Source: a virus | Reading direction: 5' to 3' (one strand) | Length of the DNA stretch: 64,000 bases | Virus record (IMG/VR): IMGVR_UViG_3300045988_136739 | In this document: positions 1-64,000 of the stretch, piece by piece | Layout: each line of letters opens with the position of its first letter | Position numbering within the stretch: the first letter of the stretch is position 1 | Notes under the pieces: model-generated | Databases searched by the model: none | Told to the model about the DNA's origin: nothing | What the model saw: only the letters and a program-made list of their open reading frames with translations | Program-made: the position numbers and the translations under genes

Positions 1-68
1 TTTTCATTTGGGCAACTGCTGATGTACTTGAAGAACCCACTGACGCACATTTTGAGGAGGTTTGACTT

Positions 69-383
69 ATGTTGACTATCGCTTCTATCATGCTGGCTCT
101 TTCCGTCCTGACCACTTCTCCTGCCCTTTGCAAGCCCTATATCAGCGTTCCTACCGAGTGCGGTATCGTTGAGGAATACCGTGAGTGCGAGGTCGTAGGG
201 AGCTGCTATGATGGCTCTCGTGGCATGTACGTTGTGACCGTCAAGACCGCAGACGGACAGCTTTGGGATATGCTGGACGGTGAGGACTACTGGCGCAAGG
301 GCGACAGGCTGGTGGCGTGTTTTGACCGCTACGAGGACACCGGCGTTGTGGAACTGAACACAGCTTGCACCTACAAATACTAA
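69..383 (+). CDS. hypothetical small secreted protein (N-terminal hydrophobic signal-like segment)
   Basis: ORF with hydrophobic N-terminus; followed by terminator hairpin; TAA stop. Confidence 0.45.
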   Translation: MLTIASIMLALSVLTTSPALCKPYISVPTECGIVEEYRECEVVGSCYDGSRGMYVVTVKTADGQLWDMLDGEDYWRKGDRLVACFDRYEDTGVVELNTACTYKY

Positions 384-390
384 GAACTGT

Positions 391-416
391 GCCGCTGAAA
401 AGCGGCCTTTTCTTTT
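391..416 (+). terminator. rho-independent terminator
   Basis: gccgctgaaaagcggc hairpin followed by T-run. Confidence 0.6.
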
Positions 417-478
417 ATAGAATCTAAATCATATCGAGATATGACCTTTCAATTTTTTTAGATTTTTGAAATTGGGTA

Positions 479-507
479 TTGACATTTGCCGCAGGGTATG
501 ATATACT
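479..507 (+). promoter_or_regulatory. sigma-A-like promoter TTGACA-17-TATACT
   Basis: consensus -35/-10 with 17-bp spacer upstream of gene at 538. Confidence 0.6.
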
Positions 508-537
508 ATAATCACAGAAAGAAAGGTGGTACACACA

Positions 538-789
538 ATGACTAAACTTGAACTTGCAATCGAACAAAAAATCCTCGCTGACAAGTTGACCCAGCTTACC
601 AAGCAGACCGCACAGTGGAAGGCAATCTTCCTGAATGATGCACGCATCTATGCAGAGAATCCCACATCTAACAACAAGCTGAACATGGATATCTCTGCAA
701 AGCAGTTGCAGTTGAACGAGAGGTGGAAGAACGAGGCGTGGTGCAGATACGTTGCACATCAAACCAAATACGGAGTTCTGCTGAACTAA
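538..789 (+). CDS. hypothetical early protein
   Basis: ATG 538 preceded by AAAGGTGG RBS; own promoter and terminator. Confidence 0.6.
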   Translation: MTKLELAIEQKILADKLTQLTKQTAQWKAIFLNDARIYAENPTSNNKLNMDISAKQLQLNERWKNEAWCRYVAHQTKYGVLLN

Positions 790-800
790 TAGACCAAAAA

Positions 801-830
801 GCCGGGAGAAATCCCGGTTATTCTTGTAGA
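801..830 (+). terminator. terminator hairpin gccgggagaaatcccggtt
   Basis: stem-loop, weak T-run. Confidence 0.4.
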
Positions 831-1027
831 TGGCGGGCTTCATATCAAGATATTATAATTGCTCTAGTTGGGCGTTTTCATATCATGCTATGAAGTGGTG
901 AAATCATATCTTGATATGAATTTCTGTCATTTGAGGAAGAAGACCGCTTCATATCTTGATATGAAATCTAAGAGAATCGTGTAGCAGATTGCACAAAAAT
1001 TTGTTGCGTTTTTCGTCATTTTGACTA

Positions 1028-1061
1028 TTGAAAACGGTGCGCCGTTGTGGTATCATATAAT
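1028..1061 (+). promoter_or_regulatory. sigma-A-like promoter (TTGAAA-17-TATCAT, second TATAAT adjacent)
   Basis: sequence inspection. Confidence 0.5.
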
Positions 1062-1100
1062 CACAGGGACGACCTGAATACATAACACGGGGGCATTGAT

Positions 1101-1283
1101 ATGTTGAACGTACACGGAAAACTTCGTACAGAGGCCGAGTGGTGCAGAATCGAGGACGAGCGCGAGGAGCGCGCAAGACAGGAGGAGCGCGAGGAACAAC
1201 TTGAAGCTGAAGAAGCGGATATGGTAACATATCACGGCTATAAAGTAACAAGCGAGTTTGCCGAGCAGATGATTCACTACTAA
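1101..1283 (+). CDS. hypothetical acidic small protein (E/R-rich)
   Basis: ORF with RBS, promoter upstream, terminator downstream. Confidence 0.55.
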   Translation: MLNVHGKLRTEAEWCRIEDEREERARQEEREEQLEAEEADMVTYHGYKVTSEFAEQMIHY

Positions 1284-1289
1284 GGGAAG

Positions 1290-1317
1290 GCGTGGAGAAA
1301 TCCACGCTTTTCTTTTT
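1290..1317 (+). terminator. rho-independent terminator gcgtggagaaatccacgc + T-run
   Basis: perfect hairpin plus TTTTCTTTTT; same hairpin sequence recurs at 25083. Confidence 0.7.
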
Positions 1318-1447
1318 GTATTTTCTATTTCATATCTTGATATGATTATTTCATTATTTTCTGTTTTGGCTTTTTCATATCTTGATATGAATTTTCTAGT
1401 TTGTAAATTATCGAGCGTTTCATATCTTGATATGACGCACCACAGGC

Positions 1448-1473
1448 GCGGTTAGTTTTGACTAACTAACCGG
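1448..1473. repeat. palindromic hairpin family B: GGTTAGTT-N6-AACTAACC
   Basis: 8-bp perfect inverted repeat; family recurs at 2060, 2743, 4294, 4336, 4371, 6401, 6439. Confidence 0.7.
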
Positions 1474-1613
1474 GTAGAAATATGCACAAAAAATTGCCTG
1501 TATGTTTGTGCAATATGCGAATTGTTATTTTAACGCGGATATGGTATTATATACTTGCAAGGAGGGAATACAAAAAACAACAAAAGAAATCCCAAAAATC
1601 TAAAAATTGGGTA

Positions 1614-1642
1614 TTGACAGAATCCGCTGAATATGCTATAAT
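1614..1642 (+). promoter_or_regulatory. sigma-A-like promoter TTGACA-17-TATAAT
   Basis: perfect consensus. Confidence 0.7.
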
Positions 1643-1687
1643 ATAGACAGTGGATGACACAAATACATAACATTGGAGGAAAACATT

Positions 1688-1999
1688 ATGACTACAAAAT
1701 TCATCGTTACCATCGGCCTGTTTGATAAGGATACCAAAAAGTTGGAGCTTGACCCCGCAAACGCACAGGCACTTCTGAACAATGAAGTGGCACGGCGTTT
1801 CAATGGCGCTACTGTGTATAGCGCTGACGGCGTTTATAAGCACAACAACGGCGAGACGGTGCGCGAACCGTCCTTGCGTGTAGAGCTGTGCTATACCACG
1901 CGGGAGGACGCTGTGGGGCTTGCAACGTGGGCAAAGATGGCATTCAATCAGGAAAGTGTCATGCTGGAAGCCATTGCCGAGGAGTGCGACTTCATTTAA
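1688..1999 (+). CDS. hypothetical early protein
   Basis: ATG 1688 with GGAGG RBS 8 nt upstream. Confidence 0.6.
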   Translation: MTTKFIVTIGLFDKDTKKLELDPANAQALLNNEVARRFNGATVYSADGVYKHNNGETVREPSLRVELCYTTREDAVGLATWAKMAFNQESVMLEAIAEECDFI

Positions 2000-2024
2000 C
2001 TGAAGTTCACACAAATAAAGTGGG

Positions 2025-2050
2025 CGGGGAGAAATCCCCGCTTTACTTTT
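2025..2050 (+). terminator. rho-independent terminator gcggggagaaatccccgc
   Basis: hairpin + T-run. Confidence 0.65.
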
Positions 2051-2111
2051 GTAAAGTGAGTTAGTTAGCGTAAACTAACCTGTGCAACGAAAAATTCATA
2101 GCAAGATATGA

Positions 2112-2225
2112 CGTTGTATACATCGCTGCATCTAATCAAATATTTAACAATCTTCTTGCTGTACAATGATGTATACAACAATGCGTTTAACCAAATATTT
2201 AACAATCTTTTTGTTGTATACAACG
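2112..2225. repeat. three copies of palindrome-containing motif TTGTATACAAC(AATG) (family C) with AAATATTTAACAATCTT direct repeats
   Basis: copies at 2112, 2168, 2211; family recurs at 4269, 4418, 6203, 6276, 6339, 6497. Confidence 0.65.
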
Positions 2226-2385
2226 TAAAACCTAATCAAAAATTTAACAAAGTTTTGGTCTACTTCATATCTTGATATGAAATCTTTTACAATTTACAAA
2301 TTTACAAAATCATATCTTGATATGAAAAAGTAAAAATCAAAAGAAAAAAGAAAATATATTTTTTTAAATTTTTTTGATTTTAGTA

Positions 2386-2413
2386 TTGACATTTGCCTAA
2401 AAGCGAGTATAAT
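2386..2413 (+). promoter_or_regulatory. sigma-A-like promoter TTGACA-16-TATAAT
   Basis: consensus hexamers. Confidence 0.65.
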
Positions 2414-2480
2414 TATAATCAGAAGGCGGGGTTAAAATAAATAAACTACTTGATAGCAGAAATGCAGAAAGGAATCTAAA

Positions 2481-2675
2481 ATGAAAGAAATAAAAAGAAT
2501 TACAGTGCAAAGAGCATTGCGCCGAGCTGGTTTCACGCTTGACCATATAAAAGGTTCACATCACATTTACCGCAGAGGTGAAGGCGAGATGTTAACCGTA
2601 CCGCTTGCAAGGAGCGTAAACGGTAAACTCTGGCAGGATATTTGCAAACAGCATAATATCCCTTGGGACGTGTGA
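2481..2675 (+). CDS. hicA: HicA-family mRNA interferase-like toxin (orphan, no HicB neighbour)
   Basis: 64 aa; GSHHIYR...TVP motif typical of YcfA/HicA fold. Confidence 0.65.
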   Translation: MKEIKRITVQRALRRAGFTLDHIKGSHHIYRRGEGEMLTVPLARSVNGKLWQDICKQHNIPWDV

Positions 2676-2700
2676 AATAATTAACAAAGTCCCTCCTCTA

Positions 2701-2737
2701 ACAACCTGATGTGAAGAATCAGGTTGTTTTCTTTTTA
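2701..2737 (+). terminator. rho-independent terminator
   Basis: aacaacctgatgtgaagaatcaggttgtt hairpin + T-run. Confidence 0.7.
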
Positions 2738-2907
2738 ACAAAGTTAGTTAGTCATAACTAACTCACGCTACGAAAAATTTTCATATCAAGCTATGACTCG
2801 TGACAATTCTTTTTAGATTTTCAAAATCATATCAAGATATGAAAAACCAGAATGTGAACAATTCTTGATTCGTGGGACTTTTTGCGCCTGATGTGGTATA
2901 ATAATTG

Positions 2908-3230
2908 CAGTCCAGAAAGCCCGGACTAGGAGAAACGACCCGGCGGCGTTATAGGCCGCGTAGAGCCGTTATAACGGGCTTGTTTGCCGTGCGGCAAATC
3001 ACTAGACAGCACAGAAAACATTGCACATGGCTTTGCAGGGCTACTAGAGCGGACACAAACAAGATTCCAGCACTTCGGTGAGGCTACTATAAGGATTTAC
3101 AAGATTATTCCAGCACTTTGGCATACTATACAGCCATATACAAAACTTTTGTACAGTTCCACGCTTGCAGAATACAAAACAATAAAAAATAAAGTAAATA
3201 TCCAAAAATCAAAATAGAAAAAATTTTATA
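2908..3230 (+). ncRNA. candidate structured non-coding transcript in early region
   Basis: extended -10 promoter (TGgTATAAT at 2894-2902); no convincing ORF; several hairpins (agccgttataacgggct, ttgccgtgcggcaa); direct repeat caagatt(att)ccagcactt. Confidence 0.25.
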
Positions 3231-3515
3231 AAATAATTTTTATAGAAAATTTTTGATAAATTATATCAAGATATGAATTTGTATTATAGAATTGAGTCAT
3301 ATCAAGCTATGAAAAAATAAATGTGTAGAACGCTAGAATTTCATATCAAGATATAATTTTTTACAGATTTTTTGATTTGAGTAATTCATATCGAGATATG
3401 AAATCTAAAAGAGAATTGCAATCAGATTGTTTCATATCAAGATATGAGCTTGAACAGGGCGAATGCGCTTCACTGCACTAAATTGTGAACAATTTGTGAA
3501 CTTTTCAATTTACTA

Positions 3516-3544
3516 TTGATTTTTGTCTTGCGTTCTGGTAGAAT
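3516..3544 (+). promoter_or_regulatory. sigma-A-like promoter TTGATT-17-TAGAAT with TG extension
   Basis: sequence inspection. Confidence 0.55.
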
Positions 3545-3610
3545 AGAACCATGGAAAGGGCGACAGACCAAAGCCCAAACCAAATACATAATGACAAAGA
3601 GGTACACATT

Positions 3611-3940
3611 ATGAACGTTATCAGAACGACAATCGCACGATTGGATGCAGCCCTTGTGCTTGAGGGACTTACCACTGTGAGAGAGTGGGACGAAGCAAGT
3701 GAGTGTTATGAATTTGATGAGGTAGGCTATCAGTTCAAGGCCGCGACAAAACCGGTTAGTGGCAAGAGCCTCGCGTGGCTTCTCGCGCATGGTGGCGCGG
3801 ATTGGTTGAAGTCGATGGGCTTCACGTTCGCGTATAACAGCGCAACATTCAACGATACACGAAAGTACATCGTGTACGTTGACAGGTACGATGAAATCAC
3901 TTTTCATCGTTACAGCGATTATTTGCTGTGGAAGTGGTAA
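3611..3940 (+). CDS. hypothetical early protein
   Basis: ATG 3611 with AAGAGG RBS; terminator follows. Confidence 0.6.
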   Translation: MNVIRTTIARLDAALVLEGLTTVREWDEASECYEFDEVGYQFKAATKPVSGKSLAWLLAHGGADWLKSMGFTFAYNSATFNDTRKYIVYVDRYDEITFHRYSDYLLWKW

Positions 3941-3950
3941 AAATCTTGTG

Positions 3951-3986
3951 GGCTGGAACTGCAAAAGGTTCCAGCCTTTTTCTTTT
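3951..3986 (+). terminator. rho-independent terminator
   Basis: ggctggaactgcaaaaggttccagcc + T-run. Confidence 0.7.
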
Positions 3987-4293
3987 AGATTTATTCAAAT
4001 TTTTTCTGTTTTAGAATTTCATATCAAGATATGACAGAAGTTTGTATATTTATAGAGATTTTTCTGTTTTTGCAATTATATGAATTTTTTCCGTTTTCAT
4101 ATTTTGATATGAACTAGAGCGTTATAGGTTTGTAAATTCGACTCATATCAAGATATGAAAATATAGTGCATAGATTGAAAAGTATAGATTTTTGTAGATT
4201 TTTCGTTGTAGATGGGGCGAGCCTGAAATGTATTTGCGAGTGCGCGTTGCGCACAAGAAGGGATATTAGCTTGTATACAACAATGGACGCAGC

Positions 4294-4392
4294 GGTTAGT
4301 TTAAGCTGACTAACTTCATCACAGTAAAGAGCTAAAGTTAGTTTGTTATAACTAACTGAACAGCCTCACTGGTTAGTTTAGACTAACTAACT
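4294..4392. repeat. three tandem family-B hairpins (GTTAGTT...AACTAAC)
   Basis: 4294-4314, 4336-4359, 4371-4392; flanked by family-C motifs at 4269 and 4418. Confidence 0.65.
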
Positions 4393-4797
4393 CTAGCAGT
4401 CCAGCAGACCGGCTGCTAATGTATACAACAATGCACTATCAGATGTTTTTAAAATATTTCATCTTTCATATCAAGATATGAACAACTTTCATTTTTCTAG
4501 TTTCTTCCAGCATTTCACCATTTTTTGTGCAACGTGTACATAAAACAGGCTTTGTCAAGCTATATGTTTGTATATACTCACAATGTACAATGGGCTTGCG
4601 ATATGGTAAAATAATAGTGGGAAATCTAGTACATTGAAAACTAAATAAGGTTCACGGCCATTGTCCCGACTTGCACGAGGGACGGAACAAAAAGAAAAGT
4701 GCAAGGCGAAGTTTCCGCATGAAACAAAAAATCCGATTGTTCCACATGGAACAAAACATTTTGATACGGCTTGTAAAGCCGAGAAGGGTACATATTA

Positions 4798-5720
4798 TGA
4801 GAATTAACGGAATTAGCGTTGACGTTGAAAAACCCCGCAAAGGCACGAGATGTGCATTTTGTGGTGAATACATTGGTGAGCATTCGTTCATCAAGACCAG
4901 CACAAACCACCAAACAAGCGCGTTCGTACATACTGAATGTTTGAGAATGCGTTCATACCACGAACAATTCAGAACGCCGGACGGTAACACGTTGCCGCTA
5001 TTCGATAACAGCCGCAAAGCTACAACTTCCGAACGTATAATTTATACGCCGGAAGTTGAATTTGCAAATGAGTATGACCTTTGGTCGATGGAAAAGAAAG
5101 CCGCTTTTGTGGCGCAATTCAGAATGTACCTTGAGCACGACTGCACCGTTGGTGCTGAAGGCCATGTGTACAGTGCAATCAATTTTCACGGCTTGTTCCA
5201 ATGGTATGAGAACCTTGCAAAATGGGTGGATATGTCTGATAGTTCGTGCGGCCATCACATGAATTTTTCATGGTATGGCATGAAGGCCGAGGACGTTCGT
5301 AAAATTCAGCGGCATTCCGGCGAACTGTTCCAGCCCGTTGAGAAGTGGATGAGAGAACACCCCGAACAGGTCAAAAAGATTTTTGGCCGTAACTTTTCAC
5401 ACTGGGCAAGGGATGATGAGGAGTATGTACATGGTTCATGGTTGAACCTTGAGAACGACTGGAACGACCGTGAAGCGCGTATTGAATACCGTTTGCCACA
5501 CTTTGTTAATTCTAAACAGATTACATGGTGCGCGTTCATGTTGAAAGACTGGACAAAGGAACTTCGTTCCTATTGTTCCGGCGAACAGGACGAACGCAAA
5601 ACCGCAATGAACATTCTGAACCACATTCAGAAAGCCGCAAATGGGAAAGCCCTTTATCAGCGGCCCGAACGTAACGGAAACGCCAAAAAGGCAAAATCCG
5701 AAGATTTGCCTTTTGATTGA
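4798..5720 (+). CDS. hypothetical protein; weak resemblance to glutamine-synthetase-like amidoligases; contains CxxC/HxxC zinc-ribbon-like N-terminus
   Basis: motifs TPEVEFANE and RIEYRLP reminiscent of Amidoligase_2/GS-like fold; assignment weak. Confidence 0.3.
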
Positions 5721-5815
5721 TTGAACGAATAGCGGATACTATTGAAAGACTTTCAACAAGTCCGCGTTTTCACTTTATTTATTTAATCTAAAATAAGAAT
5801 GGGGTTTAATTTATT

Positions 5816-6100
5816 ATGAAAAAGTTTTTTGTTGTTCTTTCCGTCCTGTTTGTCCTGTTCTCCTTTACCGCTTGCAACGTGGGTGCAGGGGAGTTTGAGC
5901 CGACTAACCAGCTGGCAAAGAATGGTAAAATAGTGTCCGTATGCGGCGAACAGGTGAGCGTAAACGTTGCCGGTGACGTGTTCACGTTTGAGGGCACTAA
6001 CTATCACGTCGGCGAGGACGTGAAGGTTTACTTCGATGTGAACGGTGAACCTACTAACCCGTGGGTTTGGTGGGTTATTGACTGCAAGCCGTTGCACTAA
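5816..6100 (+). CDS. putative lipoprotein (signal peptide + FTAC lipobox)
   Basis: MKKFFVVLSVLFVLFSFTAC N-terminus. Confidence 0.6.
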   Translation: MKKFFVVLSVLFVLFSFTACNVGAGEFEPTNQLAKNGKIVSVCGEQVSVNVAGDVFTFEGTNYHVGEDVKVYFDVNGEPTNPWVWWVIDCKPLH

Positions 6101-6130
6101 TCAGTAACAAGCGCACAACAAGCCAACTTT

Positions 6131-6196
6131 ACCACACTAAAGTGATTGACAGGGTTTTAACAATTCCTTCAGTGCTTTAGTGTGGTAAATTTTTTA
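6131..6196 (+). terminator. long-stem hairpin accacactaaag...ctttagtgtggt followed by A/T run
   Basis: 12-bp perfect stem, 33-nt loop, T-run. Confidence 0.4.
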
Positions 6197-6202
6197 TATA
6201 TT

Positions 6203-6515
6203 TTGTTGTGTACAACGCTGTATGCAATGATATATTTATATTTGAATATCATATTGAATTTATTATAATATTTTTTATTGTATACATCGTGAGCCTGTAT
6301 CGTTGCACTATCACGTTGGATACAACAGTGTTTTGATACGTTGTATACTTCATTGCATCTAAGCAAGTATGTAACAATCGCTTCAGTACGGTAAAGCGAT
6401 GAAGTTAGTTAGTCGTAACTAACCGTCAGGGGTTGAACGCGGTTAGTGGTGGCTAACCCATTAACCCACCATGGGGGTGGGTTTACAAACCCAGAGCTGT
6501 TGTATACAACGTTGG
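6203..6515. repeat. AT-rich spacer with family-C (TGTATACAAC) copies and two family-B hairpins
   Basis: motifs at 6203, 6276, 6316, 6339, 6401, 6439, 6497. Confidence 0.6.
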
Positions 6516-6593
6516 ACACGTAGCCCTTATGTTTTCAGAGAAACCTACTTTCTTATCCGTATAAAAATTAACGATATAAAAATAGTGACCTTA

Positions 6594-6944
6594 TCAGTCA
6601 CTATCATCAGGACATTCATATCTAACAACTACGACACGTCTATTATATTCAATTGCATTGATAACAATACGATTTTTACCACTACAATCATTGTATAAAT
6701 ACACCCAACTATCCTTATCAAATTCTGGACTTGGAATCCTTTCCCAATTATTTAATTCGTTACCAAATGATTTAGGATGTGAACCACCAGCAACAACTGA
6801 ATCTGTGACGTGACTTACATATCCATGAACAAACTTGCATCTGTCAGGATTGATACCTTTAATCCTGATTACATCTTTTAGATATTCTTTATAACTATCA
6901 ATAAGTTCACGTTCTTCATTCTTCTTTTTAGGATTAACAAACAT
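6594..6944 (-). CDS. hypothetical protein, paralog family with W-x-R-I-P-S-P-x-F-D-K-D-S-W-V-Y motif
   Basis: shares motif with 6957..7271 and 8009..8416. Confidence 0.55.
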   Translation of the reverse strand: MFVNPKKKNEERELIDSYKEYLKDVIRIKGINPDRCKFVHGYVSHVTDSVVAGGSHPKSFGNELNNWERIPSPEFDKDSWVYLYNDCSGKNRIVINAIEYNRRVVVVRYECPDDSD

Positions 6945-6956
6945 TAAATCCCTCCG

Positions 6957-7271
6957 TCATTTATGGGTATACGAAACAACAATCAATTTATCTGGATGCG
7001 TGCTAGAGACTGCGTTAAGTATACGCCATCTATCATAATAACGACCACAATAATAGTACACCACGCTATCCTTGTCGAAGTCAGGGCTAGGAATCCTTAC
7101 CCACTCCTTATTAACACTTCCTTGCCATATCGCATAATTGTTCCCACGCAACGGCTGTCCTTCAATGTTATCCGCGCGAGTTTCATCAAATTTGTAATCG
7201 GATGTATCGCCACAAGAAAGCGCGATTAAATGTTCAACATACTCTCTGTATTTTCCAATTAGTTTATTCAT
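6957..7271 (-). CDS. hypothetical protein, same paralog family
   Basis: WVRIPSPDFDKDSVVYYY motif. Confidence 0.55.
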   Translation of the reverse strand: MNKLIGKYREYVEHLIALSCGDTSDYKFDETRADNIEGQPLRGNNYAIWQGSVNKEWVRIPSPDFDKDSVVYYYCGRYYDRWRILNAVSSTHPDKLIVVSYTHK

Positions 7272-7581
7272 TTCTATAATCCTTTACATAATATCTATGA
7301 ACGTAAAGTTCTTTATCTCCAACCTTGTGGAACATCAAACATATATATCTTTTATCAAAATTAGTCCATAAATATAACATAACATCATGAACCGAGCAAG
7401 GGATTCGCACAGTGGATGATTGCCGAAGTCCATCGACAATTAACTTGCCGTTATCCTGTTCAATTCTGGAATAACGATAGCAACTTTTAGATGTTTCACG
7501 CCAGTATCGTTTATCGAATCCTGCATTATTGTAGTCGTCCCAAAAAGACTCAACTACATCTCTACGTTTATAACCGAGCAT
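7264..7581 (-). CDS. hypothetical protein (distant member, RIPCS / FDKRY)
   Basis: ORF in minus operon. Confidence 0.45.
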   Translation of the reverse strand: MLGYKRRDVVESFWDDYNNAGFDKRYWRETSKSCYRYSRIEQDNGKLIVDGLRQSSTVRIPCSVHDVMLYLWTNFDKRYICLMFHKVGDKELYVHRYYVKDYRNE

Positions 7582-7593
7582 TTAGAAAACTCC

Positions 7594-8058
7594 TTATACC
7601 ACTGGACTAATGACAGGACGAATATTTTCAAGAATAAAGCGCACAAGCCTGACACGTGTTTCTTTGTCCGGCACTGTTAATGTACAATTATAATCTGGTA
7701 CATAGTCTGGGAACTCAATAAGAACAGACCGCATAAGCTCATATCGTGATGTATGACCATACATATTTAGATTTGTCCTATATACGATTTCATATTTATT
7801 GTTCCAGAAACCATGTACTTTCCTACAATAGACCATTCTGGATGCACATGGGATTCTAAAGAAATTCTCCTCATTAGCAAAACTCTTCATGTCGTATGCA
7901 TTATATCGCAAGAATATGGGAGCTTCATCAATACCCAAATCAATATCTTTAAGAACAGACCTTACTTCATCCTCAAAAATTTTTGAAAACCCACTTCTGG
8001 AAATTCTATCAAGCTCTTTGCAGTCCATAGTTTCTCCTATCCGTGGTAAAGTCACCAC
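7594..8058 (-). CDS. hypothetical protein
   Basis: ORF in minus operon. Confidence 0.45.
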   Translation of the reverse strand: MVTLPRIGETMDCKELDRISRSGFSKIFEDEVRSVLKDIDLGIDEAPIFLRYNAYDMKSFANEENFFRIPCASRMVYCRKVHGFWNNKYEIVYRTNLNMYGHTSRYELMRSVLIEFPDYVPDYNCTLTVPDKETRVRLVRFILENIRPVISPVV

Positions 8059-8416
8059 ATTTTCTGCATCTCTGTATTTCTATCTCAAGAAATTCATCTG
8101 GATAGTCAATACAGAACACAGTTAAAAAATACTTGTCCTCATATATACCTCTTGCATAGAACACCCATGCGTTCTTATCAAATGGTTGTGACGGTAAACG
8201 ATGCCAAGCCCTTATAGTGTCATCAGAAGATACATCGAATAATGGAAAATATGGGCTACCTTGCTCTAGCTCTATATAATCTATACAATTTTCTAGGTGC
8301 ACAGATTTAGGTACATGAACTTGATATTTAGATATATCTACACCAAGTAGGCGCATAATATAGAACAAGTATCTACAATAACAGCTTAACTTAAAGTGTC
8401 TTACAGAATTTGTCAT
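8009..8416 (-). CDS. hypothetical protein, paralog family (WHRLPSQPFDKNAWVFY)
   Basis: shared motif. Confidence 0.5.
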   Translation of the reverse strand: MTNSVRHFKLSCYCRYLFYIMRLLGVDISKYQVHVPKSVHLENCIDYIELEQGSPYFPLFDVSSDDTIRAWHRLPSQPFDKNAWVFYARGIYEDKYFLTVFCIDYPDEFLEIEIQRCRKCGDFTTDRRNYGLQRA

Positions 8417-8814
8417 ACTTCCTCTTCAGTAATGTTTTGAATATTTGCCTTATTAAACGGTATGCCCATTTCTCGTTCAAATGTAAATTCTACATAATAT
8501 TCAGTATCACCATCAAAACACTTCATCGTAACATAGTAATACTGATAATCGCCAACATAGATAAATAAATCACATTCTCTACAAGGTACTCTATATGAAT
8601 AGAGTCGCGCATAAGTACCACCATCGACACAAGCCCCACTAATATTACCATTATAAAACTTTACATTTTCAGAGGTACATAATGCACGTAAACCAGTAAA
8701 AAGAAAGTTAGAGTCGGGTAGGTATTCATTTGCAAGTGCAAACGCACGTCTCGCAAAAACGTTGAGATGTACACTATTACCACCCCTCGTTTTTCCTAAA
8801 AGCACAGCAGACAT
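8413..8814 (-). CDS. hypothetical protein
   Basis: ORF. Confidence 0.45.
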   Translation of the reverse strand: MSAVLLGKTRGGNSVHLNVFARRAFALANEYLPDSNFLFTGLRALCTSENVKFYNGNISGACVDGGTYARLYSYRVPCRECDLFIYVGDYQYYYVTMKCFDGDTEYYVEFTFEREMGIPFNKANIQNITEEEV

Positions 8815-8816
8815 TA

Positions 8817-9119
8817 TTATCTCCTTACGTATAGCTCACTATGAAGCAGTTCGGTTCCTTCTTCAAAGAAATAAACACGAAAACAATCGCAATTTTCTTT
8901 TGCGTCCGTGAACACCCTTGTATTTAGATACAATGATGGAATCCTGTAGACTTTGTATGTCGAAACATAAACCTGAAGCTGTCCATTATTATCGCAAATA
9001 AAAGAATGATGACCGGTATAATGGTCTTTGCTTCTCCAATATTTCTCGACAAGACCGAGTTCAGGAGCGGTATTCTTCCAAAAATATCTTGTAATGGCTT
9101 TCCACTTTTCATCTCTCAT
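8817..9119 (-). CDS. hypothetical protein (YRIPS motif)
   Basis: ORF. Confidence 0.45.
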   Translation of the reverse strand: MRDEKWKAITRYFWKNTAPELGLVEKYWRSKDHYTGHHSFICDNNGQLQVYVSTYKVYRIPSLYLNTRVFTDAKENCDCFRVYFFEEGTELLHSELYVRR

Positions 9120-9694
9120 CGTAGACTCTGCACTCCTTCTGACTCGCGAGTATTGTATGAAACATCTGTTGTTGTTACTCTAACGTAAGGTGACTCACCA
9201 TACACATAATCATAATCACGTCTAAATGAATTACCATAATAGCCATAAGCGTCAATAGTCGTATCAAGCGTATTAGACATGGGTAATGTATATGTAGATT
9301 CACTATCATTGACTGTAACGCTATCCATATTACTATCAACGGTGAATGTATAAAGCTCATTGCCACTTGGATGCGTATACGACAGCTGTGATTTAAGTTT
9401 AATAACGCGATAAAACGGATGTCTTTCATTTCCATTTGCATCAAGTGTTGTCATATATGCAAGACGATAAATTTTATGATGGTTTCTAGGAAGATACTGT
9501 TTGATATATGCCTTGCCGATTGTACAAGGTACGCGACAGTAACCTCTTGATTCAAATTCGTGACATGAGAGGATTTCGGTAGCGCAAACAACAAATTCCT
9601 CGTCAGTGCCAATTTCTGCGGCATCTAAGAATTTATTCGCTTCGTCCTTCACTACCTGAGATAATCTAAACGTATCAACTCCTGTATGATTCAT
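9116..9694 (-). CDS. hypothetical protein
   Basis: ORF. Confidence 0.45.
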   Translation of the reverse strand: MNHTGVDTFRLSQVVKDEANKFLDAAEIGTDEEFVVCATEILSCHEFESRGYCRVPCTIGKAYIKQYLPRNHHKIYRLAYMTTLDANGNERHPFYRVIKLKSQLSYTHPSGNELYTFTVDSNMDSVTVNDSESTYTLPMSNTLDTTIDAYGYYGNSFRRDYDYVYGESPYVRVTTTDVSYNTRESEGVQSLR

Positions 9695-9703
9695 TATTGC
9701 ACC

Positions 9704-10045
9704 TCACCTTTTATCAATTTCCATATAGATGTAATCAGAACGCTCAATGTCTTTATCGTAAAAATCTAAAGCCAAACACCTAATATTGCCACCAACAGAA
9801 ACAGGTTGGTTTACATATACACGGAAACCGTTATAATCAGGGACTCTATAAGTAGTGTTGTAAGTATCGCCATTATACCCAAGCCGACCGTTTTGATTTT
9901 CCATCTCTGTGAAATCAAAAGCATCCTTTACTCCGCCAGTAATCTTAGTCGGGTCAAAATCAATATGATTTGCCGTAATTACACCTAAGATATTATTACG
10001 AACGTCTTGCGGGATATCGTCAAAACTCATAAAACCTTTAGACAT
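9704..10045 (-). CDS. hypothetical protein
   Basis: ORF. Confidence 0.45.
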   Translation of the reverse strand: MSKGFMSFDDIPQDVRNNILGVITANHIDFDPTKITGGVKDAFDFTEMENQNGRLGYNGDTYNTTYRVPDYNGFRVYVNQPVSVGGNIRCLALDFYDKDIERSDYIYMEIDKR

Positions 10046-10054
10046 ACATACTCC

Positions 10055-10489
10055 TTAAATTTCACCAAGCAGAACTCTCGGCCTACCTCTGCTCCAATCT
10101 CCAGACAGAAAACGTACTTCATTGTACTCACCAGTATAGTTTTCGTGGAATATAAAAGATATATCTCCACGATGTCTTTCATTGACAAATGTAAGCGCAA
10201 TATCTTTGTCCGTCTTATAAGGCAGTCTCATATACTCTTCGTTGTTGTACGGATGATAACATTCTGCGGCAATCGCAATGTCTTCTTCGTCTGCATCCAC
10301 CTGACGAAAAGCAATAACAGTCGCCACGTTATCGTTTGCGTTTACATTGTCGGTCTGTGTCCAAGGACGACACCTAAGTAACCCAAGCTCATTAAGTATA
10401 CTCATATATTTAACAGCCGTCTGATACATATTGTTATTCTTGAGATACTCAATATCAGACATATCTGCCAATCTTGCGTAAAGTTTCAT
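10055..10489 (-). CDS. hypothetical protein
   Basis: ORF. Confidence 0.45.
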   Translation of the reverse strand: MKLYARLADMSDIEYLKNNNMYQTAVKYMSILNELGLLRCRPWTQTDNVNANDNVATVIAFRQVDADEEDIAIAAECYHPYNNEEYMRLPYKTDKDIALTFVNERHRGDISFIFHENYTGEYNEVRFLSGDWSRGRPRVLLGEI

Positions 10490-10905
10490 TCAAATTTCTC
10501 CGTATCAAGCGTAATGCCATATCTAATAGCATTGACAACACTTGTAAATAAATCTAAAGAGAAGTAAACGTCTTTCTCTTTATCAACAAATACAATTTCG
10601 ATGTAGTTCCTATACCGAGATAAATAACACAGCATATCCCCATTGCTAGGGAGTCTACCATTGCAATGCGACAGCGCTCTGCAATAATTGTTATAGCCGT
10701 ACACTTCTGGATAAGAGATTCGCTCATCAAAAGTTAGTGCCATAAAGTAACGGTCACAACTGTTAATATCCTCCAAGTTATTCATGACCATAAAATTGAT
10801 AATATCGAGTGCATTTTTGATATACGGCTTTGCTTCAGATTTTTGTAGGACATCTAAAGTTTCGCTGTAAATTAACTCAACAACCATCGTATTCCCTCGT
10901 GTCAA
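10486..10905 (-). CDS. hypothetical protein
   Basis: ORF. Confidence 0.45.
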   Translation of the reverse strand: MTRGNTMVVELIYSETLDVLQKSEAKPYIKNALDIINFMVMNNLEDINSCDRYFMALTFDERISYPEVYGYNNYCRALSHCNGRLPSNGDMLCYLSRYRNYIEIVFVDKEKDVYFSLDLFTSVVNAIRYGITLDTEKFE

Positions 10906-11293
10906 TTTCTACCAAGTCAGTCTCTAATGCAGAAAACTGAGCGCCGAAGTTAAAAGAGTTAAAAATGTTGCTGGTCTTATTGATAAATACGAATTGCATA
11001 GGAATCTTGTTCGGCGCAAAAATGCCGTAACAATCCCAAGCCGGTCTTGTAGGAAGTTTACGGCCTATTGCCATACTATAGGAATAAAAGTAGACACCAT
11101 TGTTCATGTAGCAGTCTGGCAAATCAATATGATAATCTAAGTTAATATACATTGTGATATGATTGTCAGGAAACTCAGCAAGGCCGTTGTCCTCGATGAA
11201 GTTGAACCACTTGCATACCTCCAACAGGTTATTTTTTACCAAGTCAATCTTTAACTTAGATTTGCGGTCTGCCTTTTTGATAGTAAGTATCAT
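10877..11293 (-). CDS. hypothetical protein
   Basis: ORF (start possibly downstream of the 10905 overlap). Confidence 0.4.
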   Translation of the reverse strand: MILTIKKADRKSKLKIDLVKNNLLEVCKWFNFIEDNGLAEFPDNHITMYINLDYHIDLPDCYMNNGVYFYSYSMAIGRKLPTRPAWDCYGIFAPNKIPMQFVFINKTSNIFNSFNFGAQFSALETDLVEIDTREYDGC

Positions 11294-11574
11294 AAGTCCT
11301 TGACAATCCTTTCAGATTTTGCTAAACTAGGATTTGCGTGAACTGTAAACGTATAAACAGGTTCAACATATTCATCTGCGCCAAATCCCCGTATTCTACC
11401 GTTTGTCATACACACAGTCTGCATAACGTCATAATCCTCAGATTCGATTGGATATAAGTCGGTCAGCATGTAGATATCGCCTCTTGCCTGAAAAGAAAAC
11501 CCATGCTTCTGGTTGCCAAGTCTTACCATATCCACAGGTCTAGTCACAGTATTTTCCATATCTTGTACCTCCAT
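11290..11574 (-). CDS. hypothetical protein, first gene of leftward operon
   Basis: ORF directly downstream of minus-strand promoter. Confidence 0.45.
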   Translation of the reverse strand: MEVQDMENTVTRPVDMVRLGNQKHGFSFQARGDIYMLTDLYPIESEDYDVMQTVCMTNGRIRGFGADEYVEPVYTFTVHANPSLAKSERIVKDL

Positions 11575-11589
11575 CGCTTTTGTGACCCT

Positions 11590-11618
11590 ATTATATCAAA
11601 TAAATCACGGTTTGTCAA
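11590..11618 (-). promoter_or_regulatory. leftward sigma-A-like promoter TTGACA-17-TATAAT
   Basis: reverse complement reads cccTTGACAaaccgtgatttatttgaTATAAT. Confidence 0.7.
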
Positions 11619-11667
11619 GGGAATCTAAAGGAAAATTCTTAACTTTTTATGAACTGGGCTAGAACCC

Positions 11668-11696
11668 TTGACGGCTCAACTTGAATGTGCTAGAAT
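11668..11696 (+). promoter_or_regulatory. rightward promoter TTGACG-17-TAGAAT (TG-extended), divergent from the 11590 promoter
   Basis: sequence inspection; transcribes about 300 nt with no convincing ORF. Confidence 0.5.
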
Positions 11697-12012
11697 GACA
11701 ATAAAACAGGGGGCTTTGAGGGTGCTTAGGGAAATTTTCCCTAAGATATATAATAGTAGTAATCTAAAATAAATAATAATTATTCTTATTTAGATTTTAC
11801 AGAGATGGGTCGTGGTAAGATTTGGTAAGAATCTTGGCAGGACAGGCGGCTAGAAGCGTCTGTGGGTGACTTTCGGACATAAATGGAGTAACTTGTTTAC
11901 TGAAACAAAGACCTCTTACAGACGTTCCTACAAGACTATAAATGTAATATATATTATATCTTCGGCAACTTTTACCTAAGTAAAATCCACATAAAAAATT
12001 TTTCAAAACCAC

Positions 12013-12042
12013 TTGACAAACAGTGTAGTAGTATGGTATAAT
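12013..12042 (+). promoter_or_regulatory. AAAACCACTTGACA-N17/18-TATAAT class promoter
   Basis: member of conserved promoter family (see finding). Confidence 0.65.
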
Positions 12043-12142
12043 AAAAAAGAGAATATTCAAGATGAATTTCTTTTAGAGTTTGCATAACAAACTCAGGAAA
12101 AACTATCATAGATAATTCTTTTAGATTAAGGAGAGAGATATA

Positions 12143-12502
12143 TTGGCTGATTCAGGGTATATAGAATATGCGCAACTGCATCCTAGACAGTATGAATTTG
12201 TTACAACGTGCACGTTTGGACAGGCAAAAGAAGCGCTTAATGACCCATATTGCCCAGATTGGGCAAGGGATTTGCTTAAACAACGATTTGCTTCTGCACT
12301 TGCGATTCAGAAAAAAGAGGACGAAAAGAAAAAGACAGAAAAATTAAAATTTCTTCAGGAGCATCCAAATGCAGATACATGTGTCACGAATATCGCATTG
12401 GCACTTTATAATGAGAATAGCAAGAAGATGGCATGTGACAAACTTCCGCTTGAAAAATGTTTTAAATATGCCTTTGAAATTTATGAAAGGAATTTTGTAT
12501 GA
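12143..12502 (+). CDS. hypothetical protein
   Basis: ORF with AAGGAGAGAG RBS. Confidence 0.55.
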   Translation: MADSGYIEYAQLHPRQYEFVTTCTFGQAKEALNDPYCPDWARDLLKQRFASALAIQKKEDEKKKTEKLKFLQEHPNADTCVTNIALALYNENSKKMACDKLPLEKCFKYAFEIYERNFV

Positions 12503-12687
12503 ATATCAATTTATGTAGAAACGAGTATGTTGAATTGTTAAATACTATTGCCGGTGGTCTTGCTCATAATCCAGAATTTATTAAAGCCACAATTCAATAT
12601 AGGGGATATAGCATGATTGGTGAAGAAATAGCAAAAAAGACTAAAAATGCTATTAACGGGATTGTTAATGAAGATTATAATTTTTAA
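12499..12687 (+). CDS. hypothetical small protein
   Basis: ATGA start/stop overlap with upstream gene. Confidence 0.45.
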   Translation: MNINLCRNEYVELLNTIAGGLAHNPEFIKATIQYRGYSMIGEEIAKKTKNAINGIVNEDYNF

Positions 12688-12740
12688 TAAAATCAATCTT
12701 TCATTAAAAATAAGGAGTGTAGCTTCTGACAACGAAAACA

Positions 12741-13220
12741 GTGGCAAATCAGCGAATTATTGATTACGCTGATTATAATTACGAAAGATTCCCAGTTGAA
12801 TTAGTTCGTCATTTAGAGCCATGTGAAATTCAATTCTATATGTATTTGTGGAGCATGAGAACAAGAAATATTACAAAACTTGTCCTCTTTTCCGCACACG
12901 TCATGGAAGACACTGGTATGTCTTACAAGACATATAATAAAGCATTTCACAATTTGGTTAGAAACGGCTTTCTGGTTCTTGATGAGATAAATACATATAC
13001 ATTCTGTCCTGACAGATATAAAGTGTCTGATGATGAACTGTTAAAGTTAATCTACGAATACATATTTAAGAATTATCCAGAGAGTAAACGTAAAAAAATT
13101 GATATTGGATTATTCGTAAGATATGAGGACGAACTGGATATTTTTCCAGAATCACATGTTGACGAGAATACTGATTATTTAGTAAATTTTGGTGGACAAG
13201 ATGAAGATTTACCATTTTAA
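12741..13220 (+). CDS. hypothetical protein (possible winged-helix DNA-binding protein); start uncertain
   Basis: GTG start; AAGGAG RBS is 22 nt upstream, so true start unclear. Confidence 0.4.
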   Translation: MANQRIIDYADYNYERFPVELVRHLEPCEIQFYMYLWSMRTRNITKLVLFSAHVMEDTGMSYKTYNKAFHNLVRNGFLVLDEINTYTFCPDRYKVSDDELLKLIYEYIFKNYPESKRKKIDIGLFVRYEDELDIFPESHVDENTDYLVNFGGQDEDLPF

Positions 13221-13629
13221 TGGAGAAGTTGAGATGTACGAGATTAACCATGATTTAAAAGAAGTAATTGTAGACACCACAAAAGTCCCTATTGGCAGTA
13301 TGGAAGATAGGATTATCAAGGGACTCATGAATCGTGGCTATACTATTAGAGAGCGTAGTAAGTGTACTGCTCTTGTTCCGGTTGATGATGCTCAAAAGTC
13401 TCAGATGTATAAAAAGTTTGAGGTGTTGTATCAGATGCGGAAAACTGAAACGGGAGAATTTGGTAAGGAGAAATATGTCGCCAGACTCTTTGCGAAGTGT
13501 GCTGACGATGTGTGGAACTCTATGGAGTCATCGTTTGTAAAAATTGTTGCTGTATATGGAGTTAGTAAAACACGTTCTGATTATCTAAAGAAGCATAATA
13601 AGAAATTTCATGCGATTGGGGTGAATTGA
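13201..13629 (+). CDS. hypothetical protein
   Basis: ATG 13201 after GGTGGA. Confidence 0.5.
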   Translation: MKIYHFNGEVEMYEINHDLKEVIVDTTKVPIGSMEDRIIKGLMNRGYTIRERSKCTALVPVDDAQKSQMYKKFEVLYQMRKTETGEFGKEKYVARLFAKCADDVWNSMESSFVKIVAVYGVSKTRSDYLKKHNKKFHAIGVN

Positions 13630-13838
13630 GGATGTACTATTATGATGTATCGTACCGTCTGGAAGATGGAAAACTGAGATGTATGTATGTTATCAGTTGT
13701 AACGAATATAAAAACGGTGTTCCTCCTTTTGTCTACGAGAAACAATACCCTGAATCATGGAAAGATGTTCATGCTTGTTTGGCGAGTGAAAGCAGGGTGA
13801 ACTTTATTAAGTGGAGACAAGGAAGGATGTATCGTTAA
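13626..13838 (+). CDS. hypothetical small Cys-containing protein
   Basis: ORF overlapping upstream stop. Confidence 0.4.
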   Translation: MRMYYYDVSYRLEDGKLRCMYVISCNEYKNGVPPFVYEKQYPESWKDVHACLASESRVNFIKWRQGRMYR

Positions 13839-14166
13839 TTTGTTGCGATTGTTGGAAAAAGGATTGTAAAAATCGCAACCATAGTTTTGCGTATATCGAC
13901 AGTAGCATACTGGATGTGATAGTGTAGCTGAATCTAAAAGGATATACGACAAAATTCTGTTGTGGCGGTCATGTGTCAAATGCAGATAATTCATTCATGC
14001 CGCCATCAATATACATAATGTTTGAGGAGAATGTGAGGCTACCCAGTATTCCTAAAGGTTTCGTGTATCTAAATTATTATAATTAGATACAAGCGACTTG
14101 TCTATTTTTTGGAAATATACTTGATGAACAACGGTGGCTTGAAAGAAAAAGGGAGAACCTAAAAGA

Positions 14167-14535
14167 ATGGATTACGAGTCTTTGATTTGTGATTTTGCTG
14201 GTTTGTGCAAAAGAAAAGATTTTGAAAAGGCTGCGTTCTTCTGTGATGCGCTTGATACGTTTTATGATATAGCGAAGTCTAAATATAAAGATGATGCGGA
14301 AGAACATTTTAGACATTTGTTATCTGGCGCAGAGGTGTACTATGATTCTGGCATTGATTTTGCAAAACTGCGAAAGAATTTACGCGGTGTTTTGGATGCT
14401 ACATCAATGATTATAGTCGAAGATGAGTATGTGTTATACGATGACACACAAGGTAAGCGAGTATATATCGACAGAAGAAGTTTTAATAATGATACAATTT
14501 ATTCTATTTTTGAGAGGACTAAGGGTGAATTTTGA
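14167..14535 (+). CDS. hypothetical protein
   Basis: ORF. Confidence 0.5.
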   Translation: MDYESLICDFAGLCKRKDFEKAAFFCDALDTFYDIAKSKYKDDAEEHFRHLLSGAEVYYDSGIDFAKLRKNLRGVLDATSMIIVEDEYVLYDDTQGKRVYIDRRSFNNDTIYSIFERTKGEF

Positions 14536-14541
14536 GTAATT

Positions 14542-14922
14542 ATGATTAAGTCTAAGCGCAGTGGAGATATTCTTGATACAGATATGCCTATTATTGCCGT
14601 ATCTGTTACGACTACAGGGGAAGACATTCCTAAGATTTTAAGAGCATATAAGGAATGTCTTTCTGAATATAAGTCTATATTAAAGAAATCATCTACTGAA
14701 AAAAGTCTTGTGGGTCGATGTATCCCTATTTTCAATAGAGACGAAAAGTGTTTCGCGCTGTTATTTGATAAGAACTGTGATGAATCCGCAAGCAGGGAAG
14801 CAATTGCACAGCTTGAATATTATAGCAATGTAACAAACTGTTCTGTTGCTTTTAGAGCTTGCGATTTTGACCCATTTTTGATAGAGGGGGTTTTAACTTG
14901 CGAAGTAGAGGAATGGATATAA
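14542..14922 (+). CDS. hypothetical protein
   Basis: ORF. Confidence 0.5.
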   Translation: MIKSKRSGDILDTDMPIIAVSVTTTGEDIPKILRAYKECLSEYKSILKKSSTEKSLVGRCIPIFNRDEKCFALLFDKNCDESASREAIAQLEYYSNVTNCSVAFRACDFDPFLIEGVLTCEVEEWI

Positions 14923-15101
14923 AACCAAGATGCTTTAGGTGCGGGAAGGAAGCTGAAGAGTTTTCAGCTGTGAGCATCAGATGGAATACGTATAAAGGTT
15001 CTGGTAGTTGTTTCGCGGCTTTATGTAATAACTGTATTGATGATATTGAACCGCAAGTTAAAGTATTTACAGAAGATATTACAAAGGACGTGAATAAGTA
15101 A
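14913..15101 (+). CDS. small zinc-ribbon protein (CFRCG...CNNC)
   Basis: ATG 14913 with AGAGGA RBS. Confidence 0.5.
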   Translation: MDIKPRCFRCGKEAEEFSAVSIRWNTYKGSGSCFAALCNNCIDDIEPQVKVFTEDITKDVNK

Positions 15102-15370
15102 TGATTCAGATTAACAAACAGTATGCAATAAATCCATCGAAGTGGTCTTATGACCTTGTTCATTTTACTACTGATAAAGCTGGTAAGTAGGTAGCAGAAA
15201 CGCTTGGCTACTACCACGATTTTAATGCGGCGTTAAAAGGTTACATCAAAATCAGAGCTAGGCGTAAGCTATCACAGAAAGATATGTCGGTAGTGGAAGC
15301 AATTAAGGAAATTGAATCCATCCGTGATGAGGTGAAATCCATCTTGGGTGGAGGTGAATCCGATGGTTGA
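15101..15370 (+). CDS. hypothetical protein interrupted by in-frame TAG at 15188-15190
   Basis: continuous frame of 89 codons apart from one TAG; 3' end overlaps next gene start in ATGGTTGA arrangement. Confidence 0.4.
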
Positions 15371-15701
15371 TAGTATAATAGAGTTTGCCAATATTCATCC
15401 GTGGTTAACGGCAATGCCGTTTATAGTAATGGCTGTTGCCTATCTATTTATGTTAAATAATCGTGATACGTTGAGATGCAGAATACTTGCGCTTGATGCA
15501 ATTCGTGATTATAATATAGATGGGTATGTTTTGGACGGAAGAGATAAATGGAAACGGTTAAACTATGAAAAAGTAATGCAACCGTATTCTTATACTTGGT
15601 TTGCATTTGTTAAAAACGCAGAAGCGGTGATAAGACCGCAGTATTTAGATGTACTTGGAATTTATTTTGAAAATGCAAAAAAGTTTAGGAGATTTGATTG
15701 A
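15363..15701 (+). CDS. hypothetical membrane protein
   Basis: hydrophobic N-terminus; coupled start. Confidence 0.5.
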   Translation: MVDSIIEFANIHPWLTAMPFIVMAVAYLFMLNNRDTLRCRILALDAIRDYNIDGYVLDGRDKWKRLNYEKVMQPYSYTWFAFVKNAEAVIRPQYLDVLGIYFENAKKFRRFD

Positions 15702-17029
15702 TGTTCGACATCGACATTGAATATATTAAATGTACTTTGTTTTGTTCTAATCTTAGAATGCAAAGTAAGAAAGCTCTCAAAGAGTGGGTATTGAATAATT
15801 TCAGAAGTAAGGAGACAGATGAACTTCTGAAATTTTTGCTAGACAAAAACGTAACAACTGGTATATCTAGCGCAAGATTAAGCAAACATTTAGCAAAGGA
15901 ATTAGACCCTCATATTAACATGACGTTGCTAGATGTGTGTAAATATATTATGGACAACCCGGCGAATGATGATACGCTTTGGGTGGTTCAGTCATACGTG
16001 GAAAAGGTAAGACTTGCTTTTGAGGACAGACCAACCTTTAACAATGAAATTGCGTTTATACATGACGTGTTCACCAAACAACTGCGACTTGGCGTTGACG
16101 CAAAAACTGTCAATAGCGTGTATAGATGCAAGTTAATTCCAGTATTCGATGTCCAACTTGCAAAATCTATTGATAATGTTAAGATTCCACATGGCGAGTG
16201 GTTCTCTGTTAGTCAGAAAATTAACGGGAACAGATGTATTTGTTATCGTGGAAAAATGTATAGCAGACAGGGTAAGTTGTGGACTGGACTAGACCACATT
16301 ATGTCAGATTTAAAGAAATTGGAAGTAGAACTTCCGGTTTGGTGTCTTGATGGTGAACTTGTATATAAAAATAAGGAAGGATTGTCGGATAACGATGCTT
16401 TTACGAAAGGCACTGGTATTTTGAACAGTCCAGACTCTGATAAGTCTTGTATCAAGTATGTTATTTTCGACTGGATTTCTAACAGAGATTTTGATAATGG
16501 TATTTCTCAGGATTCGTACAAAGCTCGTAAAGATTTGTTGATTGAATTGTCTTACGACATTCATCGTCTCGGTATTGAAAATGTTGAGGTTGTAAGATTT
16601 TTCTATGAAGGTACTGATGAAACAAAGATTGATTATTGGCTCGACCGCGCCACGAAAGCTGGTATGGAAGGTGTAATGGTAAATTATGATGTGCCGTATC
16701 AGTGCAAGCGCCATTCTGGTATTCTGAAAGCAAAGCGATTCTATACAATAGACTTGCCAATTATTGGTTTTGATGCTGGTGATGGTAGACTTTCTAATAC
16801 GCTTGGTAAAATTTGGGTGATGTTCGACAATAATGCAGTTGGCGTTGGAAGCGGGCTTAGTGACGAACTTAGGGCTGAAATATGGTCAAATAAGAGGGAA
16901 TATTTCGGCAAAATTATTGAGGTGAAATATAAAAGTATATCTAAAGATAAGAACACTGGGTTACGTAGTTTGCAATTCCCTGTCTTTGTTAGATTTCGAG
17001 ATGATAAGAATGAACCCAGTTATGACTAA
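15698..17029 (+). CDS. ATP-dependent DNA ligase (motif I variant KINGNR)
   Basis: motifs KINGNR, LDGELV, EGVMVN, ILKAKR and C-terminal OB-domain end LQFPVFVRFRDDK. Confidence 0.8.
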   Translation: MMFDIDIEYIKCTLFCSNLRMQSKKALKEWVLNNFRSKETDELLKFLLDKNVTTGISSARLSKHLAKELDPHINMTLLDVCKYIMDNPANDDTLWVVQSYVEKVRLAFEDRPTFNNEIAFIHDVFTKQLRLGVDAKTVNSVYRCKLIPVFDVQLAKSIDNVKIPHGEWFSVSQKINGNRCICYRGKMYSRQGKLWTGLDHIMSDLKKLEVELPVWCLDGELVYKNKEGLSDNDAFTKGTGILNSPDSDKSCIKYVIFDWISNRDFDNGISQDSYKARKDLLIELSYDIHRLGIENVEVVRFFYEGTDETKIDYWLDRATKAGMEGVMVNYDVPYQCKRHSGILKAKRFYTIDLPIIGFDAGDGRLSNTLGKIWVMFDNNAVGVGSGLSDELRAEIWSNKREYFGKIIEVKYKSISKDKNTGLRSLQFPVFVRFRDDKNEPSYD

Positions 17030-17039
17030 GGAGATTGAG

Positions 17040-17556
17040 TATGTCTGATAAACTTGTTATTATTGATATGCAGAACGACTTTCATCCTAGCGACGAAGTG
17101 ATTAAGCGCGTGGTAGAAAAGATTGAAAAATATAAATCTAATAAGTGTAAGATTTATATGACAATGGATACCCATAGCGCAGATAGTTATGACACATTGC
17201 CTGAATCTAAGAAATACCCAATCCATTGTGTTATTGGGACTGACGGTCATGCGCTTGTAGATGATGTTGGAAAAGCGCTTGCACTCTATCGGCACGATTG
17301 CACTATTTGTTACAAAAATTCTTTTGGTTCTACAGAGCTTGTAAACGCATTGCTTCATGATTGTGTTCCGGGAGACAGAATTGAGATTTGTGGCGTTTGT
17401 GCTGACATCTGTGTTGTTTCAAATGCTCTTATGATTCGTTCAGCACTTTACAAGAATGAAGTGTTTGTGGATTCTTCGGCAACAGAAGGTACGACTGTTG
17501 ATGCGGCCAATGCAGCATTTACGGTTATGAGAAATTGTAACATTATTGTAAACTAA
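17040..17556 (+). CDS. pncA: nicotinamidase / isochorismatase-family cysteine hydrolase (PncA-like)
   Basis: LVIIDMQNDF, DTHSADSYD...PIHCVIGTDG metal site, EICGVCADICV catalytic Cys, closely paralleling PncA. Confidence 0.75.
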
Positions 17557-17595
17557 TTCGTGGGCGCATTGCGCCCATTTATTTTTGAAAACAGC

Positions 17596-17624
17596 TTGAC
17601 AAATCTCTGATTTTTTGGTATAAT
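17596..17624 (+). promoter_or_regulatory. promoter TTGACA-17-TATAAT (TG-extended)
   Basis: consensus; preceded by terminator tgggcgcattgcgccca at 17561. Confidence 0.6.
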
Positions 17625-17665
17625 ATTGGTGTAAAAGACACATATAAAGGAGTTGAAGATACTAT

Positions 17666-17781
17666 ATGTGCGTTATTACAAAGACTTTTGAGGTAGTCCT
17701 TATGACTGCTGGTGTTATGATGTTTCTTATGGCTGGATATAGAGTTGTAACCTATATCCGTAAGAATAAGAAGGAGAAGTA
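17666..17781 (+). CDS. small membrane protein (38 aa)
   Basis: ATG with AAGGAG RBS; hydrophobic. Confidence 0.4.
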
Positions 17782-17784
17782 ATT

Positions 17785-18483
17785 ATGTCGGTATACGTAA
17801 CAGGAGATACTCATTCGTATATTGATATTGACAAGATTACTCCAAGTCATTGGCTTGAATCTAATAATCTAACAGAAAAAGATACGCTTATCATCTGTGG
17901 TGACTTTGGCTTTGTGTGGGATGATGGATTTAGTGATAGGTGGTGGCAACAGTGGTTCTTGCGTAGGCCATATATTACTTGTTTTTGTGCCGGAAATCAC
18001 GAATGTCACCCGATGATTGAAAAATATCCTTTGGTTGATTTTCATGGTGACAAAGCACACAAAATTAACGACCATATTTATTGCTTTGTGCAAGGTGGTA
18101 TGTATGATTTTGACGGAAAGAAAATTTTTAGTTTTGGAAAAGCGCAAAGTCATGACAAGTGGTATAGAAAAGAAGGCGTTGACTGGTGGCGTGAGGAAAT
18201 GCCATCAGATGCAGAATATCAGTATGGAATTGATACATTAGAAAAATATAATTATAAATGTGATTATATAATTAGTCATTGCGCTCCAGATTCCGTTATG
18301 GATGCTATCGGCAATGGCGAATATAAACATGATAAGTTGACAAATTTTTTGCAAAAAGTTGTTGCTGAAGATGTTAAATTTGACCATTGGTACTTTGGTC
18401 ATTATCACATGGATTGTGATGTTGATGTAAAAGATGGAAACAAATATACTTGCGTATATCAAAATATTTACAAGGTGGTGTAA
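17785..18483 (+). CDS. calcineurin-like metallophosphoesterase
   Basis: GDTH, GDFGF, GNHE motifs. Confidence 0.7.
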   Translation: MSVYVTGDTHSYIDIDKITPSHWLESNNLTEKDTLIICGDFGFVWDDGFSDRWWQQWFLRRPYITCFCAGNHECHPMIEKYPLVDFHGDKAHKINDHIYCFVQGGMYDFDGKKIFSFGKAQSHDKWYRKEGVDWWREEMPSDAEYQYGIDTLEKYNYKCDYIISHCAPDSVMDAIGNGEYKHDKLTNFLQKVVAEDVKFDHWYFGHYHMDCDVDVKDGNKYTCVYQNIYKVV

Positions 18484-18485
18484 TA

Positions 18486-18920
18486 ATGAAGGACATTAAC
18501 AAATTTCAGGATGATTGGTTCTTGGCAAAGAAGTCTCAGAATAAGCGAGTAGCTGATACACTCGGTTTTTTGTATGCGGCTATGCAAAATAAGAGAATTG
18601 AGCTTGGTAGAATGTTGACTACAGACGAAATGATTTCTGTAGTAAAAAAGCAGATTAAGCAGATTAACGAAACGCTAGAGTTCGCAATCAAGGGTGATAG
18701 GGTAGAAACTGCTGAAAAGTGTCGTGACGAATTGGCAATTTTGTCCGATTATTTGCCTGAAGAGTTGTCTTATGATGACATTATGGCGCGTGTTTCGGTA
18801 CTTGTCGATTCTAGCATGAATAAGGGACAGGCAATGAAAATTGCTATGGGTGCTTTGCGTTCTATGGCAGATGGTAAGTTGATTGCAAAAGCGGTAAGCG
18901 AGGTGCTTGCTGGTGTCTAA
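18486..18920 (+). CDS. GatB/YqeY-domain protein
   Basis: pattern of YqeY family helices (LGFLYAAMQNKRIELGR...). Confidence 0.5.
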   Translation: MKDINKFQDDWFLAKKSQNKRVADTLGFLYAAMQNKRIELGRMLTTDEMISVVKKQIKQINETLEFAIKGDRVETAEKCRDELAILSDYLPEELSYDDIMARVSVLVDSSMNKGQAMKIAMGALRSMADGKLIAKAVSEVLAGV

Positions 18921-19119
18921 AAAGACTACAACAAGTGGTGTTGGATTTTTAGGTGTATTGCAGATTGTCTTGATTGTGCTTAAAGCATTTGGTTTGATTG
19001 ATTGGCCTTGGTTACTTGTACTCTTTCCTTTGTGGATTGAGTTTGCATTTGTTGCAGTAGTCTTAGTGTTTTATCTTATCGTTTGTATAATTGTGGCAGT
19101 CATTAGCGAATTTTTGTGA
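18907..19119 (+). CDS. small membrane protein
   Basis: two hydrophobic helices. Confidence 0.45.
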   Translation: MLVSKKTTTSGVGFLGVLQIVLIVLKAFGLIDWPWLLVLFPLWIEFAFVAVVLVFYLIVCIIVAVISEFL

Positions 19120-19314
19120 ATGAAAGGAATTATTATGAGAATGGAATTTATCAGTATTGGTGATATTGTTCGTGACAATTCCTGTGCATATTCTTGCATC
19201 GACAAGGTTGTTGGTGTTAGATATAATAAGTATGGAACTTTTTACAAGATGTGTTCTAGTGGTTTGTATGTAGCAAGTGACAAGGTAGAGAAGGTGGTTT
19301 ACCCCGATGACTAA
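19120..19314 (+). CDS. hypothetical small protein
   Basis: ORF. Confidence 0.4.
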   Translation: MKGIIMRMEFISIGDIVRDNSCAYSCIDKVVGVRYNKYGTFYKMCSSGLYVASDKVEKVVYPDD

Positions 19315-19708
19315 GATGGTTATTGTAGTTAGGCGAGACTTACACATGAGGAAAGGTAAGGCAATCGCACAGGCTTGTCACGGTGCTGTAAATATTATCC
19401 TAAAAGCCCTTGACAGGGATGGCTTGCCGTGGTATACTGTTGGTGATGGACGGATAGTCGTTGATGGTGATTCGGCGCTGTCTGAATGGTTCTCTGATTC
19501 GTATACTAAGGTTTGTCTTTATGTTGACAGTGAAGAGGAACTTCTGAATCTAAAGAAGAAGGCAGATGAAGCTGACATCATGACGAGTTTAGTTCGTGAT
19601 AACGGTACTACAGAGTTTCACGGAGTTAAAACCTACACTTGTCTTGTATTTGAACCGCTGGATTCACGAGTAATTGACCCTATTACTGGTAATCTCCCTC
19701 TGTATTGA
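19307..19708 (+). CDS. peptidyl-tRNA hydrolase, PTH2 family
   Basis: KMVIVVRRDLHMRKGKAIAQACHGAV matches PTH2 signature. Confidence 0.7.
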   Translation: MTKMVIVVRRDLHMRKGKAIAQACHGAVNIILKALDRDGLPWYTVGDGRIVVDGDSALSEWFSDSYTKVCLYVDSEEELLNLKKKADEADIMTSLVRDNGTTEFHGVKTYTCLVFEPLDSRVIDPITGNLPLY

Positions 19709-19720
19709 GAGGTGAATCTA

Positions 19721-19966
19721 ATGGAGTCTTATAAACTTGCACAGATGGTGTAGGTAATAAGAGAGGATGAGGGCATTTGCCCGTTGACGTTCTCTGAAAT
19801 TATGCAACATCATGGTGGATGTGTATTTGTTATCGGTGAGAAGTGTGGCTACGGTACTGTAGACGTAACTAAGATGGCTGTGCTTTTAGATGGCAAATAT
19901 GTTGATATCCATGGTTGTGGTACTGAATTTTACGCTTACGATATTAGGCCGTATAGCGTGAAATGA
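19721..19966 (+). CDS. hypothetical Cys-rich protein with in-frame TAG at 19751-19753
   Basis: strong GAGAGGTGA RBS 7 nt before ATG 19721; frame continuous through TAG into ORF 19784..19966 whose own ATG lacks an RBS. Confidence 0.45.
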
Positions 19967-20300
19967 ATTTTAAAAAAGTAAAAGTAAAAACAAAAATTGT
20001 AAAGTAAAAACAAAATGTAATACGTCGCCCTTCATATTATGAAGAATTATAACGATATACATTTTTGAAATTTTGTGGTTAGATTTGACTTGTGCATATC
20101 CCATGTCTAAACCGCAAATATGCAAATAATTCATTGGTTGTTCTAATCACATATTGGTAGTGTAATTATCCTTAAAATTGTATCATACAAAAAATAGCTT
20201 GCACTGTGTCATTTATCAATGCTTGTTAGTAAAGGACAATTTGCTATAATAAGAGATAGATAGCAATAAATAATAGATTAACACGAAAGGATAAATTGTT

Positions 20301-20371
20301 ATGATTGTCAATGGTAAGAGAGCTTTGTGCCTTACCGCGTCAGCGGTAAACAAAGGGCGCATCACAATGTA
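20301..20371 (+). other. upstream mini-ORF (23 codons) duplicating the RBS and first 9 codons of the RNA ligase gene, with two hairpins
   Basis: gaaaggataaattgttatgattgtcaatggtaag versus gaaaggataggttaaatatatgattattaacggtaaa. Confidence 0.4.
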
Positions 20372-20413
20372 AGAATAGCTTTATTTGATAAGTAGAAAGG
20401 ATAGGTTAAATAT

Positions 20414-21535
20414 ATGATTATTAACGGTAAACGCGCATTAGCATACGTAACTAAGATTGATGACATCGAACCGTTACAGGGATATGATAGGGTAGAGTAC
20501 GCTAGAGTAGGTGGATGGGGAGTCATTGTTTCCAAGGCTGACCAGTTTAAGTCCGGAGATAAGTGTGTTTATTTTGAGGTTGACTCTAAGGTAAATGCAG
20601 ATGACCCTCGGTTTGCTTTTATGGCAAAGCGTGACTATAAGGTTAAGTGCATTAAGATGTGCAAGGTATACTCTCAGGGCTTGATTATGCCTGTGAGTGC
20701 ATTTGATGAGTTAAAGGATGCAAATATCGGTGACGATGTTACTGATATTTTAAAGGTTCGCTATTCTGTCGAAGAGGATAACGCTCGTAAGTCGGATGTG
20801 GTTGAAAAGAAATTGACTTTCTTCGAGCGTATTAAGAATTTCTTTACTGGCAAGAAGGTAACTAATCCTCGCAAGTTCCCTACTAAGTTTGAGTACGTAA
20901 AGAAGTCGGACGAAGAGCGTGTTGAGAATATGCCATTTATTTTGAAGGACAAAGAGCCTTGGATTAAGACCCAGAAGATTGATGGAACTTCTTCTACTTA
21001 TATCATGGAAAAGAAGCCGTTTGGCCGTTGGGAATATTATGTATGTTCTCGCAATGTGCGTCAGCTTGACCGTAATCAGTTCACTTGGCACAATAAGGGC
21101 GGTAACGCTGAATCTAATGTGTACTGGGATATGAACGACAAGTATCATATTGATGAGTTCTTGAAGCGTTACATCAAGGATAATAACCTAAAGTATGCGG
21201 CATTGCAGGGTGAAACCGCTGGCCCTAATCTTCAGGGTAATCCTCACAAGTATGGTGAAGTACGTTTCTTTGGTTACAATTTGATTCGTTCTGACGTTGG
21301 GCGTATCAATTCTTTGGATGCAAAGAAGATTTGTAATGCTAATGGAATTGATTGGGTTCCTATCGCAGATGAGCATTATATCTTACCCGATGATATGGAG
21401 ACTTTAAAGCTGGATGCTGATGGTGAGTGTATTGTTGGCACTGGCTTGCGTGAAGGTTGGGTTTATCGTAGTCTTGACGGTCAGCGCTCTTTTAAGAATG
21501 TTAGCCGTAAGTATATGATGAAGCATGACGAATAA
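20414..21535 (+). CDS. ATP-dependent RNA ligase (Rnl-type nucleotidyltransferase with N-terminal extra domain)
   Basis: KIDGTS motif I (KxDG), downstream EGxxxK-like motifs, no DNA-ligase OB domain; separate DNA ligase is already present. Confidence 0.6.
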   Translation: MIINGKRALAYVTKIDDIEPLQGYDRVEYARVGGWGVIVSKADQFKSGDKCVYFEVDSKVNADDPRFAFMAKRDYKVKCIKMCKVYSQGLIMPVSAFDELKDANIGDDVTDILKVRYSVEEDNARKSDVVEKKLTFFERIKNFFTGKKVTNPRKFPTKFEYVKKSDEERVENMPFILKDKEPWIKTQKIDGTSSTYIMEKKPFGRWEYYVCSRNVRQLDRNQFTWHNKGGNAESNVYWDMNDKYHIDEFLKRYIKDNNLKYAALQGETAGPNLQGNPHKYGEVRFFGYNLIRSDVGRINSLDAKKICNANGIDWVPIADEHYILPDDMETLKLDADGECIVGTGLREGWVYRSLDGQRSFKNVSRKYMMKHDE

Positions 21536-21550
21536 TCTAAAATAAGGAGA

Positions 21551-21597
21551 AACGCCGATACTGTCTTTAATGTGAAGAAAAGTCGGCGTTATTTATT
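21551..21597 (+). terminator. terminator hairpin aacgccga...tcggcgtt + T-rich tail
   Basis: 8-bp stem. Confidence 0.5.
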
Positions 21598-21599
21598 AA

Positions 21600-21827
21600 A
21601 TGGCATATTATACCTACGAGCAGTTGGTAAATAAGATAAATAATGGCGAAGTAATTTATTTCGTTAATGCTGAATGCGATATTACAGAGTTTTCTTTTGA
21701 TGGTCATTATAAAATGACAATATCAAATCTAATGAAAGTTATTTTTAACAAAGAATTAACCGAAGAAGAATTTAATGAACGCTTCACATACTATGTGAGA
21801 CATTTCAAGATTGGCGGTAAAAAATGA
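21600..21827 (+). CDS. hypothetical small protein
   Basis: ORF. Confidence 0.4.
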   Translation: MAYYTYEQLVNKINNGEVIYFVNAECDITEFSFDGHYKMTISNLMKVIFNKELTEEEFNERFTYYVRHFKIGGKK

Positions 21828-22192
21828 ATAATGAAAAGTGTATGAATTGTGGAACTACAGTTGATGTTGAAGGTGTTGATATTTTGCCGCTTAAATATGG
21901 CAGTAGGTTTGATGGTTGGGGGACGAGAGTTTTTCTCTGTAAGAAATGCTTGAGCGCTAGTCCATTTGCTTCTATTGTTGCGGTAACAAACAAGGAACTT
22001 TCTGAGAGCAGTGATGCAACAGACGAAGACTTGCTTGAGTATAAGAATGAAGATGATATGTTTGATTACATCGAGTCCTTATCTCTTGAAAGTCAGGAAA
22101 AATTTTTTAACAGTAACGCTTACGGCGAGTTCTATACAAAACTGTCACCGGCTGTATGGTTGATGGCAGAAAGGAGTAGGGTAAATGGCTAA
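21824..22192 (+). CDS. hypothetical protein with N-terminal zinc ribbon (CMNCG...CKKC)
   Basis: ORF. Confidence 0.45.
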   Translation: MNNEKCMNCGTTVDVEGVDILPLKYGSRFDGWGTRVFLCKKCLSASPFASIVAVTNKELSESSDATDEDLLEYKNEDDMFDYIESLSLESQEKFFNSNAYGEFYTKLSPAVWLMAERSRVNG

Positions 22193-23027
22193 TTATCAGA
22201 AAATCTTGGAGAGATTAAATCGTAGAAAAGACTATATCGAGCTAAATAGAAAATGCAAGGTCGTATTTGTCGGCCTATTTGGTAGTCAGAATTATGGACT
22301 TGATGATAACGATTCTGACATTGATTGTGTTGTTGTTACAATGCCATCACTCGATGATTTAATTAGTGGTAAAACTGATGTAAAGACACTAACTCAATCA
22401 GAGTTCTCATCTGATTCTTCCGATGATGGTCAGGTAAAGTTGATGGATATTCGTGATTTTGCAAAACAGTTGGCAAAGGGCAGTTTTGTTAATCTTGAGG
22501 CGTTATTCTCTAATTATGTTATTGTGGATGACTCTTTTAGAGATTTTTATAATGTTAGAAATAAAATTTACGATAGATATATCTGGCATTACCAGAACGC
22601 TGTATATGGTGCTATTCACCATATCTTAAACTACTACGAGATGAACGCTTGCGCCAACGAAGAAAATAAACAGTCAAAGCGTATGTATGAAGCGTTGCGT
22701 CTGAAGAATCTTTATAATCAACTTACGGATAAGAGTGACGTAGAGTCAAATTCGCGTCCAGAATTTTATATTGCCAATTTATCTGAAAGATGTTCTATCG
22801 GGAATGTAAAGTGCGGTGTTCTTGATAGTGCACAGTTTTTTGATAATGTGAAAGATATTGAAGCGCCTAGCACAAAAGAACCAAAGGTAGCGGAGCCTTT
22901 GTGTGGATTTAACATTCAGATTTTGGCAAATCTTACCATTAAGAATAGTATAACTGGTAATTTGTACAGAAATAATTATGCTGCGAGTTCTGTAAGTTGT
23001 GCAAAAACATCATACACAACCGCTTGA
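22185..23027 (+). CDS. minimal nucleotidyltransferase (Pol-beta superfamily, GS-x9-DxD)
   Basis: GLFGSQNYGLDDNDSDIDCVVV motif. Confidence 0.55.
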   Translation: MANYQKILERLNRRKDYIELNRKCKVVFVGLFGSQNYGLDDNDSDIDCVVVTMPSLDDLISGKTDVKTLTQSEFSSDSSDDGQVKLMDIRDFAKQLAKGSFVNLEALFSNYVIVDDSFRDFYNVRNKIYDRYIWHYQNAVYGAIHHILNYYEMNACANEENKQSKRMYEALRLKNLYNQLTDKSDVESNSRPEFYIANLSERCSIGNVKCGVLDSAQFFDNVKDIEAPSTKEPKVAEPLCGFNIQILANLTIKNSITGNLYRNNYAASSVSCAKTSYTTA

Positions 23028-23042
23028 CAAAGCTAGAAAGTT
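23014..23042 (+). promoter_or_regulatory. promoter TTGACA-17-TATAAT
   Basis: consensus. Confidence 0.6.
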
Positions 23043-23075
23043 TTGATATAATAACTACAGAAACGGAGGGATAGG

Positions 23076-24089
23076 GTGAAGTGTAAGACAGTCGATGATG
23101 TATTAAAAGCGATGTCTGTAGACGATGTATTTACGAACAATCCTTCAATTTTGAAAGCAGAGTATCGTGAATATTTAAAGATGTTTCATCCAGATTTTCA
23201 CAATGGTGAGATGACCTATCAAGAAGTAACCTCAAAAATTGTGATGCTCTATGAAAAGGCCACAGACTTAATCGCTAGAGGTGCATGGGAAGAATCTAAT
23301 AAGATTCGTTTAAGCAAACCAAACGGAAAAACGCTTATCGTATCGTATCTGAAAGAATACGGTTTTGAACTTGGAAAGATGTATTTATGTAATAATCATA
23401 TTGTATATGTCATTCCGAGACAACACAAGAAGTATTACGATAACTATATTAGTTCAATTAGATTTTCGTGTCCTAGAGATATGATGCAGAGTGTTGATTA
23501 CGCGCTACCGCATATTGTTCAAAATTTTGAGAACAACGAAGAGTGCGTGATTATCATTAAGCGCGAACATGGCTGTGTTCCCCTTTCTGAGGTATGGAAT
23601 AATTTCAATAATAAGATTCCTATTAAGCACACAGCTTGGGTAATTTCACGCTTACTTAATCTTGCTTGCTTCTTGTCGTATAATAATGTGGTTCACAATG
23701 GTATTGACATTAACAGTTGTTTTGTTGATATTGAAAAACATGGAATTATGTTATACGGTGGATGGTGGTATACACGCCCTGTTGATGCAAAGATGATTGG
23801 TGTTAGCAGCGAAGTGTATGATGTTATGCCGCCGTCTGCGAAGCGCAACAAGAAATCTAAGAAAAGCACTGATATGGAATGTATTAAGATGCTTGGGATT
23901 AAGTTACTTGGATGCACTTCAAAAATTTCAGATGCAACAGTTCCAGACCAGATTATGATGTGGTTAAGAACTGGTTCTGGTGAATACCCTCCTACAGAAA
24001 TGAAAAGATGGGAAATGTCACTTGACGCGGCATTTGGAAAACGCACGTTTACAAAAATGAATCCAGAAATGGGTAAAATTAAAGTTTAA
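23076..24089 (+). CDS. J-domain-like N-terminus (HPD motif) fused to a protein-kinase-like domain (tentative)
   Basis: KMFHPDFHNGE; VVHNGIDINSCFVD resembles kinase catalytic loop. Confidence 0.35.
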   Translation: MKCKTVDDVLKAMSVDDVFTNNPSILKAEYREYLKMFHPDFHNGEMTYQEVTSKIVMLYEKATDLIARGAWEESNKIRLSKPNGKTLIVSYLKEYGFELGKMYLCNNHIVYVIPRQHKKYYDNYISSIRFSCPRDMMQSVDYALPHIVQNFENNEECVIIIKREHGCVPLSEVWNNFNNKIPIKHTAWVISRLLNLACFLSYNNVVHNGIDINSCFVDIEKHGIMLYGGWWYTRPVDAKMIGVSSEVYDVMPPSAKRNKKSKKSTDMECIKMLGIKLLGCTSKISDATVPDQIMMWLRTGSGEYPPTEMKRWEMSLDAAFGKRTFTKMNPEMGKIKV

Positions 24090-24105
24090 TTATAAGGAGA
24101 AAAAT

Positions 24106-25068
24106 ATGGGATATTCACATTGGGACGCATCTAGCTGGGATAGCTATTCTACTCGTAATGTCACTAATAAGACGAGCGTTTCTGGTGGCGGTTCGTCCAG
24201 TTTGTATCAGTCTACGGCCATGCCTGATGACATGAATCCGAAGAATATTACTGTTCGTGAATCTCGTGACAGTAATGATAATCCGAATAGTACGCCTATT
24301 ATCATTGCGCTGGATGTCACTGGTTCCATGTCGCCTGTTCTGCGTTCTGTTATTACGAACCTTAATACTCTGATGCAGGAGATTTACAATCGTGGTTCCA
24401 TTACCGACCCGCAGGTTTGCTTTATGGCTGTTGGTGATGCTGACTATGACCTCGCACCGCTTCAGGTAAGTCAGTTTGAGAGCGACATTCGCATCGCAGA
24501 GGCTTTGCAGAAGGTGTGGTACGAAGGAAGGGGCGGTGGCAATAGTCAGGAGTCTTATACGCTTCCTTGGTATTTTGCAACCAATTATGTTAGTGCGGAC
24601 GCAATCGAAAAGCGTCATAAGAAGGGTATTTTGATTACTATGGGTGACGAGCCGTGTCCCGATAAGCTTACTCGTAGGCAGATTCAGAAGGTATTTGGAA
24701 CTACTATCGAAGAGGATAGCATTAGTTCCGAAGAATTGCTGAATGCAGTTAGTCGTGATTGGGATGTTTTCCATCTGATTATCGAGCAGGGCAACTACTA
24801 TTCTAATCGTTATCGTTATCACGATACAAGCCTTGTCGATGATAGCTTTGGTGAACTTCTGGGCGAACGTGCAATCCATGTGTCTGATTACAACAAGATT
24901 GCCGAAATTGTTGTTTCCATTCTGGAAGCACTGGCTGGCAAGGACATTGACGCTATCTGTGATAGCTGGGATGGTTCTACCGGAATCGTTGTCCGTAAGG
25001 CTATCGAAGGACTGGCAACAACTGGAAATAACACTGCTACCGCAGTCAATGGCTTGGTCGAGTTCTAA
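24106..25068 (+). CDS. von Willebrand factor A domain protein
   Basis: IIIALDVTGSMS MIDAS-like motif. Confidence 0.55.
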   Translation: MGYSHWDASSWDSYSTRNVTNKTSVSGGGSSSLYQSTAMPDDMNPKNITVRESRDSNDNPNSTPIIIALDVTGSMSPVLRSVITNLNTLMQEIYNRGSITDPQVCFMAVGDADYDLAPLQVSQFESDIRIAEALQKVWYEGRGGGNSQESYTLPWYFATNYVSADAIEKRHKKGILITMGDEPCPDKLTRRQIQKVFGTTIEEDSISSEELLNAVSRDWDVFHLIIEQGNYYSNRYRYHDTSLVDDSFGELLGERAIHVSDYNKIAEIVVSILEALAGKDIDAICDSWDGSTGIVVRKAIEGLATTGNNTATAVNGLVEF

Positions 25069-25082
25069 AATCTAACGATTTA

Positions 25083-25110
25083 GCGTGGAGAAATCCACGC
25101 TTTTTATTTT
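25083..25110 (+). terminator. rho-independent terminator gcgtggagaaatccacgc + T-run
   Basis: identical hairpin to 1290. Confidence 0.7.
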
Positions 25111-25120
25111 GCAAAACCCC

Positions 25121-25149
25121 TTGACTTTTCCTAGCGTCTATGATATAAT
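25121..25149 (+). promoter_or_regulatory. AAAACCCCTTGACT-17-TATAAT class promoter
   Basis: consensus family. Confidence 0.65.
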
Positions 25150-25183
25150 AATGATGTCAAAGATGTTTGACAGGAGGGTTTAT

Positions 25184-26446
25184 ATGGACATTAAGATTGT
25201 GATTGGCGCACAGTATGGTGATGAGGGGAAAGGCAGAACTGTTGACTATTTCACTCGTGAATGCAAGAACGGCGATATGGCTGTTGTGCTCACAAATGGT
25301 GGAGCACAGCGAGGTCATACTGTTGTAAAAGGAGATAAGCGTCACATCTTTCATCATTTCGGTTCTGGAACTATGAACGGCGCTGATACTATTATCAGCG
25401 AAATTTTTCAGGTAAATCCTATGGTATTTTCTACGGAGTGGGATGAACTGCGTGAACTTGGTTTTACTCCGAATGTATATGTCGATGAAAACTGTTTCAT
25501 TGCTACACCTTGGGACGCTTTAATTAACCAGTGCTGGGAAACTGCGCTTGGAGACGGTCGTTTCGGTTCTTGCGGTCTTGGTGTCTATGAAGCCATTATC
25601 CGTAGCAAAGAGCCAAAATACGCAATTACTGTAAAAGAGATTCAGAAAGCGAACGAAGAGAATAACTGGATTCCGATTGCAGAAAAGTTGGATATTATTT
25701 GTATGGATTATGTTCCTGCACGTTTACATGAGGTTCTTGATGGCCGTGACATCCCGGAGCAGTTCGTTAGTAACTTTGAGAAAGATTACGTATTGTCTTT
25801 TTTGAGCGACTTGGCCTTCTTTATCAAACACGTTACGGTAAAAAAGTTTACTAAAACAGAGCTTAGTGCAAAATATAAGCGACTTGTGTTTGAAAACGCG
25901 CAGGGTCTTGCAATTTCGCAGAAATACTACGAGCAAGGTGAGAATACGACTCCGACATATACCGGGATTAGTTCAGATTTTGATGTTTTAGATGGTTTCG
26001 ATGTAAAGAGTATGGACGAGTTCGACATTGAGATTTGTTATACTACACGTTGGTATACAACTCGACATGGTGCTGGTATTCTTCCGGGCGAGACTGACGT
26101 AAATAATCTAAGCACAAAAATTATTGATAACACAAACGTACACAACGAATGGCAGGGTAGCATTAGATACGCCATGTTTGATGTTGACAGATTTGTTGGT
26201 CGCATTATGCGTGACCTGAGCGTGACACAATTTGTTGAAGGAGACTTCAACTTATCGTTTGCCATCAACGCTGTTGACCAGTGCGATAATAAGAAAATTC
26301 ATTATATCATGGATGGACGTGAAAGCGTGACTGGTGTAATTGATTTCGCAAACGTTATCTCTGAAAATTTCGCATCGTTACCGAATCTTATTTCTCGTTA
26401 TCTTGGTGCTGGTGAAGATGCTAGATATACTGCCAACTGTAAGTAA
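25184..26446 (+). CDS. purA: adenylosuccinate synthetase homolog (PurA-like, 420 aa)
   Basis: IVIGAQYGDEGKGRTVDYF P-loop, GGAQRGHTVV, GDKRHIFHHFGSG co-linear with PurA. Confidence 0.8.
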   Translation: MDIKIVIGAQYGDEGKGRTVDYFTRECKNGDMAVVLTNGGAQRGHTVVKGDKRHIFHHFGSGTMNGADTIISEIFQVNPMVFSTEWDELRELGFTPNVYVDENCFIATPWDALINQCWETALGDGRFGSCGLGVYEAIIRSKEPKYAITVKEIQKANEENNWIPIAEKLDIICMDYVPARLHEVLDGRDIPEQFVSNFEKDYVLSFLSDLAFFIKHVTVKKFTKTELSAKYKRLVFENAQGLAISQKYYEQGENTTPTYTGISSDFDVLDGFDVKSMDEFDIEICYTTRWYTTRHGAGILPGETDVNNLSTKIIDNTNVHNEWQGSIRYAMFDVDRFVGRIMRDLSVTQFVEGDFNLSFAINAVDQCDNKKIHYIMDGRESVTGVIDFANVISENFASLPNLISRYLGAGEDARYTANCK

Positions 26447-26458
26447 GGAGGTATAAAT

Positions 26459-27364
26459 ATGCAGGAGTTTGTTATGTTGGTTGGACTTCCGGCAAGCGGA
26501 AAGTCTACCGTAGCGAATGAGTATATGGGAAAGGGGTATCTCATCTTTAGTTCTGATGCGATTCGCAAGGAACTTTTTGGTGACGAAAATGACCAGACTG
26601 ACAATAATCTGGTATTTAATACTCTGCATAATCGCATTCGTACTGCAATGAAAGATGGTTTTAGTGTTGTATATGATGCAACGAATATCAATGCTAAACG
26701 GCGTGAAGGATTCTTACGCGAGATAGCGAAGGTAAACTGTCATAAGCATTGCGTCTTTATGGCTACTCCGTATTCCGTCTGCGTTATGCGCAATCAGAAG
26801 CGGGAGCGGAAAGTCCCCATGTCTGCTATGGAGCGTATGCGTAAGGGAATTGATATCCCGTACTACTTCGAGGGGTGGGACGAAATCACTGTTCGGCGTG
26901 TTAAGTTGGTAGCTCCGTATGAACCGTTTGACCTTGTTGACAGCCTTCTGAATTACAATCAGGAAAATCCGCATCACGAATTTACGCTTGGCGCACACAT
27001 GAAAGAGGCGTGGCGTTACGCAGTAAACGAGGAATACGATATGTATGTTCAGTGGGCTGCTCTTGTCCATGATATTGGTAAACCGGCCACTAAGACGTTT
27101 ACTAAAATGAATGGAACAACTGATGGAAGTGCACATTATTACAGTCATCAGAATGTTGGTGCGTATGATTCTTTGTTCTTGAACTATCCGAAAGAAATTA
27201 CGGACAAAGATAAACTGCATATTGCAGTTCTTATCAACTACCACATGATTCCCTATACATTTGGCAAGGGTAATATCGGAAAAGATAAGATGCGTGAACG
27301 TCTTGGAGACGAAATCTATAACGAGGTTATGCAAGTGCATAACTGTGATGTAAACGCACATTAA
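26459..27364 (+). CDS. polynucleotide 5'-kinase domain (T4 Pnk-like) fused to a C-terminal HD phosphohydrolase domain; putative RNA end-healing enzyme
   Basis: GLPASGKST, SSDAIRKEL, DATN co-linear with T4 Pnk kinase; HHEF...HDIGKP...H...D HD signature like CCA-enzyme HD domain. Confidence 0.7.
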   Translation: MQEFVMLVGLPASGKSTVANEYMGKGYLIFSSDAIRKELFGDENDQTDNNLVFNTLHNRIRTAMKDGFSVVYDATNINAKRREGFLREIAKVNCHKHCVFMATPYSVCVMRNQKRERKVPMSAMERMRKGIDIPYYFEGWDEITVRRVKLVAPYEPFDLVDSLLNYNQENPHHEFTLGAHMKEAWRYAVNEEYDMYVQWAALVHDIGKPATKTFTKMNGTTDGSAHYYSHQNVGAYDSLFLNYPKEITDKDKLHIAVLINYHMIPYTFGKGNIGKDKMRERLGDEIYNEVMQVHNCDVNAH

Positions 27365-27413
27365 AGAAATAACCGCCATTTGGCGGTTAAATACATATAA
27401 AAGAGGTTGAAAT

Positions 27414-28619
27414 ATGGCATTAACTTTCTATGATACCAATGCCTTGCTGAGTCTGCGTGAAAGCGCATTTGTTGAGAAATTTGCGTGTTCTCATAAAACG
27501 CTTGAGGAAATCGAGAACATTAAGACATCCGGCAAGAAAGACGATGAAACTAGGTATCGCGCAAGGAAAGTGGCACACGCTTTTCAGGATGGAAACAATT
27601 ACATCGTTTGCAACTACCCTTATGACAGAATTGTTAAGGAATTGGCCGCAAGAGGGCTTGAGGTAACTCCAGACGCAATTATTACAACAGAAGCATATCT
27701 GTTAAATTCTGAAACAGATGATGTCGTTTTTGTTACAGATGATGTAAATTGCTATAACATTGCGAAAAACATCTTTTGTCTAAAGACAGAGACTCTAAAT
27801 AGCATCAAAGAAGATATTTACGAGGGATATATTAAGATTAGCGGCACAACTGACGAAATCAATGAGCAGATGGACGTTATTGACATGTCGAAGTTGTATG
27901 CCAATGAATATATTGTAATTGACGATAAGTCGATTGGCAAAACGAAAGAAATGCGTTTTGATGGTAAAAAATTTGTTGAATTAAAGCTACCACCGTCTGG
28001 GTTTATTAAGGGCAAGAATAGTTTGCAAAGATGCGCGCTTGATGCTTTAAACAACAAGGATATTGACATTGTTGCAATTCTAGGAACGTATGGTTCTGGC
28101 AAGTCCTTCTTGTCTATGCAGATGGGATTGTATGGTGTAAATGAGAAAGGCTATCAGTCCAAAATTCTCGGTGTGCGCGAAGCGCGTGGCGAAGGTAGTG
28201 CAGTTGGTTACTTGCCCGGAGAGTTTGAGCAGAAAGTTGGTGACTTCTTTAAGCCTTTGGAGCAACAGCTAAAGGGCGGTGAGTTCGAGTTGCAGAGTCT
28301 AAAGCAGCGTGGTGTACTTGATGTTCAGATTCCTTATTATCTAAAAGGAACTACTTACGATAGTACCATTATGGTTGTTGACGAAGCAGAGGATTTAACG
28401 GAATCACAGTTGCGTTTGGTTGGCACACGTCTTGGTCAGAACTCGAGAATTTTCTTTTCTGGTGACTATAAGCAGTCTCTAATCAATAAAACTATTAGCA
28501 ATCCGCTCGTTAAGATGTGTGATGAATTTAAGGGTAGCCCTAATTTTGCTTGCGTATTTCTTGATACCGATGTTCGTAGTGAAGCATCTAAGATGTTTGC
28601 TACTTTGTTTAAACAGTAA
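27414..28619 (+). CDS. phoH: PIN-domain + PhoH-like ATPase (YlaK-like)
   Basis: N-terminal FYDTNALL PIN motif; GTYGSGKSF Walker A; VVDEAEDL; SGDYKQS. Confidence 0.8.
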   Translation: MALTFYDTNALLSLRESAFVEKFACSHKTLEEIENIKTSGKKDDETRYRARKVAHAFQDGNNYIVCNYPYDRIVKELAARGLEVTPDAIITTEAYLLNSETDDVVFVTDDVNCYNIAKNIFCLKTETLNSIKEDIYEGYIKISGTTDEINEQMDVIDMSKLYANEYIVIDDKSIGKTKEMRFDGKKFVELKLPPSGFIKGKNSLQRCALDALNNKDIDIVAILGTYGSGKSFLSMQMGLYGVNEKGYQSKILGVREARGEGSAVGYLPGEFEQKVGDFFKPLEQQLKGGEFELQSLKQRGVLDVQIPYYLKGTTYDSTIMVVDEAEDLTESQLRLVGTRLGQNSRIFFSGDYKQSLINKTISNPLVKMCDEFKGSPNFACVFLDTDVRSEASKMFATLFKQ

Positions 28620-28626
28620 TTGAATT

Positions 28627-28989
28627 ATGTATTTGCCTAATCATTTTGAAGCTATCGACAAGAGCGTTTTGAATGATAAGGCCAGATATAAAGAAGACTT
28701 TGGCGATATGTATAGTTTATTGCTGGGTCTTCTTTCTACATCTGGCATCTATCCGAAGCATTCTTTAGATTATAACAAGATAACACTGGAGTTTGACGTA
28801 GATAACCGTATGTTGCAGATTATGATTTCTGACTTGTATGGTATGTATACATACGTAAACTATAACTCCGTAAGTAACGTAGTTACGTTAAATCTAGCTA
28901 GTTGGACTACCTATGGTAAAATTTACCAGTTAGCCAACGCTATCTACGAATCCTACTTTAGATTGAAGAAAAATTCAAAAACCCCTTGA
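28627..28989 (+). CDS. hypothetical protein
   Basis: ORF. Confidence 0.45.
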   Translation: MYLPNHFEAIDKSVLNDKARYKEDFGDMYSLLLGLLSTSGIYPKHSLDYNKITLEFDVDNRMLQIMISDLYGMYTYVNYNSVSNVVTLNLASWTTYGKIYQLANAIYESYFRLKKNSKTP

Positions 28990-29014
28990 CTTTTCTGTTA
29001 AAATATGGTATTAT
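28986..29014 (+). promoter_or_regulatory. AAAACCCCTTGACT-17-TATTAT class promoter
   Basis: consensus family. Confidence 0.6.
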
Positions 29015-29055
29015 ATAGATGTTCCAAAAAATCTTGAATAAAAGGAGAATTGAGA

Positions 29056-29379
29056 ATGGTTGTTAAGGTCGATGAAGCAAAGAAAGCAAACAGAGTCGCG
29101 TATACTGAAACATGGTATCTCGATAACATTTCGTCAGTGAAATTTTATACACTCCCGACTGATGGTGAAGCTAATATGCCCATTATGGAAGTATACAGCC
29201 GTAGCGATAACACCATTGATGGAGTTGAGCCACTCAAGTATGTTATGGGTGAGAATCAGCAGAAGGTTACTCTTATGACTGATACTGGGCATATTATAGA
29301 AAAATTTGGGTACGAAGCTGTTTCTAATGGCTGGGCTGTTCACGATGGGGATGGAAGCCCGATTATGAAATCTAAGTAA
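29056..29379 (+). CDS. hypothetical protein
   Basis: ATG 29056 with AAAGGAG RBS. Confidence 0.5.
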   Translation: MVVKVDEAKKANRVAYTETWYLDNISSVKFYTLPTDGEANMPIMEVYSRSDNTIDGVEPLKYVMGENQQKVTLMTDTGHIIEKFGYEAVSNGWAVHDGDGSPIMKSK

Positions 29380-29398
29380 AAAATATTCTCTAAACCCC

Positions 29399-29427
29399 TT
29401 GACAAAATTACATTTTTATGGTAAAAT
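29399..29427 (+). promoter_or_regulatory. AAACCCCTTGACA-17-TAAAAT class promoter
   Basis: consensus family. Confidence 0.55.
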
Positions 29428-29482
29428 ATTGGTGTTCAAGGAGGTGCGAGAACCATAAGGAAAAACGGCTTTTTGACCGCTT

Positions 29483-29670
29483 TGATGAATTTTGGAGTTA
29501 GTGAAAAAGATGCAACCGATTTTGCTAATAAAGTCATCAATATGGGCGGTAAGGTAAGTTACGAAGGCGCTTATCATACTTGGGAAACCGAAATGATTAA
29601 GGCCGGAATCGCATCTACAAAAGATAAGATGGTTGCAAAAGATACAATCAGCAATAAATTATTTGGATAA
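29483..29670 (+). CDS. hypothetical small protein (start uncertain)
   Basis: ORF. Confidence 0.35.
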
Positions 29671-29685
29671 AAGGAGTATCTAATT

Positions 29686-31185
29686 ATGGCAAATTTTGCA
29701 AATGCAGTTCGTGAATCTGCACGAATGACTACTACCGCAAATGGAGCAAAGTGCTACAATACCACTGGTAGCAAGATGCTCGACCTGTTTTCTACCGCTG
29801 GCGGTATGCGCACTCGAATCAACGATGTTCGTGATGCGTTCTCTGCGGCATGGAACGAGAATCCTGAGCTGGCAATTAAGCTGGCTTTCTATTGTCGTGA
29901 CGTGAGAGGTGGACAGGGTGAACGTGACGTTGCACGTGAGATGCTTCGCTGGGTTGCAGAATATCATCCTTCTACTATGCGTAAGAATTTGAAGTTCTTA
30001 CCTGAGTATGGTCGCTGGGACGATATTTACGTCTTTGTTGGCACTAAGGTCGAGAATGACGTATGGCAGATGGTTCGTGAACAGTTTGCCGAGGACATCA
30101 AGAATGTTAATTCTGGCAAGTCCTGTTCTCTGATGGCTAAGTGGCTGAAGTCAGTCAACACCTCTTCTAAGAAGTCTGTTGAACTTGGTCGTTTGACTGC
30201 TCGTAAGCTGGGGCTGTCTTATATGCAGTACCAGAAAACTTTGGCTAAACTGCGTAAGTACATTAACGTGACCGAGGTTAATATGTCTGCAAACAAGTGG
30301 ACTGATATTAACTACGAGGCCGTCCCTTCTAAGGCAATGACCAACTATCGTAGCGCATTCGCTCGTCACGACCGCGAAGGATTTACCGACTATATCAACG
30401 CTGTTAAGGCTGGAGAAAAGACTATTAAATCTAACACTCTGTATCCTTATGACCTTGTGCATCGGTACATGGGCGGTGGTGGCATGGTTTCCTATCGTTC
30501 CGGTTACTACAACTGCGGTGGTCTGGCAGACAAGGAAGATGCTGTTGTTGAAGCACAGTGGAAGGCATTGCCCAACTACATTGATGGAAACCATAACGTG
30601 ATGGTTATGGCAGATACATCCGGTTCTATGCGCGGTCAGCCCATTGAGTCTGCGCTTGGTCTTGCAATGTATTTTGCAGAGCGCAATAGCGGCCCTTATA
30701 AGAATCTGTTTATGACCTTTAGTACCAATCCTTGTTATGTTACTCTGGATGAACAGAGTATGCTTGGCAATCTGAAGAAGGCCGCAAAAGCCAACTGGAT
30801 GGGTTCTACCAACCTTGAAGCAGCTTTTGTTAAGATTCTCAAGACTGCTACTGACAACCATCTGACCGATGATGAGTTGCCCAAGGCACTTGTTATTATC
30901 TCGGATATGCAGTTCAATAAGTCGTTGATTCAGGGGGACAACTACTTCGACTCTATGAAGAATATGTATGCCGCACATGGTTATACGCTCCCCCATGTCG
31001 TGTTCTGGTGCGTAAATGCTTGGGCTGGTTCTACTCACCACAATAACTATAACGACTATGTTACTGCATTTAGCGGTAATGCCGCAAGCACTTTCCGTGA
31101 TGTTCTCGGAACTATCGGTTATAATGCTTACGAGGCTATGCTGAAGGTTCTGAATGGTGAGCGTTATGCGCAGATTCATGCCTAA
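29686..31185 (+). CDS. TROVE/Ro60-like protein with C-terminal vWA domain
   Basis: 499 aa; N-terminal LDLFSTAGGMR (Ro60-like LxxGxxGG), C-terminal VMVMADTSGSM MIDAS; architecture of Ro60/Rsr. Confidence 0.5.
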   Translation: MANFANAVRESARMTTTANGAKCYNTTGSKMLDLFSTAGGMRTRINDVRDAFSAAWNENPELAIKLAFYCRDVRGGQGERDVAREMLRWVAEYHPSTMRKNLKFLPEYGRWDDIYVFVGTKVENDVWQMVREQFAEDIKNVNSGKSCSLMAKWLKSVNTSSKKSVELGRLTARKLGLSYMQYQKTLAKLRKYINVTEVNMSANKWTDINYEAVPSKAMTNYRSAFARHDREGFTDYINAVKAGEKTIKSNTLYPYDLVHRYMGGGGMVSYRSGYYNCGGLADKEDAVVEAQWKALPNYIDGNHNVMVMADTSGSMRGQPIESALGLAMYFAERNSGPYKNLFMTFSTNPCYVTLDEQSMLGNLKKAAKANWMGSTNLEAAFVKILKTATDNHLTDDELPKALVIISDMQFNKSLIQGDNYFDSMKNMYAAHGYTLPHVVFWCVNAWAGSTHHNNYNDYVTAFSGNAASTFRDVLGTIGYNAYEAMLKVLNGERYAQIHA

Positions 31186-31195
31186 TGTTTGACTA

Positions 31196-31228
31196 AACGG
31201 TGGCAATGCCGCCACCGTTAATTTTTAA
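31196..31228 (+). terminator. terminator hairpin aacggtggcaatgccgccaccgtt
   Basis: 10-bp stem, A/T tail. Confidence 0.45.
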
Positions 31229-31243
31229 TCTAAAGGAGAAAGT

Positions 31244-32776
31244 ATGGTTAATCTTTTAGCATTTGTTCCTATTGTCGCAATTATCGCTGTAATTGCATTG
31301 ATTGTTATTGTTTTTAAGTCTTGCTATAAGAAAGCACCGCCTAATAAAGCGATGGTCATTACTGGGCCGTCTGGTAGCAAGACTGTTCATGGCAAGGCTT
31401 GTTTCGTCATTCCGCTGATTCAGCGTGTTGATTATATGTCCTTGGAGAATATTCAGGTAGACTTTACGTCTCGTGATGAGATTCCCACTAAGGACGCTAT
31501 CAATATCAATGTTGATGCGGTTGCTAATATGGCCATTGACACCGACCCGGAGCGTATGGCGGTTGCCGCATCTAAGTTTCTTGGATATTCTATCGCAGAC
31601 ATCCAGACGATTGTTCAGCCTATTTTGGAAGGTAACATCCGCGAAATTATTTCTCAGACTACTCTGAAGGAACTGATTCAGGGAGACAAGAAACAGTTTG
31701 CTGAGAAGGTCATGGAGAATGTCGCCCCAAACCTCGCAGACCTCGGTTTGAAGCTGACTACGTTTAACATCCAGAACTTTAAGGATAGAAACGGTGTGAT
31801 TGAGAATCTGGGCATTGAGAATACTGTCCAGATTTCCAAGGACGCTAAGAAAGCACAGGCACAGGCAAAGGCTGAAATTGCCATTGCAGAAGCAGAAAGC
31901 GCACGTGCCGCAAATGAAGCACAGGTTGTAGCCGATGCTGAAATCGCTCAGAAGCAGAACGAACTGGCTATTAAGAAAGCACAGTTGAAGAAGGTAACAG
32001 AAGTTGAACAGGCTCGTGCCGATGCCGCTCGTGGAATTGAAGCAGAAGAGCAGCGTAAGGCGCAGGAAATTGCAACTGCAAACGCCAACCTTGCTCGTCA
32101 GGAAAAGGAAATTGAACTGAAGGAACGTGAGGTTGCCATTAAGGAAAAGTCTCTGGAGGCAGAGGTTAAAAAGACCGCAGAAGCAAAGCGTTACGCAGAC
32201 CAGCAGGCCGCAGATGCGCATTTGTATACTGTACAGCGTCAGTCCGAGGCTTCACTGTTCGACCGTCAGAAGAAGGCAGAAGCAGAGAAGGTTGAGGCTA
32301 CCCAGAGGGCGGAAGCTGAAAAGATTACCTCTGAGGCAAAGCGTATTGCCGCAGAAAACGAAGCCGCTGGTATCAAGGCAAAAGGCGTTGCAGAAGCAGA
32401 AGCTATTCGCGCAAAGGCACTGGCAGAAGCAGAAGGTACTCTGAAAAAGGCAGAAGCTATGCGTGAGTACGGCGATGCCGCAACTATGGACATGAAGCTG
32501 GCTGTTGCCAAGGCTTATATCGACAAGTTGCCTGATATTGCCGCCGCAGTTGCCGCGCCTATGGCAAATATTGGCAATATCACTATGTATGGCGAGGGTA
32601 ACACCGCAAAGCTGACTGGTGACGTTACCAAGACCATGAAGCAGATTACCGATGGCTTTACTGATGCTACTGGTTTCAACCCTATGATGCTGTTGTCTGG
32701 CGTTCTGGGTGGTAAGCTGGCCGCATCCAACAGCGGTTCTACCGTAAACGTCCATGTTGACGGTGATAATCAGTAA
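31244..32776 (+). CDS. flotillin-like SPFH/band-7 protein with N-terminal TM helix and long EA-repeat coiled coil
   Basis: TM helix, SPFH core, about 200 aa of AEAEA/KAQAQAKAE repeats typical of flotillins. Confidence 0.65.
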   Translation: MVNLLAFVPIVAIIAVIALIVIVFKSCYKKAPPNKAMVITGPSGSKTVHGKACFVIPLIQRVDYMSLENIQVDFTSRDEIPTKDAININVDAVANMAIDTDPERMAVAASKFLGYSIADIQTIVQPILEGNIREIISQTTLKELIQGDKKQFAEKVMENVAPNLADLGLKLTTFNIQNFKDRNGVIENLGIENTVQISKDAKKAQAQAKAEIAIAEAESARAANEAQVVADAEIAQKQNELAIKKAQLKKVTEVEQARADAARGIEAEEQRKAQEIATANANLARQEKEIELKEREVAIKEKSLEAEVKKTAEAKRYADQQAADAHLYTVQRQSEASLFDRQKKAEAEKVEATQRAEAEKITSEAKRIAAENEAAGIKAKGVAEAEAIRAKALAEAEGTLKKAEAMREYGDAATMDMKLAVAKAYIDKLPDIAAAVAAPMANIGNITMYGEGNTAKLTGDVTKTMKQITDGFTDATGFNPMMLLSGVLGGKLAASNSGSTVNVHVDGDNQ

Positions 32777-32796
32777 TCATTCTCTTTTAGATTCTT

Positions 32797-32820
32797 GCAG
32801 GGTGTATGCCCTGCTTTTAT
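32797..32820 (+). terminator. rho-independent terminator gcagggtgtatgccctgc + TTTTAT
   Basis: hairpin + T-run. Confidence 0.6.
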
Positions 32821-32916
32821 ATGGGGTATTAGTCTAACTGGATAAAACATCACTCTCCTAAAGTGAATTTCTCCGTTCGAGTCGGGGATGCCCCACCAAA
32901 ATTTTTTCAAAACCAC

Positions 32917-32945
32917 TTGACAAATCGCAAAAAGTATGATAGAAT
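32917..32945 (+). promoter_or_regulatory. AAAACCACTTGACA-17-TAGAAT class promoter
   Basis: consensus family. Confidence 0.6.
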
Positions 32946-32983
32946 ATAGGTGTTCCAAGGGGAACAGAAAGAAGGTATATTAC

Positions 32984-33196
32984 ATGAAATGTGACGCTGT
33001 AAAAGTACACGAGTCGATTCCTATGACACCGAAACGTCTTTATGAGTGGGCTGTTGCAAACGGGGTACAGGATTGCCAGATGTATTTCCCAGCAGATGAG
33101 TTTATGACCGATGTTGACTTGACAATGGATTGTATGTGCAAAGAATATCGTGGTTTTGGTAAGAACAAGGAAATGGTAGTTAATATCTGTAGGTGA
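32984..33196 (+). CDS. hypothetical small Cys-rich protein
   Basis: ATG 32984 with GAAAGAAGG RBS. Confidence 0.45.
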   Translation: MKCDAVKVHESIPMTPKRLYEWAVANGVQDCQMYFPADEFMTDVDLTMDCMCKEYRGFGKNKEMVVNICR

Positions 33197-33203
33197 TTGT
33201 ACG

Positions 33204-33497
33204 ATGGTTTTTGTCTATGAGCTGAAATACGTTGATAAACGCAAATTAGTTCCAGTCACAGAGAGTCCGAAGATGAGGACAATCGCTACGGTGATTAACA
33301 AAGTCACTGGAAACGATGTTAAACGTCTGTATAATCGATTGAAGCGAAGTGGCAATATGCCACAGATGGAGCATCTAAAAGATGGGAACTACCGTGTTAT
33401 GTATATGGCACTGCCTAATGGGTTGAAGTTTGACCCATTCTATAAAGGTGGAACATATTACAGAGGAAGGAGCGTATTTGACCGTGATGACACTTGA
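33204..33497 (+). CDS. hypothetical protein
   Basis: ORF. Confidence 0.45.
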   Translation: MVFVYELKYVDKRKLVPVTESPKMRTIATVINKVTGNDVKRLYNRLKRSGNMPQMEHLKDGNYRVMYMALPNGLKFDPFYKGGTYYRGRSVFDRDDT

Positions 33498-34272
33498 TGA
33501 TAGAATGAAAACTTATTATGAGGGTGCATATCGTGTTTATCTGACGCGGCGTATGCCAGTCATTATCCGAATCGACTCTCGTGCTGGGCATACTTTCACA
33601 AAGAGTCTGAAGAAGCCTTTTGACGTAGTTTTCACTTCAACAATGCAGGATACAATGAAGTATCTGTGTGAAAACATTCAAGGCTGCGTTATCGGCTATA
33701 CACAGTCTGACGAGATTACTTTGTGTCTTGTTGATTATGACAAGCTGGAAACCGATGCTTGGTTTGGTTATAATCTAAACAAGCTGGTAAGTCTTACTGC
33801 ATCAATGGCTACGTTAGCATTTAATAAGTATTTTGAACGCAATGCTAATAGAACCCTCACCAAGATGGCATTGTCCTCTGGTGTGAATAAGTTTGAAATT
33901 GACGCTTACTCTGCTACATTGGCAAAGTGTAAAGAAAAGGGTTTGTGCTTCGATTCTCGCGCCTTTAATATCCCAAAGGAAGAGGTATGTAACTGTTTCT
34001 TATGGAGACAGCTTGACGCTTCTCGAAACAGTATTCAGGCGGTCGGTCAGGCAAACTTCTCGCATACTGTTCTGAATGGCAAGAGTACGTCTGAAATTCA
34101 GGATATGTTGATGACAGAAAAGGGTATCAACTGGAACGACCTTGCGACTGAATTAAAACGTGGCTCTTGCTGTGTACGAGATGGTAATGGCTGGTCTATT
34201 GACCACGAGATTCCCAAGTTTACTGGCGAAGGCCGTGACTATATTGATAAGCTGGTTTTTGTTGGAGAATAA
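33487..34272 (+). CDS. Thg1-like protein (tRNA-His guanylyltransferase family; 3'-5' nucleotidyltransferase / tRNA 5'-end repair)
   Basis: VIIRIDSRAGHTFTK (Thg1 VRIDGRxFHxF motif) and GYTQSDEITL (catalytic SDE) motifs. Confidence 0.8.
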   Translation: MTLDDRMKTYYEGAYRVYLTRRMPVIIRIDSRAGHTFTKSLKKPFDVVFTSTMQDTMKYLCENIQGCVIGYTQSDEITLCLVDYDKLETDAWFGYNLNKLVSLTASMATLAFNKYFERNANRTLTKMALSSGVNKFEIDAYSATLAKCKEKGLCFDSRAFNIPKEEVCNCFLWRQLDASRNSIQAVGQANFSHTVLNGKSTSEIQDMLMTEKGINWNDLATELKRGSCCVRDGNGWSIDHEIPKFTGEGRDYIDKLVFVGE

Positions 34273-34273
34273 A

Positions 34274-34474
34274 ATGCCTAAATATAGTTTTGATTTTAGG
34301 TACGCATACGGAAGTTGGACATTATGTAATTTGCGTTATGAGCATTATGACATTGATGCCCCTTCTGAAAAGGAAGCATTTAAAATCGCAGAAAAACAGT
34401 TCAATGAAACGCATAAATCTGCAATATGTGACCTCTATCGTGATAGTGATGGATGGCATAAACTTCTTTGGTGA
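34274..34474 (+). CDS. hypothetical small protein
   Basis: ATG immediately after upstream TAA. Confidence 0.4.
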   Translation: MPKYSFDFRYAYGSWTLCNLRYEHYDIDAPSEKEAFKIAEKQFNETHKSAICDLYRDSDGWHKLLW

Positions 34475-34749
34475 GTATGAACATTAACATTCCGTTTTCT
34501 TGCGGCGATGTTGTGTACGCTGTAAGACCTAAAAATATGTATAACAAGGAAGCCTATATTTATAAAGGCATTGTTATTTATATTAAAGTCGAGGTTGACC
34601 GTGACAATAAAGCTAAAATTATGGCGCACGTTCGTGACCTCGATGAGACTTTAAGCGTACCTAACATTATCTATCAGAACAGTGACAGTATCTACGCCAC
34701 TCTGGATGAAGCTAGGTCAGCTAATCCAGATGTTCTGATAAAAATTTAA
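34468..34749 (+). CDS. hypothetical small protein
   Basis: ORF. Confidence 0.4.
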   Translation: MVSMNINIPFSCGDVVYAVRPKNMYNKEAYIYKGIVIYIKVEVDRDNKAKIMAHVRDLDETLSVPNIIYQNSDSIYATLDEARSANPDVLIKI

Positions 34750-34768
34750 AAAATTTTTCCAAAACCCC

Positions 34769-34797
34769 TTGACAAATGACGAAAAATTTGATATAAT
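34769..34797 (+). promoter_or_regulatory. AAAACCCCTTGACA-17-TATAAT promoter driving the tRNA cluster
   Basis: perfect consensus 35 nt before first tRNA. Confidence 0.7.
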
Positions 34798-34832
34798 AAG
34801 GGTGTCAAGAGGAACGAAAGTTCCTCAAATAT

Positions 34833-34905
34833 ACGTTGGTAGTTTAACGGTAAAACAATGGCCTCCAAAGCCAGAAGATGATGGGTTCAAATCCCTCCCG
34901 GCGTG
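34833..34905 (+). tRNA. tRNA-Trp (anticodon CCA)
   Basis: hand-folded cloverleaf: acceptor acgttgg/ccggcgt (2 GU), D-stem gttt/aaac, anticodon loop ctCCAaa; weak T-stem. Confidence 0.55.
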
Positions 34906-34912
34906 TTTATAT

Positions 34913-34987
34913 GCGCTTATCGTTCAATGGATAGGACAAAACTCTTCTAAAGTTTTTATGTGGGTTCAATTCCTACTAGGCGTACCA
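34913..34987 (+). tRNA. tRNA-Arg (anticodon TCT), CCA encoded
   Basis: acceptor gcgctta/taggcgt, anticodon stem aaact/agttt, loop ctTCTaa, T-arm gtggg-ttcaatt-cctac. Confidence 0.75.
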
Positions 34988-34988
34988 C

Positions 34989-35074
34989 AGACGCATACAG
35001 CAATCCATAAATTTTAATGGTTTAAAAAGAATGCTTAAAACAATCTTTCACGGTTCGATTCCGTTCTGCGTCTA
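34989..35074 (+). tRNA. aberrant tRNA-like gene (perfect 7-bp acceptor agacgca/tgcgtct, T-arm, anticodon-like hairpin with loop ctTAAaa) with non-canonical spacing
   Basis: 86 nt; D-arm-like ccat-aaatttta-atgg displaced by extra nucleotides. Confidence 0.3.
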
Positions 35075-35151
35075 ATTTTTAGTTATTCTTCATCTTTATC
35101 TGAACTCGATAGACACGAACAGCAACACTTTCTTTGTTCGCGCCACTAATT

Positions 35152-35223
35152 GCGAATATAGTTTAGATGGTTAGAACGCCACACCAAAATGTGGAGACGT
35201 GGGTTCGAGTCCCACTTATAGTT
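35152..35223 (+). tRNA. tRNA-like element with canonical D-arm and T-arm but 6-nt anticodon loop and poorly paired acceptor (possible pseudo-tRNA)
   Basis: tagtttagatggttagaac D-arm, gtggg-ttcgagt-cccac T-arm, ccaca-ccaaaa-tgtgg. Confidence 0.3.
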
Positions 35224-35234
35224 GTGTCTAATAT

Positions 35235-35307
35235 GCCCGGTTAGTCAAGTTGGCTAAGACGAGTGACTCTCAATCACTAGGCGGCAGTTCAATCCTGCCA
35301 CCGGGTA
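35235..35307 (+). tRNA. tRNA-Glu (anticodon CTC)
   Basis: acceptor gcccggt/accgggt, anticodon stem agtga/tcact, loop ctCTCaa, T-arm ggcag-ttcaatc-ctgcc. Confidence 0.7.
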
Positions 35308-35313
35308 CTTTAT

Positions 35314-35345
35314 GGTCGAGTAGCTCAGTTGGTTAGAGCAGTAGA
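35314..35345 (+). pseudogene. 5' tRNA fragment (acceptor strand + perfect D-arm tagctcagttggttagagc) lacking a 3' half
   Basis: no matching ctcgacc acceptor strand found downstream; abuts endonuclease gene. Confidence 0.45.
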
Positions 35346-35376
35346 TAAATGGGGTATGAATATGGTAAATTCAAAG

Positions 35377-36114
35377 ATGAAAGGCAATATTGCAGAGTCG
35401 CGTATTTTATATGAATTTGTTTAGAGAGGAATACCAGTTTCAATACCTTACGGCGATAATGAACGCTATGATATGATAGCGGAATTTAATGGAAAGCTGA
35501 ATAAGATACAGATAAAGTTCTGCAATCAACAAATAGTTGATGGTTCGATAAGCTGTCCATGTTCTAATATAGTAAATCCATTAACAAAAAGTAAGCATAG
35601 AGAATTATATGTTAATGATGTTGATTATATGGCATTTTACATATATGTATGGGATGTTGCTGTTATAATTCCAACAAGTTACATAGGGAATAGGATTCAG
35701 ATAAAGATTAGAAAAGAACGTGCAAAGAACAATCAAACTACAGCTTCTACATTTGTTGATGACTTTACTTTTGATAAAATTGTTGGAGTAGATGTTCGTA
35801 ATGTGATAGAAGAACAACAAAATGTATATGAAAAAGCATATAATAGATGTGTTGATTGCGGATGTGCCATATCGGATAGGGCTGTGAGATGTTTAAGGTG
35901 TAGAAATTTGAAGCAATATGAAGAAACAGCAAATCCGAATATGATAGATAGAGACACGCTTAAATCCATGATTAGAAATATGCCATTTAAGCATATCGCA
36001 TCTATATGTGGAGTTTCAGATAACTGTATTAGAAATTGGTGTAAAAGATATAATCTTCCATATCGTACATCTGACATTAAGAAATATACAGATGACGAGT
36101 GGAGTGATGTATAA
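35377..36114 (+). CDS. putative PD-(D/E)XK-type (Hjc-like) endonuclease with C-terminal Cys cluster/HTH, possible homing endonuclease; in-frame TAG at 35422-35424
   Basis: N-terminal domain GNIAESRILYEFV-[TAG]-RGIPVSIPYGDNERYDMIAEFNGKLNKIQIK continuous across the TAG; CVDCGC...CLRC; inserted inside tRNA cluster. Confidence 0.5.
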
Positions 36115-36222
36115 TTTTTAGCTAATTACAAAAACAATATCCTACTGACATAATAATACCCATTTTTTCGGTTTGGATAACAGCGCATAGCCATAAAAGT
36201 CTAGGATTATTGGATAAGCTAA

Positions 36223-36251
36223 CAATGACTGCTGGAAAGACAGCAATTTAT
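36223..36251 (+). repeat. 25-nt exact repeat atgactgctggaaagacagcaatttat (hairpin tgctg-gaaaga-cagca) immediately upstream of a tRNA; second copy at 37843-37870
   Basis: identical sequence before tRNA-Arg(ACG) and tRNA-Ile(GAT). Confidence 0.6.
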
Positions 36252-36253
36252 AT

Positions 36254-36330
36254 GCGGCAGTAGTTCAACTGGATAGAACAATCGGCTACGAACCGATAGG
36301 TTGCGAGTTCGAGTCTTGTCTGTCGTACCA
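36254..36330 (+). tRNA. tRNA-Arg (anticodon ACG), CCA encoded
   Basis: acceptor gcggcag/ctgtcgt (2 GU), D gttc/gaac, anticodon stem atcgg/ccgat, loop ctACGaa. Confidence 0.8.
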
Positions 36331-36452
36331 GATAAGTGAGTCTTAAATTACGTTGGACAAAGGGTAGCCTTTTATGGGAGACTGTTACGACAGTAACCCC
36401 GATTATCGGTGACAATGCTAACTCATAAGAGTGCGTAAGCCGACATTTATAT

Positions 36453-36538
36453 GTGTATGTATCCGAATTGGCATAGGAGCTGCTTTGAGATGGCAGTGTC
36501 GCAAGACATTGTGGGTTCAAGTCCCACCATGCACACCA
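36453..36538 (+). tRNA. tRNA-Leu (anticodon GAG), type II with long variable arm, CCA encoded
   Basis: acceptor gtgtatg/catgcac, loop ttGAGat, variable hairpin tgtc-gcaa-gaca, T-arm gtggg-ttcaagt-cccac. Confidence 0.7.
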
Positions 36539-36541
36539 GAA

Positions 36542-36662
36542 TACAGTATGGTTTCAATGGTAAAACATCACCCAAATAAGAATGTGTCTATATAGACATA
36601 AGCCGCAATTATTTTTCTTAAAAGCCAAGGTGAAGATGTCGGTTCGACCCCGACTGCTGTAT
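36542..36662 (+). ncRNA. tRNA-like gene with about 50-nt expansion of the anticodon loop
   Basis: acceptor tacagta/tgctgta, D-arm gttt-caatggta-aaac, anticodon-type stem tcacc/ggtga enclosing a 56-nt loop with the palindrome tgtctatatagaca, perfect T-arm gtcgg-ttcgacc-ccgac. Confidence 0.4.
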
Positions 36663-36669
36663 TTATTAT

Positions 36670-36745
36670 GCGAGATTAACTCAACTGGAAGAGTGCCACT
36701 CTTACAAAGTGGAAGGTACAAGTTCGAGTCTTGTATTTCGCACCA
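36670..36745 (+). tRNA. tRNA-Val (anticodon TAC), CCA encoded
   Basis: acceptor gcgagat/atttcgc, D actc/gagt, stem ccact/agtgg, loop ctTACaa, T-arm acaag-ttcgagt-cttgt. Confidence 0.8.
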
Positions 36746-36833
36746 TACGACAGTTTATAAGCAAAACAAGTTCTGTCGGTGATAAGACAAAAGACTTAAT
36801 TGGCGGTTGAGTGACCTTAAACTCACCATTATG

Positions 36834-36949
36834 GCTGTGTAGCTCAATAGGCTAGAGCGCGTAAAACCTATCTATTTTAGATAGTAACAGCTACACATTT
36901 TTCCATTATAAGGACGAGGTTTATGGTTCGAGTCCATACGCAGCCACCA
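36834..36949 (+). ncRNA. tRNA-like gene (acceptor, D-arm, T-arm, CCA) with about 40-nt insertion in the anticodon/variable region
   Basis: acceptor ggctgtg/cgcagcc, D-arm tagctcaataggctagagc, T-arm tatgg-ttcgagt-ccata, internal hairpin ctatc-tatttta-gatag; no canonical anticodon arm. Confidence 0.4.
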
Positions 36950-36970
36950 AAAATCTAAAAAAGAAGGGAA

Positions 36971-37243
36971 ATGAATCCGATGCAGTAGATTGATAATAAT
37001 AATCCTATGGTTTTCTTTCAAATGTTGGGTGAAGTTGCCGGTGATAACATCATGAGCAAGATTTCCCGACTAAAGATTAGTGAAGAAAATGGAATTGTTA
37101 CTTTATATCTAAGAGATGAACGTGAACCGTTTAACGATAGTGAACTTAGACAGCTAAGATACATCTTAGAAAGATGGTATGATATAATTTCTTTTAGGCG
37201 TGAAGATAGGCTTACTATGTTAGATATGAAGGTAAGAAAATAA
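36971..37243 (+). CDS. small hypothetical protein with in-frame TAG at 36986-36988
   Basis: AGAAGGG RBS + ATG 36971, 5 codons, TAG, then continuous with ORF 37007..37243. Confidence 0.35.
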
Positions 37244-37341
37244 CCCTCCTTTATTTTTATATATAAAAAGACACATCCAGCAAACTTTTATTAAATTTTG
37301 AGTAGCCTTATGATTCAATTTTTAATGTGTCTTTTAGATTT

Positions 37342-37429
37342 GCCAGTGTAGTTCAGTTGGTAGAACGCGGGTTTTGTAATCCCGATGCCGAAAGGGTTCT
37401 CGCAGGTTCAAGTCCTGTCACTGGCTCCA
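37342..37429 (+). tRNA. tRNA with long variable arm; anticodon ambiguous (TGT or GTA within ttttgtaat loop)
   Basis: perfect acceptor gccagtg/cactggc, D gttc/gaac, 4-bp anticodon stem cggg/cccg, 17-nt variable arm, T-arm gcagg-ttcaagt-cctgt, CCA. Confidence 0.55.
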
Positions 37430-37430
37430 T

Positions 37431-37506
37431 GCCACTTTAATTCAGTAGATAGAATGATGCGTTCGTACCGCATACGTCGTAGGTTTAATTCCTACAGGTG
37501 GCTCCA
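37431..37506 (+). tRNA. tRNA-Thr (anticodon CGT), CCA encoded
   Basis: acceptor gccactt/aggtggc, stem atgcg/cgcat, loop ttCGTac, T-arm gtagg-tttaatt-cctac. Confidence 0.75.
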
Positions 37507-37644
37507 ATCGCACCTATACCGTGGTAGAATAGGTATAGGCAAGTATTTTAACTACCGTGTCCATAGAGTTAATGGACTTGGGAGGTACTGACAAGACAGA
37601 AGAGCAAGTACCATGCACGTGGGCGGGTATTCGTGCTTTCATTT

Positions 37645-48200: not shown

Positions 48201-48406
48201 TGAAACAGCGTGAATCTGTTGAGCCTTGGGGCGTTATCATTGATGCGCAGTCCATTGGTTCTGGTAAGCGTAGTTCTTATACAGTTCCTTACAAACTGTA
48301 TAAGAAATGCAAGTTCAATAAGAATGATGTAATTAAGATTCGTGATTGGTATAAGAACAAGCGTGGTTACTTCTATATTACTGATTATGAATTTGTGGTT
48401 ATGTAA
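45215..48406 (+). CDS. dnaE: DNA polymerase III alpha subunit (DnaE-type, PHP domain N-terminus)
   Basis: HLHTMLSNAV...FSEHGN PHP motifs; 1063 aa co-linear with DnaE. Confidence 0.9.
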   Translation: MANYTVYHLHTMLSNAVTNIDSVTTYKQYIEKAKACGMTAMAFSEHGNIFEWVHKKDAIEAAGMKYIHAMEAYLTERIPDEGEEKIRDNYHCVLIARNWEGVKELNVLQGKAFNRVDGHYYYAPRITFAELFSTSNNIIITTACVASALCRGTESAKESYLRFLTRHKDRCFLEVQHHNTQKQFEYNRYLANLSKETGLRLIAGTDTHCLNAEHELGRSALQRGKGVFFDDEVGWDLTWKTYDELVEAYRTQDALSEEEYMSAINNTNVMADMIETFELDRSFKYAKIYDDGEKVLREKLFAPETIEPIIKEGFSREEVTARLEQEIDTFKALNATDFILLEDHIVRWEHSHDMWQGPARGSAASSLALYALGVTEVNPLKYGFYFWRFMDKSKYSLADVDMDNSAKDRDKLKFWMLNDHLDLPNVKTCEIITFNTIALKGAIRDIGRGLDMPLDEVDTIAKAVHEVAVDEEKIVTIDDSWRKKYPELFKYVDIVIGTIVSIGSHPSGVVVSDHDIESEFGLCYLKDDPYPVSCINMKELDSLNFTKQDALGLDNVGIINETCKLAGIERLSPKTIDFEDDAVWNSIKEDTSLIFQMNSNYGQRTVDKMLSPEVYNKIKKQIPNMTRLDLLTFINALIRPCGKGVYDDATNGIVSKTGIKEIDNLLGSSMGYAIMQEPQMAFVQEFCGYDFLRADKLRKIIGKKLGTRDQLPIIKEGWEKNAKVKYHLTDEQSDKIINPFLQCILDATRYSFSLVHSLSYSCISYECAYLRYHYPLQYLTSCLNAWNGDDNKTAEAIEYANSRKVKILAPKFRHAKAEYFYDLATNSIYKGTSSIKGLNAGYSDFLYSLKDNTYKTFTDLLYDIQASGMPRDQVETLIKLDYFEEFGTCRELVTIFKQFQFFKKGEAKTIAKSKIPDEITMNIIKRNANETEKQFNKLNCHNILNEIEQYIMTMNLGDVDIKTKIANQLEYMGYIGIKTDKSEDRPKIVILEMKVMKQRESVEPWGVIIDAQSIGSGKRSSYTVPYKLYKKCKFNKNDVIKIRDWYKNKRGYFYITDYEFVVM

Positions 48407-48417
48407 GGAGATGTTTT

Positions 48418-48654
48418 ATGTGGTTACTTTGTAGCGTATCAGATAATGAGCTTTTTGCTCCAATTGTTTGTAGCTCTAAAGAGATTGCGTTAAGAAAGAT
48501 GGATTGGAACGTCAATCTTATCCTTAATGATTTAGATAATGAAAATGTTGATTATGATACGCATGTTGGTTCTGATGGGTTAAGCTATCAGATTGTATGT
48601 GACGACAATGTTTGGACTTGGAAGATTTTCCATTTGAAAATGAAGGTGGCGTAA
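48418..48654 (+). CDS. hypothetical protein
   Basis: ORF with AAGGAG RBS. Confidence 0.5.
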   Translation: MWLLCSVSDNELFAPIVCSSKEIALRKMDWNVNLILNDLDNENVDYDTHVGSDGLSYQIVCDDNVWTWKIFHLKMKVA

Positions 48655-48655
48655 A

Positions 48656-48919
48656 ATGAAGGTAGAAATTTCTTACGATAAGATTGAGACGCTTGATGGG
48701 AAAAAGGTGAAACTTGACGTTGACAAGATTCTGTCACGTAAGTTGTCTGTTGCAGATAGATTTAGAAAGTTCTTGCTAAAGAATAGGGATGTTGTGTTTA
48801 CTGCGGTTGACACAAAGAAGGGTACTAAGTTTACTGGTATTGCTTACGAACTAGCAGAAGACAGCTCTCCTGTCAAGTGGTTATTTTATACCGATGATTT
48901 AATTGCTATCGAGGAGTGA
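48656..48919 (+). CDS. hypothetical protein
   Basis: ORF. Confidence 0.5.
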   Translation: MKVEISYDKIETLDGKKVKLDVDKILSRKLSVADRFRKFLLKNRDVVFTAVDTKKGTKFTGIAYELAEDSSPVKWLFYTDDLIAIEE

Positions 48920-49422
48920 TTTTTATACATAAGGTTATTGTTATCAATGGTATGCCGAGAAGTGGTAAAGATACCTTTGTGTCGCTTGTAAGTAAATATG
49001 CTACAACTACTAATTTTTCAAGCGTTGACTTCGTAAAAGATGTAGCGCGGTTCGCTGGATGGAATGGCGAGAAAGACCCAAGGTCGCGTTTGTTTCTCAG
49101 TAAGCTAAAGGAACTGCTTGCTGAATATGACGATATCCCATATAAGAAAATTGCAGAAGAGATTCACTGGTTTAAAAACCAGCCAGAACAGGAGCTTCTG
49201 TTTATACATATCAGAGAGCCGGGGGAGATTGCACGTATTGTGAGAGACTTCGGTGCAATGACAGTTTTAGTTAAACGTTCCAACAATCAGCAAGTTGTAT
49301 CTAATGATTCTGATAAATACACGGAGTCTTATAATTACGATTTCGTTTTGAATAATGATAGTGACCTTGATGCTCTAGATGCAAAAGCAAGAGGTTTTGT
49401 AAACTATTTAAAAAGAGGCTAA
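48916..49422 (+). CDS. deoxynucleoside monophosphate kinase (T4 gp1-like P-loop)
   Basis: VIVINGMPRSGKDT resembles T4 dNMP kinase GVKRSGKDT. Confidence 0.55.
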   Translation: MIFIHKVIVINGMPRSGKDTFVSLVSKYATTTNFSSVDFVKDVARFAGWNGEKDPRSRLFLSKLKELLAEYDDIPYKKIAEEIHWFKNQPEQELLFIHIREPGEIARIVRDFGAMTVLVKRSNNQQVVSNDSDKYTESYNYDFVLNNDSDLDALDAKARGFVNYLKRG

Positions 49423-49433
49423 GGAGTATAACG

Positions 49434-49946
49434 ATGGTTAAGTTTGAAAAGATTAGTTATGAGCAGTTTGAAAAAGATTATGTCGCAATTTTCGGTGATG
49501 AAATTGAAAAGGGTTGTATCAAGAATATCTATGATAATTTGAGACTTCCGAGACGTAGCACTACAGGCTCTTGCGGTTATGATTTCTTTAGTCCATTCGA
49601 GTTCATTCTTGAAGAGCCTAACGCAGAGCTTATTATTCCAACTGGTATCCGTGCGATTATGGACGATGATAAGTTTTTGATGATTGCACCTCGTAGTGGT
49701 CTTGGCACTAGGCACTATATGCGTCTTGCCAATACTATCGGTATCGTAGACAGTGACTATTCTAAGTCTGATAACGAAGGTCATATCTTTATTAAGTATC
49801 GTCTTGAAAATCACAACTCTGATAGTGTAAATGTAAAAACTGGAATGGCTATTGCACAGGGTATCTTTATGAATTATCTAAAGACGAATGACGATGATGC
49901 GGACGGTGTTCGTAATGGTGGATTCGGTAGCACTGACAAGAAATGA
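49434..49946 (+). CDS. dut: dUTP diphosphatase
   Basis: RSGLG, GIVDSDY, GGFGSTD motifs. Confidence 0.75.
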   Translation: MVKFEKISYEQFEKDYVAIFGDEIEKGCIKNIYDNLRLPRRSTTGSCGYDFFSPFEFILEEPNAELIIPTGIRAIMDDDKFLMIAPRSGLGTRHYMRLANTIGIVDSDYSKSDNEGHIFIKYRLENHNSDSVNVKTGMAIAQGIFMNYLKTNDDDADGVRNGGFGSTDKK

Positions 49947-49955
49947 GGTAATTTA

Positions 49956-50417
49956 ATGCTAAAAGAAAAGATAAGGTCTGCTCCACCGGATGTTGAACGT
50001 TTATACGCTATGACACCAAAAGATTTTGTTATGCGGTGTTGCGTTCCGTGGCAAGGCGCAGAGGTCGATTTTCCAGAATTTAACAAATATGGATATACAG
50101 TGACTGGAATTTATGAGAAGTGGCATTGGTATACTGTCGCTGATGTTACACACAATCCAAATGGTGAATACGATGTTATTGATAATGTGACACCAGAAGA
50201 AGCATATAAGATGGTTGCTCTTACAACTGCCTATTGGCAACCTATGCACAATAAGCAGTCTAAAGAATATCAGGAATACGAACGGCTTGACATGATTCGC
50301 AGACTGTTTATGCGTCATCCAGAACAGAGGGCTGAATATTTCAAAGAATGCCCAGACGAAAAAGACGTATATTATAAGAGATTCCCGGAGGAAAAGGAAC
50401 TATATGAAACTGAGTAA
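49956..50417 (+). CDS. hypothetical protein
   Basis: ORF. Confidence 0.5.
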   Translation: MLKEKIRSAPPDVERLYAMTPKDFVMRCCVPWQGAEVDFPEFNKYGYTVTGIYEKWHWYTVADVTHNPNGEYDVIDNVTPEEAYKMVALTTAYWQPMHNKQSKEYQEYERLDMIRRLFMRHPEQRAEYFKECPDEKDVYYKRFPEEKELYETE

Positions 50418-50964
50418 TTTCTTTTTACATTTAAAGAAAATTCTTGTTCATAAGTATTGGGTATTTTACTTCTGTTGTAAGGCTGGTATTCCTTGGCAGG
50501 GAATTACCCATGACCTTAGTAAATTCTCACCAGTCGAGTTTTGGGAAAGCGTAAAGTATTATCAGGGTAATAGAAGCCCTATTGACGCTTGTAAGGAAGA
50601 GAATGGTTACTCTATGGCGTGGCAACACCATAAAGGACGCAACCCGCATCATTATGAGTATTGGCAAGATAACTTTGATAAAGGTGGGGAACCGTTAAAG
50701 ATGCCATATAAATATGCACTTGAAATGGTATGTGATTATCTTGGTGCAGGACGAGCATATATGGGCAAATCTTTTACATTAGAGAAAGAATGGCAATGGT
50801 GGCTTGGCAAGTGCTCCAAGCCTATTGCGATGCACCCACAAACTAAGAAGTTTGTAAATAGTATGCTTTGGGAGATTAAAGAAGATAATTCTTATGACGC
50901 ACTGAAAGACTATTCACGTGCGATTTATGATAGTGCAAATATTGATACTGAGGTGGTTTTTTGA
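50404..50964 (+). CDS. hypothetical His-rich protein (possible metal-dependent hydrolase)
   Basis: HDLSKF...HHKGRNPHHYEYW. Confidence 0.4.
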   Translation: MKLSNFFLHLKKILVHKYWVFYFCCKAGIPWQGITHDLSKFSPVEFWESVKYYQGNRSPIDACKEENGYSMAWQHHKGRNPHHYEYWQDNFDKGGEPLKMPYKYALEMVCDYLGAGRAYMGKSFTLEKEWQWWLGKCSKPIAMHPQTKKFVNSMLWEIKEDNSYDALKDYSRAIYDSANIDTEVVF

Positions 50965-51749
50965 TTGATGTCAAATCTTATGTTTAGAAGCGAAAGACGG
51001 ATGTACAAGATTATTTATCTAAAATAAAGCCGTCGAGGGATACACTCGTAATAATCCAGTTTGGAGACAATCCGGCAAGCAATGCTTATGTAAATGGAAA
51101 GATACGTGATTGCGAAGAAGTTGGATTGCGCACGATAATATATAAACTTCCAGTAGATACGGAATATGCAGAAGCGTTGAGAATTTTAATAATGTCGCAA
51201 GAAAATTCAAAGGTCGCTGGTGTTATAGTTCAGTTGCCTGTTCCAGAACATCTAAAAGGAATTGCGACACATATTAAACCAGAGTTTGATGTTGATGGTT
51301 TTTTACCTAATACTAAGTTCGTCCCTGCAACTCCAAAAGGGGTAATTGAGTTATTGGACAACGAACTCAATTATAATTTTGTTGGAAAAGTTTGTACAGT
51401 AATTGGTAAAAGTCATATAGTAGGCGAGCCATGTGCAAATTTAATTAAGGGGCGTGGGGCAACAGTAATTTGGTGTGATAGTCATACAGTTGATTTAAAA
51501 AAATGGTGTTTACAATCAGATTTAATTGTGACAGCTACTGGTAGACCGGGACTAATTACACCAGATATGATTAGGCCAGAAACTGTAGTGATTGATGTCG
51601 GGATTACTCGTGGTGGTGATGGTAAGTTGTGCGGTGATGTTGATAAGTCTTGTTACTCTGATGATGCGCTAATTACACCAGTACCCGGTGGCGTAGGACT
51701 TCTTACACGAGTTGCATTACTTGAAAATTTAGTATATGAGGTGAAATGA
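50961..51749 (+). CDS. folD: bifunctional methylene-THF dehydrogenase/cyclohydrolase FolD homolog with in-frame TAG at 50985-50987
   Basis: TTG start overlapping upstream TGA with GAGGTGG RBS; N-terminal MIDVKSYV-[TAG]-KRK...LVIIQFGDNPASNAYVNGKIRDCEEVG aligns with FolD KIIDGK...LAVILVGDNPAS; C-terminal VIGKSHIVGEPC...PVPGGVG. Confidence 0.7.
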
Positions 51750-52117
51750 TGACAGTAACACAGGAACACATAAATAATCTGCTCGATACAGCGGAAGTAA
51801 AAGAAATTGTCGTATTTGATAAGTGTTTGATTTGCGCTTACAAGTTGGAGAACGACTTCGTGATTGTTGAATCAAGCGCATGTGTTGACCCAAAGAATTT
51901 TGACTTAGATGTTGGTCGAAAGATTTGTCGTGAACACGTTGAGAGCAAACTCTGGGAACTTGAAGGCTATGTGCTTCAGCAGAAGGCTGCTAAAGCCACC
52001 CAGAGACGTTCCCCGGAGGCTGTAAAGAAATCCATCGAGGAATTGTCCCCGGAGGCTAGAGCTGTCTATGAGACGCTATTAGGTCAGCTCAAGGAAAAGT
52101 ACCCTGTGAATATCTAA
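51746..52117 (+). CDS. hypothetical protein
   Basis: ORF. Confidence 0.5.
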   Translation: MMTVTQEHINNLLDTAEVKEIVVFDKCLICAYKLENDFVIVESSACVDPKNFDLDVGRKICREHVESKLWELEGYVLQQKAAKATQRRSPEAVKKSIEELSPEARAVYETLLGQLKEKYPVNI

Positions 52118-52134
52118 AAATTTTCTGAAACCCC

Positions 52135-52163
52135 TTGACAAATCAAGGGGTTTCTGTTATACT
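52135..52163 (+). promoter_or_regulatory. AAACCCCTTGACA-17-TATACT promoter overlapping terminator-like hairpin aaaccccttg/caaggggttt
   Basis: consensus family. Confidence 0.6.
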
Positions 52164-52193
52164 ATAGGTAGTAAATTTTAGGAGGCTATTGCC

Positions 52194-52370
52194 ATGACTC
52201 ATGTAACCGATGCTGAACGCTATCTGGCAGAATTGAAAAGTGCAATGGACTACTACGGCAATGTGCTCGATAAGCAGCCCGGCAGTAACCATGACGCATA
52301 CGTTAAGTATGATGTTGCACGATGCCAGTATAACGCCGCAAAGAAAATGATGGAACTTATGAAGAGGTAA
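52194..52370 (+). CDS. hypothetical small protein (58 aa, not in ORF track)
   Basis: ATG with AGGAGG RBS directly after promoter. Confidence 0.5.
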   Translation: MTHVTDAERYLAELKSAMDYYGNVLDKQPGSNHDAYVKYDVARCQYNAAKKMMELMKR

Positions 52371-52373
52371 AAT

Positions 52374-52646
52374 ATGATTGTAGAGAAAACCTTTATTGAT
52401 GCTATCAACTACGCGAAAAAGAGTGGCGTTATGATTCGGCCAGAATACTGGAGCCTTTGGATTCGGTATGTTAAGTCTAAAGGTGGATTTTTCTGGTGTG
52501 ATAAAAATGGTGGAATCACCCAAGACCGTGGCCTCGATAAGAGCGTAGTGGTCTGTGATAAAATTCTTGATGTTACCAGATGGGAGTTTATGTGTGATGA
52601 GCTTGTTGATGATACGGAGGACAGCAATGACAGAAACCGAGTATAA
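52374..52646 (+). CDS. hypothetical protein
   Basis: ORF. Confidence 0.45.
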   Translation: MIVEKTFIDAINYAKKSGVMIRPEYWSLWIRYVKSKGGFFWCDKNGGITQDRGLDKSVVVCDKILDVTRWEFMCDELVDDTEDSNDRNRV

Positions 52647-52836
52647 TCAGCTCGTTTTAGATTTGGCAAACGAGTCGGAAGATACGCTGTATTTTATGTT
52701 CAGAAATTCTATTCGTCAGATTAAATTCACAAATCCTTATGAAAATGATTATCACTACGTTGTCGCGCGACATAACGCAATTTGTGAGGCGTTTAAGAAA
52801 AAAACTGGACATAACATTTTGGAGGACTTTTGCTGA
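52627..52836 (+). CDS. hypothetical protein
   Basis: ATG overlapping upstream gene. Confidence 0.4.
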   Translation: MTETEYNQLVLDLANESEDTLYFMFRNSIRQIKFTNPYENDYHYVVARHNAICEAFKKKTGHNILEDFC

Positions 52837-53498
52837 TGATTAACGTAGGAAATGATTGGCAACCGTTCTTTGACACAGAACAGCAAAAACCATTTTATAA
52901 GAATCTAAAGAGATTTCTTGCACAGGAATATGCGACAAAGACGATATATCCACCGATGCAAGACATTTTTAAGGCGTTTGAATTAACGCCTATACATAAT
53001 ACAAAAGTGGTAATAATCGGTCAAGATTGTTACCACGGCGAAGGACAAGCTATGGGATTGTCATTTTCTGTAAGAAATGGTGTATACCCAACACCGCCAT
53101 CTTTGAAGAATATCCAAAAGGAACTCAATTCAGAGACTGTTGAGCGTAGTGAATGGTCGCAAGATTTGACAAGGTGGGCAGAACAAGGTGTATTGCTGTT
53201 AAACACGATTCTTACAGTTAGACAGCACGAACCTCTTTCACACGCAAATCAGGGTTGGGAAATACTGACCGATGACGCAATTAAAGAGCTAGAGAAATAT
53301 GACCAACCTATCATTTACTTATTATGGGGCAAGAATGCCGGGTCTAAAAAGAATCTAATTACAAATCAAAATCATAAATTCCTAGAATCTGCGCATCCGT
53401 CACCGCTAAGTGCAAACCGTGGCTTCTTTGGTAACGGTCACTTCGCAAAAGCGAATAAGTTTTTGATTGAGAATGGCTTAGAGCCAGTAAGGTGGTAA
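52830..53498 (+). CDS. ung: uracil-DNA glycosylase (family 1)
   Basis: GQDCYHGEGQAMGLSFSV and HPSPLS motifs. Confidence 0.85.
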   Translation: MLMINVGNDWQPFFDTEQQKPFYKNLKRFLAQEYATKTIYPPMQDIFKAFELTPIHNTKVVIIGQDCYHGEGQAMGLSFSVRNGVYPTPPSLKNIQKELNSETVERSEWSQDLTRWAEQGVLLLNTILTVRQHEPLSHANQGWEILTDDAIKELEKYDQPIIYLLWGKNAGSKKNLITNQNHKFLESAHPSPLSANRGFFGNGHFAKANKFLIENGLEPVRW

Positions 53499-53502
53499 TT
53501 CT

Positions 53503-54018
53503 ATGAAGTATATGGGAAGCAAGGCAAGAATTGCAAAAGACATTTGCCCGATTATTCAGTCGTTTATTGACAAGAGTGGCGCATACGTGTATATCGAAGG
53601 ATTCGTTGGCGGCGCAAACGTAATTGATAAAATCAACTGCGATATACGTCATGGAATTGATAAGAATAAATATCTTATTGCACTTTTGAAATATGTTGCC
53701 AATGGTGGCGAATTACTTGGTAGAGTGTCTAAAGATACGTATACTGAAGTAAAACAGAATAAAGATAATTACCCGGACTGGCTTGTTGGTAATGTTGGAT
53801 TTCTTGCATCTTACAACGGTAAGTTCTTTGATGGCGGTTATGCAAACACCGTAATTGAGCATACTAAATACGGTGATAAAGTCCGTGACTATTATCAAGA
53901 AGGAAAGAGAAATCTTGAACAGCAAGCACCGAATCTAAAGGATGTTATCTTTACGTCAGGTGATTTTCTCGAATTATGGAAGAGCTTCGGTGGTCAAAAG
54001 GAAGTAGTTTTTTATTAA
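53503..54018 (+). pseudogene. N-terminal two-thirds of a second Dam-like DNA adenine methyltransferase, truncated exactly at motif IV (ends ...VVFY)
   Basis: KYMGSKARIA motif I; ends where paralog 39932 has VVYLDPPY. Confidence 0.7.
54003..54016. repeat. left 14-bp inverted repeat agtagttttttatt
   Basis: perfect inverse of 54257-54270. Confidence 0.85.
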
Positions 54019-54256
54019 ATATACTCCAAAGCTTTACCAATTACAAATAGCTTCTCGGTAGGATATTCACGACCAGTTGCGCTGATTGTTCTTGCAACTT
54101 TCTTTTCCCAAATACAAGTAAAATCATCTGGCATCCATTGTTCACTAACGATGACGATGTTGTTCTTACTAAGTTCCCTGCAAATATCATAGAATTTATC
54201 GTAATCAAATCCCTTTGATACATCATACTTTGTGGTATTTAAGTAAGGAATATCAA
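54017..54256 (-). mobile_element. 240-bp invertible segment encoding, on the minus strand, the C-terminal third of the Dam-like MTase (FDIPYLNTTKYDVSKGF...KLFVIGKALEYI)
   Basis: reverse complement translates to the homolog of the Dam 39932 C-terminus; inversion fuses in-frame to 53503..54016. Confidence 0.7.
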
Positions 54257-54270
54257 AATAAAAAACTACT
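54257..54270. repeat. right 14-bp inverted repeat aataaaaaactact
   Basis: perfect inverse of 54003-54016. Confidence 0.85.
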
Positions 54271-54290
54271 ATTATTAAAGGAGTAAAAAT

Positions 54291-54590
54291 ATGGACGATT
54301 TTGAAAAGAAGATGCTATCTAAGATTGATAGCGGTGAGTCACTTACAAGTAACGAGTTAAGTAAACTTGTATATGATTATGACATCGACACGCAGGAAGG
54401 TGACGATGGACGATGGGTAAGAGGAATGTATACAGTTGTTGAACTCGGTGAGCGATACTTTGGAATTGATTGGTTTAAGGGTTTAACAGAGTGTCAGGAG
54501 AACGAATTTGATTTTCAGCCAGAAGAGGTTGAGAGACACGAGAAGGTAATTACCGTTACAGAGTGGTTGCCTATTAAGAGAGGTAATTGA
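54291..54590 (+). CDS. hypothetical protein
   Basis: ORF with AAAGGAG RBS. Confidence 0.5.
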   Translation: MDDFEKKMLSKIDSGESLTSNELSKLVYDYDIDTQEGDDGRWVRGMYTVVELGERYFGIDWFKGLTECQENEFDFQPEEVERHEKVITVTEWLPIKRGN

Positions 54591-54880
54591 TTATGCCCGA
54601 AAGAGTAAATTTAGGTTCTGTTGAACCCGGAACACTATTCAAATTTAAAGGCGAATATTATCTTCGGATTGTAACACATCCGTATGTTTGCAACTGTATT
54701 AAAATGGGCGAGTTTGATATTTGTGAACTCGCACCCGGACTTTTAGTTGAAAACGGCGAGAATTATCAACTTAACCCAGAGCTATTTGCTATGCTCTGCT
54801 ATCCGGGCGATATGCAAGAAATGGTAGATGTTTGGCAGAAACACCTAAAAGAAGTCGAAAATAAAAGTTCGGAGGGTTAA
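54587..54880 (+). CDS. hypothetical protein
   Basis: ORF. Confidence 0.5.
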   Translation: MIMPERVNLGSVEPGTLFKFKGEYYLRIVTHPYVCNCIKMGEFDICELAPGLLVENGENYQLNPELFAMLCYPGDMQEMVDVWQKHLKEVENKSSEG

Positions 54881-54881
54881 T

Positions 54882-55211
54882 ATGGTGAGAGTATTTATTA
54901 GCCAGCCGATGCGAGGTAAGACAAGCGAACAGATTCGCACCGAACATAATGAGTGGGCAGATAGACTAGGTAAGTTATCTAATGAGGAGATTGAAGTAAT
55001 GGATACAATCTTCGATGATTTAGATAATGAAGACCCAGCAACGCCATTAAAGTGTCTTGGAATGTCGCTCTATATGATGGCAGATGCAGATATTGTAGTA
55101 TTCTTACCCGGATGGTCTGGTGCTCGTGGTTGTAAAATTGAGCACGAGTGTGCTGTAGCTTATAAAAAGAAGATTATTGATTACGATAACTGGGATGATT
55201 TGGAGGTATAA
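54882..55211 (+). CDS. nucleoside 2-deoxyribosyltransferase-like protein (DUF4406-type)
   Basis: DADIVVFLPGWSGARGCKIEHECAVAYKKKI resembles NDT-like fold. Confidence 0.4.
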   Translation: MVRVFISQPMRGKTSEQIRTEHNEWADRLGKLSNEEIEVMDTIFDDLDNEDPATPLKCLGMSLYMMADADIVVFLPGWSGARGCKIEHECAVAYKKKIIDYDNWDDLEV

Positions 55212-55213
55212 AT

Positions 55214-55474
55214 ATGGCAACAAAGGTAAATGTTGTTTTAGATTCAGATAACAAAAAAGTAAGATTTGAAGATGTATCAGTCGGTGGCGTCTTTGAATAT
55301 GAAGGCGCTTACTATATGCGAATTAAACCGCAGTTTGGTGTTAATTCTTTAAAGGTATACTCGCCGAAGTCTGAGACAGATGAAGCCACAGACAGCGATG
55401 TATTTACTACGGTTTTGTTCCCTTTTAAGAGCGAAGTTATTCCACATGATTCTACTTTAAATATTGAGGTATAA
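55214..55474 (+). CDS. hypothetical protein
   Basis: ORF. Confidence 0.45.
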   Translation: MATKVNVVLDSDNKKVRFEDVSVGGVFEYEGAYYMRIKPQFGVNSLKVYSPKSETDEATDSDVFTTVLFPFKSEVIPHDSTLNIEV

Positions 55475-55476
55475 TA

Positions 55477-55959
55477 ATGACTAAGAAAAATAGTAATCCT
55501 GTTGCAAATTTTAATATGCCTAGCAAGATGAGTTCGAGTGATATGTTTATGGCTATTTGCGATAAGAATATGGGAGTATCACAGACTGATGCTTGCTTTA
55601 AAAAGACTGGGAGATTTAAAACGAATTTTAATGGTGACTTACTGATTGATGGCGAAAAGAAGCATCTTGATGTGAACTTTGAAAGAAAAGTGAAAAATCC
55701 CACTACAACAGTTTCCATTACGAAGAACTCTGCCGAAATCGGCAATCCTTATTTGGCAGCTTTACAGGCAACTATATGGGTGGTCTGGGGAATTATTTGT
55801 AAATACACAGCCAATGGATATGATACCACTATTGGTGACGCAGACATTGAGTATACAAAACTTGAAAATGGCGAATACGACGTAAAGGCTATTGTTAATT
55901 GTGCTCTTGTAAAGGACGGTGTTAGAATCAATGAATGTGGAACTGATAAACGTAGATGA
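55477..55959 (+). CDS. hypothetical protein
   Basis: ORF with GAGGTA RBS. Confidence 0.5.
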   Translation: MTKKNSNPVANFNMPSKMSSSDMFMAICDKNMGVSQTDACFKKTGRFKTNFNGDLLIDGEKKHLDVNFERKVKNPTTTVSITKNSAEIGNPYLAALQATIWVVWGIICKYTANGYDTTIGDADIEYTKLENGEYDVKAIVNCALVKDGVRINECGTDKRR

Positions 55960-56635
55960 GGCTAAAAATGTTTGGAAAACATGGTCTGAAGTTGCATCGG
56001 TCTGTTATGATTCCAAGGTAAAAAATCCAGAGGTTATAGGTAAGCATTGTTTTTTGTCTGGGCATTTTTCTGGGAGTCGTGGCGTGTACTTCATCTTTAA
56101 AATTACAGACTGTCCTCGTTTTGTGATTGACCAGCTAGTGAGGCATGAAACAGGCGTTTTCAAAAATGTTCAGAGCTTTAGATATGTGAACAAGAATAAT
56201 TTTGGTTATCAGATTCCGATTGAAATTAAGGATAATCCAGAATTACTCAATAAATATAATGAACACATGGCTAAAACTGTCGAACTTTATGATGAGATTG
56301 ACGGGTATGTTAAATCTAAGGGTAGACCTAAAGAACGCGCAAACGAACAGGCGCGATACGTATTGCCAATGAGTACGTATTCCGCTGTTTGCATTGGATT
56401 TACACTTGAAGCACTCATTCATTATATGGGATTGCGACTTTGTACGAGAACCGAAGAGGTTCATCGAGAATTAGCATCTAAGATGCGTTACGCTGTATGC
56501 GATGCAATCCCAGATATTGGCGGCTATCTCGTTCCTCAGTGCGATAGACTGTTGTACTGCCCGGAATCCAAATGTTGTGGTAGGCATCCAAAGAAAAGCG
56601 ATGTAGAAAAAATGCTTTACTCTACTGAAGTGTAA
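55931..56635 (+). CDS. thyX: flavin-dependent thymidylate synthase (ThyX-like)
   Basis: LVRHETGVFKNVQSFRYV approximates ThyX RHRxxSxxxxSxRY motif; size and context with dUTPase/FolD. Confidence 0.55.
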   Translation: MNVELINVDEAKNVWKTWSEVASVCYDSKVKNPEVIGKHCFLSGHFSGSRGVYFIFKITDCPRFVIDQLVRHETGVFKNVQSFRYVNKNNFGYQIPIEIKDNPELLNKYNEHMAKTVELYDEIDGYVKSKGRPKERANEQARYVLPMSTYSAVCIGFTLEALIHYMGLRLCTRTEEVHRELASKMRYAVCDAIPDIGGYLVPQCDRLLYCPESKCCGRHPKKSDVEKMLYSTEV

Positions 56636-56661
56636 TATTGAAAATTTTACCCGGAAAGCCC

Positions 56662-56690
56662 TTGACTTTTCCGGGTATTTTTGCTATAAT
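56662..56690 (+). promoter_or_regulatory. AAAGCCCTTGACT-17-TATAAT class promoter overlapping hairpin cccggaaa...ttccggg
   Basis: consensus family. Confidence 0.6.
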
Positions 56691-56718
56691 ATAGTTACGG
56701 AATGGAGGTTAGATTGAT

Positions 56719-56991
56719 ATGTTCGGGTTAGTGCCGTTATTACTTATACTATATATTGGAGTCGGTTCAATATACTTTCTCGAATGCTTTCCAGATATTT
56801 ATACTGAATACGGACTATGGCAATGTGATGGGGTAAAAGAGCTTGCTGTCGTTTCTTTTTTTGTTATCTTTTGGTTGCCGTACCTTGTATTATTTAAAAT
56901 AATAATTGGCTGGACTATTGACGCGATATGTAATATTATATTGAGTAATCAGGTTGATAATGATGGATTTGAAAAAGAAGATTTTGAATAA
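56719..56991 (+). CDS. small membrane protein
   Basis: hydrophobic helices; GGAGG RBS. Confidence 0.5.
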   Translation: MFGLVPLLLILYIGVGSIYFLECFPDIYTEYGLWQCDGVKELAVVSFFVIFWLPYLVLFKIIIGWTIDAICNIILSNQVDNDGFEKEDFE

Positions 56992-57013
56992 AGAGGAAGG
57001 TTGACTATAAAAT

Positions 57014-57487
57014 ATGCAGAATGTTATTAACCGTTTCGATGGCGAGTATTTCTTTTTGAGCAACTTCTATCAGTGTCCGGTAACTTATGATGGAATTGCT
57101 TATGGCAGTTCTGAGGCGGCTTTTCAGGCGCAGAAAACTTTGGATATTGAAAAGCGTAAGTATTTTGCGACACTTGACCCGTCTAAATCTAAACGAGAGG
57201 GTCGTCGCCTTGTTGATTTACGTTCAGACTGGGATGATGTAAAAGACAAAGTGATGTACGAGATTGTTATGGCGAAGTTCATCCAGAATCCCAAGCTGGC
57301 CGATAAACTGTTAGCAACTAAGGGAATGACTTTAGTTGAGGGTAACAGTTGGAATGACCGTTATTGGGGGATGGATTACGAATGTACTGTTGGTCGTAAT
57401 CAGCTTGGCAAAACTCTTATGCTTGTTCGTGAGAATATTTATATGATTCGTATGATGCACGGTAGCGAGAACGAATCTATTTCGTGA
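57014..57487 (+). CDS. NADAR/YbiA-family protein (DUF1768)
   Basis: FLSNFYQ, SEAAFQAQK, NDRYWG, NQLGKTLMLVRE co-linear with E. coli YbiA. Confidence 0.8.
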   Translation: MQNVINRFDGEYFFLSNFYQCPVTYDGIAYGSSEAAFQAQKTLDIEKRKYFATLDPSKSKREGRRLVDLRSDWDDVKDKVMYEIVMAKFIQNPKLADKLLATKGMTLVEGNSWNDRYWGMDYECTVGRNQLGKTLMLVRENIYMIRMMHGSENESIS

Positions 57488-57497
57488 GGAGGAAAAT

Positions 57498-58037
57498 ATG
57501 AGTTATCCAGATTTCAAGGTAATGAGTCGTTATGTGCTAGAAGATTACCTTATGAACCCGGACAATGTTGAAACGCTCGTAGTTTCTATCACTGATGTTG
57601 GCGCACCACTTGCTGGTGATGATTGCACTGCAAATAATATCCATTTCCTTAGATTACAGTTCAACGATTGTGAAGTTAGTACAAAGTGGGAAACTGCTAT
57701 GTCTGACGAGCAGGGCGCAGAAGTGGCAAACTTTATTAAGAAATGGATGATGAAGGTATACGTTGAAAAAATCATCGTTCAGTGTGAGGCTGGTTGTAGT
57801 CGTTCTGCCGGTGTATGTGCGGCGATTATGAAGTACCTTACCGGTGATGATATGTCTATTTTCCGTAACCCTAAGTATAGCCCTAACATGAATTGTTATC
57901 GAATGGTCTATAATGCTCTTTTTAATTCAAAGCCTGATGATGCTGAATTAAAAGAAAAAGCAAGAATAAGTGATGCAATATATTTTGCCGATGGTTCTGA
58001 GTGGGATTATTTTGGTGGAAAGGTTGTTAAAGAATGA
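57498..58037 (+). CDS. protein-tyrosine/dual-specificity phosphatase-like (CX5R P-loop)
   Basis: VQCEAGCSRSAGV. Confidence 0.55.
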   Translation: MSYPDFKVMSRYVLEDYLMNPDNVETLVVSITDVGAPLAGDDCTANNIHFLRLQFNDCEVSTKWETAMSDEQGAEVANFIKKWMMKVYVEKIIVQCEAGCSRSAGVCAAIMKYLTGDDMSIFRNPKYSPNMNCYRMVYNALFNSKPDDAELKEKARISDAIYFADGSEWDYFGGKVVKE

Positions 58038-58681
58038 TTAGTTATGTTCTATTTTGGGGTTATTCACTTTTTGTTCTTTTCCCGATTGTCACGTACAGTA
58101 TTTACTGCCAGATTGTTAGCACATGGACATTGGTAGGAATATCAATTTGGGTATTTCTTCTCGCTGTTAGGCTCACACCTACTGGTGCGCTCATCGCGCA
58201 GTATATCAGTTTTTGTAAATATCGCTCGCGTAAACCTGAAAGATTATTGCCCAAGATGGATTTTGGGCAAGTCGAGCATCTCATGTCCGTAAAAGAGTTA
58301 AGAGCAGATTTTGACTATGTAAAAAATATTTTCGGAGATGGGAATTTATGTAGTGGGCATTATTATAATTTTACGGAAAAGGATGAGTCAAGCGCATTCG
58401 TCAGATGCTCAATTATGGATAACAACGGAAACAAAATTTTCTTAAATCCAGCCACATACATTGATTACTTTAGAATGTGCCATCTTGTCAGAAAAGGAAT
58501 TGCAAGTATTTGTCCAGAAAACACAGTTGATGTACAACTTGCAAACTTGAACACTATTCGTGATGTTCTGCGTGGTATTCAAGACAAGGAGATTGCGAAA
58601 ATGCAAGACATTGCATTAGAAAGTAAGGAAATTGAAAATCGTATCATAAATGATAGAAAGGTTAAGATAAAAGCAAAATGA
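58034..58681 (+). CDS. membrane protein, hypothetical
   Basis: N-terminal TM helices. Confidence 0.5.
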   Translation: MISYVLFWGYSLFVLFPIVTYSIYCQIVSTWTLVGISIWVFLLAVRLTPTGALIAQYISFCKYRSRKPERLLPKMDFGQVEHLMSVKELRADFDYVKNIFGDGNLCSGHYYNFTEKDESSAFVRCSIMDNNGNKIFLNPATYIDYFRMCHLVRKGIASICPENTVDVQLANLNTIRDVLRGIQDKEIAKMQDIALESKEIENRIINDRKVKIKAK

Positions 58682-59169
58682 GTTACAATATTGTTGTCAC
58701 AAAGGTAAACGAGCTTCTGGAAAAGTTTGTTGGTGGCGAGATTTTCTTTAACCAGCTTGACGATTCTATCAGAGCAAACAAAGAGATTCTTGCAATGCTT
58801 GACCACGATGTTAATATAAGGTATCCGCACGGCAAGTATAGATATGTTGTTACCGGTAAAACCGGCATTGCATATTTCAATTATGGTTTTACTACAGACC
58901 TGATTGTTCCGGGCGGTTTACGTAAATCTAATACGAGGTTAGACCTTTCTGAATATGTAAAGCCCGGTGAGAATTACGTGCTTATTGATGATTCTTACTT
59001 TATGGGACGTACAGAGGCAGTTATTCGGAATGCACTCAATGAGTGTGGTGCTAGTTTAGCTGGAACGCTTGTTTTCTATGACGGCTGTATTGAAAAGCGA
59101 CCTTGGGTAACTTCTATGTATCGTTACTACGATAACTACGATGTTTTGGGAAATAGATTGGAGAAATAA
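58678..59169 (+). CDS. type I phosphoribosyltransferase (purine/pyrimidine salvage)
   Basis: PRPP-binding motif YVLIDDSYFMGRT. Confidence 0.6.
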   Translation: MSYNIVVTKVNELLEKFVGGEIFFNQLDDSIRANKEILAMLDHDVNIRYPHGKYRYVVTGKTGIAYFNYGFTTDLIVPGGLRKSNTRLDLSEYVKPGENYVLIDDSYFMGRTEAVIRNALNECGASLAGTLVFYDGCIEKRPWVTSMYRYYDNYDVLGNRLEK

Positions 59170-59171
59170 TT

Positions 59172-59435
59172 ATGAAGATTAAGATTGAATTTACTATTGA
59201 AAATAGCATGGATGCCGCACAGATTGACGAGAATTTGAAAAGGGCTATTGCCGCCGGTGTTACTGAGACGACCGTCGCAGGACAGATTCGTGATGAGTTT
59301 AAGCGGATGCTCATGAGTCAGACGTGGGGCAATGATATTAACGACAAACCTGTTGTTGCGGATATTGTCGGTGTTGAGGTATTTGCAGATTCTAATGAGA
59401 CTTCCGTATTTTCTGAATGGCACAAGGAGGACTAA
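59172..59435 (+). CDS. hypothetical protein
   Basis: ORF. Confidence 0.45.
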   Translation: MKIKIEFTIENSMDAAQIDENLKRAIAAGVTETTVAGQIRDEFKRMLMSQTWGNDINDKPVVADIVGVEVFADSNETSVFSEWHKED

Positions 59436-59624
59436 ATGGGCGAGTGGTATATTGTTCGTGGGAATATGGATGATGGATGCAAGAAGTATTCTGCAAGAGT
59501 TATCGTTTGTGCTGATACTGTAAAAGAGGCACAGGCGAAGGCAAAGAATCATTTGGAAACTGATGCTGATTGCTTATTTGTGCCTGCCGATGTAAGCCGT
59601 CTTGATGAGAATAAGGTGTATTAA
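59436..59624 (+). CDS. hypothetical protein
   Basis: ORF with AAGGAGG RBS. Confidence 0.5.
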   Translation: MGEWYIVRGNMDDGCKKYSARVIVCADTVKEAQAKAKNHLETDADCLFVPADVSRLDENKVY

Positions 59625-59627
59625 CTT

Positions 59628-60005
59628 ATGGTGTCTATTGATAATTTTGACCCAAGAGATATTGTGATACGACAGATAACTCTTGACGAATATAAGGCAA
59701 CACCGTATCGTGAAGAATTTCTGTACACAATCGTTGACGATGACGAAGACGAGTGTGTACAAGGGATTGTTGTATATACAGATGATGGCCCTTGGCATCT
59801 CAGTAACGATGATGCCTCACTGATTCGTAACCATGTTTTTAGTGAATGCTGGGAAAAGGATAGAATACTTGATAGCATCTTTTATCGGGATAAAATTGCT
59901 GCCGTAAGAATCTATAACAACTTTATTCCACTTTCATGTGATGGATATATGTGTATTTATTTCACGCTTGGTCGTATGCTTGAGTCCGGGAATCTCCCGA
60001 AATAA
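59628..60005 (+). CDS. hypothetical protein
   Basis: ORF. Confidence 0.5.
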   Translation: MVSIDNFDPRDIVIRQITLDEYKATPYREEFLYTIVDDDEDECVQGIVVYTDDGPWHLSNDDASLIRNHVFSECWEKDRILDSIFYRDKIAAVRIYNNFIPLSCDGYMCIYFTLGRMLESGNLPK

Positions 60006-60024
60006 TACAACCAATAGTTGTAAG

Positions 60025-60055
60025 ACTGGAAATTTCTTCCAGTCTTTTTCTTTAG
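60025..60055 (+). terminator. rho-independent terminator gactggaaatttcttccagtc + T-run
   Basis: hairpin + TTTTTCTTT. Confidence 0.7.
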
Positions 60056-60063
60056 ATTCCCCT

Positions 60064-60091
60064 TGACTTTTCTTACTTTGTGTGGTATAAT
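60064..60091 (+). promoter_or_regulatory. CCCCTTGACT-16-TATAAT class promoter
   Basis: consensus family. Confidence 0.6.
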
Positions 60092-60128
60092 ATTGGTATA
60101 AGAAAGACAGATAGCAATGGAGGATATT

Positions 60129-61106
60129 ATGGACTGGATAACAATGATTGTATGTATCATTTGGATTGTTTTCTTTGTTGGAGTGTTTGTTGCAATTATC
60201 ACCGATTCTGTAAAATCATCTTGGTACGATGATGCAAGAGACTCGGATTATGCACCCGAAAAGAAAAGGCCAATCAATCATATAGATAAAGAATTGGACG
60301 ACAAACGTGTTGATTATCTTCTTTGCATGAGAGACATAGGCATTATCAGTAGTGACAATGTTTCCAATTCTATGCGTAAAATTGACGAGTATCTTACTTC
60401 GTATAAACTTGAGCAATTTAACCGTTTCTATACTGTTTATTGCAGGGAACTTAGTGATATACTAAAAAAGATTAAAGATTGCAGATGCTCCTCTTTATAT
60501 TATAGCCTTGTGACAGAAACTAGAACAACATACGGTAGTATCTTCTCTAAAATGCTTACAGATGTAGAAGCGTTTATTAAAAATAATTCAGCTTCTGTCA
60601 CAGATATTGAAGGTATCAAGAATTTTGCTAAAATCAATGGTGACTTTGATGAGAACTATAAAGCAGAAGCAGTCAGCAAGTCGATTGATGATGCAGACGT
60701 GATTCTTACTCCTATTACTTCAGCAGTAGAAAATACACAGCTTACAAAAGAATTAGAAAAGTGTAGAGCAGAAGCCAAAAAGCATTGTGAAAAAAGATAT
60801 AATGTTGATGTCGCACAAGCAAAGCTGAAAAGCGATTTGGAACAACTTAACGAAGCGATTTACTATCAAGAACTTGCTGGTCGTAACGGTGCTACGAACG
60901 ATAATACCTTGAAGTTGATGCGTGAGACTCGTCACGAGATTATTAAATATGTCGCCGACTGGGGGATTGAACACTATAATGACCACGACCTTTATTGTTG
61001 GGGAATCCCAATCGACGACTATCTCAAAAATTGGAAAGCTGGACTTGACTATGCGTACAACATGTACTCTGATGAATCGGATGGAATAGTGTATGAAAGT
61101 TTATAA
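60129..61106 (+). CDS. membrane-anchored coiled-coil protein, hypothetical
   Basis: N-terminal TM helix; GGAGG RBS. Confidence 0.5.
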   Translation: MDWITMIVCIIWIVFFVGVFVAIITDSVKSSWYDDARDSDYAPEKKRPINHIDKELDDKRVDYLLCMRDIGIISSDNVSNSMRKIDEYLTSYKLEQFNRFYTVYCRELSDILKKIKDCRCSSLYYSLVTETRTTYGSIFSKMLTDVEAFIKNNSASVTDIEGIKNFAKINGDFDENYKAEAVSKSIDDADVILTPITSAVENTQLTKELEKCRAEAKKHCEKRYNVDVAQAKLKSDLEQLNEAIYYQELAGRNGATNDNTLKLMRETRHEIIKYVADWGIEHYNDHDLYCWGIPIDDYLKNWKAGLDYAYNMYSDESDGIVYESL

Positions 61107-61305
61107 AATTATTGATAAATTACAAAAACTTGCAAAAGAGAATCCAGAACAGGAAATTACGATTGAAACTGGTAAACATCGCTCGTATAAATGTCCGCAC
61201 TGTGGCAAAGAGGCCGCTTGGGTACAGGAGCTTGCAACGTGCAAACTTAGTGATGCCAACATCTACGAAGGATTTGACGGAACGATTGTAATTGATACAG
61301 AGTGA
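61093..61305 (+). CDS. small zinc-ribbon protein (CPHCG)
   Basis: ORF. Confidence 0.45.
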   Translation: MKVYKIIDKLQKLAKENPEQEITIETGKHRSYKCPHCGKEAAWVQELATCKLSDANIYEGFDGTIVIDTE

Positions 61306-61314
61306 GGTGGTTTT

Positions 61315-61497
61315 ATGGATTTCTCTGATATTTTCTTTATGGTAACTATTTTTAGCGTTATAGCGATTGTAGCATTGTTTGAGCTTTATGGTTTGGTAGT
61401 GTGGGCGATTCCCCGTGGTTTATTTACCACTGCTTTATACGCACTTGGATGTTTAGCGGCAGATTCTTTTGTCGCTGGATTTATAACAATGGCATAA
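61315..61497 (+). CDS. small membrane protein
   Basis: hydrophobic. Confidence 0.4.
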   Translation: MDFSDIFFMVTIFSVIAIVALFELYGLVVWAIPRGLFTTALYALGCLAADSFVAGFITMA

Positions 61498-61508
61498 TAG
61501 GAGGTAAG

Positions 61509-61889
61509 ATGATTAAAAAGCGTATCACATTGTCAGATTGGACATATATTGGTAAGTATAACAACTGTGTAGAATGGGGGCGAAAGCTCTGCGACTACTA
61601 TCTTATCTTAGATGAGGATAAGGCGTTGTATAGAAAACAGGAAATTAAAACTTGGTTTTATGCGATTATATTCATTCCGATTTGTTTAATCAATTTTGTT
61701 CTCTGTATTATTGATGGCGGCTTAGTTGAGTTTGAGCTTCCTTATAAAACTACTGATAAGACGTTTCTGGGTATGCAGAAAGATAAAAATACGATAAGTT
61801 GTCCTACCTATGGCATATCTTATGAAAGGGCTAAAGAGATTTGGAATAAGTATGACAAGGGGGCAAGATGGAGATTTATAGAGAAGTAA
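61509..61889 (+). CDS. hypothetical membrane protein
   Basis: ATG with TAGGAGG RBS. Confidence 0.5.
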   Translation: MIKKRITLSDWTYIGKYNNCVEWGRKLCDYYLILDEDKALYRKQEIKTWFYAIIFIPICLINFVLCIIDGGLVEFELPYKTTDKTFLGMQKDKNTISCPTYGISYERAKEIWNKYDKGARWRFIEK

Positions 61890-62006
61890 TTGATGTTGTC
61901 ATTAGTATTTTTATTCTTGGTGGACTTTTAGGAATCGGCTATATTGGTTTTCATATTGTCGTTGATATTTTTGAATGGGTATGGCCGTTTTAAGGTGATA
62001 ATGTAT

Positions 62007-62216
62007 ATGGGAACATACGAAAAGATGGAACAGCTTCTTCGGCAGAGAATGGAAGAGATGCTTTTAAACGGCGTTTCTCCATTTGATATCGTAGATACAC
62101 TACTCGGCGATATGACTATGGACATTCATCATAACCTGTATTCAGCAAAAGATATGAAAGAAATTTCACATCCATACAAACGAGATTATGGTCACTATTT
62201 TTTAGATAAAATTTGA
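62007..62216 (+). CDS. hypothetical small protein
   Basis: ATG with AAGGTG RBS. Confidence 0.45.
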   Translation: MGTYEKMEQLLRQRMEEMLLNGVSPFDIVDTLLGDMTMDIHHNLYSAKDMKEISHPYKRDYGHYFLDKI

Positions 62217-62272
62217 CTTTTGTGTAATAAAAAACAACGTAGGTACGTTAAATTTTTGAGGAGAAAATTGTT

Positions 62273-62722
62273 ATGGGATGCTTTTCTTGGATGAGAGCAG
62301 ATAAAACTACAAAACGGAGTAATATCGTAGATGGCGATAGCTACAAAATTCTTATTCCGAAGGAGTTTGGTGGTGGTTTTATTAAAGACCACTATCAGGG
62401 ATATGGTCGGGTTCTTTGGGACACCAAAGATAATATGGCTGACCTTTACGGTATTCTTGCATATTGGAACAAACACCCCAATATGATTTACGATGGTGAC
62501 AAATACCCGTCTACTATGGAAGACATTCTTACCAAAGGTAAGACCGGTCATTATGGCAATCGTTGGCGTGGTATTAACATTAGTCGTTTTAACGGTGATA
62601 TTGATAAACTTAAATATCCACTGAAACTTGTTTCTGCATCGTATAAAGGAACTTACGAGGATTGCGAAGGACGAAGCTATAGTGACCCAAATCAGGGGTT
62701 CTTCAAGACTTACTGGGAATAA
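62273..62722 (+). CDS. hypothetical protein
   Basis: GAGGAG RBS. Confidence 0.5.
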   Translation: MGCFSWMRADKTTKRSNIVDGDSYKILIPKEFGGGFIKDHYQGYGRVLWDTKDNMADLYGILAYWNKHPNMIYDGDKYPSTMEDILTKGKTGHYGNRWRGINISRFNGDIDKLKYPLKLVSASYKGTYEDCEGRSYSDPNQGFFKTYWE

Positions 62723-62734
62723 CGGAGATAATAT

Positions 62735-62926
62735 ATGAGAATTTTAGTAAATGGTGACAACAGAAATCGCATTACATTTGCCTGCCGTGGTTGTGGATGT
62801 ATTTATCAAATGAACCTTGATGAAGTTAAAGTAGAAATTTGTTGTAGCCCTTATCCTGATGTATACAAGAGCAACTGCCCAGAATGTAGTTATAGCAATG
62901 TGGTAAGGCGTGGTGTAAGTGGTTAA
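62735..62926 (+). CDS. small zinc-ribbon protein (CRGCGC...CPEC)
   Basis: ORF. Confidence 0.45.
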   Translation: MRILVNGDNRNRITFACRGCGCIYQMNLDEVKVEICCSPYPDVYKSNCPECSYSNVVRRGVSG

Positions 62927-62973
62927 GAGAAAAGGATTCACAGACCCAGATAGTTGTGGATGTTAAAATGTTA

Positions 62974-64000
62974 TGTATGAGGTGTGTAAAGTGGGATATA
63001 CTGCAATTATTGTAGCCGGAGATTTTGGTAATGATGGCAAAAAATCTGGTTTGGCAAACAAATGCTATAACATTTTAAAAAATGATAGTCATATAGAAAG
63101 CACACTGTTATTCAACGGAGGCGATTATGATGAGATTCAAAATATTTTGAATTTAATTAACAAAAAGCATTATGATTTTGTTTTTTGGTGGCCCAATATT
63201 GATAACAGCTTCGTAAAAAATAGGAGCGTAAAAGATTACGACCCATTTACAATGCTCATCACATCTAAGAGAGACGATGCTGACAAATATTCATTCCAAG
63301 AACTTTTGCAAAGAACTATTTCTGTAAAGGCAAACCTATCATTTAAGTTTAAGAGAACAGATACTGGGCTTTTTAATATTACGATATTTGACCCGCTTGG
63401 TTCTGTATGGTATGATGGAATAGATATTGAACTTGCAATGCAAACCTGTATAGATAGGTTGATTTTTCTTAAATCTATGACTCGACAGAACACGACACAA
63501 TCCATCACAGATAAAGGTCTTGTTTTGTCGTGGTATTTTGACCAGTTCAAACAAAATGAGTATAAATCGGACAGAGTTATTGATGTTCCAGATGAGAACG
63601 ATTTTGTTGATACAGTAAAAAGATACGCTACAAAATTTCAGGAGTTTATGCCGACAGATTGCGTGACAACACGTTTTGTTGGTAATGCCAGTATACGAAA
63701 GTTACCACCGCAAGTTGGACGATGCGGAAAGGGTATGCCGAGTTTTAGAAGAAATGGGTATATTTTCGTGTCTAAACGCAATATTGATAAACGATTTATC
63801 ACACTTGAGAATTTCGTCCCGGTATATATGGATAACGATAAACTTATGTATTGTGGCACAGACAAGCCGTCAGTTGATACGCCTGTGCAGATGCTGCTTT
63901 ATAATAAGTATAGTAATATAAACTATATCCTTCATAGTCATTGCTATATTAAAAATGCGCCGTTTACGAAATTAGCAATTCCGTGCGGTGCTATAGAAGA
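62974..64000 (+). CDS. hypothetical protein, 3'-partial (runs off window); Cys/His-containing C-terminal region (HSHCY...PCG)
   Basis: GTG start with GAGGTG RBS; 342 codons with no stop to window end; not in ORF track because unterminated. Confidence 0.5.

Follow-up and report, generated by a model that had tools for sequence, protein, structure and literature searches.

The early gene region of this large gut phage carries a dense array of short palindromes (Family A) at the boundaries between its gene units, which we propose to be a putative array of operators or boundary elements through which a master repressor or insulator would act, its sites doubling as PeSL-like shuffling points (see below); we hold this reading with about as much confidence as doubt. 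The array accompanies some 25–30 tiny early gene units, in which small genes on the + strand follow promoters of the type TTGACA-17-(TG)TATAAT and end in terminators formed by a GC-rich hairpin and a T-tract. The promoters and terminators bear out the original prediction that this is an early module resembling a host-takeover region, in which every tiny gene has a σA promoter and a terminator to itself. The three palindrome families noted there (A, B and C) are confirmed, in an array larger than stated, and the interpretation given to them is partly supported.

Family A has the form TTCATATC-WW-GATATGAA, i.e., 16 bp made of 7-bp arms and a 2-bp centre, within a conserved core of 18 bp. A scan of the window (the whole 64-kb stretch of DNA analysed here) with the query TCATATCWWGATATGA, allowing at most two mismatches and with shuffled sequence as the null, returned 22 sites, one to five per intergenic gap, close to the about 20 copies counted in the first reading; 0.22 sites are expected from the shuffles, none of which attained 22. 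All 22 sites fall within 429–4481 and none in the rest of the 64 kb, a distribution that is not random. A further 16 sites were found in the 4.2 kb of the same genome upstream of the window, so that the array extends past the window edge and does not start at position 424, as had been proposed. Two complete relatives of ~149 kb have 70–79 sites each, spread across 22–25 kb, and in both the exact 18-mer is restricted to that one region. Arrays recur in at least eight independent assemblies and are therefore not an assembly artefact. Across IMG/VR and a metagenome collection, a pattern of two sites was found in this phage clade only, except for the plasmid-like locus L143. The switch of the central dinucleotide from TT to AA reported near position 2500 is a local run only; in full arrays the orientation varies cluster by cluster, and it flips between orthologous sites.

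The Family A clusters number about 25 per genome, and each fills the untranscribed stretch that separates an early unit's intrinsic terminator from the consensus σA promoter of the unit that follows (Table 1). In about 17 of 20 units the first site lies at +19 to +22 nt from the terminator stem; this distance is equal in all lineages despite differing intervening sequence, and each inserted Family B site lengthens it by a fixed increment. Neighbouring sites show a dominant spacing of 44–46 bp, the spacers themselves being unconserved (identity of 0.307 vs 0.296 in shuffles). The last site ends ~47 nt before the -35 hexamer, with mostly 48–60 bp from centre to centre, and the sites are clear of both the -35 and the -10 hexamer. 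The fixed distances could in part be a legacy of intergenic modules that were duplicated and share a common descent. Not every promoter is accompanied by Family A sites: they are lacking at seven strong promoters within the array and at a minus-strand consensus promoter at 11618. This counts against the operator reading, as does the position of the sites, which are oddly placed for a classical repressor; as they lie clear of the hexamers, repression would need spreading, looping or trapping of the polymerase.

Table 1. Early units and palindromic sites in the first part of the window (positions are those of the window)
Feature	Position	Strand	Remark
Early cassette gene, 104 aa, ORFan	69..383	+	
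Intrinsic terminator, gene 69-383	391..415	+	
Family A, single site	429..444		22 nt past terminator stem ending at 407; upstream of promoter 479-507
σA-type promoter TTGACA-17-TATACT, extended -10 TG	479..507	+	
Early cassette gene, 83 aa, ORFan	538..789	+	
Intrinsic terminator, gene 538-789	800..829	+	
Family A x4 (840, 878, 904, 949)	840..964		First 21 nt past stem ending at 819
σA-type promoter TTGAAA-17-TATCAT, TG	1028..1056	+	
Early cassette gene, 60 aa, acidic, ORFan	1101..1283	+	
Intrinsic terminator, gene 1101-1283	1282..1325	+	
Family A x3 (1330, 1375, 1420)	1330..1435		Exactly 45 bp apart; first 20 nt past terminator stem
Family B, GGTTAGTT-N6-AACTAACC	1450..1471		
Consensus σA promoter TTGACA-17-TATAAT, TG	1614..1642	+	
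Early cassette gene, 103 aa, DUF3574	1688..1999	+	Weak SAM-lyase-like match
Intrinsic terminator, gene 1688-1999	2022..2053	+	
Family B	2060..2079		Directly after terminator 2022-2043; moves first A site to +54
Family A, degenerate (TCATAGCAAGATATGA)	2096..2111		
Three direct-repeat units, 45-55 bp	2113..2263	+	C at 2114, 2169, 2214, plus TAAYCAAATATTTAACAATCTT
Family A x2	2265..2325		45 bp apart; upstream of promoter 2386-2413
Consensus σA promoter TTGACA-16-TATAAT	2386..2413	+	
Early cassette gene, 64 aa, HicA-type toxin	2481..2675	+	
Intrinsic terminator, HicA-like gene	2700..2738	+	
Family B	2743..2762		Directly after terminator 2700-2728
Family A x2	2781..2842		46 bp apart
Family A x5 (3261, 3297, 3341, 3386, 3432)	3261..3447		Upstream of promoter 3516-3544
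σA-type promoter TTGATT-17-TAGAAT, TG	3516..3544	+	
Early cassette gene, 109 aa, ORFan	3611..3940	+	Variable cassette
Intrinsic terminator, gene 3611-3940	3950..3987	+	Gene and terminator swapped as a unit in relatives
Family A x3 (4019, 4097, 4143)	4019..4158		
B/C cluster	4270..4429		C 4271, B 4295, B 4337, B 4372, C 4419; left breakpoint of cassette replacement at 4429
Family A, last site of the array	4466..4481		
Last early unit, 307-aa and 94-aa genes	4797..6100	+	Flanked by both B/C clusters
Untranscribed gap between convergent terminators	6195..6581		C-like 6206, 6278, 6316, 6341, 6500; B 6404; B variant 6441; direct-repeat copy 6342-6390; AT-rich 6225-6275

The information content of the Family A sites is restricted to the 18-bp core. 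Compared with a relative of ~75% identity, the arms are 93.7% identical, vs 75.5% for other intergenic DNA (p = 6e-13). Variants of the arms were single-arm changes in 237 cases and compensated in three, with no covariation that would support pairing in RNA, and the predicted RNA hairpin is weak (−3.8 kcal/mol). This is evidence for a selected protein-binding site, which would be recognized by its sequence, the structure not being what counts. The operator-like sites envisaged in the original prediction are likewise suggested by the core-only conservation, the uncompensated arm variants, the fixed geometry and the confinement to a single region. With 7-bp half-sites whose centres are 9 bp apart, the sites are most likely bound by a dimer, and the protein is probably encoded by the phage. 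Conservation, arm variants and fixed geometry argue against chance, an assembly artefact and RNA signals as the origin of the sites. For the last of these, in which the palindromes would act in RNA as processing or stability hairpins of early transcripts, we see hardly any probability: Family B hairpins are moderately stable (−5.7 to −10.8 kcal/mol) and two of them lie directly 3' of terminators, within reach of read-through, but the A and C sites sit after terminators and before promoters and are marginal in stability (−2.2 kcal/mol for C), the arms of A and B show no compensatory changes, and an Rfam search returned no matching family. From the layout of promoters and terminators the A sites are outside transcripts, and no transcript over them is expected; the earlier idea of RNA processing signals is not upheld for Family A.

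Family B (GTTAGTT-N6-AACTAAC) has eight sites in 1451–6423, vs 0.42 expected, and a short variant at 6441–6458, in keeping with the about nine copies first counted; their location, described as usually just after terminators, holds for only two of the eight. Family C (TTGTATACAAC, at most one mismatch) has nine sites in 2114–6510, again as first counted, plus one with two mismatches at 6341, and only four sites in the remaining 57.5 kb. Its tandem arrangement with direct repeats was also found: in 2115–2263, three units of 45–55 bp each couple C to TAAYCAAATATTTAACAATCTT; the unit is present a fourth time at 6342–6390. In the comparison used for Family A, B stems are 92.7% and C sites 93.9% identical (other intergenic DNA, 75.5%), and B arm variants are 67 single-arm vs none compensated. 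B and C are separate sequence-specific palindromic sites, presumably for one or more other factors. In all relatives neither family extends beyond the distal 5 kb of the early array, and both also occupy the gap at 6195–6581, where they cannot be promoter operators since the gap is untranscribed and lies between convergent terminators; a role as boundary element, origin or packaging site is possible.

Mainly for B and C, the palindromes could instead be cis signals for DNA entry, replication or packaging (a T5-like injection stop, origin iterons or terminase sites). Their distal location would fit, as would the untranscribed gap with its AT-rich stretch and iteron-like repeats of 45–55 bp, and the injection-stop region of T5, in which conserved non-coding repeats and palindromes end the pre-early DNA that is injected first, is comparable (bioRxiv 10.1101/866236). 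We rate this explanation as very improbable. DnaA boxes, including those of the T5 type, are absent from positions 1–7000, the AT-rich part of the gap is unconserved in one relative, the genome ends were not located, and Family A occurs at every unit boundary across 25 kb, a spread that is not required of an origin, a pac site or a stop signal.

The sole clear DNA-binding gene in the array lies just upstream of the window, and its product, of 184 aa, has two HTH motifs; the gene is absent from a relative that retains all its Family A sites and is thus dispensable, which counts against it as the binder. About 40 nearby proteins were scanned with Pfam and PHROG without detection of a regulator, and a structure model of the one candidate with the appearance of a winged helix was of low confidence; this lack of a binder weighs against the operator reading. 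The array may instead organize the genome (ParB/KorB-like or nucleoid-type loading for partition or compaction of a phage-plasmid) or act as a decoy for a host protein, which we consider distinctly unlikely. F sopC is formed by 43-bp tandem units, and both F sopC and the RK2 KorB OB sites are palindromes of 13–16 bp, the OB sites being dispersed at variable distances upstream of promoters and giving co-ordinated repression. The palindromic Family A sites, with their 7-bp arms, 2-bp centre and tandem register of ~45 bp, resemble sopC; a near-identical palindrome lies upstream of a ParA operon in an unrelated plasmid-like contig; the toxin genes of the array, of the HicA and MazF types, are typical of plasmid maintenance; and Clostridioides difficile phage pCD1602_4, which we take to be a phage-plasmid, is among the nearest cultured relatives. 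However, a search of about 100 kb from this clade turned up no gene resembling ParA, and the scanned proteins included no ParB-like match or KorB-type gene. Sites are far more numerous than in those systems and are tied to terminator-promoter boundaries, in about 25 separate clusters over 25 kb rather than a single centromere, so that centromere or origin iterons, both suggested at first, are not sustained for Family A. The 18-mer is not enriched in bacterial genomes (80 scattered single matches), with no sign of a host regulon, and no prophage or plasmid copy was found across 185,579 genomes.

Identical Family A cores of 16–18 bp are crossover points for the gain, loss and replacement of early cassettes. 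The junction of a 794-bp cassette deletion falls exactly inside one site, and 62 of 179 breakpoints (counts of non-independent events) lie inside a site or no more than 5 bp away, a three-fold enrichment over the 11% expected. Close relatives differ by whole-cassette replacements; the 307-aa gene, for instance, is replaced in relatives, with no alignment across 4429-5731, whereas the 94-aa gene of this unit is conserved. The window also codes for an SSB and for an annealing protein of the Sak4-like kind. Cassette exchange is thus a second role, or a consequence, of the sites. A precedent is found in the PeSLs of T4-like phages, modules of a terminator and a strong early promoter that flank small, variable, non-essential genes (PMC2839356, PMC4122927). 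There too, regulatory modules are repeated around small genes, and differences between close relatives map to the modules, which are therefore points of modular shuffling. The PeSL repeat, however, is the promoter and stem-loop itself, whereas here a separate palindrome array with its own strict spacing lies between terminator and promoter, in an unrelated phage lineage with a Gram-positive-like host. These observations would also suit repeats that are pure recombination scaffolds, kept for cassette shuffling with neither a dedicated binder nor a role in transcription. We regard this as unlikely, because homology-driven exchange needs no palindrome, no strict 45-bp register with unconserved spacers and no terminator offset of 20–22 nt; longer identical tracts would be better substrates, which leaves conservation limited to 18 bp unexplained, and the promoters and terminators are less uniform than the palindrome.

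For an operator or boundary array, a precedent in layout is the SPBRE of SPβ. This intergenic element recurs in about 10 promoter regions; it was predicted in silico and then found by ChAP-seq to be the operator of MrpR (YopR), the single master repressor of the lytic genes, toxin genes included (PMC10516654). In both cases one large Firmicute phage has copies of a short conserved element in many of its intergenic promoter regions, and the DnaE-type polymerase places our phage in a group with large phages of Firmicutes, SPβ-like ones among them. SPBRE comprises ~10 sites of 15 bp, as opposed to 70–79 sites of 18 bp here, in clusters of one to five with a 45-bp register and a fixed terminator offset, and no MrpR-like protein was found in this phage. 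The stoperators of cluster A mycobacteriophages, bound by L5 gp71-type repressors and proposed to block both initiation and elongation of transcription, are likewise present by the dozen, as repressor sites in the short gaps between genes throughout a phage genome, and a roadblock role would match the first Family A site just past each terminator; a stoperator, however, is an asymmetric 13-mer to which a monomer binds, its orientation locked to the direction of transcription (PMC9283540), whereas the A sites are near-palindromic, mixed in orientation, clustered and limited to one 25-kb region. SPO1's host-takeover module and the pre-early region of T5 have in common with this array that their small early genes are equipped with ribosome-binding sites and strong σA/σ70 promoters, and that several of the products are toxic to the host (PMC6873191; bioRxiv 10.1101/866236); no operator-like palindrome array at every unit boundary is described there, and the present early region, of roughly 25 kb, is about twice as long.

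In the mechanism that we propose for the operator or boundary array, the bound protein would coat each unit boundary and contact the front edge of RNA polymerase positioned on the U-tract of the terminator, which may strengthen termination and insulate neighbouring cassettes; toxins are encoded by several of these cassettes. Should insulation be required as early as the first minute of infection, an early protein of the phage would arrive too late, which speaks against this part of the reading. The same protein would shut down some 25–30 very strong early promoters together, and this joint shut-off may constitute the early-to-middle switch of the lytic cycle or, on the model of MrpR acting via SPBRE in SPβ, silencing in a lysogenic or plasmid state.

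The scan of the window with TCATATCWWGATATGA, at up to two mismatches, found 22 Family A sites, every one of them inside a single tract of about 4 kb (see the table), whereas dinucleotide shuffles gave an expectation of 0.22 sites and never reached 22; in a de novo count of all palindromes with 6-bp arms, Families A and B were the sole recurrent palindromes in the 64 kb. The Family A palindromes of the original prediction are thus real, and in the window they are restricted to this tract. Upstream of the window the array continues: an ENA contig identical to the window and reaching 4.2 kb further carries 16 further A sites, the first-recovered stretches of two ~149-kb IMG/VR genomes (94–97% identical to the window) hold 70 sites per genome, and a related contig retrieved with its upstream flank (127389) has 79 sites across 24.8 kb. 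In that contig the array begins just past three amidoligase-family genes, is broken by a tRNA block and ends at the B and C clusters. In a relative's locus that spans the array start (L138), four Amidoligase_2-family paralogs, one of which scores slightly under the Pfam cut-off, flank the first A cluster, and the interrupting tRNA block consists of 5–6 genes. The exact 18-mer is confined to the array on the two ~149-kb contigs. A two-site pattern matched only this phage clade in IMG/VR and, in a metagenome collection, seven more loci of the clade, some just 74–78% identical, together with one unrelated plasmid-like locus (L143; see below); it had no match in 185,579 bacterial genomes. A single-site scan of IMG/VR was uninformative, with chance matches among the matches listed, and in bacterial genomes the 18-mer gave 80 scattered single matches in unrelated taxa, with no regulon and no prophage. 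As the array is present in at least eight independent assemblies, it is neither a product of chance nor an assembly artefact.

The window genes that lie between the repeats are small and on the + strand, and each unit has, as originally described, its own σA promoter (TTGACA-17-(TG)TATAAT) and an intrinsic terminator formed by a GC-rich hairpin with a T-tract. About 30 units were delineated in a relative, in the order terminator, A cluster (1–5 sites), consensus promoter and one to four small genes. The products of the early units are for the most part ORFans; the recognisable families are a HicA-type toxin, a MazF/PemK-type toxin and a 184-amino acid protein with two helix-turn-helix (HTH) motifs, and a DUF3574 protein shows a weak SAM-lyase-like match. 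Small, clustered early genes with strong σA promoters in many short operons, toxins of the HicA and MazF types included, bear out the SPO1-like early module that had been proposed, although the SPO1 and T5 early modules have only this gene architecture in common with the array region (PMC6873191; bioRxiv 10.1101/866236). Directly 3′ of the HicA-type toxin gene, for which an antitoxin is not obvious, we noted a promoter-like site (extended −10) and, after it, some 300 bp that lack a clean ORF; a relative has an intact 88-amino acid ORF at this position and the window copy is split by a 2-bp deletion, so that the unit is either a frameshifted small gene or a non-coding RNA.

Features of the window and of loci retrieved for comparison
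Feature	Sequence	Position	Strand	Remarks
Family A sites	window	429–4481		22 sites
Family B sites	window	1451–6423		8 sites
Shortened Family B variant	window	6441–6458
Family C sites	window	2114–6510		9 sites
C direct-repeat units	window	2115–2263		three units
Fourth C direct-repeat unit	window	6342–6390
B/C cluster	window	6195–6581		between convergent terminators
HicA-type toxin gene	window	2481–2675
MazF/PemK-type toxin gene	relative
DUF3574 protein gene	early unit
184-amino acid HTH protein gene	L001	2810–3364		early unit, 1.4 kb upstream of window start
Unit without clean ORF	window	2865–3220
Small paralogous genes	window	6594–11574	minus	about 13 genes
Perfect consensus promoter of the paralog block	window	11618–11590	minus	no A sites
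tRNA/RNA-repair kit	window	19307–38362
PurZ-like gene and kinase-HD-domain fusion	window	25085–27364
D12-class N6-adenine DNA methyltransferase gene	window	39932–40621
D12-class N6-adenine DNA methyltransferase gene	window	53503–54018
Amidoligase_2-family paralogs	L138	1826–6693		upstream of and inside array start
Perfect palindromes	L143 (SKDY01000159.1)	1590–1850		plasmid-like contig
GATAAAA-N6-TTTTATC repeats	L229 (FADO)	1–50000		18 copies

The position of the A sites within the units is fixed on both sides. In about 17 of 20 units of the relative, the first site starts 19–22 nt past the terminator stem; the distances in the window are 22, 21 and 20 nt, and neither the upstream extension nor the 75%-identical relative departs from this distance, though the intervening sequence differs. 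With one inserted B site the distance becomes 52–54 nt, and with two, 98–101 nt. Towards the promoter, the last A site usually has its centre 48–60 bp upstream of that of the −35 hexamer. From these distances, the sites occupy the untranscribed DNA between units. Neighbouring sites are most commonly 44–46 bp apart, and since their spacers are no more similar to one another than shuffled sequence (identity of 0.307 versus 0.296), it is the spacing itself that is maintained. Other spacings fall at 22–27 and 32–39 bp, ranges too broad for a helical period outside the 44–46-bp class.

The information content of Family A is limited to an 18-bp core. Measured against one ~75%-identical relative, orthologous A arms are 93.7% identical, B stems 92.7% and C sites 93.9%, as compared with 75.5% for other intergenic DNA and 72.5% for coding DNA (A arms versus other intergenic DNA, Fisher p = 6e-13). 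Family A is a real feature and is under selection. Among the arm variants of Family A, 237 affect a single arm and 3 are compensated (3/242); for Family B, 67 affect a single arm and 0 are compensated (0/67). The predicted RNA hairpins are marginal (−3.8 kcal/mol for A and −2.2 kcal/mol for C) and Rfam returned no family matches. The uncompensated arm variants, together with the marginal A and C hairpins, argue that it is the sequence that is read and not a hairpin. The same observations, and the location of A between terminator and promoter, speak against the earlier suggestion that the palindromes are RNA-processing signals. Family A is a polar pseudo-palindrome: once the sites are oriented by the central AA, degeneracy is 2–2.5 times higher in the 3′ arm than in the 5′ arm. 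Sites of either orientation are present in the co-directional gene array, and orthologous sites can differ in the direction of their centre; thus, what had been described as a switch of the central dinucleotide from TT to AA is a local run of orientations and not a change of polarity. Judged from these sequence properties, Family A is very probably a DNA site recognised by a protein.

The closest functional precedent is the SPBRE-MrpR system: SPBRE is a repeated intergenic element, predicted in silico and later shown to be the operator of MrpR, the master repressor of lytic genes (PMC10516654). The likeness lies in the described layout, here with 70–79 A sites in about 25 intergenic gaps and consensus promoters downstream. 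MrpR is a phage-encoded repressor with a tyrosine-recombinase-like fold, and SPBRE serves in the maintenance of lysogeny; no MrpR-like protein was found by Pfam, PHROG or PDB sequence match among about 45 ORFs, although such folds may escape sequence searches, and no integrase was seen in the parts of the genome examined. Nor did Pfam or PHROG reveal a regulator among about 40 nearby ORFs or proteins; four candidate binders had no matches among PDB sequences, and the AlphaFold single-sequence model of a 159-amino acid candidate (pLDDT 57) is unreliable. The 184-amino acid HTH protein, with an N-terminal HTH, a basic linker, a second HTH and a C-terminal coiled-coil-like tail, resembles in size and layout the 183-amino acid two-domain L5-type repressors of the stoperator system (PMC9283540). 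However, its cassette, bounded by A sites, is precisely missing in one relative which keeps all of its A sites, so that this protein cannot be required. No bacterial genome showed enrichment for the 18-mer, and a host regulon is thus not indicated.

The window also carries a gene for a divergent adenylosuccinate synthetase (PHROG "PurZ-type"; Pfam Adenylsucc_synt) directly 5′ of a kinase-HD-domain fusion, a pair that recalls the PurZ/DatZ genes of phages that swap adenine for 2-aminoadenine. This pairing is a lead only, but it hints at 2-aminoadenine in the genome, in which case host proteins would be less likely readers of A/T-rich palindromes. Two D12-class N6-adenine DNA methyltransferase genes are found further downstream.

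Two other kinds of site array invite comparison. The mycobacteriophage stoperators are asymmetric 13-mers with an orientation locked to the direction of transcription (PMC9283540); they share with Family A the idea of intergenic sites that stop polymerase, which for Family A would be by inference, whereas Family A is an 18-bp near-palindrome found in mixed orientation in a co-directional array. With centromere arrays of the sopC/parS type, Family A shares the site format and the spacing, and a partition function had been among the original suggestions; yet the A sites form about 25 dispersed clusters over 22–25 kb, one per transcription-unit boundary, instead of one locus, no ParA was found by tblastn in about 100 kb of the clade and Pfam scans of the proteins examined gave no ParB-like match, all of which weighs against it. 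On the unrelated plasmid-like contig L143, perfect TCATATCATGATATGA palindromes, duplicated with part of the gene start, immediately precede an operon for a ParA-type ATPase, the second gene of which is small and RHH-like; they look like a partition operator with a resemblance to the A core.

Close relatives differ through the replacement of whole units. The unit encoding the HTH protein, absent from one relative, measures 794 bp, and the junction of the deletion is a single A site, with the left flank of the upstream copy and the right flank of the downstream copy. Across five genomes, 62 of 179 alignment breakpoints coincided with an A site or lay no more than 5 bp away, where 11% would be expected; the breakpoints are not independent and the p-value therefore overstates the case, but the enrichment is still three-fold. 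A Sak4-like annealing protein and an SSB, both encoded in the window, could support exchange at short homologies. The closest evolutionary precedent is provided by the PeSLs of T4-like phages, which are sites of the same cassette-shuffling behaviour (PMC2839356; PMC4122927). In both cases breakpoints map to repeats that flank small variable genes; the PeSL repeat, however, consists of the terminator stem-loop and the early σ70 promoter themselves, whereas here the terminator and promoter sequences vary and the conserved repeat is the 18-bp palindrome between them. Exchange between neighbouring PeSL copies also forms encapsidated mini-circles. The combination of about 75 copies of a single palindrome, a fixed terminator and promoter register, confinement to one 25-kb early island and three palindrome families appears to be new.

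The two other families also stood up to scrutiny. Family B (GTTAGTT-N6-AACTAAC) has eight sites in the window against 0.42 expected, in addition to a shortened variant, and Family C (TTGTATACAAC, at most one mismatch) has nine sites in its tract and just four in the other 57.5 kb. Three direct-repeat units of 45–55 bp each join a C site to TAAYCAAATATTTAACAATCTT, and a fourth copy lies at the distal end. In every relative B and C are confined to the last 5 kb of the array, where B is able to occupy the position directly after a terminator and the C units keep their 45–55-bp register; both families are conserved and sequence-specific. The B/C cluster at the distal end, between convergent terminators and with an AT-rich stretch alongside, has no promoter to control, so that B and C cannot be promoter operators there; a role as a boundary, origin or packaging element is possible. 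The gap may match the T5 injection stop in part, namely as conserved non-coding DNA with repeats and palindromes that closes the region expressed first; the T5 stop has paired DnaA boxes inside conserved inverted repeats within the long terminal repeat (bioRxiv 10.1101/866236). The likeness fails on those boxes: TTWTNCACA was not found in positions 1–7000 and occurs four times in the whole window, against 10.5 expected. Contig 122016 stops at the edge of the array; the sequence at this end has no second copy elsewhere, and the end is most likely a repeat-induced assembly break.

The phage of the window is a large one, with 13 tRNA genes, a DnaE-type polymerase, a primase-helicase, a DNA ligase and an RNA ligase. 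The polymerase shares 59% identity with its counterpart in a human-gut phage fragment (MT835481) and is 40–42% identical to proteins annotated as DNA polymerase III alpha in large Bacillus and Clostridioides phages, FADO included; none of the nearest cultured relatives by polymerase is SPO1-like (Herelleviridae), and FADO, which carries YorF/YorG/YorJ homologues, is thus SPβ-like. Positions 1–7000 of the window had no blastn match in GenBank phages, no recurrent palindromes were found in MT835481 (a partial sequence that stops short of the early region), and the first 50 kb of Bacillus phage FADO contained no A-like arrays. That stretch of FADO has a different, transcribed, intercistronic repeat family, always placed after a stop codon and ahead of the following ribosome-binding site within long operons.

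Convergent with the early array lies a block of small paralogous genes (100–190 amino acids; about 19% mean identity), driven from a consensus promoter, and the genes share an R-[IVL]-P...FDKD motif; the products have no Pfam or PHROG match and, once aligned, the family proved too divergent to serve as a probe for distant relatives. Further downstream, the tRNA genes and the RNA ligase are accompanied by an RlaP-type nucleotidyltransferase, a Thg1-like tRNA-His guanylyltransferase, a PTH2 peptidyl-tRNA hydrolase, YqeY and a 499-amino acid PHROG "RNA-binding protein", a kit that suggests a counter-measure to tRNA-targeting host defences.

At intrinsic terminators RNA is released about 7–9 nt past the stem, and the footprint of RNA polymerase extends roughly 15–20 bp in front of the active site. 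Given this release point and footprint, a protein bound to the first A site would be in contact with the leading edge of a polymerase halted on the U-tract, and the bound site would have the geometry of a roadblock, reinforcing termination. Most likely, the A array is the operator and boundary array of a putative regulator and doubles as a cassette-exchange site; for the regulatory mechanism itself we put the chances at about even. The conservation of the 18-bp core alone, the uncompensated arm variants and the fixed geometry favour the operator-like reading put forward originally. A more far-reaching view, which we consider improbable, is that Family A is a new kind of phage boundary element. 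Its sequence-specific protein would form polymers with a 45-bp register at about 25 terminator-promoter junctions, turning intrinsic terminators into roadblock-assisted, near-absolute stops and covering the 25-kb island of toxic host-takeover genes with a silencing, chromatin-like coat; the A sites would make this island an exchangeable cassette store, in function an integron-like gene bank without an integrase. In a more radical variant, the 70–79 high-affinity sites would be decoys that titrate a host protein.

How dozens of very strong early promoters are shut off in large virulent or plasmid-like phages of gut Firmicutes, and how toxic early genes are insulated from one another, is largely unknown. 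If the array indeed has the proposed operator and boundary function, one 18-bp operator that recurs 70–79 times, always in the same register with terminator and promoter, would offer a simple, testable handle on this switch; the site could serve as bait for the regulator, would define a ready-made regulon and might be a compact insulator part for Gram-positive synthetic biology. By marking the exchange points of early "host-takeover" cassettes, the A sites would also connect gene regulation with the fast replacement of counter-defence genes that uncultured gut phages undergo.

Follow-up and report, generated by a model that had tools for sequence, protein, structure and literature searches.

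TAG codons probably read as glutamine, and an unusual candidate suppressor tRNA, in a human-gut phage

The phage analysed here most probably translates TAG as Gln, using a proposed phage-encoded CUA tRNA as the decoder; we put the probability of this reading at about 90%. The window, the whole 64,000-nt stretch of viral DNA under analysis, makes up the early and middle region of a tailed phage of ~150 kb from the human gut, the host of which probably belongs to the Bacillota. The first-pass annotation had noted TAG inside genes of the window and never at their ends, and had likened this to stop-codon recoding in gut phages or to regulated amber suppression. Of the two, recoding is supported by domains that run across TAG, by conservation of the TAG codons and their flanks, by exchange of TAG with CAG and CAA, and by the late genes.

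In-frame TAG codons in the window

Nine in-frame TAG sites were identified in the window. The six reported earlier were all present and in frame, and three more (13925, 14084 and 42429) had been missed. The sites lie in the following genes.

13811..14185, + strand: Cys-rich protein of 124 aa, in-frame TAG at 13925-13927 and 14084-14086
15101..15370, + strand: 89-aa gene, in-frame TAG at 15188-15190 (codon 30)
19721..19966, + strand: 81-aa gene, in-frame TAG at 19751-19753 (codon 11), ATG 19721 behind GAGGTG
35356..36114, + strand: PD-(D/E)XK (PDDEXK_5) homing-type endonuclease, in-frame TAG at 35422-35424 (codon 23)
36971..37243, + strand: 90-aa gene, in-frame TAG at 36986-36988 (codon 6)
38680..39393, + strand: secreted SLT-domain transglycosylase, in-frame TAG at 39208-39210 (codon 177)
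42399..43199, + strand: gene with in-frame TAG at 42429-42431 (about codon 11), called under the standard code only from ATG 42510
50961..51749, + strand: FolD (methylene-THF dehydrogenase/cyclohydrolase), in-frame TAG at 50985-50987 (codon 9)

Two gene starts given earlier are corrected here, to ATG 19721 for the gene with TAG 19751 and to ATG 35356 for the endonuclease. The large genes dnaE (45215-48406) and primase-helicase (43214-45202) carried no in-frame TAG, as had been noted.

The FolD domain was confirmed to span the TAG, with positions 1-115 of the PF00763 profile matching residues 2-112. FolD starts at a TTG that overlaps the preceding TGA downstream of GAGGTG, and the next possible start, TTG 51126, comes only after the GDNPAS motif. 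Homologues that begin after the TAG had been named beforehand as evidence against recoding; instead, more than 20 homologues from related 130-kb phages share the N-terminal start of the window gene, and all but one of them have Gln at the TAG position. Six contigs retained the TAG itself, the most divergent at 87% local identity. Likewise, the single nuclease domain proposed for the endonuclease was recovered across its TAG, with positions 2-137 of Pfam PF11645 matching residues 5-139 (E = 3e-21). The endonuclease gene is an insertion that took the place of the last 45 nt, at the 3' end, of a tRNA-Phe(GAA) gene; the relatives L008 and L010 are without this segment and have an intact tRNA-Phe, and L003 has the endonuclease with the same TAG.

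The smaller genes were compared with metagenome relatives. The 124-aa gene is invisible under the standard code, and its entire frame was kept in six relatives at 50-95% aa identity, with TAG 13925 present in all six and Gln at TAG 14084 in five. L143 and L144 have more in-frame stops elsewhere in this frame. The start of the 15101 gene overlaps the preceding stop (TAATG), and the gene that follows starts at ATG 15364 behind GGAGGTG. In six relatives (65-99% identity) the peptide of the 15101 gene is conserved before and after the TAG, and five of them keep TAG 15188; L144 has Pro there and a TAG at the Gln-7 of the window, and the internal stops of the homologues are all TAG and the terminal stops TGA. 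TAG 19751 was conserved in six relatives (77-95% identity), with additional TAGs at Gln-8 of the window gene in L143 and at His-30 in L144. For the 36971 gene, L003 (83% identity) keeps the TAG and the upstream start (as GTG), has a one-codon in-frame deletion after the TAG, and has Ile in place of the alternative start Met (37007), so translation must begin upstream of the TAG. L002 differs at seven positions between TAG 42429 and 42510, and each difference is a synonymous third-position change in this frame; a terminator hairpin and frame-breaking indels lie upstream of 42399. Overall, independent assemblies from IMG/VR, ENA and Logan share the TAG codons and the peptides around them while differing at other positions, and every internal stop whose codon was read in the relatives is TAG, with TAA or TGA as the terminal stops.

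The SLT gene is the weakest of the nine sites. It had been called as ending in TAG and was found, as suggested, to continue for 60 further codons up to TGA 39391-39393, an extension with a probability of ~0.045 by chance. The SLT domain occupies residues 51-160, upstream of the TAG. Five relatives keep the TAG, and the sole change seen in the extension was V to A in L002; support for the extension from homologues is confined to this conservation in close relatives. At the aligned position the L007 homologue (49% identity) carries Asn, and it extends ~25 residues further.

Stop codons at gene ends and across the genome

Terminal stops were counted in greedily chosen, non-overlapping ORFs of at least 60 aa in the window (n = 110). 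TAA ended 60 and TGA 45, that is 105 of the 110, and TAG ended five:

424-843, - strand: antisense to a + strand gene called in six relatives
2984-3217, + strand: gene call in none of six relatives
38071-38334, + strand: sits on tRNA-Ser
38680-39210, + strand: the SLT gene up to its TAG
59136-59552, - strand: antisense to + strand genes

These five were rejected as real TAG stops on the grounds of antisense or tRNA overlap, lack of a call in relatives, or readthrough in the case of SLT. TAG therefore ends no confident gene of the window, and the earlier claim that it is never terminal stands. TAG makes up 17% of the + strand stop trinucleotides in the window, and at this share at most one TAG stop among 95-105 genes has a probability of ~1e-7 (~2-5e-4 if a share of 10% is assumed). 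A rise in coding density under translation table 15, an outcome for which the annotation had proposed to look, was also seen: ORF coverage of the window increased from 87.2% under the standard code to 90.9% with TAG as sense, as compared to 88.5% with TAA as sense and a drop to 85.0% with TGA as sense.

The rest of the genome was viewed in a 149.8-kb contig ~97% identical to the window. In its late regions ORF coverage rose from 77-86% to 90-95% with TAG as sense. The late structural genes were full of in-frame TAG, with dozens of sites in all and one to three in many of the essential genes, and fragments joined into a tape-measure-like ORF of 2061 aa with 12 TAG codons, a 1311-aa protein, a 535-aa portal-like protein and a BppU-like fibre. 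Curated TAG sites numbered ~0.6 per 1000 codons in the early and middle block and 3-4 per 1000 in the late block. Thus TAG was sparse in replication and nucleotide-metabolism genes and common in structural genes, its share of Gln codons being ~2% in the window (nine sites) and 7-10% in structural genes.

The main alternative is leaky or programmed readthrough, in which TAG is still a stop that is passed at a low, regulated level by host near-cognate tRNAs such as tRNA-Gln(CUG), or by the phage's own tRNA-Gln, with no need for a dedicated suppressor. The sparse TAGs of the window and the SLT site, which resembles a C-terminal extension, would suit it. However, low efficiency could not express a tape-measure-like gene with 12 TAGs or the many essential structural genes with one to three, and a stop at codon 9 would abolish FolD. 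Nor does readthrough predict complete avoidance of TAG as terminal stop. The codon after TAG had been described as beginning with A or G at five of the six first sites and in fact does so at all six, because of the general codon bias: among 50 TAG sites, the following codons did not differ from all codons (chi-square p = 0.35). With no special nucleotide context after TAG, reassignment is favoured over site-specific readthrough, and we regard readthrough as improbable.

Glutamine and a candidate suppressor tRNA

The amino acid was assessed in a composite genome made of the window and the flanks of the 149.8-kb contig. At its TAG sites CAG or CAA accounted for 35 of ~70 site-by-codon alternatives in relatives, and where only the relative had TAG the composite genome had Gln at 28 of 44 sites. 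From this exchange in both directions we infer that TAG means Gln (NCBI translation table 15). Some TAG sites have Lys, Glu or Asn in relatives, as expected at variable positions, and Gln is therefore a statistical call.

The tRNA genes of the window are the following.

32823..38362, + strand: tRNA array with 13 canonical tRNAs, none with a CUA anticodon
35003-35072, 35152-35223, 36542-36664 and 36833-36949, + strand: aberrant tRNA-like genes within the array

Neither ARAGORN, with or without introns allowed, nor Rfam found a CUA tRNA in the window. The first-pass statement that there is none therefore holds, but for the window only: a non-canonical tRNA(CUA) lies ~17.7 kb upstream of it in genomes 97-99% identical. 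This locus (L138 8166-8262, + strand, equivalent to window coordinate -17663) scored 42.3 bits with the Rfam tRNA model, the gathering score being 29. The predicted tRNA is 100 nt long and was missed by ARAGORN; it has five arms with a bulged T stem, the anticodon loop CUCUAAA, and a tRNA-Gln-type acceptor stem with U1-A72, G73 and a UGGGG 5' end. Its 3' two-thirds share 79% identity with phage genes annotated as tRNA-Gln. Two contigs that match the window at 97-99% identity carry it with the same sequence, and because all copies are the same there is no covariation. More distant relatives have ordinary 75-nt Gln-like tRNA(CUA) genes, and one of them, L023, has an 87-nt class-II tRNA(CUA) with an anticodon arm that we take to resemble that of E. 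coli tRNA-Tyr. ARAGORN labels CUA tRNAs 'Pyl'.

The five-arm tRNA(CUA) is thus a candidate decoder of TAG that would be charged with Gln, and as a suppressor for the phage of the window it is put forward from these near-identical contigs rather than from the window's own. For readthrough it may be said that by homology the same locus is equally readable as a tRNA-Gln(CUG) with a 25-nt D-loop insertion, and that a tRNA-Gln(CUG) is present as well in one near-identical contig.

Reassignment of TAG to another residue, namely Tyr through a supF-like tRNA, pyrrolysine, Lys or Glu, appears more doubtful still. The Tyr-like arm in L023, the Lys, Glu and Asn partners and the 'Pyl' label would speak for it, but in both directions Gln far outnumbers any other partner, the FolD and 14084 TAGs match Gln in homologues, and the end of the acceptor stem and the 3' two-thirds of the five-arm tRNA are those of tRNA-Gln. 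On tRNA type and TAG distribution, pyrrolysine in particular was rejected: the CUA tRNA is Gln-like, and TAG, instead of being confined to methyltransferase-type genes, occurs across structural genes and matches Gln in relatives. Least likely, and largely refuted here, is that the TAGs are genuine stops (pseudogenes, amber mutants, assembly errors or downstream starts): the endonuclease, which is mobile and destroyed a tRNA gene on insertion, could be decaying, and a downstream start is imaginable for the several sites at codons 6-11, but identical TAGs recur in many independent assemblies from different samples, the peptides upstream are conserved and part of Pfam domains, downstream starts are absent (FolD) or unconserved (the 36971 gene in L003), and the internal stops that were read are never TAA or TGA.

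If TAG is read as Gln by the phage's own tRNA, a tRNA with a CUA anticodon and a tRNA-Gln-type acceptor stem would receive Gln from host enzymes and, once charged, compete at UAG with host release factor 1. With TAG as a sense codon, selection would keep it off gene ends, so that genes end in TAA or TGA. Since TAG lies in the structural genes, FolD, the homing endonuclease and the SLT lysin, these proteins would be made at full length only once the suppressor is active, and recoding may have a role in timing.

Comparison with known recoded phages

TAG as Gln is known from other gut phages (genetic code 15), and the lineage found here is not yet described. A megablast search of the 'phages' collection with positions 43000-52000 of the window gave no match. 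Stop-codon-recoded gut phages, generally predicted in standard-code hosts, were described by Borges et al. (bioRxiv 10.1101/2021.08.26.457843). In these phages recoded stops gather in structural and lysis genes, with variable or sparse use in replication genes, and the suppressor tRNAs are phage-encoded. An early-region homing endonuclease carries in-frame recoded stops in those phages, as in this one. Their 'Agate' clade (154 +/- 27 kb) agrees with this phage in the two features compared, genome size (~150 kb) and recoding pattern; the Agate lineage analysed there in detail is TGA-recoded, in contrast to TAG here. Two TAG-recoded Agate phages have RF2, whereas a GGQ-motif check, which is a weak test, found no release factor here. 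The same authors foresaw suppressor tRNAs whose non-canonical structure escapes detection.

Phass-1 (OQ749652; 136 kb) of the proposed Phassvirus genus (Babkin et al. 2023, PMC10607447) is likewise a human-gut phage that reads TAG as Gln. It encodes DNA pol III alpha, and its tape-measure gene is long, as is typical of siphovirus morphology. The genome carries 36 tRNAs and lacks a synthetase, the host is probably a member of the Clostridia, and TAG interrupts 41 of its ORFs, including terminase large subunit, tape measure and portal. The two phages are distant, and identities of 23% for DnaE, 20% for TerL and 20% for portal rule out membership in Phassvirus, whose members share 80-86% nucleotide identity. 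One of the three Sup-CTA tRNAs of Phass-1, of 88 nt with a long variable arm and CUG in the loop, has an extra arm like the tRNA(CUA) described here; however, the Phass-1 genes are canonical and were found by standard tools, as compared to a single five-arm gene missed by ARAGORN.

Among the results of Peters et al. 2022 (PMC9523058) is TAG as Gln by metaproteomics in two crAss-like phages. The crAss-like phages and Lak megaphages (genetic code 15; NCBI 'Caudoviricetes code 15 clade') read TAG as Gln and have recoded late genes, as here, but they are unrelated lineages that infect Bacteroidota and differ in genome architecture. The E. coli amber suppressor supE is a tRNA-Gln derivative with a CUA anticodon that reads UAG and inserts Gln. 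As a point mutant of a cellular tRNA it gives partial suppression, whereas here the candidate is a phage gene with an extra arm, in a genome purged of TAG at gene ends. TAG recoding itself is already known, and the unusual candidate suppressor tRNA is the only potentially new element.

TAG within genes of the window

The window is phage DNA with 39% G+C, and its main blocks were as follows:
1-6400, plus strand: small early genes with long gaps
6.5-12 kb, minus strand: short gene block
about 12.1 kb to window end, plus strand: long replication and nucleotide-metabolism block, including primase-helicase, DnaE, FolD and ThyX
32.8-38.4 kb, within the long plus-strand block: tRNA array

Terminal stops were counted in a greedy, non-overlapping set of 110 window ORFs of at least 60 aa, of which 60 ended in TAA, 45 in TGA and five in TAG. 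Two of these five were artefacts, one lying on a tRNA-Ser and the other antisense to plus-strand genes. The third was antisense to a gene called in six relatives, and the fourth was called as a gene in none of six relatives. The fifth was the SLT gene, in which the frame stays open for 60 further codons past the TAG at 39208, as the first-pass annotation had described. The census thus left no confident TAG-ended gene, in agreement with the earlier claim that TAG is never terminal. As TAG makes up 17% of the plus-strand stop trinucleotides in the window, finding no more than a single TAG stop among about 100 genes has a probability near 1e-7. ORF coverage of the window rose from 87.2% to 90.9% with TAG as sense and was lowered with TGA as sense. 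Both analyses had been proposed in the first-pass annotation and both favoured recoding. The six sites it reported (15188, 19751, 35422, 36986, 39208 and 50985) were all found in frame at these coordinates, and its finding, well reasoned from the raw sequence, was correct. Three of the genes discussed below, two of them missed in that annotation, were located as follows:
50961 (TTG start), plus strand: FolD, start overlapping the upstream TGA and 3' of GAGGTG; TAG at residue 9
13811-14185, in the gap 13838-14167: conserved Cys-rich 124-aa gene; TAG at 13925 and 14084 (missed)
near 42399: real start of a gene called from 42510; TAG at 42429 (missed)

For FolD, the Pfam catalytic-domain profile aligns from its own first position at residue 2 and across the TAG, and the next in-frame start (TTG 51126) lies beyond the GDNPAS motif. 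This TAG was retained in six contigs with local identity down to 87%. Similarly, positions 2-137 of the PDDEXK_5 profile correspond to residues 5-139 of the endonuclease, across the TAG at residue 23. For the genes at 15101 and 19721, six metagenome relatives (65-99% identity) conserve peptide sequence both before and after the TAG; they retain the TAG (five of the six in the 15101 gene) and end their genes with TGA or TAA. For the gene at 36971, upstream start and TAG are both preserved in the most diverged relative, where the TAG is followed by an in-frame deletion of one codon and the alternative Met further downstream is gone. Between TAG 42429 and 42510, all seven differences in the related contig L002 were synonymous third-position changes. 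Support is weaker for the SLT TAG as an internal codon, which is suggested by conservation of the extension among close relatives and by a 49%-identical homologue that runs beyond the aligned TAG position.

Other candidate TAGs were rejected or set aside. Those at 37349/37361, 35164-35278 and 38153 are on tRNA genes, and those at 39929, 56692/56710, 61929, 12720 and 8082 probably lie 5' of the true starts. The pair at 20393/20402 is non-coding, with a 1-nt indel among relatives, and adjoins a duplicated gene start. The stretch 20300-20414 contains a second copy of the 5' end of the gene starting at 20414 (MIINGKRAL...), about 110 nt upstream of the first, and the element between the two copies is missing from the relative L146; it resembles a small insertion whose target has been duplicated. 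The candidate at 54048 was an artefact of a 240-bp segment (54017-54256, region 54003-54270) that is inverted in comparison to the relatives checked (L008, L030) and lies between perfect inverted repeats of 14 bp (AGTAGTTTTTTATT / AATAAAAAACTACT). This cuts a D12-type adenine methyltransferase to 171 aa, as compared to 251 aa in relatives; either the segment is invertible (phase-variable) or its orientation is an artefact of assembly.

Two further rearrangements were observed. At window 35311-36115, a tRNA-Phe(GAA) gene whose complete form is seen in relatives (L008 819-895) breaks off after the anticodon stem, the PD-(D/E)XK endonuclease gene having taken the place of its 3' 45 nt; this homing-type gene, rather than occupying a spliceable intron, has therefore destroyed the tRNA gene that it targets. 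In the related contigs L009 and L010 (10001-14543) the dnaE match spans 4.5 kb in comparison to 3.2 kb, with an extra 1.36 kb at window position 46869-46874 that the window is without; this may represent an intein or a homing endonuclease-bearing intron.

Late genes and the amino acid read at TAG

The late genes were analysed in a 149.8-kb contig about 97% identical to the window (IMGVR_UViG_3300045988_127389), which was walked with eight viral scans. A convergent late block begins just right of the window end. With the standard code its ORFs were fragmented and ended in TAG, whereas with TAG as sense the ORF coverage rose from 77-86% to 90-95%. The fused products included a tape-measure-like ORF of 2061 aa with 12 TAG codons, a 1311-aa protein, a 535-aa portal-like protein and a BppU-like fibre. 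One more late gene with in-frame TAGs was among the fused products:
L040 15072-16229, minus strand: reverse transcriptase with YMDD motif, in the late block, adjoining tail-fibre genes

Its frame runs past a TAG through the segment W.AHAEHGNSYRL, which we take to be typical of reverse transcriptase C-terminal ends. The gene lies about 12-13 kb right of the window end and may be part of a diversity-generating retroelement. TAG was enriched in late genes, with about 3-4 per 1000 codons in comparison to about 0.6 (curated) in the early/middle block.

With a single exception, the FolD homologues of related 130-kb phages (more than 20) have Gln at the position of the FolD TAG, and TAG 14084 is matched by Gln in five relatives. 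Conversely, relatives carry TAG at Gln-7 of the 15101 gene and Gln-8 of the 19721 gene of the window. Genome-wide, CAG or CAA made up 35 of about 70 site-by-codon alternatives at the TAG sites of this phage, and where a relative alone had TAG, this phage had Gln at 28 of 44 sites.

Readthrough signalled by the nucleotide context was rejected. Base usage immediately 3' of TAG (A 21, G 17, C 7, T 5) did not differ from that at first codon positions overall (p = 0.35), so the 'tag gta' pattern remarked on earlier is ordinary codon bias. The other proposal of the first-pass annotation, stop-codon recoding as in gut phages, held: TAG is in frame in conserved genes, corresponds to Gln, and is absent from gene ends. 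Standard-code annotation breaks or hides FolD, the lysin, the tape measure, the portal and the whole 124-aa gene, and translation table 15, in which TAG is Gln, should be used.

A candidate suppressor tRNA

ARAGORN detected 13 tRNAs in the window and three tRNA arrays in the genome in total, and reported no CUA anticodon in any of them. The earlier failure to find a CUA tRNA in the window was reproduced with ARAGORN (default settings, lowered thresholds, introns allowed) and with Rfam at permissive E-values. The tRNA-like loci at 35003, 35152, 36542 and 36833 were considered as hidden suppressors, and none has CUA in a plausible anticodon loop. A regex scan of the walked genome for a CUA anticodon arm with a T loop gave nothing convincing; it missed the following gene because the T stem is bulged:
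L138 8166-8265 (= L137 1171-1270; L139 about 2398-2497), plus strand: five-arm tRNA, 100 nt with 3' CCA

This tRNA(CUA) gene is present in near-identical genomes at window coordinate -17663 (about 17.7 kb upstream of position 1); its sequence is the same in the two near-identical contigs, and the window lacks it. ARAGORN does not detect it. The Rfam tRNA model matched 97 nt (L138 8166-8262) with 42.3 bits, compared to a gathering score of 29. The gene has the anticodon loop CUCUAAA, U1-A72 and G73, and 25 nt are inserted in its variable region. Its predicted minimum-energy fold, which is also the centroid fold, is a five-arm cloverleaf with normal acceptor stem, D arm and T arm and an anticodon arm reading CUA. 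The extra arm in the variable region (ACAGGA-CUCUGAC-UCCUGU, 6 bp with a 7-nt loop) copies a tRNA-Gln(CUG) anticodon arm. An alternative drawing of the locus is a tRNA-Gln(CUG) whose D loop carries an inserted CUA hairpin, in favour of which is the homology of the 3' two-thirds of the gene to tRNA-Gln genes. We take the five-arm tRNA as the suppressor, with a probability of about 0.7, because no other tRNA-like gene with CUA is present in this genome, which clearly requires one.

Such a tRNA would be expressed early, as suggested by its position among plus-strand early genes. Host enzymes would charge it with Gln, and it would outcompete RF1, thereby delaying the TAG-bearing genes until the suppressor accumulates. 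A few early genes (folate enzyme, homing endonuclease, transglycosylase) may also be gated in this way. A motif check of the whole genome, which is a weak test for a phage release factor, found no GGQ in surroundings typical of a class-I RF.

In more distant relatives (DnaE 44-53%) the tRNA(CUA) is of ordinary form, 75 nt long and with tRNA-Gln features, and another distant relative (DnaE 46%) has a different one:
L023 16026-16112: class-II (long variable arm) tRNA(CUA), 87 nt

Its anticodon arm appears to match that of E. coli tRNA-Tyr except for G34 to C (supF-like). If this tRNA is Tyr-like, the amino acid inserted at TAG may differ between lineages of this phage group.

The arrays held other RNA loci:
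36542-36664 and 36833-36949: two conserved tRNA genes with anticodon-loop inserts of about 50 nt
35003-35072 and 35152-35223: degenerate tRNA-like pair

Each insert has its own small hairpin (TGTCTATATAGACA; CTATCTATTTTAGATAG) and is too short for a group I intron. Among relatives, the tRNA at 36542-36664 showed compensatory changes in the acceptor, anticodon and T stems, and is therefore a maintained RNA. One member of the degenerate pair scored 22.9 bits with a Leu(UAA)-like loop, and the other 43.6 bits with a 6-nt anticodon loop and three acceptor-stem mismatches; both are probably decaying tRNA genes. A ROOL RNA (Rfam RF03087, 305 bits) lies between tRNA genes at L138 9518-10082, in the same array as the five-arm tRNA. 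In the second array, L124 4236-4374 and 5304-5403 gave weak Rfam matches, to an HDV-like ribozyme of F. prausnitzii (21 bits, E about 1) and a YrlA Y-RNA-like element (39 bits, under the gathering score). L124 also has an ORF of about 245 aa between tRNA-Met and tRNA-Asn, which are adjacent in L125 and L128. The candidate five-arm suppressor and the insert-bearing tRNAs are the parts worth following.

Relatives and known recoded phages

Two IMG/VR contigs (149.8 and 148.6 kb) matched the window at 97-99% identity, and the window falls in a large group of human-gut metagenome contigs 130-158 kb long. IMGVR_UViG_3300045988_127389 and _122016 and ENA NODE_27_length_158275 are complete genomes. 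One window protein was matched in 35 to 46 blocks of a public assembly index, and the lineage is abundant in the human gut. Megablast of window 43000-52000 against 50,697 phage records gave no match to close annotated relatives. The nearest GenBank record was MT835481 (DnaE 59%), an unverified, unannotated faecal scaffold, followed by phages of Clostridioides, Bacillus, Thomasclavelia and Enterocloster, from which we infer a host in Bacillota. When 185,579 species genomes were scanned for the terminase, the sole match was a 2.3-kb fragment in the bin of a Bacteroidales MAG, and this was uninformative on the host.

TAG-to-Gln recoding in gut phages is already established, and Lak megaphages are filed under the NCBI 'Caudoviricetes code 15 clade'. 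Borges et al. (bioRxiv 10.1101/2021.08.26.457843) describe six further recoded clades, including Agate (154 +/- 27 kb), with recoded clades in general predicted to infect Firmicutes or Bacteroidetes. According to the same paper, the recoded stop concentrates in late genes of those clades, recoding preferentially affects a homing endonuclease within an early gene, and non-canonical suppressor tRNAs may escape detection, as is stated explicitly. The five-arm tRNA would be a concrete example of those that earlier surveys suspected they had overlooked.

Phass-1 (OQ749652), described by Babkin et al. (PMC10607447), is a gut phage of 136 kb that reads TAG as Gln, has a long tape-measure gene and carries three Sup-CTA genes. 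One of these, annotated as 88 nt (62445-62532), has the same arm order as the five-arm tRNA, and its variable arm likewise displays CUG (loop CUCUGAA). As the two phages are very distantly related, the extra arm may be a selected mimic. It would offer Gln-charging enzymes the needed G36-containing anticodon, and the CUA arm would decode UAG on the ribosome. If true, this would be nature's way around the inefficient charging of amber-suppressor tRNA-Gln, of interest to tRNA biologists and genetic-code engineers. In the literature we found no anticodon-mimicking variable arm, and we consider rather unlikely the combined reading in which the five-arm tRNA is the lineage's suppressor and, in addition, its extra arm a selected anticodon mimic for Gln identity. 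The lineage itself is a new addition to the TAG-to-Gln phages, related mainly to Bacillota phages and only distant kin of Phass-1 (DnaE 23%, TerL 20%).

What the first reader, a model, noticed from the sequence alone, without database searches (positions are those of the whole stretch)
36542..36949. Two tRNA-like genes with about 40-50 nt expansions of the anticodon region, plus other aberrant tRNA-like elements
Elements 36542-36662 and 36834-36949 each have a well-paired 7-bp acceptor stem, a textbook D-arm, a perfect T-arm and (the second) an encoded CCA. Each is about 117-120 nt because a hairpin-containing block (tgtctatatagaca / ctatc-tatttta-gatag) replaces the 7-nt anticodon loop. The first retains an anticodon-type stem (tcacc/ggtga) closing a 56-nt loop. 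Two further elements (34989-35074, 35152-35223) have canonical arms but a non-canonical loop or spacing. These could be tRNA mimics, degenerate tRNAs or, given the nearby Ro60-like gene (bacterial Ro60 partners, the Y RNAs, are tRNA-like), ligands of that protein. They are also the obvious places to look for a non-standard suppressor.
Basis: seen in the sequence. Interest (0 to 1): 0.6.

Follow-up and report, generated by a model that had tools for sequence, protein, structure and literature searches.

The report
tRNA-embedded partner RNAs of phage Ro60
The two over-long tRNA-like genes are tRNA bodies carrying a conserved hairpin-plus-ACAGCAA module that, across hundreds of unrelated phages, is found next to a Ro60-like RNA-binding protein gene, so they are most likely that protein's partner RNAs (a new, tRNA-embedded form of Y RNA) and not broken tRNAs or suppressors.

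Summary
36542-36662 (E1) and 36833-36949 (E2) have full acceptor, D and T arms plus a 40-56 nt block in the anticodon arm.

One correction: in E2 the block splits the 5' strand of the anticodon stem, and a normal 7-nt loop (AUUAUAA, anticodon UAU) survives. E1 looks like tRNA-Gly(GCC).

The block is a conserved module: a hairpin, two nucleotides, then single-stranded ACAGCAA (GCCGCAA in E1).

- The same unit, "helix strand GRCRC-NN-ACAGCAA", sits in E3 (34989-35073) and around E4 (35110-35230), where the helix joins the RNA's two ends, as in YrlA Y RNAs.
- In 68 of 69 phage loci chosen only by protein similarity, and in six cultured phages of six host genera, this unit lies on the same strand beside a DUF2828/vWA gene.
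- The window's copy of that gene (29686-31185) is predicted to have the Ro60 fold.
- About half of those loci carry the unit inside a tRNA-shaped gene.

Best reading: Y-RNA-like ligands of the phage Ro60 homologue, displaying a tRNA body and anticodon loop. Binding and function are inferred. A spliced-intron reading is not excluded. I found no support for a suppressor.

The parts
36542..36662 (+). E1: a tRNA-shaped RNA resembling tRNA-Gly(GCC). It has an intact 5-bp anticodon-type stem (36568-36572 / 36629-36633) closing a 56-nt loop that holds the module. The loop ends in AAGCCAA, with A rather than U before the GCC triplet.
   Evidence: compensatory changes in three stems among relatives
36584..36608 (+). 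E1 module core: hairpin GTGTCT-ATAT-AGACAT (36584-36599), then AA, then the box variant GCCGCAA (36602-36608). It is flanked by a possible closing helix AAATAA (36574-36579) / TTATTT (36609-36614).
   Evidence: (model R1, 14.2 bits, third-best hit in the window)
36833..36949 (+). E2: a tRNA-shaped RNA that reads as tRNA-Ile(UAU) if the block is ignored, with encoded CCA. The block 36863-36902 interrupts the 5' strand of the anticodon stem. The lower stem, loop and 3' strand are CC-ATTATAA-GGACG (36903-36916).
   Evidence: (Rfam tRNA 44.6 bits)
36868..36893 (+). E2 module core: hairpin CTATC-TATTTTA-GATAG (36868-36884), then TA, then the box ACAGCTA (36887-36893).
   Evidence: (model R1, 19.8 bits, E about 0.01, best hit in the window)
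34989..35073 (+). E3: a Y-RNA-like RNA. Terminal helix AGACGCA/TGCGTCT; T then the box ACAGCAA (34997-35003) directly after the 5' strand; hairpin 35005-35020; anticodon-arm-like hairpin GAATG-CTTAAAA-CAATC (35029-35045); T arm 35050-35064.
   Evidence: second-best R1 hit; z = -2.8
35110..35230 (+). E4 with its flanks: terminal helix TAGACAC/GTGTCTA enclosing GA-ACAGCAA (box 35119-35125) and the tRNA-like domain 35152-35223. That domain has an arm with a 6-nt loop and a T arm. The layout is YrlA-like.
   Evidence: Rfam tRNA 43.6 bits for the inner part; the minimum-energy fold closes the terminal helix
29686..31185 (+). Gene for the DUF2828 + DUF7788/vWA protein, predicted to have the Ro60 fold (TROVE ring plus vWA). 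It is the inferred protein partner.
   Evidence: (PHROG 850, 'RNA-binding protein')
36226..36251 (+). Tentative: a 26-nt repeat TGACTGCTGGAAAGACAGCAATTTAT containing the box, in the 5' leader of tRNA-Arg(ACG). An identical copy lies at 37844-37869 before tRNA-Ile(GAT).
   Evidence: weak R1 hits; could be an ordinary duplication

Best explanation
E1 and E2 are non-coding partner RNAs of the phage's Ro60-like protein, and so, in a different layout, are E3 and E4. They are a tRNA-embedded form of Y RNA.

Proposed mechanism:
1. They are transcribed with the tRNA cluster and, having ordinary tRNA ends, are probably trimmed like tRNAs.
2. They fold into the tRNA L-shape.
3. The module grafted into the anticodon arm (a short helix followed by two nucleotides and single-stranded ACAGCAA) is the docking site for the ring-shaped Ro60-like protein encoded at 29686-31185.
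4. The resulting particle displays a tRNA body and an anticodon loop. This is analogous to bacterial YrlA, whose tRNA-like domain is thought to tether Ro60 to other factors.
5. The likely purpose is to couple the protein to tRNA-binding machinery, or to act as bait during infection.

Shown here: the module, its structure and covariation, its strand-specific linkage to Ro60-like genes across phages, and the predicted Ro60 fold of the protein.

Inferred: physical binding, stability of the unspliced RNA, and the downstream function.
For: 1. Same motif in all four aberrant elements of the window: helix strand, then 1-2 nt, then ACAGCAA / ACAGCTA / GCCGCAA.

2. Linkage.
- A homologue of the window protein 29686-31185 lies in 35 of 55 unrelated loci that carry module-bearing tRNAs. 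No other window protein exceeds 2 of 55.
- Controls: 3 of 95 loci without the module and 0 of 74 Thg1 loci.
- The module RNAs are mostly 100-1400 nt upstream of the gene on the same strand.

3. Strand-specific enrichment. There are 120 sense and 0 antisense boxes in the 500 nt upstream of 69 such genes.

4. A sample seeded only by the protein:
- 68 of 69 loci have a sense box.
- 257 sense boxes against 57 antisense.
- 37 boxes lie inside tRNA-shaped genes, in 33 loci.
- 129 are stand-alone with a perfect 7-bp closing helix.

5. Structure.
- Stand-alone units have a perfect 7-bp helix in 87 of 128 cases, against 14-20 of 128 in three controls, with many pair types per position.
- The embedded hairpin shows 69 double-change cells against 18.4 in shuffles.
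- A covariance model built without the window or its relatives ranks E2, E3 and E1 as the top three hits in the window.

6. Cultured phages chosen by protein similarity alone all carry 2-6 such units within 3 kb on the same strand: E. coli VpaE1, Listeria A511, Enterococcus EfsSzw-1, Staphylococcus BESEP2, Bacillus FADO and Mycobacterium LeBron. In LeBron, one unit is the 5' end of a sub-threshold Rfam YrlA match.

7. Protein fold. The AlphaFold model has pLDDT 89. Its best PDB matches are Ro60/TROVE over the full length: 2i91_A with TM 0.61, and 9kop, a phage Ro60.

8. Precedent.
- Ro60 homologues with adjacent Y-like RNAs are known in bacteria and phages (PMC4201824, PMC12135203).
- A Ro60-like protein of phage Bas63 sits beside a tRNA cluster, and its authors guessed that some of those tRNAs are Y RNAs (PMC11482910).
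Against: - No binding or expression data exist.
- In this window the RNAs lie 3.8-5.8 kb from the protein gene, not adjacent to it. No unit lies next to the gene itself.
- The Rfam YrlA model does not match any of the four elements. The box differs from the published GNCGAA/CGAA Ro-binding motif.
- Removing the block in silico restores a perfect anticodon arm in 53 of 103 elements. That is also what an intron would look like.
- E1's box is a variant with two substitutions, and its model score is weak (14.2 bits, E about 0.3).
- Part of the data set was collected with box-containing search patterns. The protein-seeded sample and the cultured phages are free of that bias.
Confidence: 0.75

Rival explanations
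1. They are intron-containing tRNA genes: tRNA-Ile(UAU) and a tRNA-Gly. The 40-56 nt block would be a new kind of short, protein-dependent intron that is cut out and the halves re-joined, for example by the phage RNA ligase. The Ro60-like protein would act as a maturation cofactor. The mature products would decode.
For: - Removing the block restores a perfect 5-bp stem and a 7-nt loop with U33 and a purine at 37 in 53 of 103 elements, covering at least 19 anticodons.
- The tRNA bodies are canonical, and E2 encodes CCA.
- The window encodes an RNA ligase and a Thg1-like enzyme.
- Unexplained introns have been reported in Lak megaphage tRNAs (PMC6784885).
Against: - The same helix-box unit is common as a stand-alone RNA with no exons (129 in the unbiased sample). 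So the unit functions in its own right.
- E1-type (Gly-like) elements have A, not U, before the anticodon after any simple excision, and this holds in at least six independent examples.
- There is no group I core and no known ribozyme.
- The position, at nucleotides 28-30 or 32/33, is not the canonical 37/38.
- RNA ligase is not linked to the module (1 of 55 loci).
- Module anticodons neither avoid nor favour ordinary tRNAs in the same locus (8 of 31).
Confidence: 0.17
2. They are decaying pseudo-tRNAs that picked up junk insertions, like the neighbouring tRNA-Phe that a homing endonuclease gene has destroyed. They would have no function.
For: - The cluster does contain a tRNA-Phe whose 3' 45 nt were replaced by a 770-nt endonuclease cassette.
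- E1 escapes the Rfam tRNA model.
- In two relatives E1 has a C-A mismatch in the anticodon-type stem.
Against: - Three stems of E1 carry compensatory changes.
- The inserted block is more conserved than the tRNA stems.
- The same module, with covarying helices, recurs in hundreds of unrelated contigs and in cultured phages.
Confidence: 0.03
3. The conserved sequence acts at the DNA level, for example as a promoter, a recombination site or a homing site inside tRNA genes, and not as RNA.
For: The stretch (T)TGACAGCAA followed about 17 nt later by a TAxxAA-like anticodon loop superficially resembles -35 and -10 promoter elements in some members (reading of sequences).
Against: - Helices next to the box covary, with all four Watson-Crick pair types at several positions.
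- The helix partner can lie upstream or downstream while the local RNA geometry is kept.
- GCAA is invariant, which a promoter model does not explain.
- The -10-like element is simply the anticodon loop.
Confidence: 0.03

Closest known systems
YrlA-type bacterial and phage Y RNAs (Rfam RF02553; Chen et al. 2014, PMC4201824)
   Same: - Small RNAs encoded on the same strand near a Ro60-family gene.
- They contain a tRNA-like domain with D and T arms.
- A helix with an adjacent short conserved single-stranded motif is the presumed protein-binding site, and it projects from the place of the anticodon stem.
- E3 and E4-with-flanks share the layout in which the 5' and 3' ends form the terminal helix.
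- In phage LeBron a box unit coincides with a sub-threshold YrlA match.
   Different: - E1 and E2 are not permuted. Their ends are at the acceptor stem (E2 with CCA), the binding helix is a local hairpin inserted into the anticodon arm, and an anticodon loop is kept.
- The motif is ACAGCAA, not GNCGAAN0-1G.
- The Rfam YrlA model does not match.
- The protein partner belongs to Pfam DUF2828/DUF7788, not to the TROVE family by sequence.
phiRo60 with Yrl1/Yrl2 of Thermus phage phiLo (PMC12135203; PDB 9kop)
   Same: A phage-encoded Ro60 homologue whose partner RNAs are encoded just upstream of its gene. 9kop is the top structural match of the window protein.
   Different: Yrl1 and Yrl2 are stem-bulge-stem RNAs with a CGAA motif and are not embedded in tRNAs. 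Binding and a PNPase complex were shown there; nothing is shown here.
Ro60-like gp130 of E. coli phage Bas63, which counters the Ppl defence system (PMC11482910)
   Same: A Ro60-fold protein next to a phage tRNA cluster. The authors guessed that some neighbouring tRNA genes are Y RNAs. The related Felix O1-like phage VpaE1 has three helix-ACAGCAA units between its tRNA genes.
   Different: No RNA partner or motif was identified there. In VpaE1 the units I found are stand-alone, not inside tRNA genes.
'Enigmatic' tRNA introns of Lak megaphages (PMC6784885)
   Same: Phage tRNA genes that are too long for bacterial tRNA finders because of an intervening block in the anticodon region.
   Different: Lak blocks are about 93 nt, lie after position 37, and contain a T-arm-like hairpin, with no hairpin-ACAGCAA module. 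Similar T-arm-bearing inserts appeared in my scan (L089, L118, L146) and form a separate class.

Membership tests
Canonical decoding tRNA (Rfam RF00005) | Cloverleaf with a 7-bp acceptor stem, D arm and T arm | tested here: met
   Direct reading, ARAGORN structures and minimum-energy fold of E1.
Canonical decoding tRNA (Rfam RF00005) | Score at or above the Rfam gathering threshold | tested here: inconclusive
   E2 scores 44.6 bits against 29, with a 51-nt insertion. E1 gives no hit even at E<=10.
Canonical decoding tRNA (Rfam RF00005) | Contiguous 5-bp anticodon stem closing a 7-nt loop with U33 | tested here: not met
   In E2 the stem is split by a 40-nt block. In E1 the loop is 56 nt and the base before GCC is A.
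Canonical decoding tRNA (Rfam RF00005) | Aminoacylation and use in translation | not testable with these tools
   Needs charging assays or ribosome-associated RNA sequencing.
Y RNA / YrlA (Rfam RF02553) | Encoded near a Ro60-family gene, on the same strand | tested here: met
   In the window: same strand, 3.8-5.8 kb away. In the family: mostly within 1.5 kb, 68 of 69 protein-seeded loci.
Y RNA / YrlA (Rfam RF02553) | Partner protein has the Ro60 fold (TROVE ring plus vWA) | tested here: met
   AlphaFold model pLDDT 89, pTM 0.89. Foldseek top hits are 9kop, 2i91_A and human Ro60. No Pfam TROVE hit by sequence.
Y RNA / YrlA (Rfam RF02553) | Match to the YrlA covariance model | tested here: not met
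   No YrlA hit in 32500-39000 at E<=10. LeBron's RNA reaches 39.8 bits against a threshold of 69.
Y RNA / YrlA (Rfam RF02553) | Terminal 5'/3' helix with the GNCGAAN0-1G (CGAA) motif | tested here: not met
   E1 and E2 use a local hairpin. The motif is ACAGCAA/GCCGCAA. E3 and E4-with-flanks do have a terminal helix, but with ACAGCAA.
Y RNA / YrlA (Rfam RF02553) | tRNA-like domain with D and T arms | tested here: met
Y RNA / YrlA (Rfam RF02553) | Physical binding to the Ro60 protein | not testable with these tools
   Needs RIP, CLIP or gel-shift assays.
Group I tRNA intron | Catalytic core (P3-P9), usually 200 nt or more, inserted in the anticodon loop | tested here: not met
   Blocks are 40-56 nt. 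No Rfam intron or ribozyme hit at E<=10. Most inserts lie in the stem.
Archaeal/eukaryal protein-spliced tRNA intron | Bulge-helix-bulge motif or position 37/38, and a splicing endonuclease | tested here: not met
   Inserts lie after nucleotide 28/29, or at 31-33. I saw no bulge-helix-bulge motif by eye. No endonuclease of that family appeared among the window proteins I scanned; I did not scan all ORFs.

The most novel reading that the evidence does not exclude
Phage Ro60-like proteins use a family of box-bearing RNAs to display anticodon stem-loops or whole tRNA bodies. The resulting particles would act as decoys or adaptors against host immunity that senses or cuts tRNAs or nucleic acids; the Bas63 homologue, for example, counters Ppl. 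The tRNA-embedded forms would then be chimeras that are both tRNA-like substrates (end-processed, possibly charged) and Ro60 ligands. That would be a new class of viral counter-defence RNA-protein particle.
Probability: 0.3. Interest if true: 0.85.

Novelty: new variant of a known kind. Interest (0 to 1): 0.7.

Why it matters
- It gives a sequence-and-structure signature, helix-NN-ACAGCAA, for the RNA partners of a very large phage protein family: 710 records among sequenced phages and more than 7000 database proteins. That family's RNA ligands were largely unannotated.
- It explains a class of over-long phage "tRNA" genes that standard tools miss or mislabel.
- It shows that Y-RNA-like function can be grafted onto an unpermuted tRNA with an intact anticodon loop.
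- The unit occurs in tractable phages (Felix O1-like coliphages, Listeria A511, Bacillus FADO, mycobacteriophage LeBron), and one homologue already has an anti-defence phenotype. The biology of phage Ro60 particles is therefore directly testable.

Tried and rejected
- Known RNA families. Rfam at gathering and permissive thresholds returned only tRNA hits. There was no YrlA, ribozyme, riboswitch or group I hit.
- ARAGORN's anticodon calls for E1 (Gly ACC) and E2 (Glu TTC). I rejected them because family-wide comparison places the true loop at the 3' end of the block.
- A tmRNA-like tag reading frame from ACAGCAA to the TAA. The distance varies from 15 to 18 nt and the phase is not kept (reading of sequences).
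- Pairing of ACAGCAA with the acceptor stem or the hairpin loop. It is not conserved across members.
- An internal promoter. Rejected because of RNA-level covariation.
- Linkage to RNA ligase, the Thg1-like enzyme or PIN-PhoH. Each occurs in at most 2 of 55 loci.
- Stop-codon recoding or a suppressor. Treating TAG as sense does not merge genes, and no suppressor anticodon is present.
- Searches of the sequenced-phage collection with the E1/E2 DNA found only ordinary tRNA matches.
- The genome-contig scan was mostly chance hits. The real ones were on Lachnospiraceae/Clostridia metagenome-assembled contigs.
- A search for an anticodon-arm mimic downstream of every box was confounded by T arms. 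I report it only qualitatively.
- The test of overlap between module anticodons and ordinary tRNAs was uninformative.

Full report
**What is there**

The window is part of a roughly 150-kb phage genome from human-gut metagenomes. It has no close match among sequenced phages. Six near-identical IMG/VR contigs (L001-L006) share the locus.

A same-strand tRNA cluster spans 32823-38362.

E2 also encodes CCA. ARAGORN calls both only when introns are allowed. The Rfam tRNA model scores E2 at 44.6 bits with a 51-nt insertion and misses E1.

Among the six relatives, E1 shows compensatory double changes in the acceptor, anticodon-type and T stems. Its internal hairpin keeps its stem while the loop varies. 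The elements are therefore real and under selection as RNA.

**Anatomy**

A structure-based pattern (D arm, 50-80 nt, T loop) scanned over viral contigs returned many tRNA-shaped genes with perfect acceptor stems and inserts of about 40-55 nt. A large subset shares E2's insert: an A-rich start, a variable hairpin, (A)ACAGCAA, then a T-rich stretch.

Comparison showed that a normal 7-nt anticodon loop and the 3' strand of the anticodon stem follow the insert. The insert sits inside the 5' strand of the stem, mostly after nucleotide 28 or 29.

- E2 reads GAGC-G-CG(T)[block](T)CC-ATTATAA-GGACG. Without the block it would be a tRNA-Ile(UAU).
- E1 belongs to a Gly-like subclass. The 5-bp stem is intact, a pyrimidine follows it, then the module, then AA-GCC-AA. 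In every example of this subclass the base before the anticodon is A, not U. I cannot explain that.

A second scan (ACAGCAA, 22-48 nt, T loop) brought the total to 103 distinct elements with at least 19 anticodons. Many loci carry 2-5 of them.

**The decisive link**

I ran tblastn with every window ORF against 55 unrelated loci that carry module-bearing tRNAs. One protein stood out: the DUF2828 + DUF7788/vWA protein at 29686-31185, with a homologue in 35 of 55 loci. Every other window protein scored at most 2 of 55, including RNA ligase, the Thg1-like enzyme and PIN-PhoH. Controls gave 3 of 95 loci without the module and 0 of 74 Thg1 loci.

The module-bearing tRNAs lie mostly 100-1400 nt upstream of that gene on the same strand. 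The box ACAGC[AT]A occurs 120 times on the sense strand and 0 times on the antisense strand in the 500 nt upstream of 69 such genes.

The extended consensus is R-G-R-C-R-C-N-N-ACAGCAA.

Most copies are not in tRNAs. They are stand-alone units of about 50-70 nt in which GRCRC is the 5' strand of a helix closed by a complementary strand downstream.

- The helix is a perfect 7 bp in 87 of 128 units, against 14-20 of 128 in three controls.
- Helix positions 4-7 each show AU, UA, GC and CG pairs.

In the tRNA-embedded form the partner strand lies upstream, forming a local hairpin. A perfect 6-mer partner is found upstream in 47-55 of 90 elements, against 5-16 downstream. The local geometry (helix, two nucleotides, single-stranded ACAGCAA) is the same in both forms.

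On an alignment of 29 embedded hairpins the helix shows 69 double-change cells against 18.4 in shuffles. The members were pre-selected for pairing, so the percentage paired is not informative.

A covariance model built from those 29 sequences, none from the window or its relatives, ranks E2 (19.8 bits), E3 (14.7 bits) and E1 (14.2 bits) as the top three hits in both strands of the 64-kb window.

**The other two elements**

- E3 is AGACGCA-T-ACAGCAA ... TGCGTCT. Its "acceptor stem" is the box-associated helix.
- E4 is the tRNA-like core of a longer RNA, TAGACAC-GA-ACAGCAA ... [35152-35223] ... GTGTCTA.

Both have the YrlA-like layout: a terminal helix plus motif enclosing a tRNA-like domain. 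E4's anticodon-like loop is 6 nt here and 7 nt in relative L005. It is therefore not a decoding loop.

**Checks free of search-pattern bias**

Six cultured phages chosen only by protein similarity all carry 2-6 helix-box units within 3 kb on the same strand: E. coli VpaE1, Listeria A511, Enterococcus EfsSzw-1, Staphylococcus BESEP2, Bacillus FADO and Mycobacterium LeBron. In VpaE1 and FADO the units lie among the tRNA genes. In LeBron one unit (GGACTC-TA-GCAGCAA ... GAGTCC) is the 5' end of a sub-threshold Rfam YrlA match.

In 69 non-redundant loci seeded by the protein alone:

- 68 have a sense-strand box.
- There are 257 sense boxes against 57 antisense. My arithmetic gives a chance expectation of about 48 per strand.
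- 37 boxes lie inside tRNA-shaped genes, in 33 loci.

**The protein**

Pfam finds DUF2828, DUF7788 and weak vWA matches, but no TROVE match. PHROGs calls it an RNA-binding protein.

An AlphaFold2 model from 43 homologues has pLDDT 89 and pTM 0.89. Its best PDB matches, over the full length, are Ro60/TROVE structures: 9kop (the phage phiLo Ro60), 2i91_A (Xenopus Ro60, TM 0.61) and human Ro60.

**Interpretation**

Ro60 proteins work with Y RNAs encoded beside them. Bacterial YrlA RNAs carry a tRNA-like domain, with the Ro-binding helix standing where the anticodon stem would be (PMC4201824). A phage Ro60 binds two Y-like RNAs encoded upstream of its gene (PMC12135203).

The elements here fit that logic, with a different motif and, for E1 and E2, a different topology. 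They are ordinary, unpermuted tRNA bodies with the protein-binding unit grafted into the anticodon arm and the anticodon loop retained.

I conclude, with confidence of about 0.75, that E1-E4 are partner RNAs of the Ro60-like protein.

Function is inferred. By analogy with YrlA, the tRNA part would tether the protein to tRNA-binding factors. Alternatively, the displayed anticodon loops could serve as bait. Many stand-alone units contain small hairpins with anticodon-like 7-nt loops such as CUUUUAA or CUGUUAA. I saw this but could not quantify it cleanly. The Ro60-like gp130 of phage Bas63 counters the Ppl defence system (PMC11482910), which points to an anti-defence role.

**Rivals**

- Spliced intron. 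This remains possible, about 0.17, and is not strictly exclusive of the main reading. Removing the block restores a perfect anticodon arm in 53 of 103 elements. Against it: the unit is abundant without any exons, the E1 type lacks U33, no ribozyme or splicing enzyme is evident, and RNA ligase is not linked.
- Pseudo-tRNA and DNA-signal readings are contradicted by the covariation.
- Suppressor. I found no support. The triplets are UAU and GCC, and the window reads well in the standard code.

**Novelty**

Phage Ro60 homologues and Y-like RNAs are known. In the papers I could search, I found no description of the ACAGCAA box, the arrays of stand-alone units, or the tRNA-embedded form. The nearest statement is the Bas63 authors' guess that some neighbouring tRNAs might be Y RNAs.

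I rate this a new variant of a known kind.

Noticed in passing
window 35323-36115: tRNA-Phe(GAA) is truncated. Its 3' 45 nt, intact in L001-L003, are replaced by a 770-nt cassette (35346-36115) encoding a PD-(D/E)XK endonuclease with a helix-turn-helix domain (Pfam PDDEXK_5). It looks like a free-standing homing endonuclease that landed in the anticodon loop. L004-L006 carry the same insertion.
   Followed up: partly
window 35422-35424: An in-frame TAG at codon 23 of the endonuclease reading frame (35356-36114) is conserved in all four genomes that carry the cassette. TAG ends only 1 of 51 long ORFs (TAA 33, TGA 17). Treating TAG as sense does not merge genes elsewhere. It could be a pseudogene, regulated read-through, or a downstream start at 35473.
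   Followed up: partly
window 37342-37429: tRNA-Thr(UGU) is 88 nt because of a 15-nt extra arm in the variable region (ATGCCGAAAGGGTTCT), which is unusual for a Thr tRNA. In L003, L004 and L006 the tRNA-Lys(UUU) is likewise 88 nt instead of 77.
   Followed up: no
window 36226-36251 and 37844-37869: An identical 26-nt repeat TGACTGCTGGAAAGACAGCAATTTAT, containing the ACAGCAA box, lies immediately upstream of tRNA-Arg(ACG) and tRNA-Ile(GAT). Boxes in tRNA 5' leaders were also seen 9 times in other phages.
   Followed up: partly
window 20414-34272: RNA-metabolism genes lie upstream of the tRNA cluster: an RNA ligase with an N-terminal OB domain (20414-21535), PIN+PhoH (27414-28619), the Ro60-like gene, an SPFH/flotillin protein directly after it (31244-32776), and a Thg1-like 3'-5' nucleotidyltransferase (33430-34272). 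165 relatives of the Thg1-like gene exist in viral contigs; in the 74 distant ones fetched (of the best 80), it has almost no tRNA genes within 8 kb (4 tRNAs in 3 loci).
   Followed up: partly
L089, L118, L146 (also L090-type, L098-type, L128-type loci): Other, apparently distinct classes of 35-75 nt inserts occur in the anticodon region of phage tRNA-shaped genes with perfect acceptor stems. Some contain an internal T-arm-like hairpin (GGTTCAACTCC and similar), reminiscent of the Lak megaphage tRNA 'introns'.
   Followed up: no
L434 4713-5489 (E. coli phage VpaE1), L435 2702-2965 (Listeria A511), L437 4529-4736 (Staphylococcus BESEP2): Unannotated helix-NN-ACAGCAA units lie in the gaps between annotated genes or tRNAs next to the Ro60-like gene of well-studied cultured phages. 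They look like unrecognised small RNA genes.
   Followed up: partly
L193 versus L101: Two near-identical module-bearing tRNAs differ by one base in the anticodon loop (TTTGTAA versus TTTGAAA). This changes the displayed triplet from UGU to UGA while everything else is kept.
   Followed up: no

Follow-up and report, generated by a model that had tools for sequence, protein, structure and literature searches.

A 268-bp element (14 + 240 + 14) in the DNA of a gut phage was found to carry the features of a reversible DNA-inversion (phase-variation) switch located inside a methyltransferase gene, a reading that we consider very likely to be correct. The element lies in the window, by which we mean the whole 64,000-nucleotide stretch of viral DNA that was analysed (IMG/VR record IMGVR_UViG_3300045988_136739), and its bearer is an uncultured phage of the human gut with a genome of about 110−150 kb. 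In the proposed mechanism, the ON orientation of the 240-bp segment would carry the reading frame through the left arm of an inverted repeat to give a 251-aa D12-class N6-adenine DNA methyltransferase; in the OFF orientation, which is the state of the window, the frame would end after the left arm and leave a 171-aa product without the catalytic motif IV. In natural phage populations, recombination between the 14-bp arms would invert the segment time and again, from ON to OFF and back. The anatomy of the locus, the existence of both states in nature, the recurrent flipping among near-identical genomes, the co-variation of the arms and the purifying selection on the segment are shown by the data below.

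The two arms, agtagttttttatt and its exact reverse complement aataaaaaactact, form a perfect inverted repeat of exactly 14 bp, with the neighbouring bases on either side unpaired, and enclose the 240-bp segment (Table 1). The OFF-state ORF ends in ...KEVVFY followed by its stop, and the remainder of the protein, running from DIPYLNTT to KALEYI and a stop codon, is encoded by the minus strand of 54015−54254. Reverse-complementing 54017−54256 in silico produced a single continuous 251-aa ORF, in which the junction codon is T/TT (Phe) and the TAA stop is assembled from the last T of the segment and the AA that opens the right arm; when the segment is OFF, a TAA directly follows the left arm. The 171-aa OFF product, which matches residues 1−171 of the intact protein P0124 (251 aa) without a difference, retains the SAM-binding and DNA-recognition parts and lacks motif IV (DIPY) and beta-5 to beta-7, the catalytic half being antisense and without a start of its own. 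A preliminary description of the locus, made from the sequence alone, had claimed perfect 14-bp inverted repeats at exactly these positions, an ORF stopping at motif IV with its C-terminus on the opposite strand, and an in-frame fusion upon inversion. All of these claims held, except that the fused protein, given there as about 248 aa, measures 251 aa.

Table 1 Features of the switch locus, numbered from the first nucleotide of the window
Feature	Position	Strand	Remarks
Uracil-DNA glycosylase gene	52830..53498	+	PF03167 in precomputed annotation of all relatives; fixed left flank
Methyltransferase N-terminal part, OFF (171 codons + TAA)	53503..54018	+	Motif I FVGGANV and target-recognition region; PF02086 residues 3-88, 25.3 bits
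Left arm AGTAGTTTTTTATT	54003..54016	+	Inside coding sequence, codons E-V-V-F-Y
Invertible 240-bp segment, OFF here	54017..54256	-	Residues 172-251: motif IV DIPY and last three beta-strands of the Rossmann core
Right arm AATAAAAAACTACT	54257..54270	+	First two bases finish the ON-state TAA stop
Invariant spacer ATTATTAAAGGAG (ribosome-binding region) and 99-aa gene (54291-54590)	54271..54590	+	Fixed right flank

The element is set between fixed neighbours. The uracil-DNA glycosylase gene stops 4 nt upstream of the methyltransferase start codon, and the two genes likely share one transcription unit. On the other side, the 99-aa gene was called at its position in all relatives, and an invariant block, ATTATTAAAGGA, covers the ribosome-binding region of this right flank across relatives. 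The criterion for a strictly intragenic inverton (both arms in one ORF; Chanin et al.) was not met: because only the last two bases of the stop codon fall within the right arm, whose remainder is intergenic, the element belongs to the 'partial intergenic' type. We also considered, and rejected, an orientation-dependent promoter or terminator acting on the downstream gene, the segment containing only one weak promoter-like match at chance level.

Among 50,697 phage records, megablast with the locus and with 25 kb of the window yielded nothing closely related, so the comparison was drawn from metagenome assemblies. There, 21 loci in the ON and 10 in the OFF orientation were verified at the DNA level, which supported the earlier claim of an invertible ON/OFF switch captured OFF in the window and supplied the uninterrupted gene that the preliminary description had proposed to look for in related genomes. 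None of the outcomes set beforehand as refuting that claim (a single orientation, the same split in all relatives, or imperfect repeats without in-frame restoration) was seen. Intact-form proteins were represented by P0001 (251 aa, 98% identity, a cluster of 124 sequences) and P0002 (250 aa), split-form proteins by P0006 (a cluster of 45) and P0007, and the cluster of the 88% lineage included 250-aa and 170-aa members alike. A search with the ON-junction pattern matched four IMG/VR contigs; the sole match to the OFF-junction pattern (L088) was an unrelated chance match and was dropped. Counting 171-aa proteins as OFF proved partly wrong, as the gene calls of L109−L112 were cut by contig ends at the arm, and the test for interleaving of the two states was restricted to loci whose orientation could be read in DNA.

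Changes of orientation ran ahead of substitutions in the surrounding sequence. Six ON/OFF protein pairs shared an identical N-terminal 171 aa. Over 2,180 nt of flanking DNA, four of the seven OFF loci had a near-identical ON partner at a divergence of 0−0.32% (0.32% for the window versus L090, 0.000 for L104 versus L102, and 0.05% each for L103 versus L096 and L105 versus L012), and for these loci the nearest other OFF locus was 1−4% away. On a tree of 25 loci the Fitch minimum was six orientation changes, with ON and OFF both present in two deep lineages. L104 and L102 showed no difference over 2,180 + 240 nt, and the window and L090 carried an identical segment; overall, the segment sequence tracked the flanks rather than the orientation, with no allele-specific divergence. 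Opposite orientations turned up again and again, in dozens of independent samples and studies, with independent assemblers and on contigs of up to 158 kb, and both arms were intact whichever the orientation in all complete loci. BLAST of window positions 43.5−64 kb against ON relatives returned a sole inverted HSP spanning exactly 54003−54270 (268 nt), which puts the breakpoints within the repeats. The HSP matched L090 at 100% identity, and no inverted HSP other than the switch was found in 20 kb across 13 relatives.

The left arm was unchanged in about 30 loci, including lineages at 82−87% DNA identity. Three arm alleles were recovered, AGTAG.../...CTACT, AATAG.../...CTATT in the 78% lineage and AGCAG.../...CTGCT in L271, where it costs a V-to-A change, and the two members of each pair were complementary at 14/14 positions. 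Two independent compensatory double changes have preserved perfect complementarity of the arms, and the co-varying positions lie side by side at the end of the arm nearest the flank. The 71% and 62% homologues lack any repeat of ≥8 bp and use other synonymous codons there. The arms remained invariant although nearby synonymous sites differed at pS 0.4−0.6; this invariance was only modestly above background, as the left arm has four synonymous sites and the right arm lies within the invariant ribosome-binding block. The arms are maintained either by selection or by the recombination process itself. The segment was always 240 bp long, its 80-codon frame was intact in all 10 OFF loci, and pN/pS was 0.025−0.04 at pS 0.42−0.62, comparisons of OFF with OFF included, with a value of about 0.03 between OFF genomes at pS 0.58. 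Purifying selection acts strongly on the flipped segment, even when both of the genomes compared carry it in the OFF orientation.

The repeat taken by itself was of little weight. A perfect 14-bp inverted repeat with a 50−1000 bp spacer is expected 0.375 times per window by chance, and at least one was present in 22% of Markov-simulated windows; because simulated windows often carry such a repeat, its presence alone has no significance. The weight rests instead on its exact coincidence with the breakpoints and on the comparative evidence. Arm-like sites elsewhere in the window (≤2 mismatches) were not more numerous than chance predicts, and a longer perfect repeat of 20 bp (1328/2825) showed no inversion in relatives, only two of which were available.

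Assemblies were frequently broken at the switch, in about 24 contigs overall. The contigs ended at the last base of the arm (L109−L112), at arm start +30 (L003, L005 and L272; Logan, k=31) or, in L108, at arm start +55. It is at just these points that an inversion polymorphism, with both orientations mixed, is expected to make a de Bruijn graph branch. In addition, a Hadza contig (L007) read left flank, arm, segment, arm and reverse complement of the left flank (62/62 nt), and is a hairpin chimera. From these contig ends and the one chimeric contig, without mapping of reads, we infer that both orientations were mixed within one clonal population. Although mixed states within samples were counted among the established results, the evidence for them is indirect but consistent, and co-existing strains could mimic the pattern and are not excluded.

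To the 251-aa protein of the flipped gene we assign a D12-class (alpha-group) N6-adenine DNA methyltransferase with a Dam-type fold, the activity being inferred and the fold predicted by a model. The protein matched PF02086 with 31.1 bits (cut-off 22; E 2.6e-7) over residues 3−200, and motif I FVGGANV at 34−40 followed by D-I-P-Y at 173−176 satisfied the motif order of the D12 class. Across 40 homologues D173, P175, Y176, G36 and F34/G37 were invariant or nearly so, with D173, P175 and Y176 fully invariant; the second position of motif IV is Ile here versus the consensus Pro (DPPY in most homologues). Full-length, co-linear alignments were obtained with phage D12 methyltransferases (47% for Roseburia phage Shimadzu), and also with the intact methyltransferase encoded in the window at 39932−40621 (37% identity over 243 aa), so that the co-linearity of the C-terminus with this paralogue, as claimed in the preliminary description, held. 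The AlphaFold model reached a pLDDT of 90.5 and a pTM of 0.88, and the top 19 PDB matches in the fold search comprised E. coli Dam, T4 Dam, DpnM and Mcbe1 (E 1e-8 to 1e-6, TM 0.5−0.6, 14−19% identity), the next class of matches having E > 1e-4. A sequence search of the PDB with the methyltransferase found nothing, and the family fold was seen only by the fold search.

The target of the enzyme is less clear. Identities of 14−19% to known Dam structures are too low for specificity to be read from sequence. GATC was absent from the 64-kb window, where about 220−240 sites were expected, and from all close relatives. Because the phage has no GATC sites, GATC is not the site protected on phage DNA, and it is almost certainly not the target of the enzyme there. 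The same absence makes a 'Dam/GATC' label doubtful; the earlier designation 'Dam-like' held for fold and family only, and GATC specificity is unsupported.

No serine or tyrosine recombinase was detected by Pfam or PHROGs among window ORFs of at least ~130−150 aa, in line with the earlier claim that no invertase gene is visible in the window. Walking along a relative's genome added about 48 kb, again without a hit, so that ~112 kb of ~150 kb were covered by the window together with L092, L274, L089−L091, L120 and L273; the precomputed annotation of relatives showed none either. The search did not extend to ~38 kb of the phage genome (probably head and packaging genes plus ~7 kb) or to the host genome. 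Nor does the locus fit a Hin/Gin/Cin-type system, whose marks are an invertase gene beside or inside the segment, 26-bp dyad-symmetric crossover sites and a Fis-bound enhancer: no invertase gene was found, and the 240-bp segment is too small to hold one. Visual comparison suggests a likeness between the inner 11 nt of the arm, AGTTTTTTATT, and a hix half-site, GGTTTTTGATAA. This hix/gix likeness, and a possible 9-8-9 dyad at the right junction of the ON form, carry no more weight than a remark, the sequence being AT-rich, of low complexity and without statistical support; no dyad symmetry of the arms with the outer flanks was found.

As to the catalyst, we lean, by inference, towards a conservative site-specific recombinase acting in trans and encoded by the host or by the unexamined part of the phage genome. 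The co-varying positions sit where site-specific recombinases require identity between partner sites. A trans-acting master recombinase has a precedent in Clostridia in RecV (PMC5903667). Short-homology recombination by a Sak4-like/Cas4-like module, or template switching during replication, remains a possibility; the phage encodes a Sak4-like AAA_24 protein (40689−41696) and a PD-(D/E)XK/Cas4-like nuclease (42510−43199). The host is likely a Bacillota bacterium. A Bacteroidales host was considered and set aside: among 185,579 species genomes searched only the 2.2-kb hairpin contig matched, and its binning in a Bacteroidales MAG is untrustworthy.

We weighed four other explanations of the locus. 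An assembly or sequencing artefact, with the segment arbitrarily oriented between the repeats or joined by chimeric reads, could be suspected since repeats confuse assemblers and a hairpin chimera is plain to see in one public contig (L007/L197). It is all but excluded: the 14-bp arms are shorter than any k-mer in use (31 in Logan and probably ≥55 in SPAdes-type ENA assemblies), so every junction must be spanned by real reads, both orientations come from dozens of independent samples, studies and assemblers, and a real mixture would itself produce the broken and hairpin contigs. All but excluded, too, is a fixed pseudogene, in which a one-off inversion killed the second methyltransferase. The gene is indeed split in the window, and the intact paralogue could make its loss tolerable, but the 80-codon frame survives in 10/10 OFF loci with a pN/pS of about 0.03 between OFF genomes, the nearest relative of the window, at 0.32% flank divergence, is ON, and at least six independent orientation changes would be needed. 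It could alternatively be argued that two old, stable alleles are shuffled among phage backgrounds by homologous recombination during co-infection without any ongoing switching; recombination between genomes could in principle interleave the states on the tree, and mixed samples may simply contain two strains. We regard this as very unlikely, as ON/OFF partners are identical or nearly so in both flanks and in the segment, the segment follows the flanks in at least four separate sub-lineages plus the 88% lineage, and every arm allele comes with its own matched pair.

The explanation hardest to dismiss, which remains possible, is recurrent inversion without a recombinase, the 14-bp arms being a hotspot for short-homology recombination or template switching and the result perhaps a tolerated polymorphism rather than an evolved switch. 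The agents would be the Sak4-like AAA_24 ATPase and the Cas4-like exonuclease, host RecA, or template switching in replication. In its favour, about 112 kb were examined without a recombinase appearing, the phage carries the Sak4-like and Cas4-like genes, gene conversion in homologous exchange would alone keep the arms identical and so explain their co-variation, and the arms show no clear dyad symmetry past 14 bp. Against it, 14 bp offers very little length for efficient homologous exchange, inversions occur faster than point substitutions (flank divergence of 0−0.05% in ON/OFF pairs), and the 20-bp perfect repeats of the window are not inverted in the two relatives available. Moreover, the arms and the clean stop-codon design are kept across lineages with pS of about 0.5, and the repeat is missing from the next-closest homologues. 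The overall pattern better fits a selected device than an accident.

The proposed switch resembles several known systems without matching any of them. Inversions that alter genes, including 'partial intergenic' invertons, have been described (Milman et al. 2023, PMC9881135; Chanin et al. 2023/2024, doi 10.1101/2023.03.11.532203), and methyltransferase gene fragments are rearranged in an inverton-like manner in gut bacteria (Ni et al. 2025, PMC11741434). As in bacterial invertons, a short repeat pair has one arm in the gene and the other just outside it, both states co-exist in populations, as inferred here from contig ends, and flipping alters coding sequence, restriction-modification and methyltransferase genes being favoured targets. 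Bacterial invertons are, however, chromosomal, usually swap C-terminal or specificity modules with a silent pseudogene copy and often have a recombinase nearby, whereas the phage element acts on an orphan methyltransferase as a pure ON/OFF device with no alternative module and no recombinase found near it. Gene-altering invertons are thus known, and what is new here is their location in an orphan methyltransferase of a phage.

Invertible phage segments are classically known for tail fibres. The G segment of phage Mu, flipped by Gin, and the C segment of P1, flipped by Cin, are serine-invertase switches of 3−4 kb that carry alternative tail-fibre ends changing the host range and adjoin their own invertase gene and an enhancer. 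Like these, the present element is phage-borne invertible DNA that alters the C-terminal part of a coding sequence, and mixed progeny would serve as bet-hedging; unlike them, it has a 240-bp segment, a DNA methyltransferase as its target, an ON/OFF outcome and no invertase gene that we could find. In size, short repeats and ON/OFF logic it resembles the E. coli fimS (FimB/FimE) and C. difficile RecV switches, elements of about 150−300 bp with inverted repeats of 9−21 bp; in Clostridioides difficile, the one recombinase RecV flips distant switches without being adjacent to them (PMC5903667). In those switches the inverted DNA is a promoter or leader region of a bacterial operon, whereas in the phage switch it is viral coding sequence, and no likeness of the phage arms to known target sites has been established. 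Phase variation of methyltransferases is an established bacterial strategy, seen in phasevarions (mod genes with simple-sequence repeats) and in the 'epigenetic invertons' or shufflons of Type I hsdS genes (PMC7394358, PMC7672463). The phage element shares with these a stochastic, heritable and reversible methyltransferase change that would create epigenetically distinct subpopulations. Phasevarions depend on repeat slippage, however, and hsdS systems change specificity, instead of switching ON and OFF, by multi-repeat shuffling with an adjacent recombinase, and all of them are cellular whereas the phage switch is viral.

The purpose of the switch is inferred to be bet-hedging, as are the methyltransferase activity and any fitness effect. 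A burst would yield progeny with and without methylation; the methylated progeny would survive hosts that cut unmethylated DNA, and the unmethylated progeny hosts that cut methylated DNA. One point counts against this: because GATC is wholly absent, a GATC-specific enzyme would protect nothing on phage DNA. In a bolder reading, which we hold possible but less likely than not, this gut phage, large and probably virulent, hedges its bets epigenetically on its own account, flipping the catalytic half of the gene at high frequency so that every burst is mixed. The lineage would then persist across hosts with methylation-sensitive or methylation-dependent restriction systems, and the flip would be made by a recombinase borrowed from the host or by a compact, recombinase-free mechanism on the 14-bp arms.

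When virome assemblies are annotated, split or 'truncated' methyltransferase genes and contigs that break at this locus should be read as a biological signal rather than as errors. The proposal is also unusually testable, as the element is a tiny 268 bp, the phage is common in public human-gut metagenomes, and a single long read can report both the orientation and 6mA. The question it poses is whether a host enzyme acts on viral DNA or flipping proceeds on 14-bp arms without a dedicated enzyme. If the bolder reading is correct, the gene would be the first of its kind, a DNA-modification gene under phase variation in a virus, and a phage-side counterpart to bacterial phasevarions; a phage switching its own anti-restriction methylase would unite bacterial methyltransferase phase variation with the invertible segments of phages. 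It would also mean that phages at times do worse with the methyl mark than without it, as in the face of methylation-dependent nucleases, and that they hedge accordingly.

The 240-bp invertible segment (54017-54256) within the second D12-class methyltransferase gene is enclosed by an inverted repeat of exactly 14 bp, with no further pairing base on either side. In-silico inversion of 54017-54256 produced a single in-frame 251-aa ORF with the junction TAT T/TT GAT ATT (Y-F-D-I), whose TAA stop codon combines the final T of the segment with the AA that opens the right arm (ON orientation). In the orientation of the window (OFF), the TAA stop directly 3′ of the left arm consists of the last T of the arm and AA from the flipped segment end, and the truncated 171-aa product therefore carries no aberrant tail. 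The anatomy proposed in the preliminary description (14-bp arms, split ORF and in-frame restoration upon inversion) was thus upheld, with a fused ORF of 251 aa. Perfect 14-bp inverted repeats with a 50-1000-bp spacer are not rare by chance in an AT-rich window (0.375 expected, at least one in 22% of simulated windows), so the repeat alone proves nothing and its exact match to the breakpoints is what counts. When 43.5-64 kb of the window was aligned to ON relatives, the sole inverted alignment was 54003-54270 (268 nt), with 100% identity in the ON locus L090. A weak σ70-like match lies at the end of the segment and is found on the plus strand in ON relatives (e.g., L090 1959-1987); it faces the downstream gene only in ON, and in OFF it points into the methyltransferase in the antisense direction. 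Such σ70-like matches were no more numerous than expected by chance.

Coordinates of the switch and of other features of the phage genome (window positions unless a contig is named)
Feature	Position	Strand	Description
Left arm AGTAGTTTTTTATT	54003-54016	+	14-mer, read from sequence
Right arm, exact reverse complement of AGTAGTTTTTTATT	54257-54270		
N-terminal ORF	53503-54018	+	171 aa, C-terminus KEVVFY(stop)
C-terminal coding part	54015-54254	minus	DIPYLNTT...GKALEYI(stop)
σ70-like match	54018-54046	minus	TTGTAA-17-TATATT (9/12)
Uninterrupted D12-class methyltransferase	39932-40621		229 aa, canonical DPPY motif
Near-palindromic motif TTCATATC(AAG/CTT)GATATGAA, examples	839, 906, 951, 1328-1347, 1377, 1422, 2264, 2310, 2825-2844, 3263		
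Hairpin-forming GTTAGTTAG-n-CTAACTAAC units	2047-2084, 2743-2775, 4293-4393, 6381-6425		between small genes
tRNA gene cluster	32823-38362		13 genes, none a suppressor
tRNA/RNA repair and maturation kit	18450-18920, 20414-21535, 22185-23027, 26459-27364, 33430-34272; L089 15356-16822		
DnaE-type polymerase	45215-48406		1063 aa
DUF2828/DUF7788 + VWA protein, then SPFH/Band-7 flotillin-like protein	29686-32776		499 aa, 510 aa
Second Band-7 gene	L091 19457-20311		~9 kb past window end
Reverse transcriptase	L120 15204-18295		RVT_1, phrog_1423, with the adjoining DUF6273/Hoc-like protein; ~20 kb right of window end
RepL-like protein	L092 14349-14876		PF05732, E 5e-13; ~4 kb left of window start

A search of 5.8 billion proteins recovered the protein both at full length (P0001, 251 aa, 98% identity, 124 distinct sequences in its cluster) and at 171 aa (P0006, cluster of 45), and both 250-aa and 170/171-aa forms were present in a lineage of 88-89% identity. 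Because some of the 171-aa proteins were gene calls truncated by a contig end at the arm and not true OFF genes, we restricted the interleaving test to DNA-verified loci, calling the orientation directly from the junctions in locus DNA for many of the protein matches. This verified 21 ON loci and 10 OFF loci with both arms and an intact 240-bp segment; eight further contigs, and ~16 similar ones, ended at the switch. Four of seven OFF loci had an almost identical ON partner over 2,180 nt of flanking DNA: flank divergence was 0.32% between the window and L090, with an identical segment, 0.000 between L104 (OFF) and L102 (ON), and 0.05% for both L103 (OFF)/L096 (ON) and L105 (OFF)/L012 (ON). The nearest other OFF locus was 1-4% distant from each of these four. 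No close ON partner was found among the loci compared for the OFF loci L002/L004 and L006, the nearest ON loci being 3.4% and 17.8% distant, respectively. Parsimony on a 25-locus tree required a minimum of 6 orientation changes, and at the protein level the N-terminal 171 aa were identical within six ON/OFF pairs. Inversion of the 240-bp segment by recombination between its arms switches the gene between complete and truncated forms. In our view a genuine switch with recurrent flipping is very likely, and the ON/OFF interpretation of the preliminary description is supported by these comparative data. Shuffling of two old alleles between genomes is all but excluded, since the segment sequence tracks the flanks and not the orientation.

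Contig ends suggested that the two orientations also coexist within samples. Contigs ended with the final base of the left arm (L109-L112 and ~6 similar, in both Logan and ENA assemblies), 30 nt beyond the arm's first base (L003, L005, L272 and ~10 similar), which equals k-1 for the Logan k-mer of 31, or 55 nt beyond that base (L108), a distance compatible with a k=55 assembly, the settings for L108 not having been checked. These three positions correspond to de Bruijn branch points of mixed orientations, where the left flank and arm lead to either segment end, or either flank leads to the arm and segment end. In a Hadza contig, L007, the order was left flank, arm, segment, arm and reverse complement of the left flank (62/62 bases identical), so both left-flank junctions were present in that sample. 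Since every k-mer used exceeds the arms in length (31 for Logan; the ENA value was unchecked), assemblers cannot invent an orientation. This evidence for mixed samples is indirect, resting on contig ends and one chimera without read mapping, and the same pattern would arise from co-existing strains. L007 is identical to L197 (ENA ERZ4561606 NODE_49819; GenBank CAKUYO010000214.1), a 2,169-bp hairpin chimera created by the switch, in which the final 62 nt repeat its own left flank in reverse complement. This contig was binned into a "Bacteroidales" MAG serving as a GTDB species representative, and the public record is a misassembly that was probably also mis-binned.

The arms were invariant in ~30 loci, including lineages in which 42-62% of the synonymous sites of the segment differed, apart from two independent compensatory double changes. 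The arms were AATAGTTTTTTATT and AATAAAAAACTATT in the 78%-identity lineage (L267/L268), and AGCAGTTTTTTATT and AATAAAAAACTGCT in L271, where the left change converts Val to Ala in the protein; each variant pair was 14/14 complementary. L272, the sister contig of L271, breaks at arm start +30, and the L271 allele therefore probably still flips. No repeat of ≥8 bp was found in the 71% and 62% homologues (L269 and L270), which encode the same V-F-Y-F residues by different synonymous codons, so the switch is a derived trait of a single clade. There is no decay of the flipped segment: its reading frame was intact in all OFF loci and its pN/pS was 0.025-0.04, including an OFF/OFF pair at pS 0.58.

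The reconstructed 251-aa protein matched Pfam PF02086 (D12-class N6-adenine DNA methyltransferase) above threshold, and aligned full-length and co-linearly with ~230 phage methyltransferases (40-48% identity) and with the intact paralogue of the same phage (37%). No inverted repeats were found around this paralogue, from which we infer that the phage carries one constitutive and one switchable methyltransferase. An AlphaFold model of the natural protein P0001, made with 40 homologues, was confident (pLDDT 90.5), and its closest PDB folds were E. coli Dam, T4 Dam, DpnM and Mcbe1 (E ~1e-8, TM 0.5-0.6, 14-19% identity). Residues 172-251, the product of the invertible segment, comprise the catalytic D-I-P-Y loop and complete the Rossmann core with its last three strands, with D173, P175 and Y176 invariant in the 40 homologues. 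The OFF product retains motif I and the recognition region and, by inference from established knowledge of the family and without activity data, would be catalytically inactive.

The catalyst of the inversion remains inferred. No serine or tyrosine recombinase was found among ORFs of about 150 aa or longer in the window, to which extent the claim that no invertase is visible there held, and none was found in the precomputed annotation of relatives spanning window positions 43-73 kb or in 20 kb on either side on IMG/VR contig 127389 (149.8 kb). The negative result covers about 112 of ~150 kb of genome, the remainder being probably head/packaging genes and ~7 kb. We lean towards a site-specific recombinase that would act in trans, because inversion, with only 14 bp of identity to act on, is faster than point mutation, because a longer perfect repeat (the 20-bp inverted pair 1328/2825 of the TTCATATC(AAG/CTT)GATATGAA family) was not inverted in the two relatives available, and because the two co-varying arm positions are adjacent (positions 2 and 3, flank side). 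Both recombinase families require identity of the partner sites at the crossover region, the sequence itself being free. A further reason is the precedent in Clostridia, where the master recombinase RecV flips distant switches without a neighbouring recombinase (PMC5903667). Homology-driven inversion without a dedicated recombinase appears less likely. It is conceivable given that the phage encodes a Sak4-like AAA_24 ATPase and a Cas4-like nuclease, and we retain it because gene conversion during homologous exchange would also account for the arm co-variation.

Several other features of the genome were observed. The TTCATATC(AAG/CTT)GATATGAA motif occurs in at least 15 copies, in both orientations, in the small-ORF region at 800-4500, and from its appearance could be an operator or promoter element repeated across an early-gene region; the second, hairpin-forming repeat family may represent terminators or regulatory hairpins. 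Alongside the tRNA cluster lies a kit comprising a Thg1-like tRNA-His guanylyltransferase, RNA ligase, RlaP-type nucleotidyltransferase, AAA_33+HD kinase/phosphatase-like and tRNA amidotransferase-like proteins, with a CCA-adding enzyme just outside the window; this gene content suggests that the phage may defend itself against anticodon nucleases of the host. Mobile insertions vary between relatives in the DnaE-type polymerase gene, which is 1482 aa long with an intein (Intein_splicing + LAGLIDADG) in L002/L003 (L002 1-3971) and split into 552-, 278- and 511-aa ORFs in L001 (359-4904); in the more distant L270 the ThyX gene contains an intein. The DUF2828/DUF7788 + VWA and Band-7 genes are unusual phage cargo. 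On contig 127389, the 20 kb to the left of the window contain small ORFs together with genes for RepL-like and amidoligase-like proteins. The 20 kb on the right-hand side carry an endolysin gene and a reverse transcriptase accompanied by a DUF6273 protein, followed by genes for tape-measure, minor tail and fibre proteins. The reverse transcriptase (L120, IMGVR_UViG_3300045988_127389) adjoins a 402-aa DUF6273/Hoc-like protein near the endolysin and tail genes, a locus whose appearance raises the possibility of a diversity-generating retroelement, which would give this phage a further diversification device distinct from the switch. RepL is a Firmicute plasmid replication protein; its relative here supports a Bacillota host and hints at a plasmid-like or carrier state.

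The switch is of the same kind as the gene-altering, "partial intergenic" invertons (Milman 2023, PMC9881135; Chanin 2023/24), and resembles phasevarions and hsdS invertons in function as a phase-variable methyltransferase. It differs from these systems in being viral, in residing in an orphan Type II-like methyltransferase, in acting purely as ON/OFF by detaching the catalytic half without module swapping, and in lacking a nearby recombinase. The closest phage systems in logic, Mu G/Gin and P1 C/Cin, have kilobase-sized segments that alter tail fibres and adjoin their own invertase. No inversion switch within a phage methyltransferase was described in the literature searched, although coverage was incomplete and this is absence of evidence only.

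GATC was absent from the window (0 sites versus about 220-240 expected), from ~200 kb of sequence from close relatives and likewise from the relatives at 71% and 62% (GATC-free set: window 1-64000, L001, L002, L006, L089-L093, L117, L120, L131, L269 and L270). More distant relatives (L129, L173) contained 38-46 GATC per 20 kb, and the next most avoided 4-bp palindromes had O/E of only 0.6-0.7. We infer that host GATC-directed nucleases may exert very strong selection. With zero sites the phage escapes GATC-directed enzymes, and neither D12 methyltransferase therefore serves to protect GATC on phage DNA; GATC is an improbable target of either enzyme, and the earlier label "Dam-like" held only for the fold family. 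Other roles of the switch are possible: the truncated SAM- and DNA-binding product might have a function of its own, the methyltransferase could act on host DNA, or an orientation-dependent weak promoter in the segment could drive the downstream gene only in ON, although the promoter match is at chance level. The most economical function for a phage ON/OFF methylase would be bet-hedging: the methyl mark would shield phage DNA from methylation-sensitive restriction enzymes and expose it to methylation-dependent ones, and a burst mixed for the two orientations would cover both types of host.
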